A stretch of DNA of 64,000 bases from Flavobacteriales bacterium (GTDB lineage Bacteria > Bacteroidota > Bacteroidia > Flavobacteriales_E > Vicingaceae). The stretch's first letter is position 1. The number at the start of each line of letters is the position of its first letter. The stretch spans positions 26 through 64,025 of the forward strand of contig JABWCF010000015.1 of the NCBI GenBank assembly GCA_013359255.1. Direction: 5' to 3'. This document shows, piece by piece, positions 1 to 64,000 of the stretch. Under the pieces are notes generated by a model. It did no database searches. It was not told the DNA's origin and saw only the letters and a list, made by a program, of their open reading frames with translations. Position numbers and translations under genes: made by a program.

Positions 1-16
1 TTAATCTAAAAAAGAC

Positions 17-244
17 ATGAAAAAGTTCTTATCAATGATTATGATTGCAGGTCTATTTTCAATGGTAGCTTGTGGTCCTTCTGAAGAAGAAAAAGCGGCT
101 GCTGAGGCTGAAGCTGAAAGACTTACTAACGAATTAATGCAATCGTTAGATCAGGCTGTTGAAGAATCTGAAGCTACTGCTGAAGAAGCTACAACAGAAG
201 AAGCTCCTGCTGAAGAAGCTCCTGCTGAAGAAGCTACAAAATAA
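17..244 (+). CDS. small acidic Ala/Glu-rich lipoprotein
   Basis: Signal peptide with lipobox (MVAC); low-complexity EEA(P/T)A repeats; followed by a terminator. Confidence 0.75.
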   Translation: MKKFLSMIMIAGLFSMVACGPSEEEKAAAEAEAERLTNELMQSLDQAVEESEATAEEATTEEAPAEEAPAEEATK

Positions 245-266
245 ATTTTTAGTAAAAAGTTTATTT

Positions 267-297
267 AAAGGCCTCCGAATTTCGGGGGCCTTTTTAT
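267..297. terminator. bidirectional intrinsic terminator
   Basis: AAAGGCCTCCGAA-T-TTCGGGGGCCTTT hairpin plus T tract between convergent genes. Confidence 0.8.
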
Positions 298-1919
298 TTT
301 GATAAAAGTTTAACGGTTTCTTTTATCATTATGTCTTCTTCGTTTAATACAGAATATAAACCTTCTTCTTTCCACAAATAGCGGGCAATATGAGCTTTAA
401 TTCGGTTTTGTATGATTTTTTTAGACAGTTTAATTTCGTTCTCGGTTTTAGAGACACCCAACTCTTCGGCATATTTATAAAAACTAAGTAAAACAGGCTC
501 GTTTACCTGAAAGAGTTTTTTAAAATCGTTCAAATTTTTATACATACTTAGTTTCTTTTTTTCTTTTTCCATGTAATAGAAAGCAAATTCTTGAAATACG
601 GCATTGCCATGCAAGTTAGATAAGTACATAGTATACCCAATCGTATCAATCGGAACAAAATAATCCGGCATAATACCTCCTCCGCCATACACTACTTTTC
701 CTTTTGGAGTAAAGAACTTTAGCGAGTCGGGATATTTAATACTATCAACCGAGAACAATTCTCCTTTTTCCATTCGTATATAGGTTTCGTGTCGGTAGTT
801 ATCGAGTCCGTCATTATAGGGTTTTTGTATGTTTCTTCCGGCAGGGGTGTAATATCGTGCTACCGTTAAGCGTATGGCAGAATGGTCCGGAAATTCTATT
901 TGTTCCTGCACAAGTCCTTTTCCAAACGAGCGTCTGCCAATAATGATACCCCGATCGTTATCTTGAATAGCTCCGGCCAAGATTTCACTTGCCGATGCCG
1001 AATTTTCGTTTATCAAAACAGCGAGTGGCAAATCGTGGTAATTTCCTTTAGAAGTGGCAAGATAAGCTTCTTTATTTCGTTTTCTGCCTTTGGTATAAAC
1101 AATCATTTTCCGTTGATCTAAAAATTCATCGGCAATCTCTATGGCTGCGTTCATTACTCCTCCGCCATTATTACGGAGGTCAATAATCATTTTTTCCATG
1201 CCTTTGTTTTTAAGATTTTCGGCTGCTTCTAAAAATTCGAAATAGGTATTTTTGGCAAACTTGTTTATTTTAATATACCCGATTTTTGGGGCAATCATAT
1301 AGGATGCATCAATACTGTAAATAGGTATTTTATCTCGTTTTATAGTAAAAAAAAGCGTTTCGCTTTTCATTTTTCGAAGTACGCCTATTTTAACATTGGT
1401 GCCTCTGGGGCCTTTCAGCAATTTCATTACTTTTTCGTTGGTGATGTTATGGCCGGCAATAACCGAATCGTTGGCTAAAATAATTTTATCGCCCGAAAGC
1501 AATCCTGCTTTTTCAGAAGGTCCTCCGCCAATGGTTGAAATAACGGTTACTGTATCATTGATAATACGAAATTCAATACCTATTCCTTCAAAATTTCCTT
1601 CCAGCGGTTCGTTTGCTTCATCAAATTCGGCAGGTGGTATGTAATACGAGTGAGGGTCGAGACTTTGTAAAATATCATTAAAACTTTTTTCTAGCAGTTG
1701 ATTTTTATTAATGGTATCAACATAGGCTTCTTCAACAAAATGGAGCAATTCGTTCAGTTTATTTAATCCGGAAATTTTTTGTTCTTTGGTAGGAAAGAAA
1801 AAAGATTCCGATTGTGGTTGGGTAATTAGTGTGCCTAAATAAAGGGAAACGGCCATTACGAAGGCAAGAAGAATGGGCATTAATACCGACTGGTAATTGA
1901 ATTTTTTGCGGTCTTCCAT
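294..1919 (-). CDS. S41 family carboxyl-terminal processing protease (PDZ + S41)
   Basis: GIGIEF PDZ motif, DLRNNGGG, SASASEI catalytic Ser, GRRSFGKG. Confidence 0.92.
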   Translation of the reverse strand: MEDRKKFNYQSVLMPILLAFVMAVSLYLGTLITQPQSESFFFPTKEQKISGLNKLNELLHFVEEAYVDTINKNQLLEKSFNDILQSLDPHSYYIPPAEFDEANEPLEGNFEGIGIEFRIINDTVTVISTIGGGPSEKAGLLSGDKIILANDSVIAGHNITNEKVMKLLKGPRGTNVKIGVLRKMKSETLFFTIKRDKIPIYSIDASYMIAPKIGYIKINKFAKNTYFEFLEAAENLKNKGMEKMIIDLRNNGGGVMNAAIEIADEFLDQRKMIVYTKGRKRNKEAYLATSKGNYHDLPLAVLINENSASASEILAGAIQDNDRGIIIGRRSFGKGLVQEQIEFPDHSAIRLTVARYYTPAGRNIQKPYNDGLDNYRHETYIRMEKGELFSVDSIKYPDSLKFFTPKGKVVYGGGGIMPDYFVPIDTIGYTMYLSNLHGNAVFQEFAFYYMEKEKKKLSMYKNLNDFKKLFQVNEPVLLSFYKYAEELGVSKTENEIKLSKKIIQNRIKAHIARYLWKEEGLYSVLNEEDIMIKETVKLLSK

Positions 1920-2353
1920 TATGGTTCTGGTATTTGCACTATTTCTATACCTGCTTCATTTAAAAAGGCTAATCCGGCATCATCTTTATATCCTTTTACA
2001 TACACTAAACGATGAATACCGGCTTGCAACACTAATTTGCTACACTCTTTGCAAGGCGAAAGGGTTATATAAAGAGTGGCCCCTTTGGCACTTTGAGTAG
2101 AGCGGGCTACTTTCATAATAGCATTGGCTTCGGCATGCAGAACGTACCAGTGGGTTTCTCCGTTTTCGTCTTCGCAGCAATTATTAAACCCGGTAGGCGT
2201 ACCGTTGTAGCCATCAGAAATAATCATATTCTCTTTAACAATGAGAGCCCCAACTTGTTTGCGTTTGCAGTGCGAAAGTTTGGCCCATTCCAGAGCCATT
2301 TTAAGATAAGCCCTATCGTATCGTTCTTGTTTTTCGGAATTAGAAATACCCAT
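1919..2353 (-). CDS. dCMP deaminase (ComEB family)
   Basis: HAEANA and SPCKEC zinc motifs; GYNGTP. Confidence 0.92.
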   Translation of the reverse strand: MGISNSEKQERYDRAYLKMALEWAKLSHCKRKQVGALIVKENMIISDGYNGTPTGFNNCCEDENGETHWYVLHAEANAIMKVARSTQSAKGATLYITLSPCKECSKLVLQAGIHRLVYVKGYKDDAGLAFLNEAGIEIVQIPEP

Positions 2354-2440
2354 GCAGCGAAATTAGTAAATGCCACCGATAAACGAAGAGATAAATTTTA
2401 AAGGTATTTTCAACATTTTTACCATATTTTTGAACCCAGA

Positions 2441-3415
2441 ATGGGAAAACTTGAACAGATAAAAGCACCGGTAGCAGAACAAATGGATGGCTTTGAAGAT
2501 TGGTTTCGCCAATCGATGAAAAGCAATGTAGCCTTGCTGGATAAAATAACGCACTATATTGTGAAGCGAAAAGGGAAACAAATTCGCCCCTTATTCGTTT
2601 TTCTTTCGGCCAAGTTGCACGGGCAACCCGGAGAGTCTTCTTTTACAGCCGCTTCGCTTATAGAATTACTGCATACTGCTACATTGGTGCACGATGATGT
2701 GGTGGACGATGCCCACCTCCGCAGAGGTTTTTTTTCGGTCAATGCACTTTGGAAAAATAAAATTGCTGTACTGGTAGGCGACTATCTTCTATCTAAAGGC
2801 CTTTTGCTTTCCGTTGATAAAAAAGAATACCGCTTGTTACAAATCGTTTCCAATTCTGTACGCGAAATGAGCGAGGGAGAATTGCTGCAAATTGAAAAAG
2901 CTCGCAGATTAGATATTAAAGAACCTATTTATTTCGAAATTATTCGTCAAAAAACCGCTTCCCTTATTGCCTCGTGTTGTGCCTGCGGGGCAGCTTCGGT
3001 AAGTGCTTCCGATGAAGTAGTAGAAAAAATGAGGCTTTTTGGTGAATATGTGGGTATTGCCTTTCAAATAAAAGACGATTTATTCGATTACGGCTCCGAT
3101 ATAAGTATTGGCAAACCTACCGGAATAGATATTAAAGAAAAAAAAATGACACTGCCTCTCATTTATGCACTTAATCAAGCCCCTTCTTCCGAAAAAAGAA
3201 AAATTATAAACATGGTAAAAAACCACAATCAAAATCCGAAAAAAGTAAAAGAGGTTATTCAATATGTTATTAAAAGCGGAGGTATTGAGTACACCCGAAA
3301 CAAAATGTTGGAATATCGGAATAAAGCCATCGAATTGCTTCTTACTTTTCCGCAAAACGAAGCCCGTAATTCTTTACAGGATTTAGTTAATTATACAGTA
3401 GAAAGAGTAAAATAA
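2441..3415 (+). CDS. polyprenyl (octaprenyl-type) diphosphate synthase
   Basis: GKQIRP, HDDVVD (FARM), FQIKDDLFD (SARM), KTASL. Confidence 0.92.
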   Translation: MGKLEQIKAPVAEQMDGFEDWFRQSMKSNVALLDKITHYIVKRKGKQIRPLFVFLSAKLHGQPGESSFTAASLIELLHTATLVHDDVVDDAHLRRGFFSVNALWKNKIAVLVGDYLLSKGLLLSVDKKEYRLLQIVSNSVREMSEGELLQIEKARRLDIKEPIYFEIIRQKTASLIASCCACGAASVSASDEVVEKMRLFGEYVGIAFQIKDDLFDYGSDISIGKPTGIDIKEKKMTLPLIYALNQAPSSEKRKIINMVKNHNQNPKKVKEVIQYVIKSGGIEYTRNKMLEYRNKAIELLLTFPQNEARNSLQDLVNYTVERVK

Positions 3416-3837
3416 TGAACCCCGTTTTTATCATTGGCATCTTAGCCATACTGTTCGTTTCCTGCAACCAGGAAGTAGAGGTAATTGAGGAAATATACCC
3501 CAACCAGCAACCACAAAAAGTAGTGGTGTATAAAAACGCTTCGGGTACAAAAGAAAAACTTAAAGAAACCGAATATTACCAAGATGGAAAAGTGAAAATG
3601 AAAGGTAGTTTAAAAAATAATAAACGCCATGGAAAGAGGGAATACTATTATCCCTCCGGCAATATGTGGAGCATTTGCCATTACAACGAAGGGGCTAAAC
3701 ATGGCGAAACCATTGTATATTACGAAAACGAAATAAAGCGATACGAAGGCGAGTATCTAAACGATGCCAAAGCGGGTACCTGGCGATTTTACAGCGAACG
3801 GGGCGAATTAATGAAAGAAGAAAAAATTTATCCCTAA
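3415..3837 (+). CDS. MORN-variant repeat lipoprotein
   Basis: Lipobox FVSC; repeated Y-Y-x-x-G...G-x-(K/R)-H-G units. Confidence 0.75.
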   Translation: MNPVFIIGILAILFVSCNQEVEVIEEIYPNQQPQKVVVYKNASGTKEKLKETEYYQDGKVKMKGSLKNNKRHGKREYYYPSGNMWSICHYNEGAKHGETIVYYENEIKRYEGEYLNDAKAGTWRFYSERGELMKEEKIYP

Positions 3838-3880
3838 GCTCGTTTTACTTTCGTAAATTAGTCATTCATTTTTTACATTC

Positions 3881-5833
3881 TTGATTTCAAAAAACGATAT
3901 AGACAAAATTTTTGAAGCCGCACTCATAGAAGAAGTTGTAGGCGATTTTGTGGTACTGAAAAAAAGAGGCACCAACCTACTTGGCCTATGCCCTTTTCAT
4001 AACGAAAAAACCCCCTCTTTTACGGTTTCTCCCGCCAAAGGAATTTATAAATGTTTTGGCTGCGGAAAAGCCGGAAATTCGGTAAACTTTGTAATGGAAC
4101 ACGAACATTACTCTTACCCCGAAGCACTTAAATACCTAGCCCGAAAATACAACATAGAAATAGAAGAGGCCGAAGCCACTCCTGAACAACTCATTGAAGA
4201 AAATACCAAAGAAAGTTTAATGGTAGTAAGCCATTTTGCCTGGCAGTTTTTTACCGAAAGGCTTCACCATACCGATGAAGGAAAATCGGTGGGTTTAAGT
4301 TACCTGAGGCAACGCGGATTCCGAGACGACATCATTGAAAAATTTGGCTTAGGCTACAGCCCCGATGCACGCGATGCACTCTATACTTCGGCTGTTTCGG
4401 TAGGGCATAACCCATCTTTTTTAGAAAAAACCGGTTTGTGTATTAAAAAAGAAACCGCGTACATCGACCGTTTCCGGGCAAGAGTTATTTTTCCCATTCA
4501 TAACCAAACAGGGCGAGTAATAGGTTTTGGAGGTAGGGCGTTAAAAAAAGAAGAAAAAGCAAAATACATCAACTCGCCCGAATCGGAAATTTACAACAAA
4601 AGCAAGGTATTGTACGGATTGTTTTTTGCTAAAAAATCAATCATAGTCAACAACAACTGCTTTTTGGTAGAAGGCTACACCGATGTGATTTCTTTTGTGC
4701 AGGCAGGAATAGAAAACGTAGTTTCTTCTTCGGGCACTTCGCTTACTACCGAACAAATTCGCCTTATTAAACGCTTTACAAATAATATTACCATTTTATA
4801 CGATGGCGATGCTGCCGGCATTAAAGCCTCTTTCAGAGGAATAGATATGATTTTGGAAGAGGGAATGAATGTGCGCGTAGTACTTTTTCCAGATGGCAAC
4901 GACCCCGATTCGTACGCACGCATGGTTTCTACCGAAGAGTTAAAAAAATACATTACCGAAAACACTCAAGATTTTATTCGTTTTAAAACAAACATTCTCA
5001 ACGCAGATGTTGCAAACGATCCTATTAAAAAAAGCGAATTAATAAAAGATATTGTTACTTCCGTTTCTTGCATTCCCGATCCAATTTACCGATCGGTATA
5101 CATTAAAGAATGTGCTTCATTACTGCAAGCCGAAGAGCAGGCTTTACTCAGTACATTAAACCGAATAAGAAAAGAGCGTATCAATAAAAAAGTAAAACAA
5201 CAAGGTAGCAATGAACTAGAAGAACTGCCCGATACCTTTGTTCCGGTTACTACCCCTGCAAATGATGGCGAACCCGAAAACCATATTCTCGAAAAAGATT
5301 TAATTCGTATTCTTTTAAGTTACGGGCACAAAAACATTACCATAGAAAAGACTGACGAAAGAGGGTTGCCTGCTAAATTTGAATTGCCGGTAGCTCATTA
5401 CATCATTAACGATTTAACGAATGATGAGATTGAATTAGCCCATACCCTTTACAGCAAAATGTTTTGCGAGTACAAATCGTTTACCGAACAAAACAAACTT
5501 CCGAGCGAACATTATTTTACGCAACACCCAGATGCCGATATATGTACTGCAGCAGTAAATATTATTTCTCAGCCCTACCGCCTAAGTGATAAATGGGAGA
5601 AAAAAAATATTTTTGTGGTAACCGAAGAAGACATGCTTCACAAAACCGTTCATCAGGTATTGTACGCACTTAAGTTAAAGGAGATAAACAAAATGCTAAA
5701 AGATATCGAAATAGAAATAAAAAATACAAGTAACGAAGAAGCGTTGTTTGAGCTTTTAAACAAATACAAATCAATAAAAGATATTCAACAAGAATTGGCA
5801 GAGGCTTTGGGTGGAAGAATTATTTTAAAATGA
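3881..5833 (+). CDS. dnaG: DNA primase
   Basis: CPFHNEKTPSF...CFGC zinc finger, KYINSPES, VEGYTDV and YDGDAAG TOPRIM motifs; TTG start. Confidence 0.97.
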   Translation: MISKNDIDKIFEAALIEEVVGDFVVLKKRGTNLLGLCPFHNEKTPSFTVSPAKGIYKCFGCGKAGNSVNFVMEHEHYSYPEALKYLARKYNIEIEEAEATPEQLIEENTKESLMVVSHFAWQFFTERLHHTDEGKSVGLSYLRQRGFRDDIIEKFGLGYSPDARDALYTSAVSVGHNPSFLEKTGLCIKKETAYIDRFRARVIFPIHNQTGRVIGFGGRALKKEEKAKYINSPESEIYNKSKVLYGLFFAKKSIIVNNNCFLVEGYTDVISFVQAGIENVVSSSGTSLTTEQIRLIKRFTNNITILYDGDAAGIKASFRGIDMILEEGMNVRVVLFPDGNDPDSYARMVSTEELKKYITENTQDFIRFKTNILNADVANDPIKKSELIKDIVTSVSCIPDPIYRSVYIKECASLLQAEEQALLSTLNRIRKERINKKVKQQGSNELEELPDTFVPVTTPANDGEPENHILEKDLIRILLSYGHKNITIEKTDERGLPAKFELPVAHYIINDLTNDEIELAHTLYSKMFCEYKSFTEQNKLPSEHYFTQHPDADICTAAVNIISQPYRLSDKWEKKNIFVVTEEDMLHKTVHQVLYALKLKEINKMLKDIEIEIKNTSNEEALFELLNKYKSIKDIQQELAEALGGRIILK

Positions 5834-5840
5834 GGAGTAA

Positions 5841-7631
5841 GTGGAAATAAAGAATAACAAGTCCAACCACCACTACATAAAAAAATTTTTAAAATGGAGA
5901 TTACGGTACATTAAAGACCGGGAATTTATTTTTATAATTAGTATTTTAGTGGGCCTTATTGCCGGTATTGCTGCCGTGATTATTAAAAATGCGGTTCACT
6001 TTACACAGTTTTTACTTACCGGTTTTTTTGTAAAAGAATACCAAAATTTTCCTTACTTTTTTTATCCTATTGTAGGAATTTTGATTGCACTTCTTTTTGC
6101 CCGCTTTGTCATTCGTCAGAAATTAGGACACGGAATTCCCAATACCTTATACGCCATATCTAAACGAAAAAGCATTATTCCACCCTTTGCTATGTACGCC
6201 TCTATTGTTACCAGTGCGTTTACGGTGGGTTTTGGAGGTTCTGTAGGTTTAGAAGGCCCTACGGTTGCCACCGGCAGTGCATTGGGCTCTAACATTGCAA
6301 AATTTTTGCGTTTAAATTATAAAGCAACCACCTTGCTGTTAGCCTGTGGAGCAGCCGGTGCTATATCGGGTATTTTTAATTCACCCATTGCCGCTATTAT
6401 TTTTTGTATCGAAGTGTTTATGCTCGATTTAACGATGTCATCGCTTATACCTTTACTTATTTCATCGGCTACAGCGGGTTTAACCTCTCGATTAATACTA
6501 GGAGAAAACGTGTTGTTTAATATAACCACCCATCATGCTTTTCAAATTCAAAATATTCCGTTCTATATTTTATTGGGCATTTTTACCGGATTACTTTCTG
6601 TTTACTTTGTTAAAGTATATTGGAAAATGGAAAATGTATTCGAACGTATTTCAAATCAATATTTCAAACTCGTGGTATTTGGCAGTTTATTAGGCGTACT
6701 TATTTTTTTAATTCCCCCATTATATGGCGAAGGATACGATGTGATAAATAAGCTGATAAACGGTAACTTTTCAGAGATTGTAGATAACAGTATTTTTTAT
6801 CAGTTTAAAGAAAACACCCCTATTTTGCTGCTCCTATTGTTTGGAATTGTATTGCTTAAAGTGGTAGCCTCTTCGCTTACCTTTGGGGCCGGTGGTGTAG
6901 GCGGAATTTTTGCCCCCTCTTTATTTACGGGGGCTACCGCAGGCTTCGTTTTTTCTAAGGCCATAAACCATTGGGGGCATATTCAGTTACCGGTTTCTAA
7001 TTTTACCTTAGTGGGCATGGCCGGATTAATTGCCGGAGTATTACATGCCCCTTTAACCGGATTATTTCTTATTGCAGAAGTTACAGGAAGTTACAGCCTT
7101 ATGATACCGCTTATGATTACGGTGGCTATTTCGTATTTTACGGTAAACTATTTCGAGCCCCACTCTATTTACACCAAGCACCTTGCAAAGCGAGGCGAGT
7201 TAATTACACATAATAAAGACCAAGCGGTATTAACGCTTATGAACGTACGGTCCGAAATAGAAACCGATTTTTTATCTGTTAAAGTTTCCGATAGTTTAGG
7301 CGATTTAATAAATACGATTTCTCGTTCCAAAAGAAATATTTTTCCGGTTTTGGATAATGAAAAACTGGTTGGCACCATTCAGTTAGATGATGTTCGCGAT
7401 ATTATGTTCAACCCCGATAATTACAATAAATACTGGGTAGAAAATTTAATGACATTACCTCCGGCTATTGTTTATTCTGATGAAAACATGGAACAGGTAA
7501 TGCAAAAATTTCAGGAAACCGAAGCGTGGAGTTTGCCGGTTGTTGAAAATGGAAGATACATAGGCTTTGTTTCTAAGGCAAAGCTTTTTAATGCATACAG
7601 AAGGGTGCTGAAGGATTTTTCGAATACATAA
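5841..7631 (+). CDS. ClC chloride channel/transporter with CBS domains
   Basis: GHGIP, GGSVGLEGP, GGIFAP motifs; C-terminal CBS pair. Confidence 0.93.
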   Translation: MEIKNNKSNHHYIKKFLKWRLRYIKDREFIFIISILVGLIAGIAAVIIKNAVHFTQFLLTGFFVKEYQNFPYFFYPIVGILIALLFARFVIRQKLGHGIPNTLYAISKRKSIIPPFAMYASIVTSAFTVGFGGSVGLEGPTVATGSALGSNIAKFLRLNYKATTLLLACGAAGAISGIFNSPIAAIIFCIEVFMLDLTMSSLIPLLISSATAGLTSRLILGENVLFNITTHHAFQIQNIPFYILLGIFTGLLSVYFVKVYWKMENVFERISNQYFKLVVFGSLLGVLIFLIPPLYGEGYDVINKLINGNFSEIVDNSIFYQFKENTPILLLLLFGIVLLKVVASSLTFGAGGVGGIFAPSLFTGATAGFVFSKAINHWGHIQLPVSNFTLVGMAGLIAGVLHAPLTGLFLIAEVTGSYSLMIPLMITVAISYFTVNYFEPHSIYTKHLAKRGELITHNKDQAVLTLMNVRSEIETDFLSVKVSDSLGDLINTISRSKRNIFPVLDNEKLVGTIQLDDVRDIMFNPDNYNKYWVENLMTLPPAIVYSDENMEQVMQKFQETEAWSLPVVENGRYIGFVSKAKLFNAYRRVLKDFSNT

Positions 7632-7685
7632 CACCGCATATTGTTAATAAGATGTTAATGTGGGTTTGTGTGGGTTTAGGTTTTG

Positions 7686-7693
7686 TATTTTTG
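7686..7693 (+). promoter_or_regulatory. Bacteroidota-type -7 box (TATTTTTG) with TTTG at 7665
   Basis: Matches TAnnTTTG with an upstream TTTG; no ORF before the next terminator. Confidence 0.4.
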
Positions 7694-7744
7694 GTAGCAT
7701 TAAAGAAATTAGTTCTTTATTAGATTAAGGTTGTTGAATAGTAG

Positions 7745-7775
7745 AAAGGCGTACAATGTACGCCTTTTGTTTTTA
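7745..7775 (+). terminator. intrinsic terminator
   Basis: AAAGGCGTACA-A-TGTACGCCTTT perfect inverted repeat followed by T-rich tail. Confidence 0.75.
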
Positions 7776-7985
7776 CGCTTATTTGTATTTTACGACCGTT
7801 TAATGTCTCAAAACGACCCATTATTAATTGATACGATTATTTTTTATGCCGACCATTAACTTTATTGCATCGTTCTTCTTCATAGTCCACCTTTTTAGTA
7901 TTTAGCTTTTTTAGAGAAAAGGTTAAACAGGTAATAATAAGCCCCTCCTATTCCGAGGGGTTTATTATTTTTACAAAAAAAATAA

Positions 7986-8753
7986 ATGGCAAAAAAAATA
8001 ATTTTCATTACCGGGGCTACTTCGGGCTTCGGAAAAGCTATGGCCGAAATATTTGCCCAAAACGGACACGATGTAATTATTACCGGACGCAGAAACGAAA
8101 GGCTTATTGAACTTAAAAATACTTTGCAAAATAAATTCAATGTAAAAGTGTTATCGCTTTGTTTCGATGTGAGAAACCAAAAAGAGGTGGCAGAAAATAT
8201 TCAAAACCTTTCTGCTGAATGGAAAGCCATAGATGTACTCATTAACAATGCCGGATTAGCCAGCGGATTAGATAAAATTCAAAACGGAATATTAAGCGAT
8301 TGGGAAAAAATGATTGATACCAACATGAAGGGCTTACTTTATGTTTCGAAAGAAGTGATACCCTTAATGATACAACGTAAAAAAGGACACATCATAAACA
8401 TTGGTTCTACGGCCGGAAAAGAAGTGTACGAAAAAGGCAATGTGTATTGTGCCACCAAACATGCCGTAGATGCAATAAGCAAAGCCATGCGCATAGATTT
8501 GTTGGAGCACGGAATAAAAGTATCACAAATTTGCCCGGGGGCGGCCGAAACCGAATTTTCGATGGTGCGTTTTAGTGGCGATACCGAAAGAGCCAAACAA
8601 GTATACAATGGCTATAAACCACTTACCGCCAAAGATGTGGCTGAGGTAGCTTATTTTGTAACGGCATTGCCACAACATGTGTGTATCAACGATTTGGTAA
8701 TGACTTCTACCGCTCAGGCAAACAGCACTTCTATTCTTAGAAACAGCAAGTAA
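7986..8753 (+). CDS. SDR family NAD(P)-dependent oxidoreductase (YdfG-like)
   Basis: TGATSGFG, NNAG, YCATK catalytic motif. Confidence 0.93.
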   Translation: MAKKIIFITGATSGFGKAMAEIFAQNGHDVIITGRRNERLIELKNTLQNKFNVKVLSLCFDVRNQKEVAENIQNLSAEWKAIDVLINNAGLASGLDKIQNGILSDWEKMIDTNMKGLLYVSKEVIPLMIQRKKGHIINIGSTAGKEVYEKGNVYCATKHAVDAISKAMRIDLLEHGIKVSQICPGAAETEFSMVRFSGDTERAKQVYNGYKPLTAKDVAEVAYFVTALPQHVCINDLVMTSTAQANSTSILRNSK

Positions 8754-8815
8754 TTTGTTTTTATTTATTTAAATAATATATTTACTACTTGTAAATAAAA
8801 TCTCATAAATATTCT

Positions 8816-8879
8816 CTTATCTATACTAAAAAGTAAGGATTGGGGAATGTTTATGGCGAGTATAGGTAAGTTACCACCA
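8816..8879 (+). other. left anchor of the cassette array (target half-site, crossover G8870|TT)
   Basis: GTTACCACCA at 8870 is the reverse complement of TGGTGGTAAC at 13423. An 11/12 inverted repeat (8816-8827 / 8859-8870) ends at the crossover G. Confidence 0.7.
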
Positions 8880-9094
8880 ATGGTATTAAAGACAGTGCAA
8901 AATGACTAACATTGGACACAATGTAACGGACAATTCAGTAATGAAACTTACGAGCAGACATAGTAACGGGCGACACGCAAGCCGACCAAAACAAGATTTA
9001 ATATTTGCTCCACCGCACGACAAAAAAATAAAAAAAGAAAAGGGACAACCCCCGCTAAATTTTTTGTCAGGGTTTTTGTGCCCCGCTTCGTTTA

Positions 9095-9178
9095 GCACAT
9101 TTGCAAGTCGTGCATTTTTGTTTTTAGGAAAATTTAAAAACAAAAAGTGCACGCCCTTCGGGAAATTTGCAAAAGAGC
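9095..9178. repeat. CACATT...AAAGAG hairpin motif (X1, leader of cassette 1)
   Basis: GCACATTTGC...GCAAAAGAGC with an inner TGCA...TGCA stem. Confidence 0.6.
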
Positions 9179-9383
9179 TGAACTCCACCCGCAAAACAAA
9201 AACACCCGCCAAAAAATTTTCCTTCGCTCCTACTTCGTGGAATGTTTTGTGCCTATTAATAAATCAAACCACTCTTTATTTCAATGACTCCTAATAAATC
9301 GATTAAGGATTTAGCAAAATATATATCCTTTTATTGAAACATAAAATCAACTTCAAATTCACATTTTAAAAATTTAAAATACA

Positions 9384-12275
9384 ATGAAAACAAAAATAAT
9401 AACAGCATTTGTCGCCATAATTTTTGTTACAAATATTATGGCTCAGAGTTCATATGTAAAAGTGAACTGTAATAATTTTGAGCTAAATGGTATCCCATTT
9501 CAACCATTAGTTTGTAATTATTTGACTCAATTCACTAAAGATTATAACAATAATACTTATTACTTATCTCCAAATTGGAATTATAGTGATAACTGGGGAT
9601 ATCCAAATACAGGAGGCCCCGGTAGATTTATTTATAGTTCAACAGATGATAAAGGAGTAAGTATAACAAAAGTTGGGAAAGATATGGCAAGAATAAAAAA
9701 TATGGGATTTAATACAATTCGGGTATTTGTTCAACCTGATAATAATAATGGGGTACTTGAAGTTCCTACAGGTTCTTATACTTCATACTTTTCAATTATA
9801 GATCAATTACTTGATTCGGCAAATACATATGATTTAAAAGTGATACTTGTTGTTGGTCCAAAAAAATCATGGGAAATACACGCGAGCTTTAAATCCTACT
9901 TAGAAATAATTTCAAACCATTTTAAGAATAACTCGACTATTTTGGGTTATGATTTATATAATGAGCCTTTTAATGATTATAGCCACAACAATGTAAATGA
10001 TAAATATAAAATTTCAAATTGGGTTTCTGAATGGTGCCACACAATAAGAAAACATGACATCAATCACTTAATAACCATTGGTCTTACTCATCCAGAAAAT
10101 TCAATAGCTTGGGATCCGCTAGTGATGCCAATTGACTTCGTCTCGTTTCATTTCTATGCATGGACAGAAAATTTACAAACCTCAAAAGATAGAATACAAG
10201 CTTATTTATACTGGGCTTCTCGAACAATTAAAATGCCTTGGATTATTGGAGAGATTGGATATAGTGGTACGAATACTTTTATAATTGACCCAGATGCTTT
10301 GGTTGGATCAGAAAATGACCAAGCAAATTTCGCTACTACAACCATGCAGAAATCTCTTGATTGTAATTGCCAAGGATATTCATGGTGGCAATATCAAGAA
10401 ATTAACTGGCAAAACCCTTGGGAGGATTATTTAGGTCTAATAAATAATTATGGTCCTAGTGGATTTGCAAATGAAACAAATAAACAAGCAGCAAGTGTTT
10501 TTTCTTCATATTCGTCAATGTCTGGAAATGCAAGTAATTGTACGAAACCATCGAATTATTACAATATTTATAATTATTCAAACATAGACTTAACGGGACG
10601 AGTGCTTGATAATTGGGGCATACCTGTTAAAAACGCTGTTATTATTGGTTGGAAAAATGTAAATGGTAATTGGCCATATTATATTACATATTCTGATGAT
10701 AATGGCTACTTTATATTGCGTTCAAATACTCCTGGCTATAATATACAAACATTATGGATATCGCTTCCTGGCTATTCTACTGTAAAGGCATCTAATCCAA
10801 TTTCCGGATTAAATTACTCTATAAAACCTATAAACTTTAATCGATGGACGAAAAAATGGACTAATGATGCAAACAATAAAATAGATGGCTGGTATGTTTT
10901 AGACACAGATCAATTTTTCTTTGCTGATTTTGATGGAAACGGGCAAGACGAATTGCTTTGTACTCAAAATAAAAATACGGGGAATAATTATATGACGATG
11001 TTATATTACAACAATTCCTCAGCTGATTGGGATTGGGGTTGGAGCAATTCTGGTAATGGGTGGATTGGCCCTTGGTACAAAAGAAATATAGATAGATTTT
11101 TTACTGGAGATTTTAACGGAGATGGGAAGTCGGACTTGTTATGTATGCAAGTTACAAATAACAATACTGATTGGTGGTCATTATTAAAGTTTAACAACAA
11201 TCAATGGAGTTATTTAACGAACAATTCTTATAATTCAGGAAGTGATTGGATTGGCTCTTGGCAAATACGCTCAATTGATGAGTTTTATGTTGGGGATTTT
11301 AATGGAGATGGTAAAGATGACTTATTTTGTATTCAAAAAACAAACAATAATACCGACTGGTTTAGTATACTAACTTTTAATCCCGTATCTGGCCTTTGGG
11401 ACTATCTTTATATTAATGGAATACCTATCACAAATTATGGTAGTGATTGGTTCGGGAGCTGGAAAATCAATTCTATTGATAAATATTATGTGGGGGATTT
11501 TAATGGAGACGGCAGAAGCGAGATTTTATGCACTCAATATACAGGTGGTTCAAATGATTGGATGGCTTTAAATAAACTTAATCTTTCAAATGGCACTTTT
11601 CAAAGGATTTGGTGTAATTGCGATAATGGAATACTTTATGATGATGGAATATATCCTTACAGGAATAAGTTAATAGTAGGAAATTTTGATGATGATTCAA
11701 AAGACGAAATTTTAGGTATACATACATGGGGTACAAAGTTCGATTTTGAATCAAATGATTTCCAATGGTCTTGGAGTACTGGAAATGGAGGTATATTTTC
11801 AGACTGGCAAGTATCTCCATCAGGTGAGAAATATTTTTTCACTAAAACTTACAAATATTCGCCCGAACAATTGATGTCCTTTAAGAAAATTGGATCAAAT
11901 TATCTTATAAATATGTATTCTTTTAATAAGGTAATAGAGTGCTCAACTCTTAGGAAGTTTAATCATACAGATTACCCGAATAACTCTGAAATTAATATCA
12001 TTAATGATGTTGATACTATACTGAATGTTTTTCCAAATCCTACAAATGGGAAAATATATATATCATTTGATTCAGATTCGAATTCTGGTACATTAATAAC
12101 CATAATCAATAATAAAGGAGAAATAGTTAGGAAAACATATCTCGATTATAAATCATCTATTGATAATATTGAGATTGATATTGATATGAAGGATTTATCA
12201 GAAGGAATGTATTTTATTAAGGTAATAAATGGTAAATTTGCTGCCTCTAAAAAGATTATTTATTTAAAAAAATAA
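9384..12275 (+). CDS. T9SS-secreted clan GH-A (GH5/GH2-like) glycoside hydrolase with FG-GAP/VCBS repeats
   Basis: Signal peptide; YDLYNEP acid/base and IIGEIG nucleophile motifs; repeated GDFNGDGxxD; C-terminal VFPNP...GMYFIKV T9SS domain. Confidence 0.8.
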   Translation: MKTKIITAFVAIIFVTNIMAQSSYVKVNCNNFELNGIPFQPLVCNYLTQFTKDYNNNTYYLSPNWNYSDNWGYPNTGGPGRFIYSSTDDKGVSITKVGKDMARIKNMGFNTIRVFVQPDNNNGVLEVPTGSYTSYFSIIDQLLDSANTYDLKVILVVGPKKSWEIHASFKSYLEIISNHFKNNSTILGYDLYNEPFNDYSHNNVNDKYKISNWVSEWCHTIRKHDINHLITIGLTHPENSIAWDPLVMPIDFVSFHFYAWTENLQTSKDRIQAYLYWASRTIKMPWIIGEIGYSGTNTFIIDPDALVGSENDQANFATTTMQKSLDCNCQGYSWWQYQEINWQNPWEDYLGLINNYGPSGFANETNKQAASVFSSYSSMSGNASNCTKPSNYYNIYNYSNIDLTGRVLDNWGIPVKNAVIIGWKNVNGNWPYYITYSDDNGYFILRSNTPGYNIQTLWISLPGYSTVKASNPISGLNYSIKPINFNRWTKKWTNDANNKIDGWYVLDTDQFFFADFDGNGQDELLCTQNKNTGNNYMTMLYYNNSSADWDWGWSNSGNGWIGPWYKRNIDRFFTGDFNGDGKSDLLCMQVTNNNTDWWSLLKFNNNQWSYLTNNSYNSGSDWIGSWQIRSIDEFYVGDFNGDGKDDLFCIQKTNNNTDWFSILTFNPVSGLWDYLYINGIPITNYGSDWFGSWKINSIDKYYVGDFNGDGRSEILCTQYTGGSNDWMALNKLNLSNGTFQRIWCNCDNGILYDDGIYPYRNKLIVGNFDDDSKDEILGIHTWGTKFDFESNDFQWSWSTGNGGIFSDWQVSPSGEKYFFTKTYKYSPEQLMSFKKIGSNYLINMYSFNKVIECSTLRKFNHTDYPNNSEINIINDVDTILNVFPNPTNGKIYISFDSDSNSGTLITIINNKGEIVRKTYLDYKSSIDNIEIDIDMKDLSEGMYFIKVINGKFAASKKIIYLKK

Positions 12276-12278
12276 AGC

Positions 12279-13139
12279 ATGGCTGGTTCCTTTAAAACAT
12301 TGCTAAAGTTTCTGATGCCAAAATATCAAAAACTCATTTTAGAATATAAAGTTGAATTTAAGCCAAGGTATGGGTATGGGTTAAAGCCCCATACCCTACT
12401 TTATGAACTTATAAATAAAAATAGATTTGTTTATATACATTTTCTTAAAAAAATTTTGACACATGAAAATATTTTTCAAGCAATAAAATCATTCGAGTTT
12501 GAAAAAAATGAAAATGAACCTACATGGAACAACGGTTTTCTGCCAGGGCTGGATATAGTATCTTTATATACTATTTTGGCTCATTATAAGCCAAGCAAAT
12601 ACATCGAAATTGGTTCAGGTAATTCTACTAAAGTAGCAAGAAAAAGTATTATAGAAAATAAATTAAACACAAAAGTTGTTTCAATAGATCCTTTTCCCAG
12701 AGCTAATATTGATCATTTGGCGGATGAAGTTATAAGACAACCTCTCGAAGATATAAAAGATTATCAATTTATTATTAGTGAATTAAAAGAAAACGATATT
12801 TTATTCATTGATAATTCACATAGATGTTTACCAAATTCAGATGTTACAGTTTGTTTTTTAGAGTTATTGCCTTATCTTAAAAAAGGGGTAATTGTTCATG
12901 TTCATGATATTTATTTGCCTTATGATTATCCTCAATTTATGTGCGACAGGTTTTATTCTGAACAATATGTTTTAGCGGCTTATATTTTAGCAAATCCTGA
13001 AAAATACAAACCAATATTTCCAGGTATGTTTATTAGTGAAGACAAAGAACTATCAGATATTATTTCGTCAATATGGGAACATTCTAATACAAGGGGTGTA
13101 GAAAAACATGGAGGTTCATTTTGGATACAGATTAATTAG
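12279..13139 (+). CDS. class I SAM-dependent methyltransferase (Methyltransf_24-like)
   Basis: YIEIGSGNST SAM motif; FIDNSH; VHVHDI. Confidence 0.8.
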   Translation: MAGSFKTLLKFLMPKYQKLILEYKVEFKPRYGYGLKPHTLLYELINKNRFVYIHFLKKILTHENIFQAIKSFEFEKNENEPTWNNGFLPGLDIVSLYTILAHYKPSKYIEIGSGNSTKVARKSIIENKLNTKVVSIDPFPRANIDHLADEVIRQPLEDIKDYQFIISELKENDILFIDNSHRCLPNSDVTVCFLELLPYLKKGVIVHVHDIYLPYDYPQFMCDRFYSEQYVLAAYILANPEKYKPIFPGMFISEDKELSDIISSIWEHSNTRGVEKHGGSFWIQIN

Positions 13140-13195
13140 ATTAAATATCAAACCCTCACTTTTTTTGTCATACTTTTTGTGCCGACACACTTTTA

Positions 13196-13233
13196 GCACA
13201 TTGCCGTCCTCGTTCCTGCGTGTGGCAAAGAGC
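13196..13233. repeat. CACATT...AAAGAG hairpin motif (X2, trailer of cassette 1)
   Basis: GCACATTGCC...GGCAAAGAGC. Confidence 0.6.
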
Positions 13234-13422
13234 TAAAGACAACCCTATAACAAAAAGATATGCCAAAAAGCAAACGCTCTTTGAAAAAATTCCTCGCTTC
13301 GAAAAAGTTAAATCTTTTCGACCGCTCATTGCCAACAGACAAAAAAGTGTTTCGACAAGGCAAAAAGCGAACAATAAAAACTATAAAAACACTATGAATA
13401 TAGCATTGCGGGACAGAACCAC

Positions 13423-13555
13423 TGGTGGTAACAGCACCTACCCAAAATTGGCGGTACAGTTGTTAAATCAAGCTATGTGCTTCAAAGTTTGTGCTTGGTT
13501 GACAGTGAAGTGCTTCAAAATCGCCACCTTCGGGTAGCTGCAAACCGTTGGCAGC
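13423..13555 (+). repeat. attC-like site B
   Basis: TGGTGGTAAC-A-GCACCTACCC...GGGTAGCTGC-AAACC-GTTGGCAGC. Confidence 0.85.
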
Positions 13556-13750
13556 AAGTGTATTAAGACAGACACGACAAACAAACGAGTGACAGAAACA
13601 GAAAAAAGTAAACCATTTTGACAGGTGACCAAAAACATAGAAACGATATTACAAACGGACAAGGAGTAAGCCGACACTCATTGCCAACCCTATATTTTTT
13701 ATTTTTTTCCCACCCGGATTTTTTAAAAACAAATTTAAGCCAGCACGCAA

Positions 13751-13812
13751 GTGGCACATTTGGCTTTGCCCCTACCCGCAAAGCCGACCCTTCGCAAAGC
13801 CAAAAGAGCCAC
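13751..13812. repeat. CACATT...AAAGAG hairpin motif (X3, leader of cassette 2)
   Basis: GTGGCACATTTGGCTTTGC...GCAAAGCCAAAAGAGCCAC. Confidence 0.65.
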
Positions 13813-13858
13813 TTATTATCAACGCTGATTTGTAAACAAAATTTACTTTATTGAATAT

Positions 13859-16687
13859 ATGATGAAGTATCTAGAATGGAATAATATCATATCGGCTTAT
13901 TTTTTCAATCCTGACAATGCAGGAAAGGATATTCATTTGTATCTAACCAAGAATGATATTATTGGTTTAGCGAGGCAAAATTTCAACGAAGAAACAGAAG
14001 ACGAAATTTGGACTGATTTTATCAATTCTATTAAACGAGGCATTCCGGGCTCAAACGGAAATGTGATTACAAAGGCAAAACACGCTCATTCCAAAAACAA
14101 TCTTATCGGCTTAAAAAAATCGGACGGAACATTTGCCACAATAGACGATGTTCCGGTATTATATCCACCTTACATTTCTTATTTGACTTTCTTAGTGCTA
14201 CCGTTAATTGAAAGTATTGATAACACTAATCTAAGAGCAAACAACTATTACGGCAGGCTTAATACTTTTTTACAAAGTAATCAAATAAATGAGAACATAG
14301 GAACAACCGATTTTAGCAACAATCAAATAAATAGTTTGTGGGAAGATTTGGCGAATTGGGCTAATATCAAAAAAAATGGTGATTTAGGTTTATTTAATGT
14401 AGTTCCCTTTTCAAATGCAAATTGGGTTTATGTTGGTAAAGTTTTTTCGCAATGTGTTTTACCGCCAAAATTTTTGAATCGTTTACCGGAACTATTTGAT
14501 TCTATTGGTTTAGTGCCGAACACGTTTTACGATGACAAGTTTTTACAAGATAAAATCAAAAACAGTAGAACAGATTTAATTCCGAAAAGCACGTTAGATT
14601 TTTTGAAAAAAGATGATGAGTTATCCAATTCAATTATTCAAACAATCCAACGTCAATACAAAAAATGGTCAGGCGAAACACACGAAGAAATTGAAGAAGG
14701 AACAAAAAAGAAAAGAAATTACACCGTTGCCCCCTTGTTTCTTCAATTTAAAGTAAACACAAACGATGAAGTTATTTCGTTCTCTTACAGAATGTATTCT
14801 TCAAATGATTATCCTGAAGATTTGAAATTTGGCGAACACGAAAACTTGTATGAAATCAACGGTTGGTCTAAAACACTACCCCTTGAATTTAACGAAGGAC
14901 TTGAACTGAAAGATAATTTCAACAAATGGATTGCAAAATTTCCAAATCGTGATGTGAGATTATTTGTAAGTGCAGGAACATTTCAGTTGAGTAATGATTT
15001 TTGGATTGAAACGGACTTTCTTTCAAAAACAGAACGAATGTATTTGCTATGCAAAAATGACAAACAAGAACTAATCAGAGATTGGGGTAAAACATTTAGC
15101 AACGGAAATTTTAAACAGGAAGATTTTGACGGCTTACCTGAAAACTATTCTTTGTTTTGGTTTCGTAACCCAACACAAGGTCTTACCGAAATTCCACTTC
15201 TTACACTCTATACCGAAAAACGAATTGAATTAGTTGGTGGTTTAAAAGTAAATTTCAGAACCTACTCAAATGACTTTTTACCGGAAGTTGAAATTGTAAA
15301 TTCAGACGGAAACGAAAAAGTGTATTTGCAATACAAAGACACAGACGAAAAAATATTTCTTTCTAAAAAGACATCGCTCAACAACCGTTGGCTATTGAGC
15401 GAAAAAACGGCAATAAATGCCGATTTTTATATTAAAGTTGAGGACGAAACTTTTTCAGGAAATGCACTTGTATACAATCTTGTTTCTTCTGACAATGCCG
15501 CTATCAAAGTTGATGAATCCAAATTGCCCAAAAGAGATTCCTTTGGAAGAAAAATCACAACTGATATGGAACAATATTGTTTAGGCAGCAATATCATAAA
15601 CCCAAACATTCAACGACAAGTCCCTTACACACATTTATTCCGTTCCATAAACACAGATACAGCCACACAAATAACAACAGCAATATTTAATCACCATTGC
15701 GGAAATAGACTTTGCGATTTTCTTTCATTAAAAGGCGTATTGACTACTGAAGAATTTTTCAGAGCATTTGAGTTTTACTATTCAAAAGAATTTACTGAAC
15801 AGCTGGTAAGTTCAAATTTCAATCTTACAAAATTGAAAAGAGCATCTTTAAATTTTTATGATTTTATCGGAATTCTTGATTATGATTATGAAACCAAAAA
15901 TATTGTGTTGAATCCTCCTCAATTAATCTACATACCTACAACAAAAGGAAGAAAAGTTTTGCTGATTGGTGCAAGAGATTCCGCATTGATTGAAACAATC
16001 ATAAAAACTGCACCAAAACACAATTTACAAGCAGAAATAACTAAACAATTTTCTTCCAATGAAAGATTGCTTTTACCCGATGTTATTACTTTAAAAGCAT
16101 TTCAACAATCTTCTGACAACTTTGGTGAAAAAAGCTTAGTAGCATTTGCAGATGAATTGCAGATAAAATTCAATGACAATAGCCTACCTCAAGTCGCATT
16201 CCTGAATTTTTCGGCAAGCATCACAGAATATGAGAGCTTATTACAACTTACAGATGAAAATGATTACGATTGGGCAAGATATAGTTTCAATCCTGAAACT
16301 TTAATGTTTGAGAAATGCGAGGAAAATTCAATTGATAAATCATTTTCATTACTTCAATACAAATTAAATGAATACACATACCAACACAAGCTATGGAAGC
16401 ATGGTAATTGTTATCAAATTGATATAAATTGGGGTAAATTTATTGCTTTAAAGCATTTTCAAAAAAACGTAATCTTGTTTGATCAAGCAAATAATAAAGT
16501 TGCTATACCCATAGAGCTTCCTTTACCAAGATTACTCGCAGAATCAATTATGTTGTTAAGTGGGTTTGCCCCTGACTTCAAAGTGATTGAAGATAAGAAA
16601 TATAGAATTTACGAAAATATCCCAAGTATTTTTACAACTAATTTATTCAGTAGGTTAGGTCAAACACCGATAAATACAACATTATGA
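13859..16687 (+). CDS. large hypothetical protein; putative Druantia partner (DruH-like)
   Basis: 942 aa with no recognisable catalytic motif; stop overlaps the start of a DruE-like helicase. The partner role is inferred from position and size. Confidence 0.55.
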   Translation: MMKYLEWNNIISAYFFNPDNAGKDIHLYLTKNDIIGLARQNFNEETEDEIWTDFINSIKRGIPGSNGNVITKAKHAHSKNNLIGLKKSDGTFATIDDVPVLYPPYISYLTFLVLPLIESIDNTNLRANNYYGRLNTFLQSNQINENIGTTDFSNNQINSLWEDLANWANIKKNGDLGLFNVVPFSNANWVYVGKVFSQCVLPPKFLNRLPELFDSIGLVPNTFYDDKFLQDKIKNSRTDLIPKSTLDFLKKDDELSNSIIQTIQRQYKKWSGETHEEIEEGTKKKRNYTVAPLFLQFKVNTNDEVISFSYRMYSSNDYPEDLKFGEHENLYEINGWSKTLPLEFNEGLELKDNFNKWIAKFPNRDVRLFVSAGTFQLSNDFWIETDFLSKTERMYLLCKNDKQELIRDWGKTFSNGNFKQEDFDGLPENYSLFWFRNPTQGLTEIPLLTLYTEKRIELVGGLKVNFRTYSNDFLPEVEIVNSDGNEKVYLQYKDTDEKIFLSKKTSLNNRWLLSEKTAINADFYIKVEDETFSGNALVYNLVSSDNAAIKVDESKLPKRDSFGRKITTDMEQYCLGSNIINPNIQRQVPYTHLFRSINTDTATQITTAIFNHHCGNRLCDFLSLKGVLTTEEFFRAFEFYYSKEFTEQLVSSNFNLTKLKRASLNFYDFIGILDYDYETKNIVLNPPQLIYIPTTKGRKVLLIGARDSALIETIIKTAPKHNLQAEITKQFSSNERLLLPDVITLKAFQQSSDNFGEKSLVAFADELQIKFNDNSLPQVAFLNFSASITEYESLLQLTDENDYDWARYSFNPETLMFEKCEENSIDKSFSLLQYKLNEYTYQHKLWKHGNCYQIDINWGKFIALKHFQKNVILFDQANNKVAIPIELPLPRLLAESIMLLSGFAPDFKVIEDKKYRIYENIPSIFTTNLFSRLGQTPINTTL

Positions 16688-19600
16688 AAGACCCCATAGG
16701 ATCGTTTGAAACAATTAAAGAGAATTTTATTCGCTATGTGAGAACAGCGTTCAGAACAAAGTTTAAAGGCGTTGAAAAAGAGCGATACGATTTGCTGAAT
16801 TACGACAGAGTTCTTTATCGTAAACCTTGGATTGAACCATTGCCCGACTATGTTTCAAGTGGAAAAAAAATAAACGACTTAACAGCTGAAGATTTAGGAA
16901 ATGCTTTGAACGAAGGAGAAATCGAAACATTCAAAGGACTTGTAAATACCGGACTTGTAGGGAATTTCCCTTTGCATTCTCACCAAGCGGAAATGTTGAA
17001 ACAAGCATTGCTTGGAAATAATTGTATAATCACTTCCGGAACAGGTTCAGGAAAAACAGAATCTTTTTTGCTTCCATTGTTCGCTCAACTTTCAAAAGAA
17101 CTTGCAAATTGGACAGCACCCAACCAACAATCTACAAGCATAAATACTTGGTGGCGTGAAAATGGTGGACTTTCTGCAAGGCAAATTGTCAATACTTCAA
17201 ATTTCACGTTAAGCAACGATGTAAGACAACGCAATCACGAAACACGAAAAGCCGGTGTAAGAGCATTAATTCTTTATCCAATGAACGCTTTGGTGGAAGA
17301 CCAAATGAGCCGTTTGCGTAAAGCGTTAGATTCTGACGACACAAGAAATTGGTTGAGCGAAAACACAAACGGAAATAAAATTTATTTTGGACGATACAAC
17401 GGAAGTTCACCTGTTGCAGGTGAGTTGAAGAAAATAAAAGATGACCGAACTTTTGCAATCAATACAAACAAAGTAAATCAACTCAAAGAACAGTTACAGC
17501 AAATTGAGACGGACTCAAACCGTGTTGCGCAATACATTCAACAAACAGGAAAAACAGGAAACGAAGCAAAAGATTTAAAATCATTTTTCCAACGCTTAGA
17601 CGGTGCAGAAATGAGAAGTCGTTTTGATATGCAAGTGGCACCACCGGACATTATGATTACAAATTACTCAATGTTGAGCATAATGTTAATGCGTGATATT
17701 GACAAAGGAATTTTTAATGAAACAAAACAATGGTTAGAAGAAAGCGAAAACAACATTTTTCACTTAATCATTGACGAGTTGCACTTATACAGAGGAACGC
17801 AAGGAACAGAAGTTGCATATTTGCTCAAACTTGTTCTTAATCGCTTAGGTTTAAATCCTAATCACCCACAATTGCGAATTCTTGCTTCAAGTGCTTCGTT
17901 GGAAGCAAAAGAAGAAACGAAAGAAGGACAGGAAAGCAAGCAGTTTTTGAAGGACTTTTTTGGAACAGAAAAACCGTTCAAAATTATTGAAGGAAAAAAT
18001 AATCCGATTACTGCGTTCCCTGAAAATGGAATAAAACTTCCAATAAATCCTTTCAAAGAAATTGCGAATAAATTTTCGGAAGTAAAAGGAAATATTACTG
18101 ACGTAAATTTCATTTCAACTTGTGAAGCAAGTGCAACACAACTTGAAACAGCGTTTAATTTATCACAAGACGGAAACGGAATTTCAAAATTAATTTCAGT
18201 AATAATCAATCCAAGCTTTCAATTAAAAGAACGTTTGTTTTCGCCTTGTCAAGATTACAAAGCAGTTTGTTCAACCCAAGCAAACGGTGATGATGATAAC
18301 GGAAAATATTTTGCTGAAACAATTTTTGAAAGAACATCCAATAAAGAAGATTTAGAAAATGCTTTGCGTGGTTTGTTGATTGTAAGAGCGATGTTAGACG
18401 AAAAAGAATTTGAAGACATTGCAAAAACAATTCCTGACGATAGGAAGTTACCACGTTTTAGATTTCACTATTTCTTTAGAAACATCGAAGGAATTTGGGC
18501 TTCTGTTAAGTCAGATGAAATTGACGAAGCATATTCAGACGAAGAAAGAACAGTTGGGAAATTATATTCTACCACACGTATAAATTCGGAAAATGGAAAC
18601 CGTGTTTTAGAATTGCTCTATTGTGATAATTGCGGAACAACCTTATTTGGTGGTAGCCGATTGGTAACAAGAAATGAATCAGGAAACAACTCTTTTGAAA
18701 TGCTTCCGATTAGTCCGAACATTGAAGGTATTCCTGAAAAAACGCCTGCAAAGTTGGTTGAAAGGCGAAGTTACCAAGAATACGCTGTATTTTGGGCTTG
18801 CGGAAATCAACAATACACGCCACACGATGCGGAAGCAGGTATACCGCAAGTTGGTTGGCGACAACCAACTATGAACGGTTTTAATCAAACTGATTTTCTT
18901 GCAGATTGGATTCCGGCTTCACTGAATTGTATTTCGGGCGACATTGATAATTCACATAACAAGGCGGAGGAAAAACCTGAACAATGGATAAAAGGATATT
19001 ATTTCATCATTACAAACAATTCAAATCGTGACATTGCTTTGCCTGATGCAAATGGAAACATTTCTACGATTGAAACACACAAAGCATTACCAAGCGTTTG
19101 TCCAAGCTGTGGCGTAAATCATCAAAAAAGACGACAAGATTGGAATAAAAATAAAACTTCTTCTATTCGTGGTTTTAGAACCGGTTTCGCTAAAACAACA
19201 CAAATGTTTGCAAAGGAATTGATGTATCAACTTCCGAGTAACGAAGCAGAAAGAAAATTAGTAGTGTTTTCCGATAGCAGAGAAGATGCGGCACAAATTG
19301 CAAACGGAATTGAACGCAATCACTTTTCTGATTTAATGCGTGAAGTTTTAGTCAAAGAATTGCATTCAAACTTGATGTTCCGTTTTCAAATTGTAGATGC
19401 TTTTGACAAAGGAAATACAGCAAGACAACAAGAGCTAAAAGAGCAATCGCAAACAATTTTTGATGAAATTGAATTCTTAGTTGAAAATTCCGCTTACACA
19501 GGAACAAACGCAAGCCGCATACGAGAAAAACAAGAAGCTGAAATAAAGTTGAACGAAATCCGTTCGCTGACTTTAAATGTAAGAAGTTTAGTTCACATCA

Positions 19601-22600
19601 CAAATTCATTAAATCTTGCACCACTCATTAAACACTTTGTTGGTTTAGGAATAAATCCAGGTGGTAATGACATTTCATTGCAAACAAGGTTATTGAACAA
19701 CAATTTTGTTCCTTGGTATGACCTTATTGATTTTACAAATTTTCAATGGGCTGCCGGTGCAAACCAAGATTACATTGACGCATTGAAAGAAGGTTCATTT
19801 GATGGACTCGCTACAATATTTTTCGGTTCGCTGTTTTATTCGTTTGAATCTTCCGCATTGGGTTATGTTTGTATAAATCCTGAATTACAGGTTATCACAG
19901 AGCAAGCAAAAACTGTTGCTTTAGCAAAAGATGATTTTTTGCAAATCGTAAATTCCACAATCCGGATTTTGGGTGATAAATACAAACACAACAAAGTTGA
20001 AGATGTAAGTCCATTCAACTTTACGCAATACAACGATTTTCCCGGGCAAGTGAAAAAATACATTCGTGCAGTTGAAACAAGGTATTCAAAAAATCAAAAC
20101 GAAATTGGCGATGCCGTTTTTAATACGCTTTCAACAAGTAGTTTGTTGAGAGGCGACACAGGCATTCAAATTGAAAACCTTTTTATCAAAGTAGCACGTT
20201 CAACGGATTCTATTTGGACAAGTCAAAGAGGAAGCAGACCACACTTGCATTTTAGCGGTGGAATTTGCACTCATTCTGTATCGGCACTGCAACATCAACC
20301 GGACAGAATTTGTGATGATGTTTGGAAAGAAAATTATCTTTCTTACAATGCCATTAAGCAACAACGTGAACCAATCCGTTTGCATTGCGAAGAACTCACC
20401 GGACAAACAGATGACCAATTTGAAAGACAAAGACATTTCAGAAATATCATTTTACCAGATGAAGGCAACAAACAAGTCAAAACAATCGACTTATTGAGCG
20501 TAACAACAACACTTGAAGTTGGAGTTGATATTGGTGCATTGCAAGCCGTGATGTTGGGTAATATGCCACCGCAACGTTTCAACTATCAACAAAGAGTTGG
20601 TCGTGCAGGACGTAGAGGACAAGCGTATTCCGTTATTTTGACATTTTGTAGAGGTAGAAGCCACGATGAGTTTTACTTTGCTAACCCCCAAAAAATTACA
20701 GGCGATGCCCCACCAACACCTTTCTTGACAATGGGACAAGAAAGGATTTTTAAACGTTTGCTTGCAAAAGAAATTTTTCGCAGAGCATACGTTGAAAAAG
20801 AGATTGACATTACTTCTGATGATAAATCAAGTGTTCACGGAGAATTTGGTTCAGTTGATAGTTGGACGATTTACAAACCTGAAATTTCTAATTGGATAAA
20901 TGAAAACAGAACTGTCATCGAACAAACAGTTGATGCATTACTAACGCCACAGCTAAAAGACAAAAAAGATGAATTTGTAAATTGGGTTGCAGATACAACA
21001 ACGCCAAATGGTTTAATTGAAAAAGCAGAAAGCATTATCAAGAATGAAGAAATTGCAAGTAATGACATTTCTGAAAAATTTGCCGAAGGCGGAATTTTGC
21101 CAATGTTTGGAATGCCGACCACAGTTAAAAACTTGTACCACGGTATTAACAGGAAACCAGAACCACTTTCAATTGACAGAGCACAAGCAATGGCAATTTA
21201 TGAATTTGCACCGGGAGCACAGAAAACAAAAGATAAAGCGATTCATCAAGTAATTGGTTTTACAAGCGATTTTATCAATGTTCATAATGGAATTAAAAAT
21301 GCTGACACAGCCAATCAACTTCCCTTTTCACTTAACCGTTGGTTTGTGCGTTGTAGGGCTTGCGGATTTTTTGAAACGTATTCAGAAGAACGAAAAGCAG
21401 AATTGGAGAGTCAAAGTCAATTTGATGTTTGTCCAAATTGTGGTGAAGAGAATCCGAATAAATATCAACCGCCATTTAAACTGAAATCGCCAAGAGCATA
21501 CAGAACAAATCTTTCAGCCGGAAGCGACACGAAAGATGATTCTGAATTTTTGCTTTCACGTCCGCCAATTTTTGCAGAGAAAACCGGTTCAGCAAACGTA
21601 GAAACAATAAGTAACGCTTCAATTTCTATTTCTGATAATGATGTTACTTGGCGTGTGAATACAAATTCTGATAAATTTTTTACAGGAAGATTATACAATA
21701 CAAATAATAAATTTCCTTTTAATCAAAGCGGATTTTGGTTTAACAATCAATGGTTGTTAAATGATTTAGCATTACCAACAAATGACAGCAATGGTCATTC
21801 AATGTTTGTTCAATCAAATCCAACAAGTTCTGATGAACTAATTGCATTAGCCAGCAATAAAAACACCGAAATTTTCCGAATTGCACCAACAAATGTTCCT
21901 TATGAACTTGACTTAAATATGTTTTTTAGCGAAACAGATTTGCCACACGTCAAAGCACAAAGTAACGGAGTGCGTTCCGGTTATTATTCCGCAGCATTTT
22001 TACTTCAAAGAATATTAGCAGACAAACTTGACGTTGACCCTACAGAAATTGAGATTGCGGATATTCCAGTTAAAGTTCTTGAAGACGGAAGAAGAATTGC
22101 TGAAATTATCTTGACTGATGAATTACCAAACGGTTCGGGCTTCGTAAGATATTTATACAACAATCTTGTAAACATACTTTCAGAATCCATAAATCCAAGC
22201 AATTCAGTTAGTTATTTAGGAAAAATTCATTCGGAAACTCATCAAGGAAAATGTGCTGATGCTTGTTATGATTGTTTAAAAGTGTTCCGGAATATGAATT
22301 ATCATAGTTTGCTTGATTGGCGTTTAGGTTTATCAATGCTTCGTGTAATGAATGATTCAACTTTTGTTTGCGGGGCTGACGGAAATTTCAACTTTGTTGA
22401 ATTGCAGAATTGGATTGCATTTGCAACGGAATTAAGAAATGCTTTTGCTCAAAGTTTTGGTTTCTCAAATACAGCCGAGATAAATGATTTGCCAATTATC
22501 AAATTTGGAAGAAATCAAAGAAACGTGATAATGATTGTTCACCCATTTTGGAATATGAGAAATTTCACGGAAGCAAATTGGTTGGCGGAAATTTACAATG

Positions 22601-22707
22601 AAATAAAAGTACATACAGAGAGTAACGGTGGGAAAATTAGCATAATTGACACCTTTAACTTGCATCGCAGACCGGGTTGGTGTTATGAAAAATTAATTGA
22701 GAGATGA
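16684..22707 (+). CDS. giant SF2 DEAD/DEAH-box helicase with Zn motifs and C-terminal DUF1998-like region (DruE-like)
   Basis: SGTGSGKT, YPMNALVEDQ, TNYSML, DELH, SAS, TTTLEVGVDIG, QRVGRAGR; CxxC pairs; CADACYDCL. Confidence 0.85.
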   Translation: MKDPIGSFETIKENFIRYVRTAFRTKFKGVEKERYDLLNYDRVLYRKPWIEPLPDYVSSGKKINDLTAEDLGNALNEGEIETFKGLVNTGLVGNFPLHSHQAEMLKQALLGNNCIITSGTGSGKTESFLLPLFAQLSKELANWTAPNQQSTSINTWWRENGGLSARQIVNTSNFTLSNDVRQRNHETRKAGVRALILYPMNALVEDQMSRLRKALDSDDTRNWLSENTNGNKIYFGRYNGSSPVAGELKKIKDDRTFAINTNKVNQLKEQLQQIETDSNRVAQYIQQTGKTGNEAKDLKSFFQRLDGAEMRSRFDMQVAPPDIMITNYSMLSIMLMRDIDKGIFNETKQWLEESENNIFHLIIDELHLYRGTQGTEVAYLLKLVLNRLGLNPNHPQLRILASSASLEAKEETKEGQESKQFLKDFFGTEKPFKIIEGKNNPITAFPENGIKLPINPFKEIANKFSEVKGNITDVNFISTCEASATQLETAFNLSQDGNGISKLISVIINPSFQLKERLFSPCQDYKAVCSTQANGDDDNGKYFAETIFERTSNKEDLENALRGLLIVRAMLDEKEFEDIAKTIPDDRKLPRFRFHYFFRNIEGIWASVKSDEIDEAYSDEERTVGKLYSTTRINSENGNRVLELLYCDNCGTTLFGGSRLVTRNESGNNSFEMLPISPNIEGIPEKTPAKLVERRSYQEYAVFWACGNQQYTPHDAEAGIPQVGWRQPTMNGFNQTDFLADWIPASLNCISGDIDNSHNKAEEKPEQWIKGYYFIITNNSNRDIALPDANGNISTIETHKALPSVCPSCGVNHQKRRQDWNKNKTSSIRGFRTGFAKTTQMFAKELMYQLPSNEAERKLVVFSDSREDAAQIANGIERNHFSDLMREVLVKELHSNLMFRFQIVDAFDKGNTARQQELKEQSQTIFDEIEFLVENSAYTGTNASRIREKQEAEIKLNEIRSLTLNVRSLVHITNSLNLAPLIKHFVGLGINPGGNDISLQTRLLNNNFVPWYDLIDFTNFQWAAGANQDYIDALKEGSFDGLATIFFGSLFYSFESSALGYVCINPELQVITEQAKTVALAKDDFLQIVNSTIRILGDKYKHNKVEDVSPFNFTQYNDFPGQVKKYIRAVETRYSKNQNEIGDAVFNTLSTSSLLRGDTGIQIENLFIKVARSTDSIWTSQRGSRPHLHFSGGICTHSVSALQHQPDRICDDVWKENYLSYNAIKQQREPIRLHCEELTGQTDDQFERQRHFRNIILPDEGNKQVKTIDLLSVTTTLEVGVDIGALQAVMLGNMPPQRFNYQQRVGRAGRRGQAYSVILTFCRGRSHDEFYFANPQKITGDAPPTPFLTMGQERIFKRLLAKEIFRRAYVEKEIDITSDDKSSVHGEFGSVDSWTIYKPEISNWINENRTVIEQTVDALLTPQLKDKKDEFVNWVADTTTPNGLIEKAESIIKNEEIASNDISEKFAEGGILPMFGMPTTVKNLYHGINRKPEPLSIDRAQAMAIYEFAPGAQKTKDKAIHQVIGFTSDFINVHNGIKNADTANQLPFSLNRWFVRCRACGFFETYSEERKAELESQSQFDVCPNCGEENPNKYQPPFKLKSPRAYRTNLSAGSDTKDDSEFLLSRPPIFAEKTGSANVETISNASISISDNDVTWRVNTNSDKFFTGRLYNTNNKFPFNQSGFWFNNQWLLNDLALPTNDSNGHSMFVQSNPTSSDELIALASNKNTEIFRIAPTNVPYELDLNMFFSETDLPHVKAQSNGVRSGYYSAAFLLQRILADKLDVDPTEIEIADIPVKVLEDGRRIAEIILTDELPNGSGFVRYLYNNLVNILSESINPSNSVSYLGKIHSETHQGKCADACYDCLKVFRNMNYHSLLDWRLGLSMLRVMNDSTFVCGADGNFNFVELQNWIAFATELRNAFAQSFGFSNTAEINDLPIIKFGRNQRNVIMIVHPFWNMRNFTEANWLAEIYNEIKVHTESNGGKISIIDTFNLHRRPGWCYEKLIER

Positions 22708-23777
22708 TGAATAAAATTGGAGAAACGAATTTTAAGGAAATCAAACGTATTTCGCCAAGCCAATTTTATTCAATGAAAAATTGTGCTTACAAATCATTAT
22801 TGGCAGAAGCGTTTGACAAGAAGCCGTTACTTCCACTTTCGCCAAATGCGTATTTCGGCACAGTTTTGCACAAAATGCTTGAGCTGATTGCAAAAGGAAT
22901 TGTGAAAAGTGAAGATGATTTTAATGCGGAATTTGACAAGCAAGTGAAAGCACTTGAAGAAGATTTAAAACAAAAAGGCTTTGGTTTTTTTGTTCCGCTA
23001 AAAGTTAAGTTACGAAATTTTGGGTTGAAGAAAATTCAACTAAAAAAGCATTTGCGAAGCGAATCCGAAAAAATAACAAGTTCAGGTAACATCAAATTTC
23101 ATTCTGAAAAATGGTTTGAATCAAACGACAAATTGATTGGCGGAAAAGTTGATTTAGTGATTGAAAACGGAAACGAAATTGAAATAATTGATTTTAAAAC
23201 CGGAGCAATCACACAAGATTGTTTAGATGATGAAGGCGAAATTTATTCAGATGTAAAGAATGAATACAAAGAACAACTTAAACTTTATGCTTACTTGTAT
23301 TTTGAAAACACAAACAAGTTTCCAACGGACTTGAGTTTGGTGGATTTAGCTAAACAGAAATTTCCGGTTGAGTTTTCAGAAGAAGAATGTAAATCCCTTT
23401 TTGATGAAGCGAAAAGCCTTTTAAAATCTACTAATGATAGCATAAAAACAAAATCATTTTCAGCAAATCCAAAACAAGAAAATTGCAAGTATTGTCTTTA
23501 CAGACCAGCTTGTTCTTTCTTTCATAAGAAACTTGAAACAGATTTTTCTTTCAACGATGTGTTGGGTGAAATTAAAGACGTGAAGAAATTTCAGAATGGA
23601 AATGTGAGTTTATTTTTACAAAATGGAAATATGAATTTAACCATAAAAAATTTTTCTGAGGAAGAATTTGATGAACTAAACAGAAATAAGAACAAACAAA
23701 TTAGAATTTACAATGTAAGAAATGAAGCAAAAGAATTTGTTTATTCTGCTACTGACACGACAATAATTTATGAGTAA
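22704..23777 (+). CDS. RecB/AddB-like PD-(D/E)XK nuclease with a probable 4Fe-4S cluster
   Basis: ISPSQ...NCAYK, GKVD...IDFKTG, QLKLYA, CKYCLYRPAC. Confidence 0.85.
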   Translation: MMNKIGETNFKEIKRISPSQFYSMKNCAYKSLLAEAFDKKPLLPLSPNAYFGTVLHKMLELIAKGIVKSEDDFNAEFDKQVKALEEDLKQKGFGFFVPLKVKLRNFGLKKIQLKKHLRSESEKITSSGNIKFHSEKWFESNDKLIGGKVDLVIENGNEIEIIDFKTGAITQDCLDDEGEIYSDVKNEYKEQLKLYAYLYFENTNKFPTDLSLVDLAKQKFPVEFSEEECKSLFDEAKSLLKSTNDSIKTKSFSANPKQENCKYCLYRPACSFFHKKLETDFSFNDVLGEIKDVKKFQNGNVSLFLQNGNMNLTIKNFSEEEFDELNRNKNKQIRIYNVRNEAKEFVYSATDTTIIYE

Positions 23778-24897
23778 GAATAAAGAACATAAAATTCCGA
23801 TACTTTCTTTTTTTTCCGGAGGAGGATTTATGGATATGGGTTTTGAGCAAGCCGGATTTGAAGTAATTTGGACAAATGAATTTGATGAAATTTTTGCTAA
23901 ACTTCACGCTGCTGGTGTGACTTCCTGGAGAAAATCTAAAGGCAATGGAATTAAAGCGGAAATTTTTAATACTAAATCAATCGTTGAAGTAACATCAAAA
24001 GAAATTGTTTCTGAAGCTTTTCCAAATGGTAAGCCGAAGCATTTTGGAATGATTGGAGGCCCGCCTTGTCAGGACTTTAGTATGAATGGTTCATTAAAAG
24101 GTTTTGGTGGAGAAAGAGGAAAACTTACAATTGTTTACTTTGATAAAATCTTGGAATTAAAACCAACGTTTTTCGTTATGGAAAATGTAACCGGTTTAAC
24201 AAAAAGAAAAGACACAAAAGAATATTTACAAACGCTGTTGAAGCGAGTTGAAAAAGAATACTACGTTGACCACGAAAAACTTAATTCGTTGAATTATGGT
24301 GTACCGCAACACAGAGAACGTGTATTTTTTATAGGTATTAGAAAAGATTGTTTGAACAAACAAGCCATTGAACAAGCTCTGTTTGGTAAATGGTTCCCGT
24401 TTCCTGTAAACGAGAAATATCAGGATTCTGCGACAAAGTATAATTGGGGGAAACAAGTTTCTTTTGGGAACAAATTGAAAAAACCGGAAGATGTTCCTTT
24501 TGAATTGTGTGTTGAAAGCTGTTTAGTTCCAAATAGTAAAATTGATGTAATTCCGAATGCGAATGAGGTATTTACCTTATACAAGCCTATATCTGAATTA
24601 AATAAAATAGCTGAAGGTGAAACGAATAGACCATCATTTAAACGACTTCATCGTTTTAAATACAGTCCGACAGCTTGCTACGGAAATAACGAAGTTCATT
24701 TGCACCCATATTTAAATAGACGTTTATCTGCGAGGGAGGCTCTAAGAATACAAGGTGTGCCTGATGAATATATACTTCCGTCAGAAATTTCATTATCGAA
24801 GAAATTTAAAATGATTGGTAATGGTGTTCCTGTTCCATTAGCAAAAGCAGTAGCAGAATCATTAAAAGACTTTTTATTTACAAATGAAATCATTTAA
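23770..24897 (+). CDS. DNA (cytosine-5)-methyltransferase
   Basis: FSGGG, GGPPCQDFS, ENV, QHRERVF, GNGVP motifs. Confidence 0.93.
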   Translation: MSKNKEHKIPILSFFSGGGFMDMGFEQAGFEVIWTNEFDEIFAKLHAAGVTSWRKSKGNGIKAEIFNTKSIVEVTSKEIVSEAFPNGKPKHFGMIGGPPCQDFSMNGSLKGFGGERGKLTIVYFDKILELKPTFFVMENVTGLTKRKDTKEYLQTLLKRVEKEYYVDHEKLNSLNYGVPQHRERVFFIGIRKDCLNKQAIEQALFGKWFPFPVNEKYQDSATKYNWGKQVSFGNKLKKPEDVPFELCVESCLVPNSKIDVIPNANEVFTLYKPISELNKIAEGETNRPSFKRLHRFKYSPTACYGNNEVHLHPYLNRRLSAREALRIQGVPDEYILPSEISLSKKFKMIGNGVPVPLAKAVAESLKDFLFTNEII

Positions 24898-24909
24898 ATC
24901 CCTCAATAT

Positions 24910-24977
24910 TTTGCAAGCACATTGCCGAAGCTCCACAACCCTAGCACAGACCAAAGCTTTGTCAAAGAGCTTGCAAA
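24910..24977. repeat. CACATT...AAAGAG hairpin motif (X4, trailer of cassette 2)
   Basis: TTGCAAGCACATTG...CAAAGAGCTTGCAA. Confidence 0.65.
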
Positions 24978-25136
24978 GCCAACGCAAGAAAAATTGTTTT
25001 TAAAAAATGTCCCGACCCATCAAAAAATAAAAAACGCTATGCACAACCCGACTCAGATAGACAAAAAAGCAAACGGACAATGACACTGAAACTCAACACT
25101 GACAATGGTTTACAAAGACGAACAGACAGTACACCA

Positions 25137-25272
25137 GCTGCCAACAGCCGTTTTGCAAAAGCGGGGTTTTCGTGCTTATATGACAGTGAAGTGCTAAATT
25201 CAAGCTTTGTGCATCTAATGAAGTTTAGTGCTGAAAATCCCCGCCTTCGCAAAGCGGCAAAACGTTACCGCC
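25137..25272 (+). repeat. attC-like site C
   Basis: GCTGCCAAC-A-GCCGTTTTGCAAAAGCGGGG...CCCCGCCTTCGCAAAGCGGC-AAAAC-GTTACCGCC. Confidence 0.88.
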
Positions 25273-25334
25273 AATGCTAAAAAAACAACGACAGTGAACA
25301 AAATGAACGACAGAGATAAAATGCCGACCGCACA

Positions 25335-25395
25335 TTCAAGCACATTTGGTTTTTACCGACACGCAAAGCCAAACCAAAAACCAAAAGAGCTTGAA
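25335..25395. repeat. CACATT...AAAGAG hairpin motif (X5, leader of cassette 3)
   Basis: TTCAAGCACATTTGGTTTTT...AAAAACCAAAAGAGCTTGAA. Confidence 0.65.
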
Positions 25396-25422
25396 TTTTG
25401 CCAACACGCAGACATAAAAATA

Positions 25423-25430
25423 TAAATTTG
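25423..25430 (+). promoter_or_regulatory. Bacteroidota -7 box inside cassette 3
   Basis: TAAATTTG ends 4 nt before the ATG at 25435. Confidence 0.45.
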
Positions 25431-25434
25431 AAGA

Positions 25435-26415
25435 ATGAAAGAAAACAAAATATTCTATGAAACCGACCTTGGGAAACTACTCCTTACAGACTCTTACAAA
25501 GAGTTAAAGAATGGTTCATTGAAAAAATATAAGGGCAAGATAAATCTAATTATTACCTCACCACCGTTTCCATTAAACAACAAGAAAAAATATGGAAACC
25601 TTCAAGGTGAAGAATACAAAGAGTGGTTTGTTAGTCTTGCTCCTATCTTTGAAGAATTATTAGCTGATGATGGTTCACTTGTTATTGAAATCGGGAATGC
25701 TTGGGAATCTGAACGACCTGTACAGTCACTTTTACATTTAGAATGTTTACTTGGGCTTGTTCAAAATTCCAATCTAAGATTAATACAGGAATTTATATGT
25801 TACAATCCTTCAAAACTTCCTTCCCCAGCTCAATGGGTAACAGTTAATCGTATTAGGACAGTAGACAGCTATACTCATATATGGTGGCTTGCCAAATCAG
25901 ACTACCCAAAGGCTGATAACACAAAAGTTTTGCGACCTTACAGCAAGAGTATGAAACAACTTCTCAAAAATCAAAAATATAACTCAGGAAAACGACCTTC
26001 GGAACACATCATTTCAGAAAATGGATTTCTGAAAGATAATGGAGGAAGCATTGCTCATAATTTTTTTGAAATGGAGCCAATTGATGAAAATAGAGAGGTT
26101 AGACTGCCTCACAGTGTTTTGAGCTTTTCAAATACACATTCAAACGATTACTATCTGAAAGCTTGTAGAAAGAATGATATAATTCCTCACCCTGCAAGAA
26201 TGAATCAAGGAATTGTTAGTTTTTTTATCAATTATTTGACTGATGAAAAAGACTTAGTTTTAGACCCTTTCGCAGGTAGTAATACAACCGGGGCAACAGC
26301 TGAAAAGCTCAACAGAAAATGGTTGGCAATGGAGATTGACCGAGAATTTGCAGACCAATCAATTTACAGATTTGAAGATAAAGAACTTAATGCCGAACTT
26401 AAAATCCACTTTTAA
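25435..26415 (+). CDS. beta-class amino-MTase, M.PvuII-like (probably N4-cytosine)
   Basis: TSPPF catalytic motif before the DPFAGS SAM motif; NPSKLPSP, KDNGGS and HPAR segments as I recall them in M.PvuII. Confidence 0.85.
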   Translation: MKENKIFYETDLGKLLLTDSYKELKNGSLKKYKGKINLIITSPPFPLNNKKKYGNLQGEEYKEWFVSLAPIFEELLADDGSLVIEIGNAWESERPVQSLLHLECLLGLVQNSNLRLIQEFICYNPSKLPSPAQWVTVNRIRTVDSYTHIWWLAKSDYPKADNTKVLRPYSKSMKQLLKNQKYNSGKRPSEHIISENGFLKDNGGSIAHNFFEMEPIDENREVRLPHSVLSFSNTHSNDYYLKACRKNDIIPHPARMNQGIVSFFINYLTDEKDLVLDPFAGSNTTGATAEKLNRKWLAMEIDREFADQSIYRFEDKELNAELKIHF

Positions 26416-28421
26416 TGCTTGACGTAATAAAAAAAATAACAGACATTGACTTCTTTAAAGAAGGACAGAATGAAGACCTTTTTGTGGGTAGACCTTACTC
26501 GATAAACTACAATAAAGCTAATCTACTTATTTCAGATTTTTGGAAACATAAAGTAAAAGGAATACCACAAGGTTCTTTCTTGTTGGCATTTTACGACAAT
26601 CCATTTGAAGAAAATATTCAAGAAGCTTTACTCCTTCGAGTGTTAAACCCTTCTTCACTACCCACTGACAATAATGTCATTTCGTCAATGATTGAGTATT
26701 ACAAAGACAATCTTAATACATCAGGCAAAAAGAGTGAACTAGACGATTTTACTAGATATGAATTTAGTTTTTCGGGTTTGGAATGTAGAATCTTAGGCGC
26801 ATTCTACAAGGAGGGTAATTCTTTTGAATTTGGCGCTGACGTAGAAAATTTTTATTCGGCTCACAACTACAAAGTTTTTAAAGCAACCTCGAAAATTTTA
26901 GAGCTTATTGTAAATCAAAGAGACAAAGATTTAGTAGCAGGTGGAGAGAATGAATTTCCCATAGGTACAGTTCGTTATAGCTCGACTAGACGTTTCTATG
27001 CTACTGATGATTCCGTTAAAAGTGTTAAGGTATTTATTAATCCAGGTGATATGCTTGGAAAGCGAACCGCTCTTTTCGGTATGACTAGAACAGGTAAGTC
27101 CAACTCTGTTAAGAAAATAATTGAAGCTTCTGTTGAAATATCTAGAAAATCAAAATATAAAACGTTAAGCACCACTTCAAGTCCAACTGACAACCTTATG
27201 GAAGCAATTGATAAGGAATCAGGTGCACCGAAATTTCCTGTTGGTCAAATTATTTTTGATATAAATGGTGAATACGCCAATGCTAATATGCAGGATAAGG
27301 GTACTGCAATATTTGAATTGTACTCTGACATTACTACAAGATTTTCGACCTTGCCCAAAACGGATTTCAAAATTATGAAGGTTAACTTCTATAATGATTT
27401 AGAAGCAGGATTCGAGCTTGTTCGATCTCACTTATTACAAAGTTCGGGTAACTATATAGAAAGTTTTTGTGCTGTTGACTTTACTCCACCCGAGAATTAT
27501 GATTTTTTCAGCTCTGAGGGCACTCGTCACGATAGATTAAAAGCTGCTTATTTCTGCTGCCTTTATAAAGCCAATATTCCAGTTCCAAAGAATTTCAAAG
27601 TTAAGTTTCGTGGCAATGACATACTAAATAAGTTGGTAAAAGAAGATGGCTCAATAAAACCAGACAACGGAATTTCACTTGAAGATGCTTACAATTGGTT
27701 CAAAGCTGTTGCAGATAATTATAATACTCACGAATACTTTAGTAAATATAAAGCTCAAAAGGGTCACGAATGGGCAGACGAAGATCTAAAAGCAGTACTA
27801 GTATTTCTTTCAAGAAAAAAAGACGGTAGAGTTGTAGATGGATATGTTAAACTTAGAAGCTTAAAGGAACTACATACAGAGACAATCGACAAACCTTTTG
27901 ATGCTGAGATAATTGATGAGTTAAGAAAAGGTAAGATTGTCATTATTGATTTGTCTCAGGGAAATCCTGAAATTCAACAACTATATTCAGAGCGAATTTG
28001 TAAGAAGATATTCAATGATTCTATGAATAGATTCATTTCAAACTCACCCAACAATTTCATCCAATTCTATTTTGAAGAGGCTCATAATTTGTTTCCTAAA
28101 AAGGACGACAAAGATTTAAGTCAAATATATAACCGAATTGCCAAGGAAGGTGCAAAATTGAATCTTGGGATGATTTACGCAACGCAAGAAGTTAGCTCTA
28201 TAAGTTCTAACATACTAAAAAACACTCAAAATTGGTTTATTGCACACTTAAACAACGAAGATGAAACTAGGGAACTTAAAAAGTATTACGACTTTGAAGA
28301 TTTTACAGAATCACTAGTTCGTTTTAGTGCTAAAAATGACAAAGGTTTTGTGAGAATGAAAACATATTCAAACCCGTTTGTTGTACCAGTCCAAATAGAC
28401 CAATTTTTAGCAAACAAGTAA
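26415..28421 (+). CDS. herA: HerA/FtsK-family ATPase (DUF87)
   Basis: GMTRTGKS Walker A, FDINGEY, FEEAHN Walker B, ATQ; N-terminal HAS-barrel-like region. Confidence 0.85.
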   Translation: MLDVIKKITDIDFFKEGQNEDLFVGRPYSINYNKANLLISDFWKHKVKGIPQGSFLLAFYDNPFEENIQEALLLRVLNPSSLPTDNNVISSMIEYYKDNLNTSGKKSELDDFTRYEFSFSGLECRILGAFYKEGNSFEFGADVENFYSAHNYKVFKATSKILELIVNQRDKDLVAGGENEFPIGTVRYSSTRRFYATDDSVKSVKVFINPGDMLGKRTALFGMTRTGKSNSVKKIIEASVEISRKSKYKTLSTTSSPTDNLMEAIDKESGAPKFPVGQIIFDINGEYANANMQDKGTAIFELYSDITTRFSTLPKTDFKIMKVNFYNDLEAGFELVRSHLLQSSGNYIESFCAVDFTPPENYDFFSSEGTRHDRLKAAYFCCLYKANIPVPKNFKVKFRGNDILNKLVKEDGSIKPDNGISLEDAYNWFKAVADNYNTHEYFSKYKAQKGHEWADEDLKAVLVFLSRKKDGRVVDGYVKLRSLKELHTETIDKPFDAEIIDELRKGKIVIIDLSQGNPEIQQLYSERICKKIFNDSMNRFISNSPNNFIQFYFEEAHNLFPKKDDKDLSQIYNRIAKEGAKLNLGMIYATQEVSSISSNILKNTQNWFIAHLNNEDETRELKKYYDFEDFTESLVRFSAKNDKGFVRMKTYSNPFVVPVQIDQFLANK

Positions 28422-28424
28422 GGT

Positions 28425-29759
28425 ATGTCATACAACAAAACAGGAAACAGGCCATTTGAATTTGCTAGTAAGAGCAACCATATTCATATTATCAAAGACC
28501 CAGAAGTTCAGAAGTTTTTAAGCCAACACGAACTTCCCAAAGAGGGTGATGAAATTTCTCTATTTGACCATTATTTGGTGGATATAAATTATGATGTTGC
28601 AGATTCTGTAGAATTCATTATAGCAGTAGATGGAGGTGATACAACAGTTCCAGTCAAATCAAAATTCCCTTCTTCAACAATAACCTTTTTTCAGTTTGGG
28701 GCTAACTTATTGAAAATTTCAGACCTTAAAGAATTGAGGGAGCAACCTTTCATTTCTCCACAATCAATCTCAAAACTAAAAGAATTACAGCGGATAAAAT
28801 TTACCTTACCGACCAAGAACATTGGCTTAATTGATGAAAATGGTAAACGAGCAACACTGACTTATTCTGTCAGAAAAGCCCTTTATGAATTTTTCAAACA
28901 ACACGATTTCCTATCAACTTTGAAATGGTTTCTTTTTGAAGAGTACAAGAAAAATCCAAAGTCGGAAAGAGAACTTGCAAGCCACCCAAATAATTCTGCT
29001 ACAAAGAAAGTGGTTATTCAAAGAGATAAAATCAATTCCGAATATAAAATACCACACGCAGACGGTGATTTGTTTTTGACAGATATTTTTAGGCTTCACG
29101 AAGTAGTGGATGAAGATTTAGGTGCAGGAGGTATTGTTGGCTATTTAAGAAATTTGATTGAACATTTCATTCTGATTGACACCATTAGAGGATTGTATAG
29201 AGTTAAGAAAGATACCTTAAAAGAGGTGTTATTTGTAAAAGATGGCCCATTAGGTTTCTTTGGACAAACTGCGAATATGCACGAGCCTATGAGAGAATTG
29301 TTGAATCACCTTAATTCTGAATTAAATATCTTTTTAGCAGGAATAGAAAAATCAGGTCCTTTTGTAGAGCACGCATTGGAAATTAAAGATAAAATTAAGC
29401 AAGGACAGGCGTATTTACTTTCAAACAAGCACATTTACAAGTATATAAAGCCGGGTGACTCTGACAATCCAGAAGCGTATGGACGTTCCTCATATTATGG
29501 CAGCAAAGTAATTTTTAAGTCCAGAGATGAAAGAATTTACGTGGTGACTATTCCTACTGAGAAAAGTGAAGTAGTTCTTAATCCTATCAAGTCGGACTTC
29601 AAGCACATTGACATCATAATGAAATACATTGAACGACTAAAAAGTGATATGTATGATAATTCTCTTTTACCGATTGCACTTGCAAACAAACTTGTTTCAC
29701 TTTCAGACCATCCAAGCTCTGTTTTACTTGAAAAGTTTGCTAAACACAATATAAAGTAG
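28425..29759 (+). CDS. nurA: NurA-family nuclease
   Basis: IAVDGG, VKDGPL, GIEKSG motifs; directly downstream of HerA. Confidence 0.75.
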   Translation: MSYNKTGNRPFEFASKSNHIHIIKDPEVQKFLSQHELPKEGDEISLFDHYLVDINYDVADSVEFIIAVDGGDTTVPVKSKFPSSTITFFQFGANLLKISDLKELREQPFISPQSISKLKELQRIKFTLPTKNIGLIDENGKRATLTYSVRKALYEFFKQHDFLSTLKWFLFEEYKKNPKSERELASHPNNSATKKVVIQRDKINSEYKIPHADGDLFLTDIFRLHEVVDEDLGAGGIVGYLRNLIEHFILIDTIRGLYRVKKDTLKEVLFVKDGPLGFFGQTANMHEPMRELLNHLNSELNIFLAGIEKSGPFVEHALEIKDKIKQGQAYLLSNKHIYKYIKPGDSDNPEAYGRSSYYGSKVIFKSRDERIYVVTIPTEKSEVVLNPIKSDFKHIDIIMKYIERLKSDMYDNSLLPIALANKLVSLSDHPSSVLLEKFAKHNIK

Positions 29760-29787
29760 ATTATGAAAATGCTAATGCTTCACAGCC

Positions 29788-29844
29788 ACACACATTGCCA
29801 AGTCGCTCAAGCCGACACGCAAGCCAAAACTTGGCAAAGAGTGT
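29788..29844. repeat. CACATT...AAAGAG hairpin motif (X6, trailer of cassette 3)
   Basis: ACACACATTGCCAAGT...ACTTGGCAAAGAGTGT. Confidence 0.65.
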
Positions 29845-29897
29845 GTCTGTCCAACTGCGCAACCGACAGACAAACGGACGAAGAAAAAGAAGCACTA

Positions 29898-30035
29898 GGC
29901 GGTAACATCACCTATACGCAAGCAGGGGTTTCGTGCTTCGTAGGACAGGTAAGTGCCAAATTTGAAGTTCAGTTCTTCGTAGGAAGTTCAGTGGTTAAAA
30001 TCCCTGCCTGCGTATAGCTGAATCCCGTTGTGCGT
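29898..30035 (+). repeat. attC-like site D
   Basis: GGCGGTAAC-A-TCACCTATACGCAAGCAGGG...CCCTGCCTGCGTATAGCTGA-ATCCC-GTTGTGCGT. Confidence 0.88.
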
Positions 30036-30091
30036 CAGTGTAAAAGCGACAACCCGACAAGTAAAAACGAATGACAAAACATATTAATTGA

Positions 30092-31771
30092 ATGACCGAA
30101 CACGAAAAATTTAAAAAACTTCTAGAATACTTTGTGACCCATCTTGAATGGCTCATAAATAACGATACAAATAATCGTGGTTACAATTTATACCTAAAAC
30201 CACTAATTGATAAAAATGAATTTTACTCTACTGGACAGGGTTACAATAACGGAAACATACAAAAACATATTGCTGAATGGTGTCACTATGAGAATGGCGA
30301 CATATTTATTAACATTCAGTCGAATTATGGAAATTACAAGACTGTTAAATGTTATTTAAACTGGGCTGACACAGGATTGAATGTTATCGCTCGTTGGAAT
30401 GACAACAAAATTAATTCACTTGCTTTAGAAGAGTATCAATTTTGGCTTAAACCAACAAAAAGAATTGATTTAGGAATCAATAAGTCAATAACAGAACTTG
30501 GTCTCTTTGACAATAATACACCGAATGAGAGTTTAAAAGATTTCTTCAATCAGTTCGAAAAGTTAATCATTGATTGGAACATAAAAGAACAAAATGAAGC
30601 TCAAATGAAAAAAATTCAACCATACTTAGATTTGCTTAAATCATCCAAAAACATAATCCTTACAGGTGCTCCTGGAACGGGTAAAACATTTTTAGCGAAA
30701 CTAATTGCAAGACAACTGATTGGAGTAAAAACCGATGACGAATTAGAAGAAAGTGGACAATTTAATTTTGTACAATTCCATCCTTCTTATGACTACACAG
30801 ACTTTGTTGAAGGACTGAGACCGACTCCACCTGATGAAAACGGAATAATCGGTTTTGAGATAAAAGACGGAATTTTTAAATCATTTTGCCAAAAGGCATC
30901 TGAGGCAAATTTTTCAGAAATAGTAGACAATTTTGATGTGGCTTGGGAAAATCTTTTGTCTGCGATTAGAAACAATATAGGACAAGGAAATTTAACCAAT
31001 ATCGGTTCTTGGGATTATGGTCTATCATCAAAAGACTCATTGAAATACACATCAGTTGATACACCCTCACAATATAATTTTACAATAACGAAAAAAAATG
31101 TTTACGATGCCTATCAAGGTAAGAAAGCAAGACCCTCCGGTGCTTTTCAAAAGGATATGGAAGATGTCGTAAATTATTTGAAAGCACATTTCAATTTAGT
31201 CGATTTTGTGGCAGGACAGGAAAATTCAACAAATGGATTAAAATACTTTGTTTTTGTCATTGACGAAATTAATAGAGGTGAAATCTCAAAAATATTTGGA
31301 GAATTATTCTTTTCGATTGACCCAAGTTATAGAGGTAAAAAAGGTGCAGTTAAAACTCAATATTCTAATTTACATAATGATGAAAAAGAGGTTTTTTATG
31401 TACCCGAAAATGTTTACATAATCGGCTCAATGAATGACATCGACAGGAGTGTTGAAAGTTTTGATTTTGCAATGCGAAGACGTTTTACTTGGATTGAGAT
31501 TACAGCAGAACAAAGTGCCGATAATATGAATTTGCCACAAGACATTAAAGAAAGAATGTTGAGGTTAAACAAGCAAATTTCTGAAACAGAAGGTCTTAAT
31601 CCTTCTTACCACATTGGCGCAGCTTACTTCTTAGATTCAAATGGTAATGCAAGACAAGACATTGACAACATTTGGAATTTACGAATCGAGCCACTTCTGA
31701 AAGAGTATTTGAGAGGAATGCCTGACAGCATTGATAAAATTGAACTTTTGAAAAATGCCTTTACAGCCTGA
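30092..31771 (+). CDS. mcrB: McrB-family AAA+ GTPase
   Basis: GAPGTGKT, FHPSYDYTDFVEG, IDEINRG, MNDID (NxxD), DFAMRRRF. Confidence 0.9.
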   Translation: MTEHEKFKKLLEYFVTHLEWLINNDTNNRGYNLYLKPLIDKNEFYSTGQGYNNGNIQKHIAEWCHYENGDIFINIQSNYGNYKTVKCYLNWADTGLNVIARWNDNKINSLALEEYQFWLKPTKRIDLGINKSITELGLFDNNTPNESLKDFFNQFEKLIIDWNIKEQNEAQMKKIQPYLDLLKSSKNIILTGAPGTGKTFLAKLIARQLIGVKTDDELEESGQFNFVQFHPSYDYTDFVEGLRPTPPDENGIIGFEIKDGIFKSFCQKASEANFSEIVDNFDVAWENLLSAIRNNIGQGNLTNIGSWDYGLSSKDSLKYTSVDTPSQYNFTITKKNVYDAYQGKKARPSGAFQKDMEDVVNYLKAHFNLVDFVAGQENSTNGLKYFVFVIDEINRGEISKIFGELFFSIDPSYRGKKGAVKTQYSNLHNDEKEVFYVPENVYIIGSMNDIDRSVESFDFAMRRRFTWIEITAEQSADNMNLPQDIKERMLRLNKQISETEGLNPSYHIGAAYFLDSNGNARQDIDNIWNLRIEPLLKEYLRGMPDSIDKIELLKNAFTA

Positions 31772-33090
31772 TGAGAACAACCGACAATAATGGCGGAAAA
31801 AGTATTGATAAATCCGACAATTTAAACATTGCCGATTTATCAGAAATAGCAAATAGAAACCTTTTGGATTTACAAATAGAAAATCCTGATTTGCTTGTTT
31901 TTCCTCATTCATTTGGTAAATATCAAGACGATGTTGAAAAACCTCATATTTTCTCACTAGACAGTGAAAACCTGACAACATACAATCTAATGGGTTTTAT
32001 TGGCCGAAATTCAACACAACTTACAATTTCATCACGCTTTGCCAAAGATGAAAACAACGATTATTTTTTGCATTATATGTTGCAAAAAGTCTTTTCGATT
32101 AACCTTTTAAAATTTGACCAAACACCCAATAAAGAGAACATTTGGGATTTTCTTCTTTACCTTTTTCCGTACTATCTCAAAAAAGCTTATTCTCAAGGAA
32201 TCTACAAAGCATACAAAAAGGAGGAATACAATGACACTAACGTCAAGGGAAGTATTGATGTTAAACGCCATATTCTTAGAAACATTCCGTTTACAGGAAA
32301 AATAGCATATACTACAAGAGAGCACAGCTATGATAATAATTTAACACAACTAATTAGACATACAATTGAGTTCATCAGAAACCACCCTTATGGCAGTGGA
32401 GTACTAACGGGTGACAGCGAACTAAGAGACATTGTGAGTAAATTTATTTTTGTAACTAATAAGACCTACAATGGTAATTCGAGACAAAAGATTATTACAG
32501 CCAATTTAAAACCAGTTACTCATCCTTATTTTACGGAGTATTCTGCGTTGCAGAAAATTTGTTTAAAAATTCTTCGTCACGAGAAAATTACATTTGGCAA
32601 AGAAAAAGATAAAGTTTACGGATTGTTGTTTGATGGTGCTTGGCTTTGGGAAGAGTACCTTAATATCATTCTAAAAGAAAACTTCATTCATCCAGAAAAC
32701 AAAACAGGGAAACATCGACAATACCTATTTGAAAACAATATACAATCAATATTTCCTGATTTCATCAGCAAACTTGAACCAAAATCTGTCGGGGATGCAA
32801 AGTATATTCCACTTGACAGACAACAATCATATTCAGAAAATTCCGAAAAGGCAACAAGCATTTACTACAAGACAATTGCTTATATGTACAGGTTTAGTTC
32901 AAAAAATGGTTTTTTAATCTTCCCAAGACAAGACACGAGCTTTTTTGAAACATACCGCATAAAAGAGACAGACGGAACACTAAATAAAATTGGACTTGCA
33001 ATTCCACAGACAACAGAAAACTTTAAAGATTATATAAAAACAATGAACTTTAATGAAGAAGAATTGAGACAACATTTAATGACAAACTAA
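31771..33090 (+). CDS. mcrC: McrC-family nuclease subunit
   Basis: Coupled to McrB; LWEEY, PDF...DAKY PD-(D/E)XK motif. Confidence 0.85.
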   Translation: MRTTDNNGGKSIDKSDNLNIADLSEIANRNLLDLQIENPDLLVFPHSFGKYQDDVEKPHIFSLDSENLTTYNLMGFIGRNSTQLTISSRFAKDENNDYFLHYMLQKVFSINLLKFDQTPNKENIWDFLLYLFPYYLKKAYSQGIYKAYKKEEYNDTNVKGSIDVKRHILRNIPFTGKIAYTTREHSYDNNLTQLIRHTIEFIRNHPYGSGVLTGDSELRDIVSKFIFVTNKTYNGNSRQKIITANLKPVTHPYFTEYSALQKICLKILRHEKITFGKEKDKVYGLLFDGAWLWEEYLNIILKENFIHPENKTGKHRQYLFENNIQSIFPDFISKLEPKSVGDAKYIPLDRQQSYSENSEKATSIYYKTIAYMYRFSSKNGFLIFPRQDTSFFETYRIKETDGTLNKIGLAIPQTTENFKDYIKTMNFNEEELRQHLMTN

Positions 33091-33097
33091 ACACCGA

Positions 33098-33234
33098 ACG
33101 CACAACAGGCGTTTGGCTCAATGGCGGTTGAAGTGGTTAATTGAACATTCTACCTCGTATCAACTTTTGTGGTGTATTGACAGTTTTGTGCTCCGAAATC
33201 CGCCACTGCGCCAAGCGCCAAAACGTTATGTGAT
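33098..33234 (+). repeat. attC-like site E
   Basis: ACGCACAAC-A-GGCGTTTGGC...TGGCGG...CCGCCA...GCCAAGCGCC-AAAAC-GTTATGTGAT. Confidence 0.88.
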
Positions 33235-34309
33235 ATAATAAAAAGACGACCAACAAAAGATGATAGACATAATTGGAGACATTCACGGACACGCAGACAA
33301 ACTCGAAGAGTTGCTTTTAAAGTTAGGTTATACAAAAAATAACGGGACATATTTACATCCAGACAGAAAAGTGTTGTTTGTTGGAGACTATATTGACAGG
33401 GGACCAAAAATCAGAGAAACACTTCAAATAGTAAGAGCAATGGTGGACAGTGAAAATGCCATTGCAATAATGGGAAATCACGAATACAATGCACTATGTT
33501 TTCATTTCCAAGAAACCGAAGGCGGACACCTCAGAAAACATTTAATCAAAAATATTATTCAACATTACGAGACGCTCAAACAATTTCAAAATAGACAGAA
33601 GGAATATGAAGACTATTTGGACTGGTTTAAGACATTACCACTTTACTACGAAACCGACACTTTCAAAGCTGTTCACGCCTGTTGGGATAACAAAAACATT
33701 GAATATTTAAGAAACATTTTAGTAAATGACAGACTTACTGACGAACTTATTTATCAATCAGTTAAGAAAGGAACGGAATTAAATGAAGCAATAGACCAAA
33801 CACTTAAAGGCAAAGAAATGAAAATGCCGGAGGGGCTTTACTTTACTGACAAAGACGGAACAAAAAGAACTGAAATAAGAATAAAGTGGTGGGAAGACCC
33901 AGCAACTATGACTTACAAATCTATTAGTGTTGAACCAATCGATAATTTACCAGAGAAACCAATTGAATTATCAGAATTAAAATCGCTTGACTTTTACAGA
34001 GACAATGATAAAAAAGTATTCTTTGGACACTATTGGCTTAAAGGAGAACCTTCCCTATACAAGGAAAATATTTGTTGTTTAGATTACAGCATTGCAAAAG
34101 GTGGAAAACTTGTTGCTTACCGATTAAATGGAGAGACAGAATTAAACAGTAAAAATCTAACTTATGTCTAAAAGAATTACATCACATAACAGCCGTTTTG
34201 CGTCAGGCGGGGTGACGTGCAAACTTGAAGGTTTGTGCTCCTATTTAGCTTTGGTGCAGGTTGACAGCTTAGTGCTTCTATGCCCGCCCGACCGCAAAGC
34301 CGCAAACCG
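33226..34309 (+). mobile_element. cassette 5 (1084 bp): metallophosphoesterase
   Basis: Starts G|TTATGTGAT and is closed by ATCACATAAC at 34181 (10/10 complement). Confidence 0.82.
33260..34171 (+). CDS. calcineurin-like metallophosphoesterase (PPP/ApaH-like)
   Basis: GDIHG, GDYIDRG, GNHE, HAC, FGHYW, CLD motifs. Confidence 0.9.
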   Translation: MIDIIGDIHGHADKLEELLLKLGYTKNNGTYLHPDRKVLFVGDYIDRGPKIRETLQIVRAMVDSENAIAIMGNHEYNALCFHFQETEGGHLRKHLIKNIIQHYETLKQFQNRQKEYEDYLDWFKTLPLYYETDTFKAVHACWDNKNIEYLRNILVNDRLTDELIYQSVKKGTELNEAIDQTLKGKEMKMPEGLYFTDKDGTKRTEIRIKWWEDPATMTYKSISVEPIDNLPEKPIELSELKSLDFYRDNDKKVFFGHYWLKGEPSLYKENICCLDYSIAKGGKLVAYRLNGETELNSKNLTYV

Positions 34310-34311
34310 AT
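34181..34311 (+). repeat. attC-like site F
   Basis: ATCACATAAC-A-GCCGTTTTGCGTCAGGCGGG...CCCGCCCGACCGCAAAGCCGC-AAACC-G|AT. Confidence 0.85.
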
Positions 34312-34485
34312 AGAACGCAACCCTTACTCCAGAAAAGCAGACCCTCCCACCGGTCGGGATCTCTTCTCCACAACGCTTCGTTGCGTTCTATCGGTCAGGG
34401 CTTCTCGTTCCGAATATCCGCAACCCTGCGGGATGCGTCTATCAATGGCTTATCGCCATTGAAACGGAACGACAAGCCCGGACCG
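34310..34485 (+). mobile_element. cassette 6 (176 bp): ORF-less mini-cassette with G|AT core and a distinct palindromic site
   Basis: GATAGAACGCAAC (34309) complements GTTGCGTTCTATC (34380); CGGTCAGGGCTTCTCGTTCCG pairs with CGGAACGACAAGCCCGGACCG (19/21). Confidence 0.7.
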
Positions 34486-34686
34486 TTAGCGGTAATTATT
34501 ATTGACAGTTATTGCTATTATGTTAAGGCATCCCATAACGACAAAAAATGAGAAAAATAATATCCCGTTTATAAGGACATTAAAATCCAACTTTATCAGA
34601 GCGACTAAACCAAAAACAATAACTGCAATGACATAAGAAATACCAAGCCACTTCCAATCAATAGATTTTACAATATTTTGTATCAT
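34486..34686 (-). CDS. small membrane protein
   Basis: 66 aa with two hydrophobic helices; start overlaps the Fic stop; its TAA stop is the complement of the TTA of the cassette core. Confidence 0.55.
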   Translation of the reverse strand: MIQNIVKSIDWKWLGISYVIAVIVFGLVALIKLDFNVLINGILFFSFFVVMGCLNIIAITVNNNYR

Positions 34687-35477
34687 TTTATAGACTCTTT
34701 AAGTGCTTCGGGCAACATCAATAAAAACGGTAAACATCTATCCCAATAAAGGGCATAGTAATTATATCCCAATGCAATGTTTTGATAATAATCAGGACGG
34801 TTATCCCAATAATATTTTTCAGAATTTATAGACCAAGCCGACAAACCAAGTTTAGACACCAAAAACCATTTTTCAAGCAAACGTGCAGACCGACCATTAC
34901 CATCCATAAATGGGTGAATTTTTGCAGTCCACAAATGAATCATTGAAGCATAGTAAAAAACCTCTTTGTAAGACAAATCCCTTTTCAATAATTCTGATAT
35001 ATCATTAAACAATTTGCTTAATTCTTCATTTACAAACTGTGGTTCGACAGCCAAATAAACAGGTCTAAGTGTTTTTGAATCCCTCACTCCCACTTGCTCT
35101 TTTCTGACTTTTCCACGTAAATTGACAGGCAAAAGTGTTTTGGATAGTATTTCATGAATCTTAAGAAAATTGGTTTTATTAAGGTTGTTTTCAGAGGCAA
35201 ACTTGTATGCTTTTACTAAATCTTCAATCTCTTGCACTTCTTTTTTCTTTGGAAAACTTTTATTTCCTCTGTTTCTAAAAAAGCTGTTAGCATCAAGAGT
35301 GTTACCCTCAATTTTAGACGAGTAAAGCGAAGAAGCTATCAGATAATATTCAAAATCATCAGTTGTAAATGTTGACTTTGACCTTAATTTATGGAATACC
35401 TCTAACCAATCAATTTTGCACTTTGACGAGTATTTATCAAGGTATTCGGGCGATATAAATTTCAAGTGTTTTCCCAT
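34683..35477 (-). CDS. Fic family protein (class II, N-terminal inhibitory helix)
   Basis: HPFMDGNGRSAR canonical Fic motif; SSKIEG matches (S/T)xxxE(G/N). Confidence 0.9.
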   Translation of the reverse strand: MGKHLKFISPEYLDKYSSKCKIDWLEVFHKLRSKSTFTTDDFEYYLIASSLYSSKIEGNTLDANSFFRNRGNKSFPKKKEVQEIEDLVKAYKFASENNLNKTNFLKIHEILSKTLLPVNLRGKVRKEQVGVRDSKTLRPVYLAVEPQFVNEELSKLFNDISELLKRDLSYKEVFYYASMIHLWTAKIHPFMDGNGRSARLLEKWFLVSKLGLSAWSINSEKYYWDNRPDYYQNIALGYNYYALYWDRCLPFLLMLPEALKESIK

Positions 35478-35481
35478 AGGA

Positions 35482-35489
35482 CAAATTTA
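35482..35489 (-). promoter_or_regulatory. Bacteroidota -7 box for the inverted Fic cassette
   Basis: TAAATTTG on the minus strand, 4 nt before the Fic start. Confidence 0.45.
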
Positions 35490-35510
35490 CTATTTTTGAG
35501 TATATATAAC

Positions 35511-35647
35511 TACCGCTAACATCGGTTTTGCGTCAGGCGGGGTGACGGGCTTCTATTGACAATTTTGTGTATAATTGAAGTGCGGTTCTTCGTATCAAGC
35601 GTAGTGCTAAAAAGCCCGCCCGAACGCAAAGCCGAAAAACGTTATAC
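35511..35647 (+). repeat. attC-like site G
   Basis: TACCGCTAAC-A-TCGGTTTTGCGTCAGGCGGG...CCCGCCCGAACGCAAAGCCGA-AAAAC-GTTATAC. Confidence 0.88.
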
Positions 35648-35680
35648 CTCACCTTATGACATAACACCAAATCTAACAAC

Positions 35681-35887
35681 ATGAAAGTTAACAAAAAAGA
35701 AATAGCAAAATTTTTCGCAGGACTAACTGCTTGGGAAGCTATTGTTCATTTATCATTATCAACTTGTAATATGTTGCCAATTACTTGGTGCAATTTCACC
35801 CTGACAAGCACTTTAAACACAATACAAATAATAGTTCCAGGTGCAATTTCAATATTATTGACCTGGTATGCTTGGTTTAAAAAATAA
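35681..35887 (+). CDS. small membrane protein
   Basis: 68 aa with two predicted TM segments, starting just after the cassette core. Confidence 0.6.
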   Translation: MKVNKKEIAKFFAGLTAWEAIVHLSLSTCNMLPITWCNFTLTSTLNTIQIIVPGAISILLTWYAWFKK

Positions 35888-35891
35888 TATA

Positions 35892-36521
35892 ATGGAAAAT
35901 TTTGACCGTAAAAAACACTGGGAAAATATCTATCAGACTAAAGAACTGAAAGAGGTAAGTTGGTTTCAACCTACACCCGAAACTTCATTGGACTTCTTTA
36001 AACAATTCAACGTGCCTACAACTGCAAAAGTGATTGACATTGGCGGTGGTGATAGTTTTTTAGTTGATCATTTACTCGACTTGGGTTATCAAGACATTTC
36101 TGTTCTCGACATTTCAGCGGCTGCCATTGACAGAGCAAAACAACGACTTGGAGAAAGAGCAAAAAATGTAAAATGGATAGTTGCAGATGCTGCGACTTTT
36201 CAGCCGACAGAGAAATATGACTTTTGGCATGACCGTGCAGCATTTCACTTTTTGACAGACGAACAAGAAATTTCAAACTATATCGACACTGCACAAAAAA
36301 GTATCAAGCCAACAGGAGTTTTGGTAATCGGGACATTTTCGGAACAAGGACCAAAAAAATGTAGTGGAATAGAAATAAAACAATACTCGGAAACGACAAT
36401 GACCGACCGAATGAAAAAGTTTTTTGAGAAAATTAAGTGCATTACGGTTGACCACAAAACACCCTTTGACACTATTCAGAATTTTGTTTTTTGCAGTTTC
36501 AGAAAATTACAAACGGATTGA
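35892..36521 (+). CDS. class I SAM-dependent methyltransferase
   Basis: IDIGGGDS, DISAAAI, WHDRAAFHFL; ATG at 35892 is the likelier start. Confidence 0.88.
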   Translation: MENFDRKKHWENIYQTKELKEVSWFQPTPETSLDFFKQFNVPTTAKVIDIGGGDSFLVDHLLDLGYQDISVLDISAAAIDRAKQRLGERAKNVKWIVADAATFQPTEKYDFWHDRAAFHFLTDEQEISNYIDTAQKSIKPTGVLVIGTFSEQGPKKCSGIEIKQYSETTMTDRMKKFFEKIKCITVDHKTPFDTIQNFVFCSFRKLQTD

Positions 36522-36545
36522 CACGACACGAGAAAATAGAAGGGC

Positions 36546-36686
36546 ATCCGCTAACAAGGGCTTTGTGTCAGACCTGGTAACGTGCAAACTCAGAGTTTTG
36601 CGCTTCTATCTAAGTTTATGCTTAGTTGACAGTTTTGTGTGCTTCTAAATTGCCCTCCTTTTGGTAGCTGAAAACCGTTACCAACA
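36546..36686 (+). repeat. degenerate/chimeric attC-like site H
   Basis: CCGCTAAC...AAAACC-GTTACCAAC with the conserved loop. The left arm resembles sites F/G and the right arm resembles site B, so they do not form the long stem. Confidence 0.65.
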
Positions 36687-36803
36687 AGGCGAAAAAACGA
36701 CAGCGACATTGAAAATGGTTTGAGAATGAATAACGAAATGACAATGAAAGAAAAAAGATTTAGTTTTTTGCCAACCCCTAAAAAATAAAAGTGGAAAGCT
36801 GTT

Positions 36804-36868
36804 CCACATTTGGTACATTCGCTTCTGCTGCCACATAAGCAGATACTCCGCATAAGTAAAAGAGCCAC
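36804..36868. repeat. degenerate CACATT...AAAGAG motif (X7)
   Basis: CCACATTTGG...TAAAAGAGCCAC in the leader that follows site H. Confidence 0.45.
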
Positions 36869-36893
36869 TCTTCCAACTGTTCCATTAAAATCC

Positions 36894-36901
36894 TAACTTT
36901 G
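36894..36901 (+). promoter_or_regulatory. Bacteroidota -7 box
   Basis: TAACTTTG 5 nt before the AraC ATG. Confidence 0.45.
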
Positions 36902-36906
36902 AAGTT

Positions 36907-37737
36907 ATGGATCAACTTTTCAAAATATTTAAAGTAGATGAAGCAGAAGCTACTAAAATTAGTGCTTCGCCTAATGAACCTCATCAACACAATTTTGAAG
37001 AATTGATTATTGGCATAGAAGGGCAATTAGAACATTTTATTGATTTCAAAAACATTACACTTGACGCTCCTCTGGTAAGTTTTGTAACAAAAGGAAAGGT
37101 TCACCGCATTGTTCCAAAATTAAAAAATGGCAAATGCGACATGTGGGTGCTTCGTTTCCAAAGCGAGTTTATTCCCGAAACTACCTTTCAGCTTTATGCT
37201 AGCTATCACGACCATGCTACACTAAAAATTCAACCCGGTGATTGTTTTAACCGACTGGTTACGCTTTGTGAAATCATTCATGGTGCTATGCAACAAGAAA
37301 ATCCAGACCTTGGGGTGGTAAAGCATTTACTAAGTGCTTTGTTTATTATGATTGAATCAGAAAAAAATAAAATAACACCAAACCATACTAGTTTAGAAAT
37401 ATCTCAAAACACCACCATTCAAAGTTTTCTAAAAATATTGGAAGAAAATTACCAAAGACCTGTTGGAGTAGAATTCTATGCCGAAAAATTGTTTATGTCT
37501 GCAAGAAATTTGAATTTGATTTGCAAAAATATACTCCATCAAACCGTGAGTGAGATTATTGAAACCCGAAAACTTATTGAAGCTAAAAATCAGTTAACCC
37601 ATTCCAATAAAAATATTTCTGAAATAGGATTTGACCTAGGGTATAACGAAAAAGCTTACTTTACCAACGTATTTAAGAGACGAACCGGACAAACTCCATC
37701 TGAGTTTCGGGAAGAAATGAAGAAATTGCTTTCCTGA
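36907..37737 (+). CDS. AraC family transcriptional regulator
   Basis: N-terminal cupin-like HQHNF; C-terminal double HTH (ISEIGFDLGYNEKAYFTNVFKRRTGQTPSEFR). Confidence 0.92.
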   Translation: MDQLFKIFKVDEAEATKISASPNEPHQHNFEELIIGIEGQLEHFIDFKNITLDAPLVSFVTKGKVHRIVPKLKNGKCDMWVLRFQSEFIPETTFQLYASYHDHATLKIQPGDCFNRLVTLCEIIHGAMQQENPDLGVVKHLLSALFIMIESEKNKITPNHTSLEISQNTTIQSFLKILEENYQRPVGVEFYAEKLFMSARNLNLICKNILHQTVSEIIETRKLIEAKNQLTHSNKNISEIGFDLGYNEKAYFTNVFKRRTGQTPSEFREEMKKLLS

Positions 37738-37828
37738 TTTTACAACTCTTCTTCCAAAAAACATTACCACTAGCCATTTAAATGATAGCAACTTTGTAGT
37801 GTAAAATTTATTAATCATTTAAAAACAA

Positions 37829-38377
37829 ATGAAAATGGAAACAGCAACACAAAAAACAACAAAATGGGTTTTAGACCCTACACATAGTGAACTTACTTTT
37901 AAAGTAAAACACATGATGATTGCGAATGTAAAAGGCGAATTCAAAAACTTCTCGGTTGAAGTAAACGGAGATGATATTTTTAAATCACCGCTAAATGTTA
38001 CAGTAGATGCCTCTTCTATCAGTACCAACAACACCGATAGAGATAATCACCTGAAATCTGTCGATTTCTTTGATGCAGAAAACCACAAAGAACTTTCGTT
38101 TAAAAGCACTTCGTTCAAACAAAAAGACGATGATGAATATGAGTTGAAAGGTTTGCTTACCATTAAAGGAATGAGTAAAGAAATAAAACTAGAAGTGGAA
38201 TTTGGCGGTATCAACAAAGACCCTTGGGGAAATGAAAAAGCAGGTTTTTCTGTAGAAGGAAAAATCAACCGCAAGGATTGGGGGTTAAACTGGAACGCAG
38301 CGTTGGAAACAGGCGGTGTATTGGTAAGTGAAGAAGTAAAAATTGCAGGTGAAATTCAGTTTGTAAAACAATCTTAA
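37829..38377 (+). CDS. YceI family protein
   Basis: WVLDPTHS, RDNHLKSVDFFD, INRKDWGL. Confidence 0.93.
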   Translation: MKMETATQKTTKWVLDPTHSELTFKVKHMMIANVKGEFKNFSVEVNGDDIFKSPLNVTVDASSISTNNTDRDNHLKSVDFFDAENHKELSFKSTSFKQKDDDEYELKGLLTIKGMSKEIKLEVEFGGINKDPWGNEKAGFSVEGKINRKDWGLNWNAALETGGVLVSEEVKIAGEIQFVKQS

Positions 38378-38401
38378 AAAACGTAAAAGGAAGAGTCATC
38401 A

Positions 38402-39442
38402 ATGTATGATGGCTCTTCCCTATACTATGAAACAACTCAACCCATGAATTTCTCTGACTTTGCAATCATAGGATTTTTAACATTTTGCAGTTTAAGCTGC
38501 AAAACACAAACACAAGGTAAAATGGACAATAAAAATAGTAATCCGCTTTTATGCGACATAGAAACCGGTATGTGCGAAATGCCAGCCGGAAAAGAAAAAG
38601 ACAGTGTTTCTGGAATGACTCAATCAACCCAAAAACCAGTAAAGGTTATTTATTATACCGACCCAATTTGTTCGTCTTGCTGGGGCATAGAGCCACAGTT
38701 ACGAAAACTCAAACTGGAATACGGAAACAGTATTGAAATTGAATACCGAATGGGTGGCTTGTTGCCCGATTGGAGTTATAACAGTGGCGGCATCAGCAAA
38801 CCATCGGATGTAGCGCATCATTGGGACGAAGTAAGCGTGTATTACGATATGCCTATTGATGGCGATGTGTGGTTAGAAGACCCGTTGAATTCTTCTTATC
38901 CGCCTTCTATTGCTTTTAAAGCAGCACAAATGCAAGACCATGAAAAAGCCATTCTATTTCTTCGTGAAATCAGAGAGATGGTTTTCCTGCAAAAGAAAAA
39001 CATTGCCAAATGGGAGCATCTAGAAACAGCTGCAAAAGTGTTAGGGTTAAATGCTGAACAACTAAAAACCGACTACGAAGGAAAGGCAAAAGAACTTTTT
39101 CAAGAAGATTTAAAATTAGGAAAAGAGCTTGGCGTAAGAGGTTTTCCGACCATGTTTTTCGTTGATGAAAAAGGAAATAAAGAATTTGTATATGGTTCCA
39201 AACCCTATTCATTTTATGAAGTGGCGATTTTGAAACTTGCTCCTACTGCAAGTAAAAGCGAATACAAAAAAAGTTGGGAAGACCTTTTTGCAAAACATCA
39301 AACGCTAACGGCAAAAGAATTTTCTGAGTTATCGGGAATGCCAAGAACGGAAAGCGAGCAACTGCTAAATGAACTAACCGAAAAAGGCAGTTTAACAAAA
39401 GTAGTTACCAAGAATGGGAGCTTATGGAAGCATGTTAAATAA
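38402..39442 (+). CDS. DsbA-like thioredoxin-fold protein
   Basis: YTDPICSSCWG CxxC motif, GVRGFPT; true start may be downstream. Confidence 0.8.
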   Translation: MYDGSSLYYETTQPMNFSDFAIIGFLTFCSLSCKTQTQGKMDNKNSNPLLCDIETGMCEMPAGKEKDSVSGMTQSTQKPVKVIYYTDPICSSCWGIEPQLRKLKLEYGNSIEIEYRMGGLLPDWSYNSGGISKPSDVAHHWDEVSVYYDMPIDGDVWLEDPLNSSYPPSIAFKAAQMQDHEKAILFLREIREMVFLQKKNIAKWEHLETAAKVLGLNAEQLKTDYEGKAKELFQEDLKLGKELGVRGFPTMFFVDEKGNKEFVYGSKPYSFYEVAILKLAPTASKSEYKKSWEDLFAKHQTLTAKEFSELSGMPRTESEQLLNELTEKGSLTKVVTKNGSLWKHVK

Positions 39443-39453
39443 AATGTAGCACA

Positions 39454-39732
39454 ATGGAAATACTTCAAAAAGACGATGGTTACAAAGGAGCATTTTATGT
39501 AGAACAGGGAAATCAAGTTCTTGCTGAAATGACGTATGTGTGGGCTGGAACAGATAGAATAATTATTGACCACACAGATGTAAACGCTGTTTTAAAAGGT
39601 AAAGGAATTGGTAAGCAAATGGTAACTAAGGCAGTTGGTTTTGCAAGAGAAAAAGGAATAAAAATAGTTCCGCTTTGCCCCTTTGCAAGAAGTGTTTTTG
39701 ATAAGGTAAAAGAATTTAAAGACGTTCTATAA
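39454..39732 (+). CDS. small GNAT acetyltransferase (YjdJ-like)
   Basis: IIDHTDV...GKGIGK...PLCPFA. Confidence 0.88.
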   Translation: MEILQKDDGYKGAFYVEQGNQVLAEMTYVWAGTDRIIIDHTDVNAVLKGKGIGKQMVTKAVGFAREKGIKIVPLCPFARSVFDKVKEFKDVL

Positions 39733-39744
39733 AATCAAATAATC

Positions 39745-39969
39745 ATGGATAAAAAAAACATTACAAAACACTATTCAAACGGAGAGATAACCGTAGTTTG
39801 GCAATCGGGAAAGTGTATTCACTCTGCCAATTGCGTTAAGAATTTACCGCAAGTATTTAACACCAAAGAAAGCCCTTGGGTAAATGTGGCAAATGCTTCT
39901 AGCGAAGAAATTATTGCAACTGTAAATAAATGTCCTTCGGGTGCTTTGTCAATAATTAAAAAAGAGTAA
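39745..39969 (+). CDS. divergent 4Fe-4S mono-cluster protein (YjdI-like)
   Basis: CIHSANC...CPSGAL; adjacent to the YjdJ-like GNAT. Confidence 0.85.
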   Translation: MDKKNITKHYSNGEITVVWQSGKCIHSANCVKNLPQVFNTKESPWVNVANASSEEIIATVNKCPSGALSIIKKE

Positions 39970-39971
39970 AG

Positions 39972-40595
39972 ATGAAATGGACTTACACCATAAAAAACAA
40001 ACTTTTGGCTTCAGGAGTGCTGCTTGTGTTATGCCTATTGGTATTATTGAGCCATTACCTTGACAAGATTCATACTGAAAATGTAAAAAAATCAATTACT
40101 ACGCTGTATGAAGACAGACTAATTGCAGAAGATTACATTTTAAAGATGACAAGTAATACATATCAAATTAGAGAAGTATTGCATTCTGAAATGAATGATG
40201 ATTTGAAATTGAGTACTATTAAAAACTTGCTTGATGATTTCAATAAAAGTTACACAGTTTATATTGTTACAAAACTAACAACAAAAGAAAATACATTAGC
40301 TAAAGAGTTAGTTGAATACATTAAACATTTTGAGCAAATCTTTTCAAAAAACAATTTAGAGGGATTGGTTTATACCAACAAAGTACTTGTTTTATTAAAC
40401 AAGCTATCTGATGTTCAATTAAACGAATCGAAATTGATAATGAAAAATGCAGAATCAGAGTATTCAACTATTAAATCATCATCGCAATTTGCTTTTGCAA
40501 TCATCATCCTCATATTAGTTGTGTTGCAAGCAATCGTTTTCTCATCAAAATCATTAATACCTATAACCCACCCAAAAGATCCAAAACTTAATTAA
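39972..40595 (+). CDS. four-helix-bundle (MCP ligand-binding-like) membrane protein
   Basis: Two TM segments flanking a helical domain; TLYEDRL motif. Confidence 0.65.
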   Translation: MKWTYTIKNKLLASGVLLVLCLLVLLSHYLDKIHTENVKKSITTLYEDRLIAEDYILKMTSNTYQIREVLHSEMNDDLKLSTIKNLLDDFNKSYTVYIVTKLTTKENTLAKELVEYIKHFEQIFSKNNLEGLVYTNKVLVLLNKLSDVQLNESKLIMKNAESEYSTIKSSSQFAFAIIILILVVLQAIVFSSKSLIPITHPKDPKLN

Positions 40596-40629
40596 AAACT
40601 AATTTAAATTTAGGATTTAAACTTATCCG

Positions 40630-40932
40630 ATGAAAACATACACCACATTATCTGAAGCAATAAACGACCTTACCAAAAAAGGTTATACATTCAATTTCAA
40701 TGTTCAACACGATTGTATTTGGTGTGCAGAAAACAATATGCAGTTGCTACATGACGAATTTGAAATTGATGAAGTATATCGTTTTCAGGAAATGTCGGAT
40801 GTGGATAATGAAAGTATTTTGTATGCCATTTCATCAAAACAAAATAATGTAAAAGGGTTGTTGGTGAACGCTTATAGCATTTATGCCGACACCGCATCTA
40901 CAAAATTGATTGAAAAATTGAATAGCAGGTGA
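40630..40932 (+). CDS. conserved hypothetical protein
   Basis: 100 aa, co-oriented in the operon; YRF-E/Q-x-SD...SILYAI pattern. Confidence 0.65.
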   Translation: MKTYTTLSEAINDLTKKGYTFNFNVQHDCIWCAENNMQLLHDEFEIDEVYRFQEMSDVDNESILYAISSKQNNVKGLLVNAYSIYADTASTKLIEKLNSR

Positions 40933-40955
40933 GTATTTTTTAATCGCTTAAAAGT

Positions 40956-41840
40956 ATGATGAACAGAAAAACATTTTTAAAATCACTGGCAATTTTGCCA
41001 CTAACAGCAGCAGCTATGAAACTGAATGAATTAAATAGAATAACAGCACCATTGGGCAAAACTTCTAAAATACCTGTGTTGTTTCTTGGTCACGGAAGCC
41101 CTATGAATGCCATAGAAGAAAATGAATTTGTAACTGGTTTTAGAAATATCGCCAAAGGAATTCCAAAACCAAATGCCATTTTGTGTATTTCTGCACACTG
41201 GGAAACGAAAGGAACCTTTGTAACCGCTATGCAAAATCCACCAACTATTCACGACTTTGGTGGATTTCCAAAAGCCTTATTTGATGTGCAATACCCTGCA
41301 CCCGGAAGCCCTGATTTAGCAAAAGAAACCAAATCATTAATAACAAAAACTGAAATAGGTTTAGACAACAAATGGGGACTTGACCACGGAGCTTGGAGTG
41401 TAATTAAACATTTATATCCTAATGCGGATATTCCTGTCATTCAAATGAGCATTGATTATAGCCAAGGTCCCCAATATCATTACGAATTGGCTCAACAAAT
41501 AAAATCGCTTCGCGAAAAAGGCGTGTTGGTTATCGGGAGCGGTAACATCGTTCACAATCTTGGTAAAGTGGAATGGAGAAGATTAAATGAAACATTTGGT
41601 TATGACTGGGCAATGGAAGCTAACGGTAAAATAAAAAAATTTATTCTTGATGGAAACCACAAAGAATTGATCAATTTTCGTTCGCATGGAAAAGCCTTTG
41701 ATTTGGCTATTCCAACCCCGGAACATTACTTACCACTAATTTATTCTATTGCTTTAAAAGATAACAAAGATGAAATTAGTATATTTAACGACAAAGCAGT
41801 AGCTGGCTCATTAACCATGACCTCTGTAAAAATTGGGTAA
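40956..41840 (+). CDS. ygiD: 4,5-DOPA extradiol dioxygenase (LigB family)
   Basis: GHGSPMN, SAHW, DHGAW, GSGNIVHNL, PTPEHYLPL. Confidence 0.9.
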   Translation: MMNRKTFLKSLAILPLTAAAMKLNELNRITAPLGKTSKIPVLFLGHGSPMNAIEENEFVTGFRNIAKGIPKPNAILCISAHWETKGTFVTAMQNPPTIHDFGGFPKALFDVQYPAPGSPDLAKETKSLITKTEIGLDNKWGLDHGAWSVIKHLYPNADIPVIQMSIDYSQGPQYHYELAQQIKSLREKGVLVIGSGNIVHNLGKVEWRRLNETFGYDWAMEANGKIKKFILDGNHKELINFRSHGKAFDLAIPTPEHYLPLIYSIALKDNKDEISIFNDKAVAGSLTMTSVKIG

Positions 41841-41860
41841 GTAAAAAATAACAAATAGAA

Positions 41861-42370
41861 ATGAAAAAAAAACAATTAATTATTGCGGGCTCACTTGTAT
41901 CCTTTGCAATCGGGTTTTACCTTAATTCTGTTTTTGCACAAAAGTCAACAATCGAGAATATAGAAAAAACAAACACCGAAAAACAAAACAATATGAAATT
42001 GGGAGCGTTTTCAATCAGTCTTAACGTAAAAGATTTAAAAACATCAAAAGAGTTTTATGAAAAATTAGGATTCAATGCTTTTGCAGGCGGAATGGAGCAG
42101 AATTATCTCATCATGAAAAATGGCAATGCACTCATTGGGCTTTTTCATGGAATGTTTCAAGGAAATATTTTGACATTTAATCCGGGTTGGGATGAAAATG
42201 CAAACAATGCAGAAAACTTTGACGACATTCGTGAAATTCAAAAAAAGTTAAAAAACAACGGACTTACACTTACAAATGAAGTGGATGAAAAAACGAAAGG
42301 CCCCGCAAGCTTTATGTTATCTGACCCTGACGGTAATGTGATTTTACTTGACCAACATCGTTCATACTAA
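41861..42370 (+). CDS. VOC/glyoxalase family protein with N-terminal signal
   Basis: SLNVKDLKTSKEFYEKLGF...DPDGNVILLDQ. Confidence 0.85.
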   Translation: MKKKQLIIAGSLVSFAIGFYLNSVFAQKSTIENIEKTNTEKQNNMKLGAFSISLNVKDLKTSKEFYEKLGFNAFAGGMEQNYLIMKNGNALIGLFHGMFQGNILTFNPGWDENANNAENFDDIREIQKKLKNNGLTLTNEVDEKTKGPASFMLSDPDGNVILLDQHRSY

Positions 42371-42376
42371 TAAGAT

Positions 42377-42832
42377 ATGAAAGCAAACGGAAAAACGGTA
42401 AATGAAATTCTGGCAAACCTTCCTAAGGACAGGGCAGAACCATTTAATAAGCTACACAATGTTATTGTAAAAAATTTACCTAAAGGTTTTGAAGCAGCCA
42501 TTAGTTATGGTGGCTTAGGTTATGTTGTTCCACATACTATTTATCCGGCAGGCTACCATTGCAAACCCAGCGAACCTCTGCCCTTTGCAGGAATTGCTTC
42601 TCAAAAAAACTCAATCAATTTTTACCACATGGGTATTTATTCCGATACAAAACTATTGAGCTGGTTTGTTTCTGAATATCCTAACTATTGTAAACAAAAA
42701 TTAGATATGGGAAAAAGCTGTATCCGGTTTAAAAAGTTTGAAGAAATTCCTTATGAACTCATTGGTAAATTAATGACAAAAATGACCGTAAATGAATGGA
42801 TAAATATCTACGAGAAGAATTTGAAAAAATAA
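42377..42832 (+). CDS. DUF1801-like protein
   Basis: FEAAISYG, ASQKNSINFY, MGKSCIRFKK. Confidence 0.75.
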   Translation: MKANGKTVNEILANLPKDRAEPFNKLHNVIVKNLPKGFEAAISYGGLGYVVPHTIYPAGYHCKPSEPLPFAGIASQKNSINFYHMGIYSDTKLLSWFVSEYPNYCKQKLDMGKSCIRFKKFEEIPYELIGKLMTKMTVNEWINIYEKNLKK

Positions 42833-42938
42833 AACAATGAATAATTAAAAGTATCTACTCATAAGAGCGTATTTGGTTAAAAAAGTACTTTTAAATATTT
42901 TATTTTACTCTTGTTAAATCCGTTAATACTCCCAATCA

Positions 42939-44207
42939 TTATTCCAACACCATCTTTTTAATAAACGAATAATGTCCGCTTTTAATTCTTGTAAAATAAA
43001 TTCCTGCTTGGAGTTGCGAAACCGAAATACGGTTTAGGGTACTGTTCAATTCTCCTTTAAAAACAAGATTTCCGAGTATATCAAAAATTTCTATACCCTT
43101 ATTTTCGGAATTTAATTTTTCAGAAAACTCAATATAAATAGCATCTTTAGCAGGGACGGGATAAAGACGAGTATTTTTTTCTATCCATTCTTCTATAGAA
43201 AAACTCCCAAAGGCATAAAGGGCCGATTTGTATTTGCAACCCAGGGTATCAATTTCTACCTCGTAATTTCCGTTTTGTGTTGGGGTATGTGTTTGAAAAA
43301 TTTCGCCCGGTAACAAATTGCCGTTTACATACCACTGATAACTCGGAGCAAGCGATGAAATGAGTTCGGGCCAGTTGTAGGTAATTGTGGGAATAATAGG
43401 CAGAGAGCTAACTACTTTATATTCTACTAAACTGGTATCGCAGCCATTAACGGCTTTAACCCAAAGGGTATCGGTTATAGCATTGGTAAAAGTAATGCTT
43501 ACGGTGTCAGTGCCTTGTCCGTTATTTAAGGTAGCACCCGGGGGTGCCGACCAAATGTATTGTGTGGCCGAATAAGAAGAATCAATATAAAACGAGTAAG
43601 GAATATTCATGCAAACTTCGGAAGGCCCGTATATAAAATCGGGTTTTGGCGGTTCGCAGCAATGGTAACGCATAGAAATACGGCCAATTTCCTGACTTTG
43701 TTCACTGAAAATATCTTTCATTTGTTGATTATGCAAAGGAGAATTCATTCCACTGCGAATAAAAGTTACCGGTTTTCCGTAAATGTTGCTCACGTAATTG
43801 GGTGTACTCAAACTGTTGTACATCAACGTGGTGTTTCCTCTAGCCCCGTAAACACCAATAATATCGCCTTTGGCAACCGGAATGGAACAAGGTATGGTAT
43901 CGTTTATGGCATACTGCGAAATATAAAATAGCGAAACAAAATCATTGGTGGTCATTATCCATGCCGGTGGTGCACCATTAGTAAACCTTACCACTTCTAT
44001 ATTTTGCGGAAGAGAAGAATTATCATCGGGGATATACAAACCACAAATAGTAAAAGAGGTGGTGGCTGTAAAATGATAGCCCCGAATTTGATTGGCCGTA
44101 TTTAGCGTAATGTTTTGAGGACCAACAGGTGCAGCAAACTGGGCATTTAAAATAGAAATAGAGAAAAGAAACAGAAAAACAATTAAATACAATTTCATAA
44201 AAAACAT
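42939..44207 (-). CDS. T9SS-secreted protein with Ig/PKD-like domains
   Basis: Signal peptide; YQW/YIW Ig-like motifs; LYPVPA...GIYF C-terminal domain. Confidence 0.8.
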   Translation of the reverse strand: MFFMKLYLIVFLFLFSISILNAQFAAPVGPQNITLNTANQIRGYHFTATTSFTICGLYIPDDNSSLPQNIEVVRFTNGAPPAWIMTTNDFVSLFYISQYAINDTIPCSIPVAKGDIIGVYGARGNTTLMYNSLSTPNYVSNIYGKPVTFIRSGMNSPLHNQQMKDIFSEQSQEIGRISMRYHCCEPPKPDFIYGPSEVCMNIPYSFYIDSSYSATQYIWSAPPGATLNNGQGTDTVSITFTNAITDTLWVKAVNGCDTSLVEYKVVSSLPIIPTITYNWPELISSLAPSYQWYVNGNLLPGEIFQTHTPTQNGNYEVEIDTLGCKYKSALYAFGSFSIEEWIEKNTRLYPVPAKDAIYIEFSEKLNSENKGIEIFDILGNLVFKGELNSTLNRISVSQLQAGIYFTRIKSGHYSFIKKMVLE

Positions 44208-44356
44208 TTTTTACAAAGTAACGAAAAACAATAAAACGGCCTGATTGTTTTGTATTTAAGAATAGTTGTTTGTTCGAATAACAAGGTTCGTGCATATTGA
44301 GAACAGAAAAAAGAGAATATTCAAAAAAAAGAAAAATCAGTAAGAAACATGTTTAG

Positions 44357-47300
44357 TTAAAAGAATGCTCTTACTTGTACACCTCCTGAATGAACTGTTT
44401 TTGAGTTTTCCGACAAACGGCCATTATACGTTAAATTAAGTTGAGTATTTGCAGAAAGATTGTGTTGCCAAACAGCACTCCATGTATAATTTTTTCCGGG
44501 TTGTAAGGCCTCCATCATATCATATGCCACAGCTGTATTGGGCGTAGCATTGTAGTTGATATCAATAAAATTAAAATTTAAAATAACATTTCCTTTTGCA
44601 GGAGCAATATAGCGTAACTCGATTCCTGCCTTATTTAAAAAAGTTTTTTCGTTGCCATAAATCGGCTTGTTTATTTTTTGAATGTAGGTATAGTAAACCG
44701 ATAACCGAAAGGTTGTATTGGGCTGAAAACTAAAACGAGGTTCTGCTTCTTCGTAAGTAAAGGAGTAATTGCGATTGCTGAAATATTCCGAGAGGTTTGA
44801 TTTAACTCCGTTTTTGTAGTTTGCATTTAAGGTAAATTGGCTTAAAAAATTCCATCTACTTCGTACTTCGTAATACGTGTTTTCTCGCAATTCGTAGCCG
44901 TTGGTAAGCAGGGTCTTTCCTTTGTTATCTTGAAAAGTAAAGTCGAAACCATAAATGGGCGAAGTTCTGTTAAAGTAAAATGAATTTAATAAGGAGGTAT
45001 TTAGTGCTACCAAATGAGTGTCTGTAATATTTTCAGATAGGGGATTGTAGATGTTGTTGCGATTACCTGTTTTACGGTCAATACGGTACGAAGTTTTATC
45101 GGAAAATCGCGAAACAAATTTTTTAATTCCTTTTTTATTTCCCCAACGAGTTTCCGGCCTAATAAAAAAAGTTTGACTAAATTGGTTGGTGTAGGTCCTA
45201 ATGTATTGGTTGGTGGGGGTAAATATTTTAATGTAATGGGCCTGATCTTGAAACTGAGCTACTTCAAATTCGTTGAGTTCTTTAATTCCGTTATCGTTGT
45301 AGTCTTTCCATGCATGGGTTCCTTGTCCGGGCTGCACTTCTAAAAATCTGAACTCTTTTTTCAGTTCCATGCCTGAACCAATTTCATAATAGGAGCCCGA
45401 GGTAAGCAGGCCTTTTCCTGCAAGTGCGTGGTATTCGGCACGACCTAAAATCGTTTCTTCTGGTTTGGTAACGCTAATAAGCGAATCGGTAACTCTTAAT
45501 TTACGATAGGTAGTTTTTATTTTAAAACGGCTGTTTTTATTTTGATTCATTGCCCATTCAAAATTTATATCATCGGCTATACTGGCCAGTTTAAAGCGGC
45601 TTTGGAAAGGAAATAAATCTTCGCGATACTGATAGCTTACGCCTAGCTTGTTTTCAAGAGTATCGGCTACTTCTACAAACGCTTTAAGAATGTTCCACCG
45701 AAAACTATTTGCCAGTAAGGTATCGATACGGGGTAAAGAAAATTTATTTTGTTCTACCTCTTCGTAGAGGCCAATTTGCACTTTTCTTATAGTTTGAGAA
45801 AGGCTGGCATTGTGGCGCAAAAACGCTGAAACTACTTTGCCGTCCGACTGAAGGAAACTCCCATTTCCTTTTACCTGAAACCCTTTTTGAAAAAAGAACA
45901 CATTGGCCGTATTTTTAAATCCTTCGTATTCTTTTTCGCTTACAAAAGAGCCCGCTTCGTAGCGTAGCAGGAGCTTGTCTTTTTTTTCAATTCCGGAGTA
46001 GGCTTTGGCAATGTATTGTTTATTGAGCAGAGGGATTTGGCTTACGTTCCAGTCGCGTTCAAATTCAACAGTTCTGAATCGTTCAATGGGCTCAAAATAT
46101 TCGTCTGTCATTTCAAATCCGCCCCCTGCAATAATTTGTAGTGGGTTTTTATGTGTATCGAGCGGAAAAGCGTTATCGGCTAAAATTCTTAAGGCATACC
46201 CAACATTGTCGTTTTGATCTTTAGCCGAAAAGGTATTGATATCGTTCGATGAAACGGCTGTTTCCAGTTGAATTTTTCCTTTTTTACCCCATTTAAAATC
46301 GCTGCCAAAGGTGGCCATTTGTTTACGTTTTGGCGTAATAAGCAATATCACCGGTTCGTAATTACCTTGCGGAATACCGTTAAGGGGAGCTACCCATTTA
46401 AATACCCTCCCGTTGGCGGTGCTTTTCGTTTGCACATAATTTCCTTTATTGATTCCAACTTGCGAAAAAGAGAGTTTATATCGTGCACTATCTGAATTTG
46501 TAGAATACACATAAACCGGAGAATAAGACACACTATTGACCAACGTATCCATTTTTTTATACAGCACGGCATCATTTACAAAGGGAACACTGTCAATGCC
46601 CGGAACCACAGCCATGTAGAGGCTGTCGCCTATTTGCGAAAGCAACCTGCGTTGGGCGGTATCTAACTCTTGCCGCAGGGGTTGGTTTTTGGCATCTTGT
46701 TCAGAATACATGTTGATGCGGTAATTAGCACGCGATGTTTGGTATTCGGTTCCGGCATAAAAAAGCGAGCGGGCATAGTTTTTATCGGAATACTGAAACT
46801 CGGCTACAATACGCGAAAACTGAGTAATTAAGCGATTAGCGGTAAATGTAATTTCGGCTGTATTGTAATCAATTACGTAGTCGTAATCCTGTCCGCGTTC
46901 CATCAGTTTTCCATCTACAAATACTTTTTCTGTGCCTGCTAATACAATAATAAATGTTTCGTTTTCACTGCCTGTAAGTCTATATGGACCTTGATTTCCC
47001 TCAATTCCATTTATTACATTGCGGGCAAATTTCCCTTTAGATACTGCACCACTTCCTTTAACCACTACGGAGTGTTCTTTTTTATTTTCTTTTGGAATCG
47101 CATATTTTCCCGAAAAACTTCCGCCTTGTGCCCTTTTATTAAAATTCATGAAATAACCTATGGGCTTATTTAGAAAAAAATCTCCGGCAACGAGTTCGTT
47201 TTTTTCGTCAAAAACTTTTATGTACACTTGGTCAAATTCCTGCAAAAGTTGCGTGTTTCCATCAGGTTGAATGGGAATATTATCATCAGAAATAGCCGCC

Positions 47301-47848
47301 ACAATATTTATGTTTTCCGTAAGCTTACCCGAAAGCTGAAGGTTAAGATTGGAGTTAACTGCTAAATCCTGATTATTGCCAAAACTTACGCCACGAGAAA
47401 TACTTCCTGTTTTATTTAACCCTTGCCAACTAAAAATATCATCGGGGCTCGAGATGTATTTAAAAACAAAAGGATTCGTTTCGGAATTTCCTGAGTTTTC
47501 GTTTATCGTAAATTTTTTATGGAAATAAGGTTTTGTAAAAAGAAGGGGGAAAACTCTGTAGCTTACCGTTATTTCGGTGGGTATAAAGTCTAATTCATCT
47601 AATTTTTCTCTGTTGAGAACGAGTATACTGTTGGCTACATCTAAGGTGTAAAACGAACTATCCAACACATTGTGTTGATTGATTTTAATAAACTCTGAAC
47701 CGGGTATAATGCTCAGCGTATCGAGCAGTAGGGTATCTTTTAGCAGATAAAAATTTTTACTCCGAAAATTAGAAGAAACCTGAGCTTTTACAGAGATGAC
47801 TGCAACCAACAGAAAAAATAAAAACGATATAAATTTATTTGCCTGCAA
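44357..47848 (-). CDS. large hypothetical outer-membrane protein (beta-barrel-like)
   Basis: 1163 aa; signal peptide; amphipathic strands; ends in the aromatic VQVRAFF. Confidence 0.7.
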   Translation of the reverse strand: MQANKFISFLFFLLVAVISVKAQVSSNFRSKNFYLLKDTLLLDTLSIIPGSEFIKINQHNVLDSSFYTLDVANSILVLNREKLDELDFIPTEITVSYRVFPLLFTKPYFHKKFTINENSGNSETNPFVFKYISSPDDIFSWQGLNKTGSISRGVSFGNNQDLAVNSNLNLQLSGKLTENINIVAAISDDNIPIQPDGNTQLLQEFDQVYIKVFDEKNELVAGDFFLNKPIGYFMNFNKRAQGGSFSGKYAIPKENKKEHSVVVKGSGAVSKGKFARNVINGIEGNQGPYRLTGSENETFIIVLAGTEKVFVDGKLMERGQDYDYVIDYNTAEITFTANRLITQFSRIVAEFQYSDKNYARSLFYAGTEYQTSRANYRINMYSEQDAKNQPLRQELDTAQRRLLSQIGDSLYMAVVPGIDSVPFVNDAVLYKKMDTLVNSVSYSPVYVYSTNSDSARYKLSFSQVGINKGNYVQTKSTANGRVFKWVAPLNGIPQGNYEPVILLITPKRKQMATFGSDFKWGKKGKIQLETAVSSNDINTFSAKDQNDNVGYALRILADNAFPLDTHKNPLQIIAGGGFEMTDEYFEPIERFRTVEFERDWNVSQIPLLNKQYIAKAYSGIEKKDKLLLRYEAGSFVSEKEYEGFKNTANVFFFQKGFQVKGNGSFLQSDGKVVSAFLRHNASLSQTIRKVQIGLYEEVEQNKFSLPRIDTLLANSFRWNILKAFVEVADTLENKLGVSYQYREDLFPFQSRFKLASIADDINFEWAMNQNKNSRFKIKTTYRKLRVTDSLISVTKPEETILGRAEYHALAGKGLLTSGSYYEIGSGMELKKEFRFLEVQPGQGTHAWKDYNDNGIKELNEFEVAQFQDQAHYIKIFTPTNQYIRTYTNQFSQTFFIRPETRWGNKKGIKKFVSRFSDKTSYRIDRKTGNRNNIYNPLSENITDTHLVALNTSLLNSFYFNRTSPIYGFDFTFQDNKGKTLLTNGYELRENTYYEVRSRWNFLSQFTLNANYKNGVKSNLSEYFSNRNYSFTYEEAEPRFSFQPNTTFRLSVYYTYIQKINKPIYGNEKTFLNKAGIELRYIAPAKGNVILNFNFIDINYNATPNTAVAYDMMEALQPGKNYTWSAVWQHNLSANTQLNLTYNGRLSENSKTVHSGGVQVRAFF

Positions 47849-47987
47849 CTAATATAGGGAGAGTTTAGAAAGCATAAAAGTACAACCGTTTTTTTATTCG
47901 TGTTTTTATAACGCAACAGTCTGTAATTTATTTAAAAATTATGTACGTTTACTTCCTCCCAAAATAGGGAAGTATAAATTACCCAAA

Positions 47988-48752
47988 ATGAAAATAGTAA
48001 CTTACAATGTAAATGGCATACGATCGGCTATTGGTAAAGGTTTTGCAGAATGGCTAAAAGCGGTAAATCCTGATGTTTTATGCCTTCAGGAAATTAAAGC
48101 AAATGCAGAACAAATACCGGTTAAATTATTTGAAGAGCAGGGATATTACCACTATTGGTATCCGGCACAAAAAAAAGGATATAGTGGAGTCGCCATTCTC
48201 ACAAAAACAAAGCCATTAAATGTTACCTACGGTTGCGGAATAGAGAAATATGATGTAGAAGGAAGGGTATTACGTGCCGACTTTGATTTTGCTTCGGTAA
48301 TGAGCGTGTATATGCCTTCGGGCACTACAGGAGACGAGCGTCAGGCCTTTAAAATGCAATGGCTCGATGATTTTAGAAAATACATTTCCGAACTTCGGAA
48401 AACGCACCCTTGTTTAGTTATTTCGGGCGATTTTAATATTTGTCATAAACCCATAGATATACATAACCCCGTTTCCAATAAAAACTCCTCAGGCTTTTTG
48501 CCCGAAGAAAGGGCTTGGGTCGATTTATTTCTTTCCGATGGATTTATAGACTCATTTAGGGCGTTTAACCACCAGCCTCACCAATACACATGGTGGAGTT
48601 TTAGGGCCAATGCAAGGGCTAAAAATTTAGGGTGGAGAATAGATTACCACATGACCAGCGAAGTGCTACGGGAATGCCTGAAATCTAGCCATATACTTCC
48701 AGAGGCCAAACATTCCGACCATTGTCCCGTTTTGCTAGAATTAAACTACTAA
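47988..48752 (+). CDS. xth: exodeoxyribonuclease III
   Basis: NVNGIR, LQEIK, GYSGVA, GDFNICH, GWRIDY, SDHCP. Confidence 0.95.
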   Translation: MKIVTYNVNGIRSAIGKGFAEWLKAVNPDVLCLQEIKANAEQIPVKLFEEQGYYHYWYPAQKKGYSGVAILTKTKPLNVTYGCGIEKYDVEGRVLRADFDFASVMSVYMPSGTTGDERQAFKMQWLDDFRKYISELRKTHPCLVISGDFNICHKPIDIHNPVSNKNSSGFLPEERAWVDLFLSDGFIDSFRAFNHQPHQYTWWSFRANARAKNLGWRIDYHMTSEVLRECLKSSHILPEAKHSDHCPVLLELNY

Positions 48753-48819
48753 TCGCCCATCTTTAGAATAATTTTTTAGGAATAATATAATAAAATTTAG
48801 AATATTCTAAGGTAAATTA

Positions 48820-48827
48820 TATATTTG
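48820..48827 (+). promoter_or_regulatory. Bacteroidota -7 box
   Basis: TATATTTG upstream of the substrate-binding protein gene. Confidence 0.45.
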
Positions 48828-48833
48828 TAACTT

Positions 48834-50615
48834 GTGAATTTAAAAAGAAAAGCTACATTGATTATGAAAAAAATAGCATTGGCAGTATTTGCGGCAACTT
48901 CGGTTTTACTTTATTCATGCGGAGGCGGAAATAACAAAAACGATAAAGAAGGTAAAATTGCAAAAGGAGGAGTGTATTACGGAGGGGTATTCAGAGTGAA
49001 CGAAACAGAAGACTTTAGAAGTCTTTACCCCTTAGATGTTACCGAAGTAGTATCTCATCGTATAGCGAACCAGGTTTACGAAGGCTTGGTAAAACTAAAC
49101 CAAGAAGATTTATCGGTAAAGCCTTGTATAGCCGAAAAATGGGATGTAAACGAAGATGCCACCTCGTTTGTTTTTTACCTGCGTAAAGGAGTTAAATTTC
49201 ACGAAAACGAATGCTTCCCCGAAGGAAAAGGAAGAGAAGTAAAGGCTCAGGATTTTAAATATTGTTTAGATAAAGTATGCGAATCGAACCCACAAAATCA
49301 AATGTTTTGGCTTTTTAAAGACCGTGTGGTAGGAGCCAACGAATACAACGAATCTACGGTTAAAAAAACTCCGCTTCAAGGTGGAGTTTCCGGAGTGAAG
49401 GTTATTGACGATTATACCCTGCAAATAGATCTTAGCTATTCTTTTGCAGGATTTTTAAATATTTTAAGCCATTCAGCCTGCTGGGTATATCCTAAAGAAG
49501 CATACGATAAATATGGTGTGGACATGCGTACCAATTGCGTAGGAACAGGAGCCTTCCGGATTAAAAATATCAAAGAAGGAGAAGCCGTTATCTTAGACAG
49601 AAATCCGGATTATTGGGGAATAGATCAATTTGGCAACCAGCTTCCATACTTAGATGCCGTTAAATACACTTTCATTAAAGAGAAAAAAGCAGAGTTGATG
49701 GAGTTTCGCAGAGGAAATCAGGAAATGGTTTTCCGCCTTCCTTTGGAAATGGTAAAAGAAGTAGTAACCGAATTTGAAGAAGCTAAAAACGGTGGAAATA
49801 TTTCATTCGAAATGCAGGTAGTTCCCGCTATGAGCGTTTTCTATTACGGCTTTCAACACAAATTGCCTCCCTTTGATAACAAATTGGTTCGTCAAGCATT
49901 CAATTTCGCAATAGACAGAGAATCTATAGTAAATTACACCTTGCAAGGTGATGGACGTGCCGGAATTTATGGCATTGTGCCTCCTTTTAAAGGGTACGAG
50001 TACGAAAAAATTGAAGGATTTAAATACGACCCCGAAAAAGCTCGCCAACTCTTAAAAGAAGCAGGGTACCCCAATGGAAAAGGATTTCCGAAAATGATTT
50101 TACAAATAAACAGCGGAGGAGGAGACCGAAATGTGCAAACAGCTGAAGTGATACAGAAAATGCTGAAAGAAAATTTGAATATTGATATTCAGATAGAAAT
50201 TATGCAGTTTGCTCAGCACTTAGAAAATTTGGAAACGGGTAAAGCTCTTTTTTGGAGAACAGGATGGACAGCTGATTACCCGGATCCAGAAAACTTTTTA
50301 AACTTGCTTTACAGCAAACATGTTCCCGAAAACTTAGCCGATAAATCATACATCAACTCGGTTCGATATCAAAGCACTCGGTTCGATTCTATTTTTGAAC
50401 TTGCACTTAGAGAAGTGGATGCTAAAAAACGTTTTGAACTTTTCCGTTTAGCCGACCAAGAAGCAATTAACGATGCTGCCATCATGCCTATTTTCTATGA
50501 TGAAAATACTCGATTGCTGCAAACTTACGTTAAAAACTTTCCGGCAAACGCCATGGAATACCGAGATTTGTCAGAAGTGTATCTTGACCAAAAGGAAATG
50601 AATGCTAAGAAATAA
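48834..50615 (+). CDS. ABC transporter family-5 (peptide/nickel) substrate-binding lipoprotein
   Basis: Lipobox LYSC; EGLV, LRKGVKFH, VRQAFNFAIDRE, WTADYPDP; probable start at 48864. Confidence 0.9.
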   Translation: MNLKRKATLIMKKIALAVFAATSVLLYSCGGGNNKNDKEGKIAKGGVYYGGVFRVNETEDFRSLYPLDVTEVVSHRIANQVYEGLVKLNQEDLSVKPCIAEKWDVNEDATSFVFYLRKGVKFHENECFPEGKGREVKAQDFKYCLDKVCESNPQNQMFWLFKDRVVGANEYNESTVKKTPLQGGVSGVKVIDDYTLQIDLSYSFAGFLNILSHSACWVYPKEAYDKYGVDMRTNCVGTGAFRIKNIKEGEAVILDRNPDYWGIDQFGNQLPYLDAVKYTFIKEKKAELMEFRRGNQEMVFRLPLEMVKEVVTEFEEAKNGGNISFEMQVVPAMSVFYYGFQHKLPPFDNKLVRQAFNFAIDRESIVNYTLQGDGRAGIYGIVPPFKGYEYEKIEGFKYDPEKARQLLKEAGYPNGKGFPKMILQINSGGGDRNVQTAEVIQKMLKENLNIDIQIEIMQFAQHLENLETGKALFWRTGWTADYPDPENFLNLLYSKHVPENLADKSYINSVRYQSTRFDSIFELALREVDAKKRFELFRLADQEAINDAAIMPIFYDENTRLLQTYVKNFPANAMEYRDLSEVYLDQKEMNAKK

Positions 50616-50647
50616 ATTTTATTTCATAAATCATTGACATTTTAGCT

Positions 50648-51073
50648 ATGAAGAAGTTTTTGTTTGCTGCGGTTTCGGTAGTTCTCTTTACTGCCTGTGC
50701 TAACCATTACAAGTATTTTGGCAGAACATACGCCCCTACCTCTGACGCACAACTTTATTTCAGAGAAACAGATATTTCAGAGCCATTTGAAGTAATGGGC
50801 AAAATGGATGTTACGGTTCCAGAAAAAATGAAAACAGAAAAAATTCAACGCAAAGTGCAGTCTACTGCAGCTAAAAAGGGAGCCGATGCAATCATTGTAG
50901 ATAATTTTGATATGCAGGCCGGAAGTTTTATAACTACCGGTGGCAATATTTCTCGCGAGTCGGAAGATGGAAGAACAAAAGGCGAAGGAGGAAAAAGCAA
51001 AACAAAAATTAAAAAAGATATTGTTGTAAAAGCCTCATTGGTTAAATTCAAAAAGAATATCCCAACCAATTAG
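50648..51073 (+). CDS. lipoprotein (YbjQ-like fold possible)
   Basis: Lipobox FTAC; AAKKGADAII motif. Confidence 0.65.
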   Translation: MKKFLFAAVSVVLFTACANHYKYFGRTYAPTSDAQLYFRETDISEPFEVMGKMDVTVPEKMKTEKIQRKVQSTAAKKGADAIIVDNFDMQAGSFITTGGNISRESEDGRTKGEGGKSKTKIKKDIVVKASLVKFKKNIPTN

Positions 51074-51094
51074 GAATCCTTTTTTACGAATTCT

Positions 51095-53185
51095 CTATTC
51101 CTTTATAAATCGTTGTATTTTGGTTCCTGCGGTTGTGTGCAGTTGTAGCAAGTAAACCCCCTTTGCTAAATACCCTACGTCCATTTTATAATTTTCGACC
51201 GAAATAATTTCGGTTTCCATTATAGGTTGTCCTATCAGGTTAAGCATTTTTAGTTTTCCATTTAGTTTCTCATTAAAGGATATAGTTACTTCATCTCCGG
51301 CAGGGTTTGGAAATAGTGAGAATGAAACTGTATTTTCATTTTCTTCCATTCCCACATTCACGGTAATATTAATATCATCAATGTAAATATAGTTTCCGCT
51401 TCCTTTGGCTGTTAGTTCAAATTTTAAAAGCACATTCGATAAGCCTTGAAAAGTGGTGCCCAAATTGGCTACGTCATCTCTCCAATGCCATGTAACCGCA
51501 GGAACAAAATTCCCAGAAACTAAACTTCCGCCATTGGTTACCAAATTATTTCCTTTTTTGGCATAGCGGATGGTCCATGTATTACCACAATCTTTCGAAG
51601 CATAGACTCTTAACATGTCTTCATCTTCTTCGAAACGCTTGGCATAAGCCACTTTAAACTTAACTCCGGGAACTCCTGTTAATCCGGACAAATCAATGGG
51701 AGGTGAAATAAAAGAAGATTTTTCATCATCGGGCACATCGGAGCAATTTAAACGTACAGAAGCTGTGCCTGTAGCTGCTGCATTTGTGGTTCTATTCCAA
51801 AAAAATCCCGATTCGCTTTCGTATTGCCAATTTTTAATAGGGTTGTTTATATGCAAAGGAAAATTGGAGTATTCAATACCTTCTAAAAAGGGAGCTACTT
51901 CTCCTCCGTTAATGTTTCCTACAATAATATATTGGTTTTTAGTTATTATATCGCTACCGGAAAGGTTAGACACGGTTAGTGTTGTATTGTAAACACCGGG
52001 CGAATTATAAAATACAATAGGATGTTGTAAATTGGAAGTAGCGGGTGTTCCTCCCTGAAAGACCCAGTTCCACTGCCAGTTTCCATCAATAGGAGCGTTG
52101 TAAGATAAATCGATGTATTGAACACTATCGGCTGCACAAATATTATTTTTATTGCTTTTAAAATCGGGAATGGGAATGCAATTAACGGGAACATATCCGT
52201 CATTGGTGCCCGTAGCAATAAGGTTTGCATTGGTCCATAAATTATTACGACCACCTGCTCCGGAAGCTAATGCGGCATGCATTCGGTCTTTTTGCCCTTC
52301 AGTAAACATTTTGGTGCATACTGCATAATCCATGTAGTTTTGCACGTTATCTAAGGAGTTGCAGTTCACAGCAGCCAAATCACACGACTGGCAATTGCCA
52401 ATCGTGTTGGGGGTATCAAAAACACCATCATCGGTAGAACAATTTCCCAAATCTCCACAACTGTTGCTGCTGCCCCATGTATGGGGTAAATTGAGGTAAT
52501 GTCCCACTTCGTGGGTGGTGGTACGTTTAGCAAAATTGCTTCCGTATGAGGTGCCTATGCCACCAAACTGTTTATTCAGCATTACGACTCCTTCGTATTT
52601 AGCTTGTGGTGCGGTGCCCGGGTAATAGGCATATCCGCCTGCTCCGAAAGAAATTTTTTCTACAATCCACATGTTTAAATATTTGTTCGTTGGCCAACTT
52701 ATTAAATCTTTTACATTATCATTTGCACTGTGTGTAAGTGGAGAAAATGTACGTGTAATCCCTTCGGTGCAGTTCCCGTAGGGGTCTATTCTGGCTAATC
52801 GAAATTCAATTTCACTATTGGCTGCAATGCCTTTGAAAGCCTGAATAATTTGATTTGTATCGGAGTTTAATTTTTGGAAATCTTCATTTAATATTTTCAA
52901 TTCATCTTCTACTTGTGCTTTGGAAATATTTTCGCTGCCATAGGTGTGAATGATGTGTACTACTACCGGAATAATTTTATTGACACCTTCTGTTCCATTA
53001 TTTTTGTATGAATATTGAAGTGCTTTTTCGTTTTCTTCTTCCATCAGCAAACGCAGAGAGGGGTTGCTCTGTATAGATTTTTCAATCATTTCGGTGGCTC
53101 CGCATGGAAGTTCCTGAGCAGAAACAAGGCTAGCCCTATTAGATAAAAACAAGGTAAACAAAAGGTATACTGTAACTTTTTTCAT
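51095..53185 (-). CDS. M43 (pappalysin-like) zinc metalloprotease with PKD and T9SS domains
   Basis: HEVGHYLNLPH, NYMDY Met-turn, WNWVFQGG PKD, LFPNPA...GVYLL C-terminal domain. Confidence 0.9.
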   Translation of the reverse strand: MKKVTVYLLFTLFLSNRASLVSAQELPCGATEMIEKSIQSNPSLRLLMEEENEKALQYSYKNNGTEGVNKIIPVVVHIIHTYGSENISKAQVEDELKILNEDFQKLNSDTNQIIQAFKGIAANSEIEFRLARIDPYGNCTEGITRTFSPLTHSANDNVKDLISWPTNKYLNMWIVEKISFGAGGYAYYPGTAPQAKYEGVVMLNKQFGGIGTSYGSNFAKRTTTHEVGHYLNLPHTWGSSNSCGDLGNCSTDDGVFDTPNTIGNCQSCDLAAVNCNSLDNVQNYMDYAVCTKMFTEGQKDRMHAALASGAGGRNNLWTNANLIATGTNDGYVPVNCIPIPDFKSNKNNICAADSVQYIDLSYNAPIDGNWQWNWVFQGGTPATSNLQHPIVFYNSPGVYNTTLTVSNLSGSDIITKNQYIIVGNINGGEVAPFLEGIEYSNFPLHINNPIKNWQYESESGFFWNRTTNAAATGTASVRLNCSDVPDDEKSSFISPPIDLSGLTGVPGVKFKVAYAKRFEEDEDMLRVYASKDCGNTWTIRYAKKGNNLVTNGGSLVSGNFVPAVTWHWRDDVANLGTTFQGLSNVLLKFELTAKGSGNYIYIDDINITVNVGMEENENTVSFSLFPNPAGDEVTISFNEKLNGKLKMLNLIGQPIMETEIISVENYKMDVGYLAKGVYLLQLHTTAGTKIQRFIKE

Positions 53186-53247
53186 AGTTACAATTTTACT
53201 GATATTACTTTTAAGAATTAAATATGAAATTTTTTTATCTTGGATTC

Positions 53248-53997
53248 TTAATTAGGTTTTGAAAGTTCGGTAATCAATTTTTGAGTAGCAATAGGCAATA
53301 GTGTTTCTTTTATTGGATAAGCTCCGTCAGATTCTACCACAAATGTTGCAGGTACCGGAATTTTTCGGTAATTTCTCAAGAAATCTAGTTTTACTGAGTA
53401 GATGGTATTTGAAACGCTTAAAATATACGACTGAATAAAAGTTGTTTTAACAGTAATATGAGAGGCAAAAGAGCTTATGTTATCTATTGCGTACTCAAAA
53501 ATAAAGACTTTATTTTTTCTTTGTAAATCTAAAATAATTATGCCCTCCTCTTTGTAAAGAGGAACAATTCCAAGAGAGTAAACGTGTATTGTTTGTTCAG
53601 CCTTTTGTTTTATTTCTTTACCTATTTCTATAGTGCTTTTTAAAATGGGTTCAGTAAAATCAAGTATTTTATCTATAGGTTCGAGTATCATCTCCTCTTC
53701 TTTATTTGCAGCATAATGCAGTTTTGCTTCTTTAAGGTCAACACCCGATAAAAAGAAATTTACTTCTGTTTTTAGTCTTTGTCTTTCGTTTTTTAATTTC
53801 ATTAAATCATCGAGATGCATTGTTATTTCGGACAAAAAAGGTTGTATCTTTTTGTTTCGGAAATTGCTTTTCGCTTTATTTATATAACTCAGAAACTGGT
53901 ATTGCTTGTACTCAAAGTCTAAGGTATGTTCGGTTATCCAATTTCTACTTAGCATGGTATTATTAATAGTTGTGTGTTTATAAATTAGTATAAGCAA
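53248..53997 (-). CDS. conserved hypothetical protein
   Basis: 249-aa ORF; likely start at MLSRNW. Confidence 0.65.
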   Translation of the reverse strand: MLILIYKHTTINNTMLSRNWITEHTLDFEYKQYQFLSYINKAKSNFRNKKIQPFLSEITMHLDDLMKLKNERQRLKTEVNFFLSGVDLKEAKLHYAANKEEEMILEPIDKILDFTEPILKSTIEIGKEIKQKAEQTIHVYSLGIVPLYKEEGIIILDLQRKNKVFIFEYAIDNISSFASHITVKTTFIQSYILSVSNTIYSVKLDFLRNYRKIPVPATFVVESDGAYPIKETLLPIATQKLITELSKPN

Positions 53998-54002
53998 TAA
54001 AA

Positions 54003-55031
54003 ATGCCTAATATACATTATCGTATTCTTGTAATAAAAAAGGTTATGCTTATACGTGTTCAAAATATATGTGTTGCGGTTTTTGGTTTAATTCTTTTTGC
54101 CTGTGTGCCTGCCAGAAAATTTGAAGAAGTTCAGAACCGACAAAAAAAATGTGCAGCCGAATTAGAGGCTTATAAAACAGCCAATATGGAGCTGGAAAAT
54201 AAAAATAATGAGCTGAATGCAAAATTTGCCGATATGGAAAAACGTATTGCGGCACTGCAAAACGATACATTTATTCAGGGAATGTCGTTGAGGCAATTAA
54301 CAGAGAACTACAATAATATTAATAAAACCTATCAACTTCTGTTAGATAAAAATAAAGAATTGCTTTCCGGTAATGCCGAAGAAACTAAAAAATTGATGAA
54401 ACAATTACAAGTTACACAAGAAGAATTACAAAGAAAAGAAGATGCTTTGCGGGCCTTAGAAAAAGATTTAAATACAAAAACATTCGAACTTTCTAAAAGA
54501 GAAGCCAGGGTAAAGGAATTAGAATCAATTATTAGTAAAAAAGATTCAGCCGTAAAGGCACTAAAACAAAAAGTACAGGATGCCCTGCTTGGTTTTGAAA
54601 ACAGCGGGCTTACCATAGAACAAAAAAATGGCAAAGTGTATGTTTCACTCGAAGAAAGTTTATTGTTCTCATCGGGCAGCTATACGGTAGAACAAAAAGG
54701 AGTAGAGGTGCTTAAAAAACTGGCAAAAGTATTGGAACAAAATGCCGATATAAATATTTTGGTAGAAGGCCATACCGATAATGTGCCCTACAAAGGCAGC
54801 GGAGCCATAAAAGATAATTGGGATTTAAGTGTTATGCGAGCTACCTCGGTAGTTAAAATAATAACCAGCAACAGCAAGGTTGACCCTAAACGTCTAGAGG
54901 CTGCCGGCAAAGGCGAATTTATGCCTATTGATGCCGCCAACACTCCGGAAGCAAGGAAGAAGAACAGAAGAACCGATGTAATACTTACTCCTAAACTAGA
55001 TGAGCTGTTACAAATTTTAGAAACCAATTAA
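54003..55031 (+). CDS. OmpA/MotB family lipoprotein with coiled coil
   Basis: Lipobox LFAC; coiled coil; VEGHTDNVP, NWDLSVMRA, NRR. Confidence 0.88.
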   Translation: MPNIHYRILVIKKVMLIRVQNICVAVFGLILFACVPARKFEEVQNRQKKCAAELEAYKTANMELENKNNELNAKFADMEKRIAALQNDTFIQGMSLRQLTENYNNINKTYQLLLDKNKELLSGNAEETKKLMKQLQVTQEELQRKEDALRALEKDLNTKTFELSKREARVKELESIISKKDSAVKALKQKVQDALLGFENSGLTIEQKNGKVYVSLEESLLFSSGSYTVEQKGVEVLKKLAKVLEQNADINILVEGHTDNVPYKGSGAIKDNWDLSVMRATSVVKIITSNSKVDPKRLEAAGKGEFMPIDAANTPEARKKNRRTDVILTPKLDELLQILETN

Positions 55032-55450
55032 ATTTTAAAATCTTCTGTTTTAGTTTTTCTATATCTGAGGTCGGCTCGGAGATTTAATCATAGAACTTAA
55101 TACCGCAACTTTTACAGGAACCAAATCTTCTGTTTTTATTATCATGTTGTCCGTTGGCCTTATCTCTTTAACCAGATGAAGAATTTTATCGTCTACGATT
55201 TTTCTAATAACCACCACATAATTTTTAGAAGATGGGATTTTGCTGAATAGAAAATTTCCGGAGTTGCTTGAAGTGGTACCAATAATAGAATTTAATAACA
55301 ATATATTTAGTATTTTATTTTATTAATTACAATTTATTAATTATTTAATTCTTTTATAAATCATATAAACAATAGATAACATAAGCAAATGTTCTATAAA
55401 TTAATATTTATACTGTTTAAATAGGTTGCTCTATATTTTATTAATTGGGT

Positions 55451-55458
55451 TATTTTTG
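55451..55458 (+). promoter_or_regulatory. Bacteroidota -7 box
   Basis: TATTTTTG upstream of rfaD. Confidence 0.4.
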
Positions 55459-55473
55459 CCTTATATATAAAAT

Positions 55474-56436
55474 ATGATTGTAGTAACAGGTGCCGCAGGA
55501 TTTGTTGGAAGTTGTTTAATTTCTCTTCTTAATCAACAGGGATACAAAGACGTTGTAGCCGTTGACGATTTTTCTTCGGAAACGAAAAATAAAAATTTTG
55601 AAAATAAAAGACTAACCGCTAAAATTCATCGCAATGATTTTTTTAGATGGTTAGACGAAAACGAAAAATTTGTACAGTTTATTTTTCATATCGGTGCAAG
55701 AACAGATACCACAGAATTTGATGTGTCCATCTTTAATACACTAAACCTAGAGTACTCAAAAAAGGTGTGGGAGAAATGCGTGCAATATGGCCTACCCTTA
55801 GTGTACGCATCATCGGCAGCTACATACGGAATGGGCGAGCATGGATATAGCGACAACCTTTCTCCTTCGGTTTTAAAGCCGCTCAACCCTTATGGACATT
55901 CAAAAAACGATTTCGATAAATGGGCTTTAGAACAAGAAAGAAAACCATACTTCTGGGCCGGACTCAAGTTTTTTAATGTTTATGGCCCCAACGAATACCA
56001 CAAAGGAAGAATGGCATCGGTTATTTTTCATGCGTACAAACAAATCATCGATTCCGGAAAACTTAATTTATTTCAATCACACAATTCTCTGTTCAAAGAT
56101 GGAGAACAAATGCGCGATTTTGTGTATGTTAAAGATGTAATTAATGTTTGTTTGTTTTTAATGGAACATCGTAAAAACAATGGTATTTATAACCTTGGTT
56201 CCGGAAAAGCAAGAACCTTTTTAGATTTAGCTAATCATACTTTTTCTGCATTAAACAAAAAACCCGATATTCATTTTATTCCTACTCCGGAAGATATACG
56301 TGGCAAGTACCAGTATTTTACCGAAGCCGATATGCAAAAATTATATTCCATTGGCTACAACAAACCATTTTACAGCCTCGAGGAAGGCGTAAAGGATTAT
56401 GTAAAAAATTATTTGATGAAGAACAGCTATTTTTAG
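55474..56436 (+). CDS. rfaD: ADP-L-glycero-D-manno-heptose 6-epimerase
   Basis: TGAAGFVG, YASSAATYG, YGHSK, FNVYGPNEYHKGRMAS, RDFVYV, YQYFTEAD. Confidence 0.93.
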   Translation: MIVVTGAAGFVGSCLISLLNQQGYKDVVAVDDFSSETKNKNFENKRLTAKIHRNDFFRWLDENEKFVQFIFHIGARTDTTEFDVSIFNTLNLEYSKKVWEKCVQYGLPLVYASSAATYGMGEHGYSDNLSPSVLKPLNPYGHSKNDFDKWALEQERKPYFWAGLKFFNVYGPNEYHKGRMASVIFHAYKQIIDSGKLNLFQSHNSLFKDGEQMRDFVYVKDVINVCLFLMEHRKNNGIYNLGSGKARTFLDLANHTFSALNKKPDIHFIPTPEDIRGKYQYFTEADMQKLYSIGYNKPFYSLEEGVKDYVKNYLMKNSYF

Positions 56437-56804
56437 TGTAAACTTTGTTTCAGTTGTTTTAATTTTAAACGAAGTTCTATTAATCGTTTTTTTAATTCTT
56501 CTTCCTTTTGCGTACTCTTTAAAGCCGAAACCAATGGAAGCTCTTCTTTAATTTTCAGGGCTTTTTTGGCCCCTTCTAATGTGTAACCCTGAACCTTTAC
56601 AAGTTGGTAAATTTTTTCAAAAATTTCCAAATCTTTTTTTGTAAACAAGCGATTTCCCTTGCTGCTTTTGTGCAGATGAATAATTGCAAACTCTTTTTCC
56701 CAAAAACGAATTAAAGAATGTTTTACTTTATACATGCTGGCTACTTCGCCAATGGTGTAATATAACTTATCTGTTTGCATATTGGAGCAGATAAAGATAA
56801 ACAA
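56433..56804 (-). CDS. MerR family transcriptional regulator
   Basis: YTIGEVA...IRFWEKEF...GNRLF. Confidence 0.88.
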   Translation of the reverse strand: MFIFICSNMQTDKLYYTIGEVASMYKVKHSLIRFWEKEFAIIHLHKSSKGNRLFTKKDLEIFEKIYQLVKVQGYTLEGAKKALKIKEELPLVSALKSTQKEEELKKRLIELRLKLKQLKQSLH

Positions 56805-56809
56805 AAAAA

Positions 56810-57781
56810 CTAATCGAGAGCCTGAGTGGGGTCGTTCGCAAGCTGAATAAGTCGGTCGTACTCTTCCGGGGTTAAGTCGTTAAAGAAAAAGTTGATGGGA
56901 TTAATCGGATTGTCATTTTTTCGCACCTCATAGTGCAGATGAGGCCCAACTGATTTTCCTGTATTACCAACATACCCGATTATATCGCCACGTTTCACTT
57001 TTTGAGATGCTTTTACGGCCATTTTGCTTAAGTGTGCATATAGGGTTACATATCCGTAGCCATGATTAATACGAATAAAATTGCCATATCCCGAGTATCC
57101 TTCTGCGTAAGGCATAATCACTCCATCACCGGTTGCATATACAGGAGTTCCTATGGGTGCGGTAAAATCTATGCCTGCATGAAATTTGGTGGTTTTATAC
57201 ACCGGATCTATTCTAAACCCAAAGCCCGAAGCCATATATTTTAATTCTTTGTTCGAAACAGGCTGTATGGCCGGAATGGAAGCCAATAATTGTTCTTTTT
57301 TCTTGGCCATGGAAAACACCTCATCGTACGATTTGGACTGAATATAAAGTTGTTTCGAAATTTTATCTACCCTTTTGGTGGTTTCAACTAATAAATCGGA
57401 GCTTCTAAAACCCTCCATGTGTTTGTAGCGGTTTATGCCGCCAAACCCTGCATTTCTGATGTTTTCCGAAATGGGTTCAGCCTCAAAAATGACACGATAA
57501 ATATTGTTATCGCGAGTCTGAATATCATTTAATACCATTTCAATATCTTCCATTCGTTTATGAAGAATTTTATATTGTGCCTGTAGCTGATAATTTTCTT
57601 CCTGTAATATCTTTTCTTTGGGCGATTCTACAATCAGGTAAACAATATACACCATACCGGACGCTATTACACCCGATGTAACAAAATAACCCATAGCCCT
57701 TAAAATACGAGTACGCCAAGTTATTTTTACCTTTTCGTAATCGAGCGTTTGGGTATTATACCTGTATTTTATTTTAGACAT
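56810..57781 (-). CDS. M23 family metallopeptidase
   Basis: HAGIDF, YAHL, HLHYEV. Confidence 0.92.
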   Translation of the reverse strand: MSKIKYRYNTQTLDYEKVKITWRTRILRAMGYFVTSGVIASGMVYIVYLIVESPKEKILQEENYQLQAQYKILHKRMEDIEMVLNDIQTRDNNIYRVIFEAEPISENIRNAGFGGINRYKHMEGFRSSDLLVETTKRVDKISKQLYIQSKSYDEVFSMAKKKEQLLASIPAIQPVSNKELKYMASGFGFRIDPVYKTTKFHAGIDFTAPIGTPVYATGDGVIMPYAEGYSGYGNFIRINHGYGYVTLYAHLSKMAVKASQKVKRGDIIGYVGNTGKSVGPHLHYEVRKNDNPINPINFFFNDLTPEEYDRLIQLANDPTQALD

Positions 57782-57796
57782 TCTGCTTTAATTCAT

Positions 57797-57831
57797 TATT
57801 TTTGGCAACCGTTGCAGCGTATGCAAATATA
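57797..57831. promoter_or_regulatory. divergent -7 boxes for alaS (+) and the M23 gene (-)
   Basis: TATTTTTG at 57797 (+) and TATATTTG at 57824-57831 (-). Confidence 0.35.
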
Positions 57832-57914
57832 AAACTACAAACTCACTTTGCCAAGTTTTATAAATACGATGCCGCACTTGTTAAATATAGGATTAACAAA
57901 CATTAACATTCTAC

Positions 57915-60530
57915 ATGAATTCTACTGAAGTACGCGAAAAGTTTTTGCAATTTTTTAAAAATAAAAAACACGAAAGAGTGGCATCGGCTCCCATGGTTAT
58001 TAAGAACGACCCCACGCTGATGTTTACCAATGCCGGAATGAACCAGTTTAAAGATATTTTCTTAGGAAACTCTCCCGTTCAATTTCCCCGCATTGCCAAT
58101 ACCCAAAAATGCTTGCGCGTTTCAGGAAAACATAACGATTTGGAAGAAGTAGGAGTAGATACCTATCATCATACCATGTTTGAAATGCTTGGAAACTGGA
58201 GCTTTGGCGATTATTTTAAAAAAGAGGCCATTGAGTGGGCATGGGAATTGCTTACCGAAGTGTATAAACTAGATAAAGATAAACTTTATGTTACCATATT
58301 TGAAGGTAGTTTAGATGATGCGTTGGATTTTGACCAAGAAGCCTTCGATTGCTGGAAAAAATGGATACCGGAAAACCGTATTTTAAAAGGAAATAAAAAA
58401 GATAATTTTTGGGAAATGGGCGATACTGGACCTTGTGGCCCTTGTTCCGAAATACACATAGACTTGCGTAGCGATGAAGAAATAAAAAAACAAAGCGGAG
58501 ATAAATTGGTGAATACAGGACACCCGCAGGTAATAGAAATATGGAATTTGGTTTTTATGCAATACAACCGCATGGCCAATGGAGAATTAAAACCTCTTCC
58601 GGCAAAACATGTTGATACAGGCATGGGTTTCGAGAGGCTTTGCATGGCACTGCAAGGAAAAACTTCTAACTACGATACCGATGTGTTTATGCCTTATATA
58701 AAAGAGCTAGAAACCATTTGCTCGTTTCAATATGCTCACTCTTCCTCTAAACAGGATATTGCCTTTCGGGTAATTGCCGACCATTTGCGAGCTATCTCTT
58801 TTTCTATTGCCGATGGACAACTTCCATCAAATACGGGTTCAGGGTACGTTATACGCAGAATTTTAAGACGGGCAGTGCGTTACGGATACAGTTTCCTTTC
58901 CCTAAAAGAACCATTTATTTACAGGCTGGTTCCTGCTCTTGCTCACCATATGGGAGTCTCGTTTCCTGAATTAAAAGCACAGGAAAAATTAATTGTAAAA
59001 GTAATACTTGAAGAAGAACAAAGTTTTTTACGAACCTTAGAACAAGGAATATCCCGCTTCGAAAAATATATTCACGAACACTCTTCTACTAAAATTATAA
59101 ACGGAACTTTTGCCTTCGAACTTTACGATACCTTTGGATTTCCCATTGATCTTACTCATCTTTTAGCCAAAGAATCGGGGTTTGAAATAGACATGCCTTC
59201 TTTCAACCAGTGTTTGCAGTTACAAAAAGAACGCTCTCGGGCTGCTACTAAAATAGAAACTTTCGATTGGATAGAACTGCAACCATTTAAAGCAACAGAG
59301 TTTTTAGGTTACGACCACACACAGGCAGAAATCAAATTACTACAATACAGAAAAATTAAAACCAAAGAGAAAGAGTTGTTTCAACTGGTTTTTGATAAAA
59401 CCCCGTTTTATCCCGAAGGAGGGGGGCAAATAGGCGATACCGGTTTTTTAGAATACAACGGTTCTAAAACATACGTTATCGATACCAAAAAAGAAAACAA
59501 CCTTATTATACATTTTGCCGAAAAACTTCCCGAACCAACAGATGCCACTTTTAATGCTTTTATTGATGATAGAAAAAGAATAGCCACCGCAAAAAATCAC
59601 TCGGCTACGCATTTATTACACTATGCATTAAGAAAAGTGATAGGAACACACGTAGAACAAAAAGGCTCTTTGGTAACTCCCGACTATTTGCGTTTTGATT
59701 TTTCGCATTTTCAAAAAGTAACCGATGAAGAACTTAGTCAGATAGAAAGATGGGTTAACGAAACGATTTCAAATGCAATTGCATTAGAAGAAATGCGAAA
59801 TGCCCCTATTGCAGAAGCCGAAAAAATGGGAGCCATGATGCTGTTTGGAGAAAAATACGGTAATACGGTAAGGATAATAAAATATGGGCAGTCGGTTGAG
59901 TTGTGCGGGGGTATTCACGTATCAAACACCTCGCAAATTTCTTTGTTTAAAATTATTTCTGAAAGTTCGGTTGCTGCAGGAGTAAGAAGAATTGAAGCCA
60001 TTACTTCGCAAAAAGCAGAGGAGTTTATTAATGCAAAAATTCAACTGCTGGAAGAAATTAAAACATTGCTTAAAAATCCTAAAGATCTTAAGAAAGCAAT
60101 AATTGAACTGCAAAGTAAAAACGAAGAGCTGCAAAAAAAGACCGATACATTGCTGCACGAAAAGGCTAAAATAATCAAAGCAGAATTAAAAAATAATTTG
60201 CACTTAGAAAATCAAATTCATTTTTATATTGGAAAAATTAATCTAAGCGATGCAGCCTCCCTTAAAGACATTTCTTTTCAGTTAATGAAAGAATACGATA
60301 ATTTATTTTTGGTATTAGGAGCAGAACTTGATAATAAACCTCTTATTACCGTTGTTATTTCCGAACAATTAGCCAAACAAAAAAACTGGCATGCAGGAAA
60401 TATGACAAAAGAATTGGCAAAAGAAATAAGGGGTGGTGGAGGTGGACAGGCTTTTTATGCTACTGCAGGAGGCTCCGATATAAATGGCCTTAATCATGTT
60501 TTTGAAAAAGCAAAAAAGTTTATTTTATGA
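57915..60530 (+). CDS. alaS: alanine--tRNA ligase
   Basis: FTNAGMNQFK, HHTMFEMLGNWSFGDYFK, DTGMGFERL, HSATHLLH, ELCGGIHV, GGGGG. Confidence 0.98.
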   Translation: MNSTEVREKFLQFFKNKKHERVASAPMVIKNDPTLMFTNAGMNQFKDIFLGNSPVQFPRIANTQKCLRVSGKHNDLEEVGVDTYHHTMFEMLGNWSFGDYFKKEAIEWAWELLTEVYKLDKDKLYVTIFEGSLDDALDFDQEAFDCWKKWIPENRILKGNKKDNFWEMGDTGPCGPCSEIHIDLRSDEEIKKQSGDKLVNTGHPQVIEIWNLVFMQYNRMANGELKPLPAKHVDTGMGFERLCMALQGKTSNYDTDVFMPYIKELETICSFQYAHSSSKQDIAFRVIADHLRAISFSIADGQLPSNTGSGYVIRRILRRAVRYGYSFLSLKEPFIYRLVPALAHHMGVSFPELKAQEKLIVKVILEEEQSFLRTLEQGISRFEKYIHEHSSTKIINGTFAFELYDTFGFPIDLTHLLAKESGFEIDMPSFNQCLQLQKERSRAATKIETFDWIELQPFKATEFLGYDHTQAEIKLLQYRKIKTKEKELFQLVFDKTPFYPEGGGQIGDTGFLEYNGSKTYVIDTKKENNLIIHFAEKLPEPTDATFNAFIDDRKRIATAKNHSATHLLHYALRKVIGTHVEQKGSLVTPDYLRFDFSHFQKVTDEELSQIERWVNETISNAIALEEMRNAPIAEAEKMGAMMLFGEKYGNTVRIIKYGQSVELCGGIHVSNTSQISLFKIISESSVAAGVRRIEAITSQKAEEFINAKIQLLEEIKTLLKNPKDLKKAIIELQSKNEELQKKTDTLLHEKAKIIKAELKNNLHLENQIHFYIGKINLSDAASLKDISFQLMKEYDNLFLVLGAELDNKPLITVVISEQLAKQKNWHAGNMTKELAKEIRGGGGGQAFYATAGGSDINGLNHVFEKAKKFIL

Positions 60531-61693
60531 AAATAATATTCTTTTTTATACTTTCTCTTTTTCTTTTTTCAGAAATCTTTTCACAAAGTTTTCAGGTAGG
60601 GATTACCAGCAAAACGTATACCGATGTAAATCGTAACAATAGGCAGGTAAAAGCCGAAATTTATTACCCTGCCTTATCGGCCGGAAATAATACAACTCCT
60701 GCCAACGGAAAATTTCCGTTTATTGTTTTCGGGCATGGCTTTGTGATGACGTACACGGCCTACGAAAATCTTAGCAGTGAGTGGATTCCCAAAGGGTATA
60801 TTATCGTTTTTGCAAATACCGAAACAGGATTTTCTCCCAACCACGAAGAGTTTGGTAAAGATTTAAGATTTTTGGTCAATTCATTTTTAATGGATAATTC
60901 CAATAATGCATTTCTTCTATATAATAAAATAGATTCTGCCTCGGCTATTATGGGACATAGCATGGGTGGAGGCAGTTCTTTTTTGGCAGCTGCTAACAAC
61001 AACAGTATTAAAACCGTTATAGGATTTGCTCCAGCCGAAACCAATCCATCGGCCATCACAACTGCGGCTAATGTAACAGTTCCTGCTTTAATTCTTTCGG
61101 GCGAAAAAGATGGGGTTACGCCTCCTGCCCAACATCATTTGCCCATTTATAATGCATTGGCTTCTGTTTGCAAAACATTTGTAAACATTAAAGGAGGCGC
61201 ACACTGCTATTTTGCAAAACCAAATTTTAACTGCGATTTTGGTGAAACAACCTCTTCTCCGGGTATTAGTATTACACGTCAGGAGCAGCAACAGGTTACG
61301 TACGATTTGTTGGGCTTGTGGTTAAATTATTATTTAAAAAACGATACCAATTCCTTGTCTGTTTTTTTAGATTCGCTTCAACAATCGAATCGCATTACGT
61401 ATCAAAATTCCTGTGTAATACCTAGTGCAGCTGAGGTAAACATTTTGCAAAAAATGGAGTTTGAAATTTTTCCTAATCCGGCTAGCGACTACCTTAGTGT
61501 AACTTCAGATGAGTTCCCTTACGAACTAAAAATATTTTCGGCAGATGGGCGGTGGTCTAGGCTCGAAAGGATTTTTGAATATTCTCAATGCATTGACCTA
61601 TCGACTTTTCCCAATGGTCTTTACTTTGTTTCATTTCATTATGAAAAAACGGTTTTGCATAAAAAATTATTCATTGTTCGCAATTCATTTTAA
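60527..61693 (+). CDS. T9SS-secreted alpha/beta hydrolase (chlorophyllase/cutinase-like)
   Basis: GHSMGGG nucleophile elbow; GEKDGV; GGAH; IFPNPA...GLYF C-terminal domain. Confidence 0.85.
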   Translation: MKIIFFFILSLFLFSEIFSQSFQVGITSKTYTDVNRNNRQVKAEIYYPALSAGNNTTPANGKFPFIVFGHGFVMTYTAYENLSSEWIPKGYIIVFANTETGFSPNHEEFGKDLRFLVNSFLMDNSNNAFLLYNKIDSASAIMGHSMGGGSSFLAAANNNSIKTVIGFAPAETNPSAITTAANVTVPALILSGEKDGVTPPAQHHLPIYNALASVCKTFVNIKGGAHCYFAKPNFNCDFGETTSSPGISITRQEQQQVTYDLLGLWLNYYLKNDTNSLSVFLDSLQQSNRITYQNSCVIPSAAEVNILQKMEFEIFPNPASDYLSVTSDEFPYELKIFSADGRWSRLERIFEYSQCIDLSTFPNGLYFVSFHYEKTVLHKKLFIVRNSF

Positions 61694-61704
61694 CGAAATC
61701 GTAT

Positions 61705-62934
61705 ATGCGAATTTTATACACCTTTGCCATACATCTTTATACGCTGGGTGTTTACATTGCTTCGTCTTTCAATACCAAAGCAACGAAATGGATTGAAGGT
61801 AGAAAAAACTGGAAAGCAGAATTAAAAGAAAAAATAAAAGATGAAAATTATTTTTGGGTGCATTGTGCCTCTTTGGGCGAATTTGAACAAGGCAGGCCAC
61901 TGATTGAAAAGCTAAAGAAAGAGCACCCACACATTCCTGTTTTACTTAGCTTTTTTTCACCATCAGGCTATGAAATACGCAAAAACTATTCCTATGCCGA
62001 TGTGATTTGTTATCTGCCTTCCGATACTCCAAAGAATGTAAAACAATTTTTAGACATTGTAAAACCTTCAGCCGTCTTTTTTATTAAATACGAATTTTGG
62101 TTTAATTACTTAAACGAAATAAAAGAGAGAAATATTCCGTGCTACTTAGTTTCCGGTGTATTTAGGCCTAATCAGCATTTTTTTAAAATTTACGGAAACT
62201 GGTTTAAAAAGCATTTAAACAGCTTTACTTTTTTCTTTTTGCAAAACGAAGAATCTTGTTTGCTGTTAAAAAAGATAGGTTTTACTAATTATTTAAAAAC
62301 GGGCGATACCCGTTTCGACAGATGCTTAGAAAACGCTGCTTTTGCCAAAGAAATAGAATCAATCAAAGAATTTAAAGAGAATCATTTTCTTGTGGTTGCC
62401 GGCAGTTCCTGGCCTTCTGAAGAAAAGATACTAGCGGCATATATAAACAAACAGCAACAACAGGTAAAATGTATTATTGCTCCACACGAGATTCATGAGG
62501 CACACTTAACATTTATTGAATCTTTATTTACCGTTCCTGTTGTTCGTTACTCCAAAGCAAGCAAAGAAAATATTCATAATGCTAAGGTGCTGCTGATAGA
62601 TAATATTGGCATGCTCTCTTCTCTTTATCAGTATGCCGATTTGGCTATTATTGGAGGAGCTTTTCACGGTAGATTGCATAACAGTTTGGAAGCTGCTGTT
62701 TTTGGTATTCCCGTTTTATTCGGCCCTAATCATCACAAAAATGCTGAGGCCAAAGACCTCATGGAACGTAAAGCGGCTTTTTCTTTTTCTACGATAGATG
62801 AATTTACAGAATGGATGAAAAAATTCCTGAATGAACCATCCTTTACAGCCAAATCCGGAAGTGCGGCAAAAACCTACATTGCCGAAAATATAGGAGCTAC
62901 CAATAAAATTTTGAAAGTCTTATTCAATAAATAA
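61705..62934 (+). CDS. waaA: 3-deoxy-D-manno-octulosonic acid (Kdo) transferase
   Basis: WVHCASLGEF, YLPSD, KYEFW, GDTRFD, IGG...HNSLEAA. Confidence 0.93.
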   Translation: MRILYTFAIHLYTLGVYIASSFNTKATKWIEGRKNWKAELKEKIKDENYFWVHCASLGEFEQGRPLIEKLKKEHPHIPVLLSFFSPSGYEIRKNYSYADVICYLPSDTPKNVKQFLDIVKPSAVFFIKYEFWFNYLNEIKERNIPCYLVSGVFRPNQHFFKIYGNWFKKHLNSFTFFFLQNEESCLLLKKIGFTNYLKTGDTRFDRCLENAAFAKEIESIKEFKENHFLVVAGSSWPSEEKILAAYINKQQQQVKCIIAPHEIHEAHLTFIESLFTVPVVRYSKASKENIHNAKVLLIDNIGMLSSLYQYADLAIIGGAFHGRLHNSLEAAVFGIPVLFGPNHHKNAEAKDLMERKAAFSFSTIDEFTEWMKKFLNEPSFTAKSGSAAKTYIAENIGATNKILKVLFNK

Positions 62935-63304
62935 TATATTCTTTTTTATTTTAAACCATTTGTCTGTGGTTTTATATGTTGCTTTTTTGAAAATGCTGAA
63001 ATCCGGTTAAAAAAATCTAGCGTTTTTGGCACTTCTTCTATTTGGCGGTACGCTTTCAGGTGTCTGTCAATCATCCGAATTCCCTTTACTGACGAGGCCT
63101 GTGACAGTTTTAGTAATTCATTCATAAATTCTATTGCAACGAATTATAAGCAAAAATACAAATTAAAAACATGAAATACAGATAGATAAAAACATACACC
63201 ACGCAATACATACTCAATTCTATTGCAACGATTTGAAAAAAGTGTTACAAAAAAATTATAATATTACTCTGTATTTTGTAGCACAAATTTTAAAAATACA
63301 TACC

Positions 63305-63513
63305 GTGAAAAACCAAACAAACTCATTCAACCATGTTTTGAAAGGCTTTGTCTTTCTTTTACTACTCAGTATTTCTTCATTAAGCCATGTGTAGTATTAC
63401 AAATAAATAAATAAATAATTGAAATACCTCTCGAAGATTTCGAAAAAGGTTTTTATGTTCTTTCGGTAGAAAACGATTTGCATAAAAACTCTTTTCAACT
63501 AAATAAGAGCTAA
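63305..63513 (+). pseudogene. possible relic of a T9SS cargo gene (signal peptide joined to a CTD-like tail)
   Basis: GTG-start MKNQTNSFNHVLKGFVFLLLLSISSLSHV*, then IIEIPLEDFEKGFYVLSVEND...* after an (AAAT)4 tract. Confidence 0.35.
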
Positions 63514-63588
63514 ATAAAATCAGGTGTATTAATGTATTGAGTTTTTTCTCTCTTGATAATTTTTGTTTAACTTTAAAAACCAATTTTT

Positions 63589-64000
63589 ATGAAAACTTTA
63601 TCTAAAATCTCAGCCTTGTTTGTGGTAATCTTTGCATACAATTTTCTGCAAGCTCAGCAAATGGTTTCCGAGCATTGGCAAGACAATCAAGGCTCCCAAG
63701 CTTTTTTTCAAAAATCGGTGGTACGTTCCGATGCTTCGGGCAATGCACATATTGCAGGTGCTACCCTTAACCAAAACGGAAATTACGATTTGTATCTTGC
63801 CAAATACAACGCCTCGGGTATTTTGCTGTGGGATGTAGTGTATGCCGGTGCGGGAGGCTGGCATGATGCCGCTGCCGACCTAAGGGTAGACGCCTCCGGC
63901 AATGTATATGTTACCGGCTCGGTCTTTACTTCTTCTAACGACAGCAACGATGTGATTACCCTAAAATACAATTCATCCGGAGTGTTGCAATGGAGCAAAA
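63589..64000 (+). CDS. secreted SBBP/beta-propeller repeat protein (runs off the window)
   Basis: My translation from ATG 63589: signal peptide, then DASGNAHIAG...LAKYNASG and VDASGNVYVTG...TLKYNSSG repeats. No stop, so it is absent from the ORF track. Confidence 0.85.
   Translation, partial: MKTLSKISALFVVIFAYNFLQAQQMVSEHWQDNQGSQAFFQKSVVRSDASGNAHIAGATLNQNGNYDLYLAKYNASGILLWDVVYAGAGGWHDAAADLRVDASGNVYVTGSVFTSSNDSNDVITLKYNSSGVLQWSK

Follow-up and report, generated by a model that had tools for sequence, protein, structure and literature searches.

Introduction

Integrons rely on integrases (IntI) whose additional domain, located between patches II and III, binds extrahelical attC bases and is held necessary for recognising the folded attC. 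Among sedentary chromosomal integrons, the Treponema-type has its integrase co-oriented with the cassettes. The IntegronFinder 2.0 survey detected almost no integrons in Bacteroidetes, only In0 elements and one Salinibacter integron. In archaea, tandem cassettes with folding attC sites were found with standard integron tools (Ghaly et al. 2022, PMC9668308).

For Bacteroidota, the closest prior description is that of rAID-1 of gut Bacteroidales, the recombinase-associated acquired interbacterial defence clusters, in which the authors noted 'repetitive intergenic sequences reminiscent of integrons' (Ross et al. 2019, 10.1101/471110). These clusters, reported in 226 of 423 Bacteroidales genomes with active gene acquisition suggested, are defined by recombinase identity together with a cargo of T6SS immunity genes; the criteria ask for a XerD-like recombinase at the 5' end that shares at least 44% identity with B. 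fragilis BF9343_RS08045 and for at least two co-directional low-GC genes downstream of it (10.1101/471110). Close homologues of this recombinase are said to be confined to Bacteroidales, and the sections of the rAID-1 text considered here leave the sites, the crossover point, the folded structure and attI undefined (10.1101/471110).

Here, we describe a capture system that is common in Bacteroidota and has barely been described so far. Our entry point is a 64,000-nucleotide stretch of a Flavobacteriales genome, hereafter the window, of which positions 8870-36686 very probably constitute a secondary eight-cassette array, devoid of a recombinase, that belongs to an integron-like capture system of this phylum.

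Results

Layout of the array

The array occupies 28 kb of a flavobacterial chromosome (contig C19). Its eight cassettes, which mostly carry anti-phage defence genes, are delimited by eight sites: seven are homologous AAC...GTT hairpins of 134-141 nt, and the other is of a different type. The original prediction, made from the window alone, placed a ~130-bp AAC...GTT palindrome at the end of every gene block; the divergent site, at 34380-34494, forms a tighter hairpin with a GAT/ATC core. The features are as follows.

7986-8753, + strand: upstream flank, short-chain dehydrogenase gene, a conserved neighbour on the chromosome (Pfam adh_short, E 9e-54; 94% identity and synteny in the congener G001)
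8816-8872, + strand: orphan attI-like anchor, CTTATCTATAC ... GTTTATGGCGAGTATAGGTAA|GTT, crossover G at 8870; matches the recombinase-linked box
8870-13547, + strand: cassette 1, small ORF, 963-aa FG-GAP protein carrying a T9SS sorting tail, methyltransferase (Pfam)
13423-13556, + strand: site 1, closing cassette 1 (R1 score 117.5 bits)
13547-25264, + strand: cassette 2 (11.7 kb), Druantia-type defence system (PADLOC; self-match 9 nt)
25136-25273, + strand: site 2, closing cassette 2
25264-30027, + strand: cassette 3, N4/N6 DNA methylase, HerA-type ATPase, 444-aa unknown protein (Pfam, PADLOC)
29897-30036, + strand: site 3, closing cassette 3
30027-33225, + strand: cassette 4, McrB-like AAA ATPase and McrC (Pfam AAA_5, McrBC E 8e-50; self-match 9 nt)
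33097-33234, + strand: site 4, closing cassette 4
33225-34309, + strand: cassette 5, calcineurin-like metallophosphoesterase (Pfam Metallophos; self-match 10 nt)
34181-34318, + strand: site 5, closing cassette 5; right core G|AT
34309-34485, + strand: cassette 6, mini-cassette without an ORF, type-2 hairpin site at 34380-34494 (GAT/ATC cores)
34485-35641, + strand: cassette 7, Fic/DOC-domain protein on the minus strand at 34683-35477 (Pfam Fic)
35511-35650, + strand: site 7, closing cassette 7
35641-36677, + strand: cassette 8, SAM-dependent methyltransferase (Pfam); non-self-matching
36546-36686, + strand: site 8, closing cassette 8
36687-36820, + strand: array tail without a site; congener homology is back from 36821
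36907-38377, + strand: downstream flank with two conserved neighbours on the chromosome, an AraC-family regulator and a YceI-like protein (Pfam; 88-90% identity and synteny in G001)

Defence genes, namely Druantia, methylase-HerA and McrBC, make up 71% of the cargo by length, in keeping with the defence island that had been proposed; Fic, methyltransferases and the T9SS protein are also carried. The cassettes are often multi-gene, with cargo of 0.2-11.7 kb. Cassette 2, in the interior of which no decayed site was found, encodes a 942-aa DruF/DruL-like protein, a 2007-aa DruE, a DruK nuclease and a DruM m5C methylase, with PADLOC scores of 1925 bits for DruE2 (full length), 242 for DruF, 165 for DruL, 87 for DruK and 507 for DruM; the presence of a DruE helicase alongside accessory genes marks this cassette as a Druantia system. 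The ORF-less cassette 6 is present also in arrays on C2 and C26/C17, and once rejoined it has a folding energy of -49 to -51 kcal/mol.

Site structure and the self-match rule

When the sites were made into a covariance model, it recovered seven type-1 sites from the window and no eighth; all seven are on the + strand and score 104-125 bits, and the next match with filters off scored 15 bits. These sites are G+C-rich intergenic hairpins at the ends of gene blocks. In seven of the eight window cassettes, the first 9-13 bases are perfectly complementary to the left core in that cassette's own closing site, as for cassette 1, the start of which, GTTACCACCA, is the complement of TGGTGGTAAC. All seven core pairs of the original prediction were recovered where it had placed them (8870/13423, 13547/25137, 25264/29898, 30027/33098, 33225/34181, 34309/34380 and 34485/35511), and it had rightly stopped there: the start of cassette 8, GTTATACCTC, shares a complementary run of only 4 nt with ...CCGCTAAC, and no partner core for it was found elsewhere in the genome. 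Across this genome and its relatives, perfect complementarity over 9 nt or more joined 50 of 58 cognate pairs and 54 of 5912 non-cognate pairs, cassette 8 and seven further pairs being the exceptions among the 58 consecutive cassettes. The pattern is far beyond chance.

The structure of the sites is likewise directly seen. Both AAC and GTT cores are present in 88 of 89 sites; conservation is confined to YAAC/GTTR, and over the following 6-7 nt each cassette has a private sequence. The spacers are asymmetric, 1 nt versus 5 nt, and the loop is partly conserved. Stem pairing over 90 sites held in 90.5% of cells, compared to 28-39% when the partners were slid, and 382 double-change cells were counted against 36-78 in the slid controls, with 15 of 19 pairs double-changed. 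As they stand in the array, the sites have an R stem of just 3-4 bp; rejoined to their own cassette starts, the sites fold 5-15 kcal/mol better. Folding energies favour the bottom strand as the folded one; G-T wobble counts favour the top strand. By these covariation-backed features, the sites are folded imperfect palindromes in line with attC logic, with inverse AAC/GTT cores, and the complementarity of cassette starts to their own left cores matches the G|TT crossover logic of integrons. An Rfam identity, the Flavo-1 RNA motif, had also been tentatively suggested for these repeats; it is not supported, with no match at E<=10 over 8000-38000, and no Rfam family matched in the window at the gathering threshold.

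A dedicated recombinase and its anchor box

The window was predicted to lack an integrase, and PF00589 matches in this genome are indeed found on contigs C31, C20 and C8 only, with none on C19, the contig that holds the window. The genome encodes five tyrosine recombinases, all of them on other contigs, and one belongs to the array-associated family. This sole family member (C31, 213-1358) is a 382-aa Xer/IntI-like protein with intact catalytic residues, all of which are invariant. Its fold is best matched by the integron integrase IntI4 (2a3v) and by XerA, its CB domain matches Phage_int_SAM_4, and it passes NF040815 (XerA / 'tyrosine recombinase/integron integrase'; 225.8 against a cut-off of 220). 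It falls below the cut-offs of both TIGR02249 (205.8 bits, cut-off 265) and NF011946 (122.5, cut-off 435). It also lacks the insert specific to IntI: the alignment to IntI4 splits where 2a3v chain residues 186-242 face only ~13 residues, and TIGR02249 is matched in two blocks, model positions 2-184 and 235-314, that are ~9 aa apart in the protein. An extra N-terminal domain of ~77 aa is modelled with pLDDT ~90 over residues 1-70; its top PDB match, the SMARCAL1 HARP domain (4o66), is weak (E 0.075, TM 0.42), and Pfam HARP matched 2 of 25 family members, also weakly (best E 0.03). Of the 'integron-like' designation, the cassette and site logic stands, whereas the recombinase is not a canonical IntI.

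The original prediction had proposed a search for IntI-like genes beside other arrays, and a recombinase-attI-array architecture is observed in relatives. Orthologues of the C31 recombinase (41-94% identity) head arrays in many genomes, directly upstream and co-oriented. In 80 related loci (956 kb; Flavobacterium, Chitinophaga, Algoriphagus, Pseudopedobacter and Bacteroidales), 79 of 79 R1 matches lie downstream of the recombinase gene on the same strand, and the 10-kb flanks upstream of the gene contain none. Across genomes, sites and recombinase do not always occur together: 8 of 30 site-bearing relatives were without a family member at E<1e-30 and 5 of 11 site-free relatives possessed one, in a set in which several genomes are incomplete and the model used derives from a single genome.

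At ~25 of 37 loci, a sequence complementary to the left core of the first site is present within ~170 nt of the recombinase gene (overall range 71-169 nt), in most of them 95-108 nt past its end and behind a conserved box, ..TATGGCGGGTATAxAC(T/A)A|GTT, which is positioned ~100 nt past the stop codon. This box, 3' of a co-oriented recombinase gene and not 5' of a divergent one, is the predicted attI, the primary site beside the recombinase and at the head of the array. The same box heads every array of our genome whose head could be located; orphan copies are on C2, C18, C16, C26 and C19. The window array is therefore not anchorless, since it starts at one of these orphan boxes.

Cassette traffic between genomes

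At the same locus, the congener G001 possesses other cassettes, 5.2 kb with one intact site compared to the 28 kb of the window. The flanks are 88-94% identical; homology breaks at 8872, exactly at the first G|TT, and is back at 36821. Re-use of cassettes is equally directly seen: cassette 3 recurs in another G001 array (contig C128, 91% identity), and cassette 7 in a further one behind a different site (contig C34, 88% identity). Some G001 sites are decayed, body-deleted or chimeric. A covariance-model scan, as originally proposed, located 30 sites in six arrays of our genome and sites in 74 of 201 sampled Bacteroidota genomes. Site bodies with 97-99% identity to those from other orders indicate recent traffic. 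The original prediction had proposed comparing cassette order and presence across strains; content at this locus differs completely in the congener, and the window locus is in all likelihood a strain-variable island. Locus turnover, cassette re-use and the C31 gene together lend comparative support to the idea that the cassettes move independently and are exchanged at G|TT through a tyrosine recombinase encoded elsewhere.

Discussion

A model for cassette capture emerges from these comparisons. Each cassette starts with TT and ~6-7 nt of private sequence and closes with the reverse complement of that sequence followed by AAC, after which comes a ~125-nt body with a final G, which forms a long imperfect hairpin. 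Upon circularisation, the private ends would pair to place a 9-10-bp R box atop the hairpin. The C31 recombinase would act in trans, cutting folded sites at G|TT and inserting or excising cassettes at the attI-like box ..TATGGCGxGTATAxxxAA|GTT, one copy of which follows the recombinase gene while orphan copies head the arrays on C19, C2, C18, C16 and C26. The outcome would be an island that varies between strains and keeps whole defence systems in store. The C31 recombinase probably does this work, recombination probably proceeds on single-stranded DNA in folded form, and the array probably remains active. Points against the model are the missing IntI additional domain, the eight pairs that depart from the self-match rule, the decayed or chimeric sites and the uneven co-occurrence of sites with the recombinase family.

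An array that was built by past cassette recombination and is now a static defence island would explain the window's want of a recombinase, the departure of cassette 8 from the self-match rule, the deleted or chimeric site bodies of the congener and an array-form R stem of 3-4 bp. We regard such a fossil as unlikely: seven of eight cassettes retain perfect 9-13-nt complements and full-scoring sites, the genome encodes an intact recombinase whose catalytic residues are all invariant, the content is wholly unlike that of the congener despite flanks 88-94% identical, and site bodies 97-99% identical to those from other orders speak of recent traffic. The prospect that the repeats are REP-, MITE- or terminator-like structural elements without a recombination role is very unlikely; G+C-rich intergenic hairpins at gene-block ends fit it, but terminators would not be expected to carry a different private complement in each cassette, a rule that shuffled controls did not reproduce, and neither the synteny break exactly at G|TT, nor the re-use of whole cassettes in other arrays, nor the strict strand and position link to a recombinase would follow.

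Housekeeping XerC/D in the manner of IMEX, or some other recombinase, could in principle move the cassettes in place of the array-associated family, given two Xer-like genes in the genome (C31:106374-107225 and C20:25807-26604) and site-bearing genomes in which the dedicated family is missing at E<1e-30. This is most improbable given that 79 of 79 sites follow the dedicated gene in its own orientation and in view of the conserved docking box at a fixed distance past its stop codon, whereas no comparable link to Xer genes was seen. It is also very unlikely that the array is an ordinary integron fragment (CALIN), with normal attC sites, a divergent IntI and nothing outside the known family. The AAC/GTT cores, folded site and R'/R'' relation fit attC logic, and the CB domain, the IntI4 fold match and the NF040815 pass agree with it; set against these are the missing IntI insert (2a3v 186-242 without a counterpart), TIGR02249 and NF011946 scores below cut-off, a recombinase co-oriented with the cassettes, attI 3' of the gene, the extra N-terminal domain, cores that conserve YAAC/GTTR and not RYYYAAC, and a near-empty IntegronFinder 2.0 survey for Bacteroidetes even as 74 of 201 sampled genomes hold sites.

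Beyond capture at this locus by the dedicated recombinase, a wider reading is possible but tentative: a phylum-wide Bacteroidota integron lineage without the IntI additional domain, in which one recombinase serves dispersed attI sites in trans, and exchange occurs on both sides of the folded site, at AA|C in the left core and at G|TT in the right. The heritable unit would then be the cargo and its private inverted ends. If true, the 125-nt hairpin body would be a freely exchangeable module, and multi-gene defence systems would pass whole between orders as single cassettes.

Sedentary chromosomal integrons, the Treponema-type above all, and CALINs are among the closest known systems. Shared are unidirectional cassette arrays, folded AAC...GTT sites with a G|TT crossover, cassette starts that complement their own left cores, and one docking site beside a tyrosine recombinase of Xer/IntI fold; integrase-less secondary arrays exist in both. 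Integrons too carry defence systems as cargo (Darracq et al. 2024, 10.1101/2024.07.02.601686). By the CALIN definition, at least two sites with no nearby integrase, the eight window sites qualify if they count as attC equivalents. Unlike integrons, the present system employs a recombinase that lacks the IntI additional domain and bears a ~77-aa N-terminal domain, places its attI-like box ~100 nt 3' of the gene, and has several attI-like anchors in one genome. Its sites conserve only YAAC/GTTR and not RYYYAAC, with the next 6-7 nt private, and possess a 1-nt/5-nt asymmetric spacer and a partly conserved loop; its cassettes are often multi-gene and reach 11.7 kb, and its site bodies act as exchangeable modules. 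Compared by description, the archaeal integrons are a parallel, in that integron-type arrays are newly extended to a group thought to be without them; they differ in that standard tools found them, while surveys with such tools report almost no integrons in Bacteroidetes.

Relative to rAID-1, the window has a flavobacterial host, an array without an adjoining recombinase and a cargo of anti-phage defence; Pfam and PADLOC annotation of the window revealed no orphan immunity genes against interbacterial toxins, the cargo by which the portions of the rAID-1 report considered here delimit those clusters. The rAID-1 architecture, likened by its description, is absent from the recombinase-less window and is present in the relatives, and Bacteroidales homologues of the present recombinase (43-58% identity) carry the same sites and the same attI box.

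Cassette sites and the self-match rule

The original prediction had described window 8870–36686 as an array of cassettes whose starts complement the left cores of their own closing sites, and every core pair that it quoted was found in place when the sequence was read directly. Seven of the sites align with one another over 134–141 nt; AAC and GTT are invariant among them, and all seven have a long stem in which compensatory changes occur. R1, a covariance model derived from these seven, recovered exactly the same sites in the window, at 104–125 bits; the next-best match, in window 7500–40000 with filters off, scored 15 bits, and with filters off R1 found no decayed type-1 sites inside the large cassettes. 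The site at 34380–34494 belongs to a second type, with GAT/ATC cores on a tight hairpin of 105 nt. Across the source genome (2.92 Mb, 34 contigs, 36% G+C), R1 identified 30 sites in six arrays, on contigs C19 (the window's own), C2, C18, C16, C9 and C12. The suggested link to Rfam Flavo-1 was rejected, as Rfam scans at the gathering threshold and at E ≤ 10 returned nothing relevant.

Once each site is rejoined with the start of its own cassette, as in the predicted circle form, the R box becomes a perfect stem of 9–13 bp, and folding of the window sites favored the circle form over the array form by 5–15 kcal/mol. For cassette 4, the predicted circle junction would read ...GCGCCAAAAC-G|TTGTGCGTCAG. 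Cassette 8 is the exception to self-match; no partner cores for this cassette and its site were found anywhere in the genome. Counting all consecutive sites in the source genome and the relatives compared, a cassette start was perfectly complementary over 9–10 nt to the left core of the following site in 50 of 58 cognate pairs, and in 54 of 5912 non-cognate pairs. Among 90 sites from 23 sources, 90.5% of stem cells are paired, versus 28–39% with the partners slid; double-change cells number 382 versus 36–78 in the slid controls, a count that leans towards the structure because the alignment is model-fitted. Folding energies and wobble counts disagree on which strand folds.

Cassette cargo

The annotated cargo of the window array is as follows.

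Cassette 1: T9SS FG-GAP protein with a methyltransferase
Cassette 2: complete Druantia-type system (DruE at 1925 bits, with DruF/L, DruK and DruM)
Cassette 3: methylase, HerA ATPase and an unknown protein
Cassette 4: McrBC
Cassette 5: phosphoesterase
Cassette 7: Fic protein
Cassette 8: methyltransferase

The expectation that the cargo is defence-like was borne out by cassettes 2–4 (Druantia, methylase–HerA and McrBC), which make up 19.7 of 27.8 kb (71%). A type III restriction-modification system is found in the genome's other arrays, together with helicases or nucleases that have DpdF-, MkoA- and DrmC-like matches. Within the 963-aa FG-GAP/T9SS gene of cassette 1, window 11046–11543 holds three tandem-like copies of a 111-nt unit at a spacing of 186–201 nt, which are probably protein repeats. 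A second family of small hairpins, ..CACATTTGG..AAAAGAGCCACTT, is represented close to where the cargo of cassette 2 begins (window 13749–13814) and again immediately beyond the array (window 36837–36869).

A candidate recombinase and its arrays

A tyrosine recombinase encoded elsewhere in the genome had been predicted; a candidate is present on contig C31, but no protein of the genome scores above the integron-integrase cut-off that would mark a canonical IntI. The window encodes no recombinase, and its contig gave no match to Pfam PF00589. The candidate, a 382-aa protein at C31:213–1358, 210 nt from the contig start, combines Phage_int_SAM_4 and Phage_integrase domains and passes NF040815 and not TIGR02249. 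It aligns to XerA, and to IntI4 in two pieces, with the IntI insert missing; the best PDB folds for its predicted structure are likewise IntI4 and XerA. Residues 1–77 are modeled as a separate beta-beta-alpha-beta-beta-alpha-beta domain, the top PDB match of which, the SMARCAL1 HARP domain, is not significant.

The architecture in other genomes points to the C31 protein as the putative acting enzyme. Orthologues in relatives (41–94% identity) are positioned directly upstream of arrays and co-oriented with them; in one relative, G035, the array behind the orthologue comprises at least 12 cassettes of 0.5–1 kb. A scan of GTDB representative genomes furnished 80 loci around recombinase homologues, 956 kb in total, from Flavobacterium (including F. 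psychrophilum DSM 3660), Chitinophaga, Algoriphagus, Pseudopedobacter, Bacteroidales and an Ignavibacteria MAG. All 79 R1 sites in these loci (79/79) are on the recombinase strand and downstream of the gene, and the 10-kb upstream flanks contain none. Phyletic co-occurrence of sites and recombinase is positive and weak, and adjacency was therefore used as evidence instead.

Many recombinase contigs end 100–300 nt past the gene, that of the source genome included (C31:1–212; other examples are L030, L033, L040, L045, L058, L060 and L076), which fits assembly breaks in repeated sites; such breaks would make platforms easy to miss in draft genomes. A search for contig overlaps joining the recombinase to an array yielded a sole overlap of 95 nt, between the end of C28 and C19 in the region of window 1–25, and these two contigs are probably adjacent. 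Contig C9 ends within a site, C31 begins 210 nt past the recombinase stop, and the search gave no partner core for the cassette that comes first behind the recombinase.

An attI-like box heads the arrays

We located the first crossover in 37 loci via the left core of the first site. In ~25 of the 37 it lies near the gene, mostly 95–108 nt past the recombinase end (range 71–169 nt), and is preceded by a conserved box, ..TTTATGGCGGGTATAaAC(T/A)A|GTT; a second, related one lies ~45 nt upstream. The recombinase of the source genome is also followed by this box (...AATCGGGCATAAACAA|GTTAGTGGC), and the same box heads the arrays on C2, C18, C16 and C26. The window copy, GTTTATGGCGAGTATAGGTAA|GTT, ends at 8870; judged by this copy at its head, the window array has an orphan docking site as its anchor. 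Judged by sequence, there are at least five predicted docking sites per one recombinase in this genome. In the locus from the MAG labeled Ignavibacteria (L049, JAUXVN010000106.1), a MAG assigned outside Bacteroidota, a recombinase 58% identical to the C31 protein is accompanied by the attI box at +104 and, further downstream, by an R1 site, reflecting either a wider distribution in the FCB group or a binning error.

An ORF-less mini-cassette with the second, tighter hairpin type and G|AT cores is found in at least three arrays of the source genome, including those on C2 and C26/C17.

Window 34309–34494: mini-cassette within the window array
C2:13195–13473: mini-cassette
C17:1–112: mini-cassette at a contig end
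C26:1–99: mini-cassette directly behind an attI-like box (..GCGGCAATCAACAA|GAT)

Contigs C26 and C17 both break inside the mini-cassette and are probably joined there.

Probable cassette mobility and possible exchange of site bodies

In the congener G001, the same neighbors as in the window (CLC channel and SDR on the left, AraC and YceI on the right; 88–94% identity) enclose 5.2 kb, versus 28 kb in the window. These 5.2 kb contain a single intact site, a T9SS protein with a beta-lactamase fold and a restriction-modification set of the Dam type. Homology on the left extends as far as window 8872, where the first crossover has its GTT, and picks up again on the right at window 36821. Cassette 3 has a 91% identical copy on G001 contig C128, in another array with other neighbors, and the Fic cassette 7 has an 88% identical copy on G001 contig C34; in both copies, identity starts at G|TT. 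The comparison with the congener, of the kind that the original prediction had proposed for strains, revealed different content at the locus and cassettes 3 and 7 in other arrays, comparative data from which we infer that the array is probably active. The 134-nt tail after the last site (window 36687–36820) differs between the congeners, placing the array boundary beyond the last G|TT. In the window-equivalent locus of G001 (L020 8400–8440), the end site of the first cassette has its hairpin body deleted, ...CTGCCACAAC|GCAAAGCCCGAAAAC|GTT; the deletion fuses two cassettes, and multi-gene cassettes may arise via such site decay.

Site bodies, the ~125 nt between the cores, are 92–99% identical across different orders, as between Algoriphagus and both G001 and the relative G027. 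Bodies at 97–99% identity are the following.

L075:13849–13987: Algoriphagus ornithinivorans
L022:1703–1841: G001
L007:117–255: G027
L092:18168–18306: Flavobacterium aciduliphilum (further body)
L019:5047–5185: further body

For the most similar body pairs, the left core moves along with the body, as expected under classical integron logic. Several pairs have unrelated flanks on both sides, and their identity is bounded precisely by AAC (left) and GTT (right). The G001 copy of cassette 3 keeps the start and the 12-nt left core while the bodies differ on both sides, and the site behind the Fic cassette in G001 is chimeric, combining two types of body. Either the left core is a further point of exchange, or some other process swaps the bodies. 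Near-identical bodies between orders suggest recent inter-order traffic and a body that may be exchangeable on both sides; the sharp two-sided boundaries may bear on how cassettes are made. L007 and L022 were considered as orthologous cassettes with different private ends and dropped, since only ~210 nt and the site are common to them.

Distribution and comparison with known systems

Scanning with the covariance model, a check that the original prediction had put forward, detected R1 sites in 30 of 41 near relatives (17 families) and, in a phylum-wide sample with a threshold of E ≤ 1e-8, in 74 of 201 genomes and 47 of 109 genera, about a third of the genomes sampled. Bacteroidota are held to be nearly integron-free, and the IntI additional domain is held to be what permits recombination of folded attC sites. 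Here, at the level of sequence, full cassette logic appears to go with a predicted recombinase without that domain, offering a natural test of which IntI parts are truly needed and possibly a glimpse of integrons as they were prior to the IntI insert. Complete defence systems, an 11.7-kb Druantia among them, would be carried as single mobile units, pointing to a way in which defence islands may turn over in Bacteroidota.

For Bacteroidetes, IntegronFinder 2.0 reported In0 elements and a single Salinibacter integron and nothing else (10.1101/2022.02.28.482270), and the phrase used for Bacteroidota by Darracq et al. is ‘previously found without any integrons’ (10.1101/2024.07.02.601686). In the literature searched, a single integron-like system of Bacteroidota came up, and it is the nearest description: rAID-1, known from Bacteroidales (Ross et al. 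2019, 10.1101/471110). The accessible part of that report does not give site structure, crossover point or attI; from the system described here, the rAID-1 clusters in the human gut would gain a molecular grammar.

Follow-up and report, generated by a model that had tools for sequence, protein, structure and literature searches.

Large integron-type cassettes of Bacteroidota carry a family of imperfect hairpins. It is a structured element, spread across the phylum and under strong selection, and it lies where a backbone that carries attC and can be reused meets exchangeable cargo of several genes, mostly anti-phage systems. Searches of the literature found no description of it. The reading tentatively preferred here is that the hairpin works at the level of DNA, as a backbone end module that would be recognized by a protein and would delimit the cargo. 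Bacteroidota integrons have barely been described, IntegronFinder 2.0 having reported for Bacteroidetes only integrase-only elements and, in Salinibacter, a single complete integron (PMC9024848), and how genes become cassettes is an open question. The hairpin provides a testable handle on both the modularity and the origin of cassettes, and it accounts for the long 'untranslated' flanks of the large ones. Additionally, its covariance model is a practical marker of bracketed cargo where standard integron tools see nothing, so that new defence operons can be found with it.

Structure, conservation and distribution

Each hairpin opens with an outer stem that varies between copies, continues with the invariant frame C-ACATT/AAAGA-G, in which two A.A mismatches are fixed, and ends in an inner stem, also variable, and a loop rich in C and A; the stems measure about 22–27 bp, with an internal loop, and the loops 20–28 nt. 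The initial annotation of the window (the whole 64,000-nucleotide stretch of DNA analysed here) had described this frame, and it is present in all six of the strong copies there. It had also proposed that the flanking stems differ between copies and yet stay complementary, which is borne out by 13 copies from the source genome, where 95.7 % of cells are paired and compensatory changes occur at 11 of 15 pairs; when the partner column is slid in the same 13 copies, pairing falls to 27–47 %. Covariation is strong elsewhere too: in 137 copies from 100 loci of other Bacteroidota, 94.7 % of stem cells are paired, compensatory changes are seen at all but one of the 14 pairs (13 of 14), and the covariation score is 0.61, as against 0.15 for shuffled and at most 0.09 for slid columns. 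Of these 137 copies, 132–137 retain the letters of the core and the two A.A mismatches, and the foot of the hairpin is variable except for the R-C/G-Y pairs adjoining the ACATT/AAAGA frame. The stems are nearly all Watson–Crick, with 15 G.T and 22 A.C among 2761 pairs, two classes that are both too rare for a call of the strand; frequent C.T 'mismatches' in the pair counts are an artefact of C-rich and T-rich flanks. The rule that leader copies read CACATTT and trailer copies CACATTG applies to the window only, given that trailers on contigs C18 and C2 read CACATTTG; across the 137 copies this position is an ordinary covarying pair (U-A in 118, G-C in 13).

Rfam release 15 gave no match in the window at gathering score, and a permissive Rfam scan of 24850–25450 gave chance-level matches only. 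Two further candidates were set aside. On the opposite strand, GCTCTTTTG resembles boxA, which was judged a chance likeness, and CACATTTG resembles the Bacteroidetes -7 box, as in a single-strand (Frpo-like) promoter, a reading that was dropped because a correctly spaced -33 box would not fit into so short a stem.

Within the source genome, whole-genome searches by regular expression and by model yield 15–16 copies, all of them in three attC arrays (C19, C18 and C2), in keeping with the earlier proposal that the motif belongs to cassettes; in eight large cassettes there, the ORFs have a hairpin on either side and, beyond it, an attC. Of 301 Bacteroidia genomes sampled, 125 (~40 %) contain the family. 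Plasmid and phage collections gave no hairpin match; of 61 pattern matches in IMG/VR, 10 were real hairpins, five of these having an attC-like match in the same locus, and a metagenome scan for tandem hairpins, whose pattern was too loose, returned one real hairpin among 120 loci. Hairpins are found only in long cassettes with long non-coding flanks, and 3–4 kb multi-gene cassettes lacking them exist. Recombinase homologues adjoin hairpin-bearing cassettes in three genomes (G007, G027 and G033); a nearby recombinase at C31:210-1358 falls below the TIGR02249 cut-off. Y1_Tnp genes are common and unlinked to hairpins, and no insertions were seen outside arrays.

The linkage to attC extends to orientation. 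In other genomes, all attC matches adjoining hairpins have the orientation of the hairpin, and leader and trailer hairpins are always co-oriented. Moreover, hairpin polarity follows attC rather than the genes, as seen where the cargo is fully reversed (L053) or where the first gene is (L055, L104 and L018); a Pfam scan that covered the reversed ORFs of L053, L055 and L018 matched domains in each, so that these three are real genes, and the informative reversed-gene cases number only five. The distance from hairpin to attC ranges from 7 to 190 nt, and the spacer between them contains nearly no G or T on the top strand.

Copies and modules in the window

Copies were scored with the family model R1, and all features described below are on the plus strand. 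The initial annotation had counted seven copies, six of which are strong matches to one family (32.8–66.7 bits; E from 1e-6 to 2e-16), with one leader and one trailer copy in each of cassettes 1–3, as it had stated. The seventh (36808..36871), after the last attC-like site and before an AraC-family gene, scores 13.7 bits (E 0.36); since its outer stem is not complementary, it is at best a relic. The compact cassettes 4–7 (30046–36700), where no copy had been noticed, have no R1 match.

In cassette 1, the leader hairpin (9090..9184; 32.8 bits, E 1.2e-6) is a long-stem variant with an AT-rich loop, and the trailer hairpin (13191..13239; 35.5 bits, E 1.9e-7) is a short variant of the CACATTG type, positioned 57 nt past the stop codon at 13139. 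The similarity previously noted upstream of both copies amounts to 42 nt at 76 % (family D12). The cassette is closed by an attC-like site at 13413..13570 (nhmmer E 2e-34).

Cassette 2 begins with a leader module (13571..13748) made up of a C/A-rich spacer, a T-rich run, a CCCACC word and a ATTTTTTAAAAACAAATTT block, and other genera have kept this module ahead of cargo that is unrelated, for example with 76–81 % identity over 207–341 nt (L145, L066, L015 and L045). The leader hairpin follows at 13749..13815 (61.5 bits), and the ATG at 13859 is 44 nt on. Based on Pfam matches, the cargo (13859..24897) is a four-gene defence-like operon encoding a 942-aa protein, a 2007-aa helicase with an MZB domain, a PD-(D/E)XK nuclease and a C5 methylase. 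The paired stem of the trailer hairpin (24912..24976; 59.5 bits) starts 13 nt past the stop codon at 24897, and it leads into a trailer module (24977..25125) containing GCCAACGCAAG, AAAAATTGTTTTTAAAAAAT, CCCGACCC and AAAAAATAAAAAA, the AT-rich blocks of which are the inverted complement of blocks in the leader module. An attC-like site at 25126..25288 (nhmmer E 1e-39), with the R' core CGTTACCGCC, closes the cassette.

The leader hairpin of cassette 3 (25335..25396; 63.5 bits) is conserved in L144, L145 and L148. Directly after it, at 25397..25434, come a T-run, the word GCCAAC and a pair of promoter-like boxes (TTTG ... TAAATTTG), so named from their likeness to the published Bacteroidetes -33/-7 consensus, and this block has been kept even in L149 and L150, decayed copies that lie outside arrays. 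The cargo (25435..29759) has Pfam matches to an N4/N6 methylase and a HerA-like ATPase and includes a 444-aa protein; the trailer hairpin (29785..29848; 66.7 bits) lies 26 nt past the stop codon at 29759, and the closing attC-like site (29887..30046) has a body that differs from that in the cassette's 91–94 % homologues. Folding of 24900–25410 recovers both hairpins and the attC on either strand. No trailer–leader stem around attC appears in these folds on either strand, since the leader of cassette 3 is short.

Backbones, cargo and breakpoints

Leader and trailer backbones are common to cassettes whose cargo is unrelated, and the homology ends at the foot of the hairpin, so that the cargo boundaries of homologues coincide with the motif, as had been anticipated. 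A common backbone without common cargo was found in 28 cassette pairs, and the predicted combination of the same chassis with different cargo is thus common. Leader homology extends from the attC R' core to 4–23 nt past AAAGAG, ending 4–11 nt past it in 10 of 14 pairs, and trailer homology begins 2–28 nt ahead of ACATT; for example, one backbone match of 96 % over 246 nt ends past the hairpin and GCCAACGCAC, and the trailer and attC of cassette 3 are 91.5 % identical to those of L057, the cargo of which is unrelated. An empty chassis with one motif had also been predicted. One empty backbone exists (L236, the only such case found), and it has two hairpins, of the leader and trailer types, 15 nt apart; no empty chassis with a single hairpin was found, and two loci considered as such (L017 and L047) are ordinary trailers following truncated ORFs. 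Together, these results partly support the earlier view of the hairpin as a marker of where operons were loaded into a non-coding chassis: each of the three observations that the initial annotation had named as refuting it turned out in its favour, since the motif keeps to cassette arrays in the source genome, covaries strongly and coincides with cargo boundaries.

Whole cassettes move by other boundaries. In four copies of cassette 3, sequence identity starts at CGTTACCGCC, the R' core of the upstream attC-like site, and stops at the R' of the downstream one; such breakpoints at the attC R' core, and not at the hairpin, imply that the usual mobility has no need of the hairpin. Comparison of cargo-flanking words showed them to be no more alike within than between cassettes, and hence neither a target-site duplication nor a common crossover core is present. 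The operon of cassette 3 also occurs without hairpins in L146 and in >70 distant homologues, and with decayed hairpins in L149 and L150; outside arrays, then, the hairpins of this operon are missing or decayed.

A proposed DNA-level end module and its alternatives

In the preferred reading, which is plausible while falling short of an even chance, the hairpin acts as DNA and forms the cargo-facing end of a conserved non-coding backbone around the attC-like site; its carriers are one class of Bacteroidota integron-type cassettes, large and with a putative promoter of their own. The order of such a cassette is R' core, leader, hairpin, cargo, hairpin, trailer and attC; in an excised circle the two hairpins consequently bound one continuous block of ~0.5–0.9 kb centred on attC. 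The hairpin may fold once its strand is single-stranded or extruded, and a protein may recognize it via the invariant, deliberately mismatched core (A.A, C-G, A.A), candidate readers being a host factor that is conserved and the recombinase of the integron itself. In this way, the hairpin would set the points at which cargo is joined to backbones or exchanged between them. The variable hairpin–attC distance counts against a rigid joint complex with attC. Support for the DNA-level reading comes from the covariation, the invariant core and the clean stems, from the linkage to arrays and the polarity set by attC, from backbone homology that ends at the hairpin foot, from the empty backbone L236, and from the loss of hairpins outside arrays. 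Against it stand the finding of only one empty backbone, the movement of whole cassettes by way of the attC R' core, flanking words that show no target duplication, the small number of reversed-gene cases, wobble counts that favour neither strand, and the leader T-run and promoter-like pair, which fit a transcriptional role.

That role, which the initial annotation had raised as its own alternative, is the substance of the main rival, a serious but rather unlikely one, in which the hairpins insulate or terminate array-direction transcripts, as terminators or as processing or stabilizing stem-loops (RNase III sites, or blocks to 3'-exonucleases where Rho has terminated transcription in the trailer, rich in C and poor in G). 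An operon that expresses itself and may be toxic would in this way be shielded from read-through at either end. Compact cassettes, having no promoter, would need read-through and would for that reason have no hairpins, and the restriction of hairpins to cassettes with long non-coding flanks suits this explanation, as does their orientation along the array. T-runs of at least four follow 46 of 108 leader hairpins, TTTG often lies at positions +5 to +8 of leaders, with a TAnnTTT[G/A] box ~30 nt further, and the trailer hairpin has a median position ~14–15 nt past the stop codon. Like intrinsic terminators and RNase III hairpins of the phage T7 R1.1 type, the family forms stable stem-loops at operon ends, and stems of 22–27 bp that contain an internal loop make candidate RNase III substrates. 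However, the loops are long (20–28 nt), trailers are without U-tracts, only three of 34 having T-runs of at least four, and none of the 34 has the -7 box; a simple terminator scan did not flag the hairpins. G.U makes up just 0.5 % of stem pairs, and its near-absence is unusual for a selected RNA helix. An asymmetric core, invariant across the phylum, is not accounted for by a terminator, backbone homology that ends at the hairpin foot is left unexplained by a transcriptional role, and the orientation is set by attC and not by the neighbouring gene; in L053, with its reversed cargo, the hairpins cannot serve the cargo mRNA.

A bolder form of the DNA-level reading, on balance improbable, holds that the integron contains a further layer of recombination, for which the hairpin, C/A-rich word, hairpin unit (bare in L236) would serve as attachment site, with operons inserted, excised or swapped at the two hairpin feet. 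The enzyme could be the integrase-like recombinase of Bacteroidota, which would then act on a structure other than attC, or another partner. If true, such a layer would supply ordinary operons with attC and so make cassettes of them, a concrete way in which cassettes could arise.

Still less credible is a passive structural role, whereby hairpins and structure-free C/A-rich spacers would keep cargo from mispairing with attC arms while the strand is single, with no dedicated protein, and attC would gain a clean folding domain in long cassettes. The almost G/T-free top-strand spacers, the confinement to long cassettes and the orientation tied to attC are as this predicts, but a passive clamp needs no invariant 12-letter core with two conserved mismatches, and 3–4 kb multi-gene cassettes manage without hairpins.

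Finally, a selfish palindromic repeat (REP-, MITE- or IS200/IS605-end-like), that an HUH (Y1) transposase mobilizes in trans, with left-end and right-end hairpins on the two sides of the cargo, would account for same-strand hairpins at both unit ends and for Y1_Tnp homologues in 21 of 22 hairpin-positive versus eight of 19 hairpin-negative relatives, but it is very improbable, given copies confined to attC arrays in the source genome, no transposase between or beside hairpins, no target duplications, and units that break at the attC R' core.

As with the subterminal hairpins of IS200/IS605 elements and of the non-autonomous derivatives of these (PATEs), two related imperfect same-strand hairpins with mismatches within the stem bracket the cargo; unlike these, the unit has no Y1 transposase in or beside it and no evident fixed cleavage tetranucleotide, and its cargo consists of ordinary operons of 2–11.5 kb. 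REP/BIME sequences are likewise short extragenic palindromes with conserved sequence beside variable complementary arms and many copies per genome, and REPs too are placed after stop codons; however, REPs are spread genome-wide. An HUH/RAYT partner was rejected because in the source genome the palindromes on either side of the two RAYT-like ORFs (C2:99915-100385 and C14:44175-44720) belong to those ORFs and are unrelated to the hairpin.

The closest comparison is with the integron attC, also a strand-polar imperfect palindrome of cassette arrays, defined by structure more than by sequence, with a basal stem, small unpaired centre, second stem and variable loop. In contrast to attC, the hairpin lacks the conserved AAC/GTT triplets (RYYYAAC ... 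GTTRRRY), no such column existing in the 137 copies; it is not matched by the attC profile; and each cassette has two of them within the stretch that attC delimits, whereas attC occurs once, at the boundary where whole cassettes break. Lastly, attC arms at the same loci have ~10 % G.T and A.C mismatches, the hairpin stems being ~10-fold cleaner.

Cassette arrays and hairpin structure

The window lies in a genome of 2.9 Mb with 36 % G+C, within the class Bacteroidia. The region from a short-chain dehydrogenase gene (7986-8753) to an AraC-family gene (36907 onward) contains seven integron-type, attC-like sites of ~155 nt each, all on the + strand (13413-13570, 25126-25288, 29887-30046, 33086-33249, 34171-34327, 35503-35661 and 36536-36699). 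Cassette 1 (cargo at 9384-13139) encodes an FG-GAP protein of 963 aa, which bears a T9SS sorting domain, together with a methyltransferase; thus, the cargo bracketed by hairpins does not consist of defence systems alone. Cassette 2 carries a system of four genes (helicase, MZB, nuclease and C5-methylase), and cassette 3 an operon for a methylase, a HerA-like ATPase and a 444-aa protein; the other cargo includes McrBC and small single genes. Additional clusters of the same attC-like sites are present on contigs C2, C18, C16, C9 and C12 of this genome.

The outer stem of the hairpins (4-9 bp) differs from copy to copy, as does the inner stem (3-11 bp); between the two lies a frame in which 5' C-ACATT faces 3' AAAGA-G to give A.A, C-G, A.A and then two T-A pairs. 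The loop is ~20-28 nt long and C/A-rich in most copies, with words like CGCACAAGCCGAC being common in it; in three copies of this genome the loop is AT-rich instead and the stem is longer. The initial annotation counted seven copies in the window. Six are strong members of the family, scoring 32.8-66.7 bits against a covariance model built from 13 copies of this genome; the seventh (36808-36871) scores 13.7 bits (E 0.36), has no outer stem and is unproven as a member. The suggested rule of T in leaders and G in trailers holds only locally, in the window, the position being a covarying pair (U-A in 118, G-C in 13). That the flanking stems differ yet remain complementary was borne out, with 95.7 % of cells paired and compensatory changes in 11 of 15 pairs among the 13 copies. 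The model gathered 137 copies at 100 loci in other genomes, and here too the proposed covariation is evident: 94.7 % of cells are paired, compensatory changes occur at 13 of 14 pairs, and the covariation score is 0.61, versus 0.15 for shuffled columns and at most 0.09 for a slid partner. In 132-137 of the 137 copies the core keeps its letters and its two A.A mismatches, an invariance that is overstated since the loci were fetched by a pattern fixing only the core, model-based matches in relatives lying outside the alignment. Pair variation is split partly among a few old subtypes, leader-type feet (e.g. AAATGGC) versus trailer-type feet (e.g. GCAAGC, CACAC), and so independent events are fewer than the compensatory counts suggest; despite this structure, up to five pair types occur at one position. 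Among stem pairs (n=2761), G.T accounts for 0.5 % and A.C for 0.8 %, while the attC arms of the same loci have ~10 % isolated transition mismatches. Such clean helices, with two mismatches that are never 'repaired', indicate that the mismatched core is strongly selected.

Position, distribution and associated recombinase

As had been noted for the large cassettes, one hairpin precedes and one follows the cargo, an order (attC, hairpin, ORFs, hairpin, attC) that each of this genome's eight cassettes with hairpins shows and that recurs in other genomes, complete integron-type loci (genomes G007, G027 and G033) among them. The leader hairpin lies 7-190 nt downstream of an attC-like site and, in most cases, 30-120 nt upstream of the first ORF; the trailer hairpin lies at a median of ~14-15 nt from the last stop codon, with an attC-like site 25-160 nt downstream. 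Trailer-to-leader spacing is 224-512 nt and leader-to-trailer spacing 2-11.5 kb. Compact cassettes, including multi-gene ones of 3-4 kb, are devoid of hairpins, as first described for cassettes 4-7. All attC matches adjoining hairpins share the hairpin's orientation; the attC profile was made from the seven window sites and misses divergent ones, so that an apparent lack of attC near other loci carries little weight.

Searches of the whole genome with the model (15 copies) and with a regular expression (16 copies) placed every copy inside the arrays of contigs C19 (the window's contig), C18 and C2, in keeping with a restriction to cassettes. The hairpin occurs in 22 of 41 relatives' genomes and, in a sample spread evenly over the class Bacteroidia, in 125 of 301 genomes and 89 of 168 genera. 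Exact-pattern matches listed for species genomes include Flavobacteriales, Cytophagales, Chitinophagales, Sphingobacteriales, Bacteroidales and Saprospiraceae, as well as Ignavibacteria and a few bins attributed to other phyla; cultured strains among the matches include Mesonia mobilis DSM 19841, Algoriphagus antarcticus DSM 15986, Cecembia rubra DSM 28057 and Draconibacterium orientale DSM 25947. Among 61 pattern matches in viral contigs, 10 are real hairpins, five of which have an attC-like match in the same locus. No match was found in plasmid and phage records, no corresponding family in Rfam and no description in the literature searched.

The 64-kb window has no recombinase gene. The best integrase-like gene of the genome (C31:210-1358, - strand, at a contig end) encodes a tyrosine recombinase of ~380 aa that falls under the TIGR02249 cut-off of 265 bits, with 117 + 92 bits over two stretches. 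Homologues lie upstream of cassettes and in the same direction, i.e. the 'inverted integrase' layout, in G007 (C1:1348005-1349126), G027 (C44:10195-11013) and G033 (C2:464067-465119). A homologue is present in 18 of the 22 hairpin-positive versus 9 of the 19 hairpin-negative relatives; the association is not exclusive. IntegronFinder 2.0 reported almost no integrons in Bacteroidota (PMC9024848).

Backbone modules and cargo boundaries

C/A-rich words similar to GCCAACGCAC lie on either side of the hairpin; leaders contain TGTATTTTTATTTTTT, CCCACCGCAC and ATTTTTTAAAAACAATTTT farther upstream, and trailers contain AAAAATTGTTTTTAAAAAAT, CCCAACGC and AAAAAAAATAAAAATACA. The AT-rich blocks of the trailer and leader modules are mutual inverted complements around the attC-like site, whereas the C-rich blocks of both stay C-rich on the + strand (trailer at 24977-25125 and leader at 13571-13748 in the window; 115657-116087 on C18 of the same genome). 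Trailer, attC and leader therefore make up a long imperfect palindrome with fixed mismatched bubbles, and in an excised circle they form one unbroken block with a hairpin at each end.

Cargo boundaries were expected to coincide with the motif, and an all-against-all comparison of the surroundings of 102 hairpins (400 nt on the upstream side, 600 nt on the downstream side) agrees with this. Between unrelated cargos, leader homology extends from ~200-300 nt upstream to 2-45 nt past AAAGA, and trailer homology begins 2-28 nt before ACATT and ends 175-335 nt downstream. The leader of locus L096 matches a C18 leader of this genome over 246 nt (96 % identity), starting precisely at GTTACCTGC in the attC-like site and ending after the hairpin, T-run and GCCAACGCAC, with no alignment past that; an Algoriphagus trailer (L057) matches that of cassette 3 over 248 nt (91.5 % identity), from 9 nt before ACATT to the R' core. 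In 10 of 14 high-identity leader pairs the match stops 4-11 nt past AAAGAG, the 3' foot of the hairpin, and in the other four past the T-run and word. The predicted sharing of a backbone by different cargo was also found, with 28 pairs among 31 complete cassettes having at least 150 nt of common leader and/or trailer and zero cargo similarity; cargo is common to only seven pairs in that set.

Cassette 3, with both hairpins, recurs at 91-94 % nucleotide identity in Cytophagales (L144), Ignavibacteriaceae (L145) and Flavobacteriales (L148) bins. Identity begins exactly at CGTTACCGCC (window segment compared, 25261-29907), i.e. at the attC core, and so the whole cassette moves there as a unit, carrying its hairpins along; such identity is a sign of recent transfer between orders, perhaps phyla, assuming clean bins. 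The match continues as far as the 5' box (GGCGGTAACA) of the attC-like site at 29887-30046. Past that box, the window has a different attC body, McrBC and then the homologues' attC body (33086-33249), which in the homologues directly follows cassette 3 (L144 6502-6660, L145 8468-8628, L148 8468-8625). This arrangement suggests that DNA was inserted or exchanged at the 5' (R'') box, not at the usual 3' point between G and TT. On a Bacteroidales chromosome (L147, OY764079.1), the cassette 3 operon and both hairpins are accompanied by a different repeat of ~280 nt replacing the attC family (8470-8760 and 9950-10230), which may be another class of recombination site for hairpin-bracketed cassettes. 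In a Chitinophagaceae bin (L146), the operon aligns at 79 % nucleotide identity from start codon to stop codon only, with no hairpins and no match to the window-derived attC profile, which misses divergent sites. No hairpin was found at >70 more distant homologues of the operon in many phyla, and two loci outside arrays (L149, L150) retain a promoter-like stretch with decayed hairpins; an array setting thus seems to be what keeps the hairpin under selection.

DNA-level and RNA-level readings

Our preferred reading, held tentatively, is that the hairpin is a DNA-level, protein-read end module of the attC-centred backbone, setting the points at which cargo is joined or exchanged. The hairpin would fold in single-stranded or extruded DNA, a putative protein would recognise it through its mismatched core, and the sites of cargo joining or exchange would thereby be fixed. 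The hairpin resembles attC in architecture and context; however, it lacks the AAC/GTT core triplets, occurs twice per cassette and is not the cassette boundary. Genes on the opposite strand bear on the choice between DNA and RNA. The entire cargo is reversed in L053, where one ORF has a T9SS sorting domain, and the first ORF is reversed in L055, L104 and L018, the domain scan, which covered L055 and L018 of these three, giving AraC-family matches in both. In all five informative cases (these four and L028), the hairpins hold the attC orientation over the reversed genes, and thus they are not sense elements of cargo mRNA, which leaves DNA or array-direction transcripts.

An RNA-level insulator for array-direction transcripts, acting in termination, processing or 3'-end protection, is possible but on the doubtful side. 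It would account naturally for the presence of hairpins only in self-expressed cassettes. The clean helices do not decide between DNA and RNA, but they suit a DNA palindrome, or an RNA helix of high stability, more than an ordinary regulatory RNA. Leader hairpins are followed by a T-run in 46 of 108 cases and by a TTTG ... TAnnTTT(G/A) pair in 49 of 108; from the published Bacteroidetes consensus, we infer that this pair is a promoter. In trailers, T-runs are few and the -7 box occurs in none of 34. Unlike intrinsic terminators, which combine a short loop with a U-tract, the hairpins have neither a short loop nor a general U-tract, and a simple terminator scan did not flag them.

The words flanking cargo are no more similar within a cassette (5.55) than between cassettes (5.23 +/- 0.24), arguing against target duplication or a shared crossover core. 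A scan for a complete hairpin followed by RCACATT within 36 nt returned 23 loci. Of these, 22 lack a hairpin at the second match, which is mostly a C/A-rich flanking word running into CACATT, often at the cargo junction, e.g. GCCAACGCACATT immediately before cargo; leaders with this arrangement right before the cargo are L229, L246, L232, L245, L228, L243, L230, L238, L237 and L234. Here, CACATT looks as if it were a remnant of the first six letters of the hairpin core. The initial annotation had anticipated an empty backbone with a single motif; the one found, in a Flavobacteriaceae bin (L236), has two adjacent hairpins instead. A leader-type (2654-2718, 41 bits) and a trailer-type hairpin (2734-2796, 58 bits) are separated by 15 nt and share a single word, TTTCCAACGC; ATTCA abuts GTTGTTGTGC upstream of the tandem, and downstream are a trailer and then a short attC-like palindrome. 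This single case has the form expected if cargo had been removed from between the hairpin feet, or never inserted there. A bolder reading, and an unlikely one, is that hairpin-word-hairpin constitutes the site of a second recombination layer loading operons into attC-bearing backbones.

A passive folding spacer is improbable, as it would not require the invariant core with its two conserved mismatches. Least probable is a selfish REP- or IS200-like repeat, since REPs are dispersed and IS200/IS605 ends are linked to a Y1 transposase, unlike this family in both respects. The RAYT-like (Y1 HUH) genes of this genome (C2:99915-100385 and C14:44175-44720) each lie between inverted palindromes of their own, unrelated to the hairpin family.

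Follow-up and report, generated by a model that had tools for sequence, protein, structure and literature searches.

Can a large, multi-gene defence operon be carried as a single integron-style cassette? The question is raised by an 11.7-kb block in a 64,000-nucleotide stretch of DNA from a Flavobacteriales bacterium, referred to here as the window. From the analysis below we consider it probable that the block is one such cassette, holding a complete Druantia-family operon in which DruM would mark self, DruE and DruK would attack invading DNA, and mobility would be Xer-like.

Gene content of the block

Four plus-strand ORFs occupy positions 13859-24897 (Table 1), with start/stop overlaps of 4, 4 and 8 nt; the genes are translationally coupled, as one operon inside one attC-bounded unit. 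The flanking attC-like sites and the ORFs agree with the earlier note on this DNA, which had described four overlapping ORFs between matched cores, and the limits that it gave, 13548 and 25264, are the bases either side of the G/TT crossovers. PADLOC-DB models matched every component of the block: DruF4, DruL4, DruE2/DruE4, DruK and DruM2. A check by eye upstream of druFL for a Bacteroidota -33/-7 promoter found no clean TAnnTTTG.

Table 1. Coordinates in the window of the cassette, its genes and its recombination-related elements.
Feature	Positions	Strand	Description
attC-like site of preceding cassette	13421..13557	+	Covariance model R1, 126 bits, E 4.5e-29; G13547/TT is the left boundary
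5' core GTTGGCAGC	13547..13555	+	Becomes R' box of own attC on circularisation; 9/9 bases
Cassette	13548..25264	+	11,717 bp; starts at the TT that follows one crossover G and ends on the next crossover G
Leader hairpin, CACATT...AAAGAG family	13749..13814	+	21-nt arms, 90% complementary; 45 nt before first ATG
druF-druL fusion gene	13859..16687	+	942 aa; DruF module ~1-600, DruL module ~615-942
druE	16684..22707	+	2007 aa; YprA-family SF2 helicase, Zn-binding motifs, MZB/DUF1998
druK	22704..23777	+	357 aa; Cas4/AddB-type Fe-S PD-(D/E)XK nuclease
druM	23770..24897	+	375 aa; C5-cytosine DNA methyltransferase, all catalytic motifs
Trailer hairpin, CACATT...AAAGAG family	24910..24977	+	23-nt arms, 83% complementary; 13 nt past druM stop
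Own attC-like site	25134..25274	+	Covariance model R1, 138.6 bits, E 3.6e-32; crossover G25264/TT
Own attC R'' box GCTGCCAAC	25137-25145	+	Exact reverse complement of 5' core GTTGGCAGC

The helicase was matched over its full length by DruE2 (1925 bits), slightly ahead of DruE4 (1717 bits), which bears out the claim of a Druantia-type system centred on DruE. Its Pfam domains (DEAD, Helicase_C and MZB/DUF1998) are those expected of Druantia in general, and its motifs include GSGKT (121-125), DELH (364), QRVGRAGRRG, C1857/1861/1864/1896 and five CxxC pairs. Against the PDB it matched 9wae_A, a 1970-aa 'Helicase', at 1e-220; similarity to type III DruE was low (298 bits; 9tu7, 2e-32), YprA (6znp) was a weak match at 35 bits, and models of DrmA and DpdJ also matched weakly. 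We found neither an HKD/PLD nor an HxK(x)4D motif in DruE, and Pfam gave no Vsr-like or other nuclease domain at its C-terminus, so that the description of a helicase with no recognisable nuclease motif stands.

The first protein, previously listed as a 942-aa hypothetical, is a DruF-DruL fusion according to the PADLOC models DruF4 (3.3e-72, residues 2-591) and DruL4 (3.5e-49, residues 617-932). No Pfam family matched it, even at E<=10 on three sub-domains, and comparison with PDB sequences, by single sequence and by profile, gave nothing significant. Two high-confidence AF2 models were made (pLDDT 90.6 for the fused protein), and two Foldseek searches of the PDB with them returned no significant fold, the best matches being Ig-like sandwiches and LAGLIDADG-like folds at E 0.04-0.05 and TM below 0.2. 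Bell et al. prompted the idea that DruF-DruL might be a CnuB homologue, McrB-like and inactivated; this was not supported here, and no McrB-like or AAA+ fold was seen. The fused protein occurs in at least 120 clusters at 90% identity, and the DruF/DruL family, fused and split forms together, in 924 clusters at 50% identity.

The two remaining proteins are both intact. DruK matched the PADLOC DruK model (2.5e-25) and Pfam PDDEXK_1 (2.6e-21), and residues C27, H56, D150, D163, K165, C261, C264 and C270, which include the Fe-S pattern of Cys27 plus C261xxC264x5C270, are invariant in 15 homologues of 25-98% identity. The earlier note was right that the block encodes a separate, coupled Fe-S PD-(D/E)XK nuclease; it is not 'extra', since it is the DruK of PADLOC. 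One related locus (L013) is without DruK, and the nuclease may therefore not be strictly needed; where present, DruK would be the effector. In the literature searched, neither DruK nor a subtype named for these genes as a set came up. The m5C methyltransferase was likewise correctly recognised: DruM matched DruM2 (PDLC00030, 9.9e-153) and Pfam DNA_methylase (1.1e-56), and has all its motifs (FSGGG, PPCQ, ENV, QHRER and GNGVP).

Distribution of the operon

A gene-neighbourhood search, proposed beforehand as a check, showed that the order DruF-DruL-DruE-DruK-DruM recurs in nearly all of 18 related Bacteroidota loci (23-92% identity). It is kept in 8 of the 9 complete close loci and in 6 of 7 distant ones, where DruF and DruL are fused or split and identity is 23-58%; in the seventh, DruM was unmatched in the stretch of sequence compared. 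The operon is patchy (8 of 401 genomes from the phylum have it) and also occurs outside cassettes. No attC sites were found around the more distant Druantia loci, and the cassette form is therefore limited to a single, recent operon lineage.

DruM was found in 15 of the 16 loci with enough flanking sequence, always in the last position, with an identity between loci (27-99.7%) that varies independently of DruE; L008 and L011 have a different methyltransferase and an extra gap. In two loci a Vsr gene lies 3' of druM, as would be expected if the m5C methyltransferase is active.

Relation to known Druantia types

Druantia type II was reportedly described by Doron et al. in 2018 as DruM-DruF-DruG-DruE. 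The present system shares with it DruM and DruF, and its DruE, which shows no nuclease motif, is also of type II kind. It differs in having DruL (fused to DruF) in place of DruG, an added Cas4-like nuclease, and the methyltransferase in last place; no DruG model matched the four proteins at E<=0.01, and the type II set is thus incomplete here. PADLOC found type II in Proteobacteria only (PMC8565338), and Bell et al. (2025) place types I and II together under the name 'Type IV CoCoNuT' (PMC12458937).

PADLOC type IV is defined as DruE, DruF and DruL without DruM and DruG, and has been reported in many phyla (Payne et al. 2021, PMC8565338); we found no published tests of it. The present block has this DruE-DruF-DruL core, with a full-length DruE4 match, with the DruF and DruL modules immediately upstream of druE as the type IV definition requires, and with DruG absent. 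Unlike type IV, its DruF and DruL are fused, and DruE is followed by DruK and DruM, both conserved; the presence of DruM2 departs from the definition itself.

Resemblance to type III is limited to a large YprA-family helicase working with nuclease activity on DNA. Type III DruE, the sole type with a worked-out mechanism, is a helicase-nuclease with an exonuclease partner (bioRxiv 10.64898/2026.05.13.724313); it combines a PLD nuclease in cis with the exonuclease DruH and no methyltransferase, whereas here the Cas4-like nuclease is separate, no protein matched DruH, DruE has no PLD motif and DruE3 scores were weak. In DISARM and ARMADA, too, a YprA-family helicase stands beside a DNA methyltransferase in a layout that recalls restriction-modification, but the partners are others: DrmB/C/D/E, a PglX-like N6 methyltransferase and BrxHII.

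Judged by its predicted proteins, the system is a conserved, unnamed Druantia variant between PADLOC types II and IV. To call the architecture undescribed, as had been done, is an overstatement, because each component has a PADLOC-DB model and the order is common in Bacteroidota; the novelty lies in the combination of a type IV core with DruK and a type-II-like DruM. A match to an already defined system or subtype, which the earlier note had named as a refuting result, was accordingly found for the components and not for the set, which is neither published type II nor type IV.

Boundaries of the cassette

At its 5' end the cassette reads G/TTGGCAGC, which exactly complements the R'' box of the attC that it carries. 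In the circular form this attC folds at -37.9 kcal/mol, compared with -27.8 kcal/mol in the array form, and the R box pairs in the circle only. The 5' end thus reads as the R' half of the cassette's own attC, the apparent footprint of a circular intermediate recombined at G/TT. The same agreement between core and own attC was seen at all 9-10 of 9-10 bases in cassettes 0, A, B, C, D and E, and both a G/TT crossover with circular permutation and imperfect-palindrome attC sites are present. The window holds seven attC sites, with covariance-model scores of 88-139 bits; their alignment, analysed by RNAalifold, gave 20 pairs, 12 of them with compensatory changes. Across the genome the model matched 32 sites, and another four genomes together gave 28. 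A scan of the window with Rfam, which has no attC family, gave no family at gathering score.

An overlooked internal attC splitting the block had been named beforehand as a result that would overturn the single-cassette reading. In a filter-free covariance-model scan of 13558-25133 we found nothing better than E about 1, which is chance level; the whole block is hence attC-bounded with no internal site, as the earlier note had it. Inverted-repeat scans of the block revealed the leader and trailer hairpins, weak in-gene repeats and nothing else. Hairpins of this CACATT...AAAGAG family number 14 in the genome, every one 100-350 nt from an attC. The cassettes neighbouring the Druantia block carry McrBC and a methyltransferase-HerA operon.

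The same cassette in other genomes

We compared the cassette with its counterparts in three genomes: Pedobacter flavus and two MAGs, one of Bacteroidales and one of Ferruginibacter (the loci, as a set, being L005, L014 and L015). Identity of the cassette DNA across orders is 92-94%, which implies recent transfer. Homology starts at 13540-13547, at most 8 nt from the crossover and, for two of these genomes, exactly on the crossover base; with L005 it ends at 25266. The left neighbours are different in all four genomes that carry the cassette. To the left lies a short attC in L005 and, in L014 and L015, a palindrome-bearing site near integrase genes that resembles one downstream of the recombinase of our genome. 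L005 and L015 each have an attC at an equal offset, with compensatory changes in its inner stems. In P. flavus the cassette opens an array with five attC sites, beside a tyrosine recombinase, the copy of which has an in-frame stop. Taken as sequence comparisons, these shared limits show a unit that moved as a whole.

The unit might instead be a fossil, captured once, too large to excise and since spread through larger arrays, ICEs or islands. Cassette recovery in Vibrio drops with size, with zero recovery at a 4-kb attC spacing (bioRxiv 10.64898/2026.03.17.712381), so that efficient excision of 11.7 kb is not a given; tRNA genes and island-type integrases adjoin the loci in L005, L014 and L015, and the operon's occurrence outside cassettes would fit as well. 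Yet the different left neighbours and the start of homology so close to the crossover speak against a fossil, as do the abutment of the L014/L015 cassette on a palindrome-bearing site, the expected spot for a newly integrated cassette, the intact self-matching core (9/9 bases) and the other attC spacings of 5.5-7.4 kb in the same genome. We regard the fossil explanation as improbable.

The pattern of transfer also bears on whether the operon serves defence at all. YprA/MrfA helicases do repair with a nuclease partner (PMC12458937), and a YprA/MrfA-like helicase with a nuclease and a housekeeping-type, Dcm-like methyltransferase could be a repair or replication-restart module, to which the weak 6znp match would correspond. 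Against this, DruE scores 1700-1900 bits over its full length with Druantia models and 35 bits with YprA, the operon is patchy and recently crossed orders, and its array holds McrBC and other restriction-like cassettes. A repair module is therefore very hard to credit, and we continue with a mobile Druantia-family defence operon.

Recombinase and integron membership

No recombinase adjoins the window's own array, and nothing in the genome matched TIGR02249 above its cut-off of 265 bits. The best candidate in the genome (C31) scored 117+92 bits, and those of L005 and L015 scored 168-188 bits; the candidates match in two stretches and skip model positions ~177-253. An IntI with the IntI-specific additional domain was thus not found; the recombinase family lacks this domain, so that integron membership in the strict sense is at most putative. 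The size of the cassette is also outside the usual limits: IntegronFinder clusters attC sites less than 4 kb apart, with a largest known cassette of ~2 kb (PMC4889954), and integron-borne defence systems have two components or fewer (bioRxiv 10.1101/2024.07.02.601686).

In common with integron cassettes, sedentary chromosomal integrons and CALINs, the arrays have sites of attC type (imperfect palindromes whose stems covary and whose boxes are AAC...GTT), the G/TT crossover, cassette 5' ends that match their own attC, co-oriented cassettes, more than one array in this genome, and defence cargo. They differ in a cassette of 11.7 kb and four genes, in the missing IntI-specific domain, in the extra conserved hairpins that bracket the cargo and in a host phylum with integrons almost unreported; we found no literature on integron-like arrays in core Bacteroidota. 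We put forward, tentatively and as something short of an expectation, that core Bacteroidota (Flavobacteriales, Sphingobacteriales, Chitinophagales and Bacteroidales) may have a so far undescribed integron analogue with a Xer-like recombinase that has no IntI-specific domain and with no practical 2-4 kb ceiling. It would pack entire defence operons of several genes, as large as 11.7 kb, in a standard chassis (G/TT, A-rich spacer, CACATT...AAAGAG hairpin, cargo, hairpin, spacer and attC) and exchange them between orders. If so, no functional cassette of integron type larger than the Druantia one would be known, and the cargo-bracketing hairpins would be footprints of the cassette-making process.

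Proposed mechanism

In the mechanism that we propose, DruM would methylate a cytosine motif of the host and so mark self, and DruE would load on incoming DNA that is unmodified or aberrant in structure, and unwind it. DruK, as a Cas4/AddB-like Fe-S exonuclease, would then degrade the exposed strands, standing in for the PLD nuclease that type III DruE has in cis. For DruF-DruL, which has no recognisable enzymatic fold, a role as adaptor or sensor is our guess, with DruL as the variable part. The Xer-like tyrosine recombinase found beside such arrays would excise and integrate the cassette; with no adjoining recombinase, the window's array would be served in trans.

The role of DruM as self-marker is the step most exposed to another explanation, in which the system is of Druantia type and discriminates by DNA structure or ends, DruM being accessory or orphan-like (protection from other restriction, or epigenetic regulation). 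The sequence fits just as well with a mode like that of type III, which senses DNA structure and does not depend on methylation (bioRxiv 10.64898/2026.05.13.724313). Every type has DruE as its conserved core, and the independent variation of DruM and the different methyltransferase of L008 and L011 point the same way. The near-constant presence of DruM in last position and its 8-nt overlap with druK speak for a closer tie, as does DISARM, another YprA-helicase system that pairs with methyltransferases; type I Druantia, too, reportedly modifies the DNA of its host to tell self from non-self (cited in bioRxiv 10.64898/2026.05.12.722862). On balance we think structure sensing with an accessory DruM rather unlikely, and retain marking of self by DruM as the preferred reading.

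Implications

The prevailing view of integrons is that recombination constraints keep cassettes small, from which it follows that integron-borne defences should be streamlined one- or two-gene systems, with large ones absent; through the 4-kb clustering rule of IntegronFinder, every survey takes over the small-cassette assumption. An 11.7-kb, four-gene cassette with exact crossover boundaries in four genomes of different orders contradicts both points. Arrays of large cassettes in Bacteroidota would be systematically missed, because they give no IntI match and their attC sites are more than 4 kb apart.

For defence biology, the cassette offers a compact, portable and conserved version of Druantia between types IV and II, with a separate nuclease and methyltransferase. 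It would provide a clean set of mutants with which to ask whether Druantia outside type III follows restriction-modification logic, and the naturally variable DruL and DruE C-terminus are a candidate specificity determinant.

Proteins of the operon

The window corresponds to contig C19 in a genome of 2.9 Mb and 34 contigs; GC stands at about 35%. The genome encodes a T9SS-sorted protein, and its DnaG shares 96% identity with the DnaG of a 'Flavobacteriales bacterium' assembly and 48-59% with those of other Bacteroidota. The earlier note had described four open reading frames with overlapping start and stop codons, and this description was borne out, successive frames overlapping by 4, 4 and 8 nt. 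Assignments were made with Pfam and with the PADLOC-DB models, which are more specific for these proteins; as the 942-aa protein matched both DruF4 and DruL4, it is a DruF-DruL fusion.

Features of the array, with window coordinates
Feature	Position (nt)	Size	Details
ORF 1, DruF-DruL	13859-16687	942 aa	No Pfam match; PADLOC-DB DruF4, residues 2-591 (3.3e-72), and DruL4, residues 617-932 (3.5e-49)
ORF 2, DruE	16684-22707	2007 aa	Pfam DEAD, Helicase_C, MZB/DUF1998; PADLOC-DB, full length, DruE2 1925 bits, DruE4 1717 bits
ORF 3, DruK	22704-23777	357 aa	Pfam PDDEXK_1, Cas4-like; PADLOC-DB DruK (2.5e-25)
ORF 4, DruM	23770-24897	375 aa	Pfam C5 DNA_methylase; PADLOC-DB DruM2 model PDLC00030 (9.9e-153)
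DruF end and all of DruL	15280-16768		68-84% identical to P. flavus copy
DruE C-terminus	22153-22738		85-89% identical to P. flavus copy
attC repeats	13421, 25134, 29895, 33095, 34179, 35509, 36544	~140 nt	All + strand
CACATT...AAAGAG hairpins	13191-13240, 13749-13814, 24910-24977, 25335-25395, 29785-29845		Also on contigs C2 and C18
Array start	8868-8880		G8870|TTACCACCA, 116 nt 3' of housekeeping SDR gene
Cassette 0	from G8870	4.7 kb	5' end GTTACCACCA; R'' box of own attC TGGTGGTAAC
Druantia cassette (A)	13548-25264	11,717 bp	5' end GTTGGCAGC; R'' box of own attC GCTGCCAAC
Cassette B			5' end GTTACCGCC; R'' box of own attC GGCGGTAAC
Cassette C			5' end GTTGTGCGT; R'' box of own attC ACGCACAAC
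Cassette D			5' end GTTATGTGAT; R'' box of own attC ATCACATAAC
Homology to L005, Bacteroidales MAG	13540-25266		93.6% DNA identity (blastn)
Homology to L015, Pedobacter flavus isolate	from 13547		94.1% DNA identity (blastn)
Homology to L014, Ferruginibacter MAG	from 13547, then contig end		92.3% DNA identity (blastn)
Three-gene cassette	25265-30027		N6_N4 methyltransferase (25435-26415), HerA-like DUF87 ATPase (668 aa), 444-aa protein
McrBC cassette	30092-33090
Segment without ORF	34310-34487	~178 bp	Long nested inverted repeats inside
Fic/DOC-family gene	34683-35477		- strand

The motifs of DruE are intact (GSGKT at 121-125, DELH at 364, QRVGRAGRRG, five CxxC pairs and the MZB cysteines) and a search for a PLD HKD motif found none in it, in keeping with the earlier reading that the helicase shows no nuclease motif. 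DruE also aligns over its full length (1e-220) with a solved 1970-aa 'Helicase' (PDB 9wae_A and six sister entries), whose partner chains gave no match to the DruF-DruL profile. DruK carries the Cas4 pattern (Cys27 and C261xxC264x5C270), and H56, D150, D163, K165 and the cysteines are invariant in 15 homologues of 25-98% identity; it is represented by three PADLOC models, and our literature search found no published description of it. The DruM motifs FSGGG, PPC100Q, ENV, QHRER and GNGVP are likewise intact.

AlphaFold2 gave high-confidence models of the whole DruF-DruL protein (pLDDT 90.6, pTM 0.88) and of its DruL module (pLDDT 90.5, pTM 0.86). In the whole-protein model the N-domain (1-270) is helical, the middle part (273-600) rich in beta structure and the DruL module (614-942) alpha/beta. 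Comparison with the PDB by Foldseek, sequence and profile, and with Pfam at lax thresholds, gave nothing significant, and neither an AAA+/McrB-like nor a nuclease fold was seen. Outside two stretches, the Pedobacter flavus cassette is 97-100% identical in DNA to that of the window, and the sharp divergence of DruL between the two cassettes thus marks it as the module that is exchangeable or evolves fast, perhaps in step with the C-terminus of DruE. The pattern would fit a specificity or sensor role for DruL, and the divergence of both stretches points to module swapping, or to diversifying selection where DruL and DruE may meet.

Spread and classification of the system

The fused DruF-DruL protein forms at least 120 clusters at the 90% identity level, 61-92% identical to the query, all of about 930-950 aa and annotated 'hypothetical'. 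The wider family amounts to 924 clusters at 50% identity and includes fused forms down to 25% identity as well as forms in which DruF (about 680 aa) and DruL (about 330 aa) are separate proteins. We compared 11 close loci (Bacteroidales, Chitinophaga, Sphingobacterium, Niabella, Prevotellaceae, Pseudopedobacter, Chryseobacterium, Tannerellaceae, Bacteroidaceae, Ferruginibacter and Pedobacter), nine of them complete and two ending at contig edges, and seven distant loci drawn from 401 sampled genomes of the phylum, eight of which have a homologue. This gene-neighbourhood search, which the earlier note had proposed, found the order DruF-DruL-DruE-DruK-DruM kept in eight of the nine complete close loci, DruK being missing from the other, and, with DruF and DruL fused or split, in six of the seven distant loci; the seventh, L020, gave no DruM match within the sequence fetched. 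The five-module system is therefore conserved in Bacteroidota and is not a one-off. Two non-cassette copies of the operon, L008 and L011, have a Vsr (very-short-patch repair) gene 3' of the methyltransferase gene and an extra gap of about 570 bp between druK and druM.

The window system is a superset of PADLOC Druantia type IV, of which the defining paper records 168 instances in 11 phyla (PMC8565338), and has DruM in common with type II; no match to DruG was found. As it fits neither published definition exactly, the earlier description of an undescribed Druantia-like architecture holds to that extent, but all of the parts are catalogued in PADLOC, and the Druantia content is an unnamed yet widespread variant made from them.

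Domain content, intact catalytic residues, translational coupling and conserved synteny are established for the operon, as is its defence neighbourhood with the McrBC and methyltransferase-HerA cassettes. In the proposed mechanism DruM would mark self, DruE would unwind unmarked or aberrant DNA, DruK would degrade the DNA so unwound and DruF-DruL would sense or adapt. We propose this scheme because of the helicase-nuclease logic of type III Druantia (bioRxiv 10.64898/2026.05.13.724313), the host modification reported for type I (as cited in bioRxiv 10.64898/2026.05.12.722862) and the statement of Bell et al. (PMC12458937) that in types I and II the nuclease domain of DruE is present only in inactivated form. 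Its main rival is a methylation-independent mode of action. The observation made in the earlier note is confirmed, and its interpretation is supported in part; the nuclease is a candidate effector and the methyltransferase a candidate self-marker.

Cassette boundaries and attC sites

In the aligned repeats of the array the AAC...GTT boxes do not vary, and 12 of the 20 pairs of the stem show compensatory changes. A covariance model built from six of the window sites recovered the seventh, 25 sites on other contigs of the same genome, and 28 in four other genomes, none of which was used in building the model; distances of 5.5-7.4 kb occur between other detected attC sites of the genome. A filter-free scan with this model inside 13558-25133 found no attC, for which there is no room because the genes overlap, and the block stands as the single cassette originally described.

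Every crossover, G|TT, is followed by bases reverse-complementary to the R'' box in the attC of the same cassette, and we regard this self-match as the decisive feature for cassette status. When joined to its own 5' end, the Druantia attC folds into a continuous hairpin of -37.9 kcal/mol, compared with -27.8 in the array form; this is the trace classically left when a circular cassette has recombined at G|TT.

A second hairpin family, CACATT...AAAGAG with a complementary 6-nt stem, has 14 copies genome-wide by strict criteria, each within 100-350 nt of an attC and sharing its strand. These hairpins flank the cargo of large cassettes exactly where homology to non-cassette operon copies stops. 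They may be a footprint of cassette genesis, act as insulators or terminators, or serve as a second recombination site.

Evidence for transfer as one unit

The cassette was compared with its counterparts in two MAGs and one isolate. The sequences to the 5' side of the shared GTTGGCAGC are unrelated among the four genomes: the left neighbour is a 140-nt attC in the window, a short attC of about 60 nt from a different cassette in L005, and a site with a TTTCG...CGAAA palindrome in L014 and L015. On the downstream side, L005 and L015 each carry an attC at the offset seen in the window, with R'' and R' conserved and inner stems that differ, with compensating changes. In P. flavus, tRNA-Pro is followed by the tyrosine recombinase, the palindrome site, the Druantia cassette and four further attC sites, and the cassette therefore lies in first position, where integrons insert newly arrived cassettes. 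In the remaining related loci homology runs only from ATG to stop and no attC of the window family was found around them; the operon thus occurs outside cassettes as well as inside one, and the cassette form is one recent lineage.

The candidate recombinase and the array

No protein of the window's genome scored above cut-off against the integron-integrase model. The best candidate recombinase lies at a contig edge, at C31:213-1070, and is 44-49% identical to the recombinases beside the L005 and L015 cassettes. In this region (C31:1-1705) a 389-aa Xer-like ORF, apparently lacking the IntI-specific segment, comes after tRNA-Arg and tRNA-Pro and before TTTCGTTAGCGAAA...AAG|TTAGTGGCAAGTG and the contig end; the TTTCGTTAGCGAAA palindrome and G|TTAGTGGCAAGTG look like an attI-like palindrome site and the leader of a first cassette. 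The layout of tRNA-Pro, recombinase and palindrome recurs in P. flavus, whose recombinase carries an in-frame stop. All three recombinases match TIGR02249 in two stretches that omit model positions of about 177-253, which we take to be where the IntI-specific domain lies in the IntI model, and score 168-209 bits, below the cut-off of 265. The system thus seems integron-like in its working but would fall outside integrons in the strict sense on the integrase criterion. No recombinase was found near the window's array, which begins behind a housekeeping SDR gene; the array is therefore CALIN-like.

At the array start, the core of G8870|TTACCACCA matches the R'' box of the attC at 13421, and cassette 0 encodes a T9SS-sorted FG-GAP protein and a methyltransferase, with no obvious defence gene. 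The three-gene cassette, whose 444-aa protein has no Pfam match, resembles a restriction-like system that lacks a classical endonuclease. An McrBC cassette lies in the same array as DruM and the N4/N6 methyltransferase. McrBC restricts modified cytosine; either the motifs methylated by these enzymes must escape it or not all cassettes are expressed. The segment without an ORF lies between an attC ending G|AT, not G|TT, and a G|TTAGCGGT whose core matches the R'' box of the attC at 35509, and the Fic/DOC-family gene runs opposite to all other cassette genes in the array.

Integron defence systems are reported to 'never exceed 2 components', BREX, CRISPR-Cas and similar systems are absent from integrons, and Bacteroidota are a clade earlier found without them (Darracq et al., bioRxiv 10.1101/2024.07.02.601686); with IntegronFinder 2, Salinibacter was the sole find among Bacteroidetes. 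In a 2026 preprint, attC sites 4 kb apart gave zero cassette recovery (bioRxiv 10.64898/2026.03.17.712381). Among published integrons, a cassette of 11.7 kb and four genes whose boundaries are preserved stands out as an outlier, and it is the cassette aspect that is the surprising part of the finding, resting as it does on comparative evidence and not on one locus.
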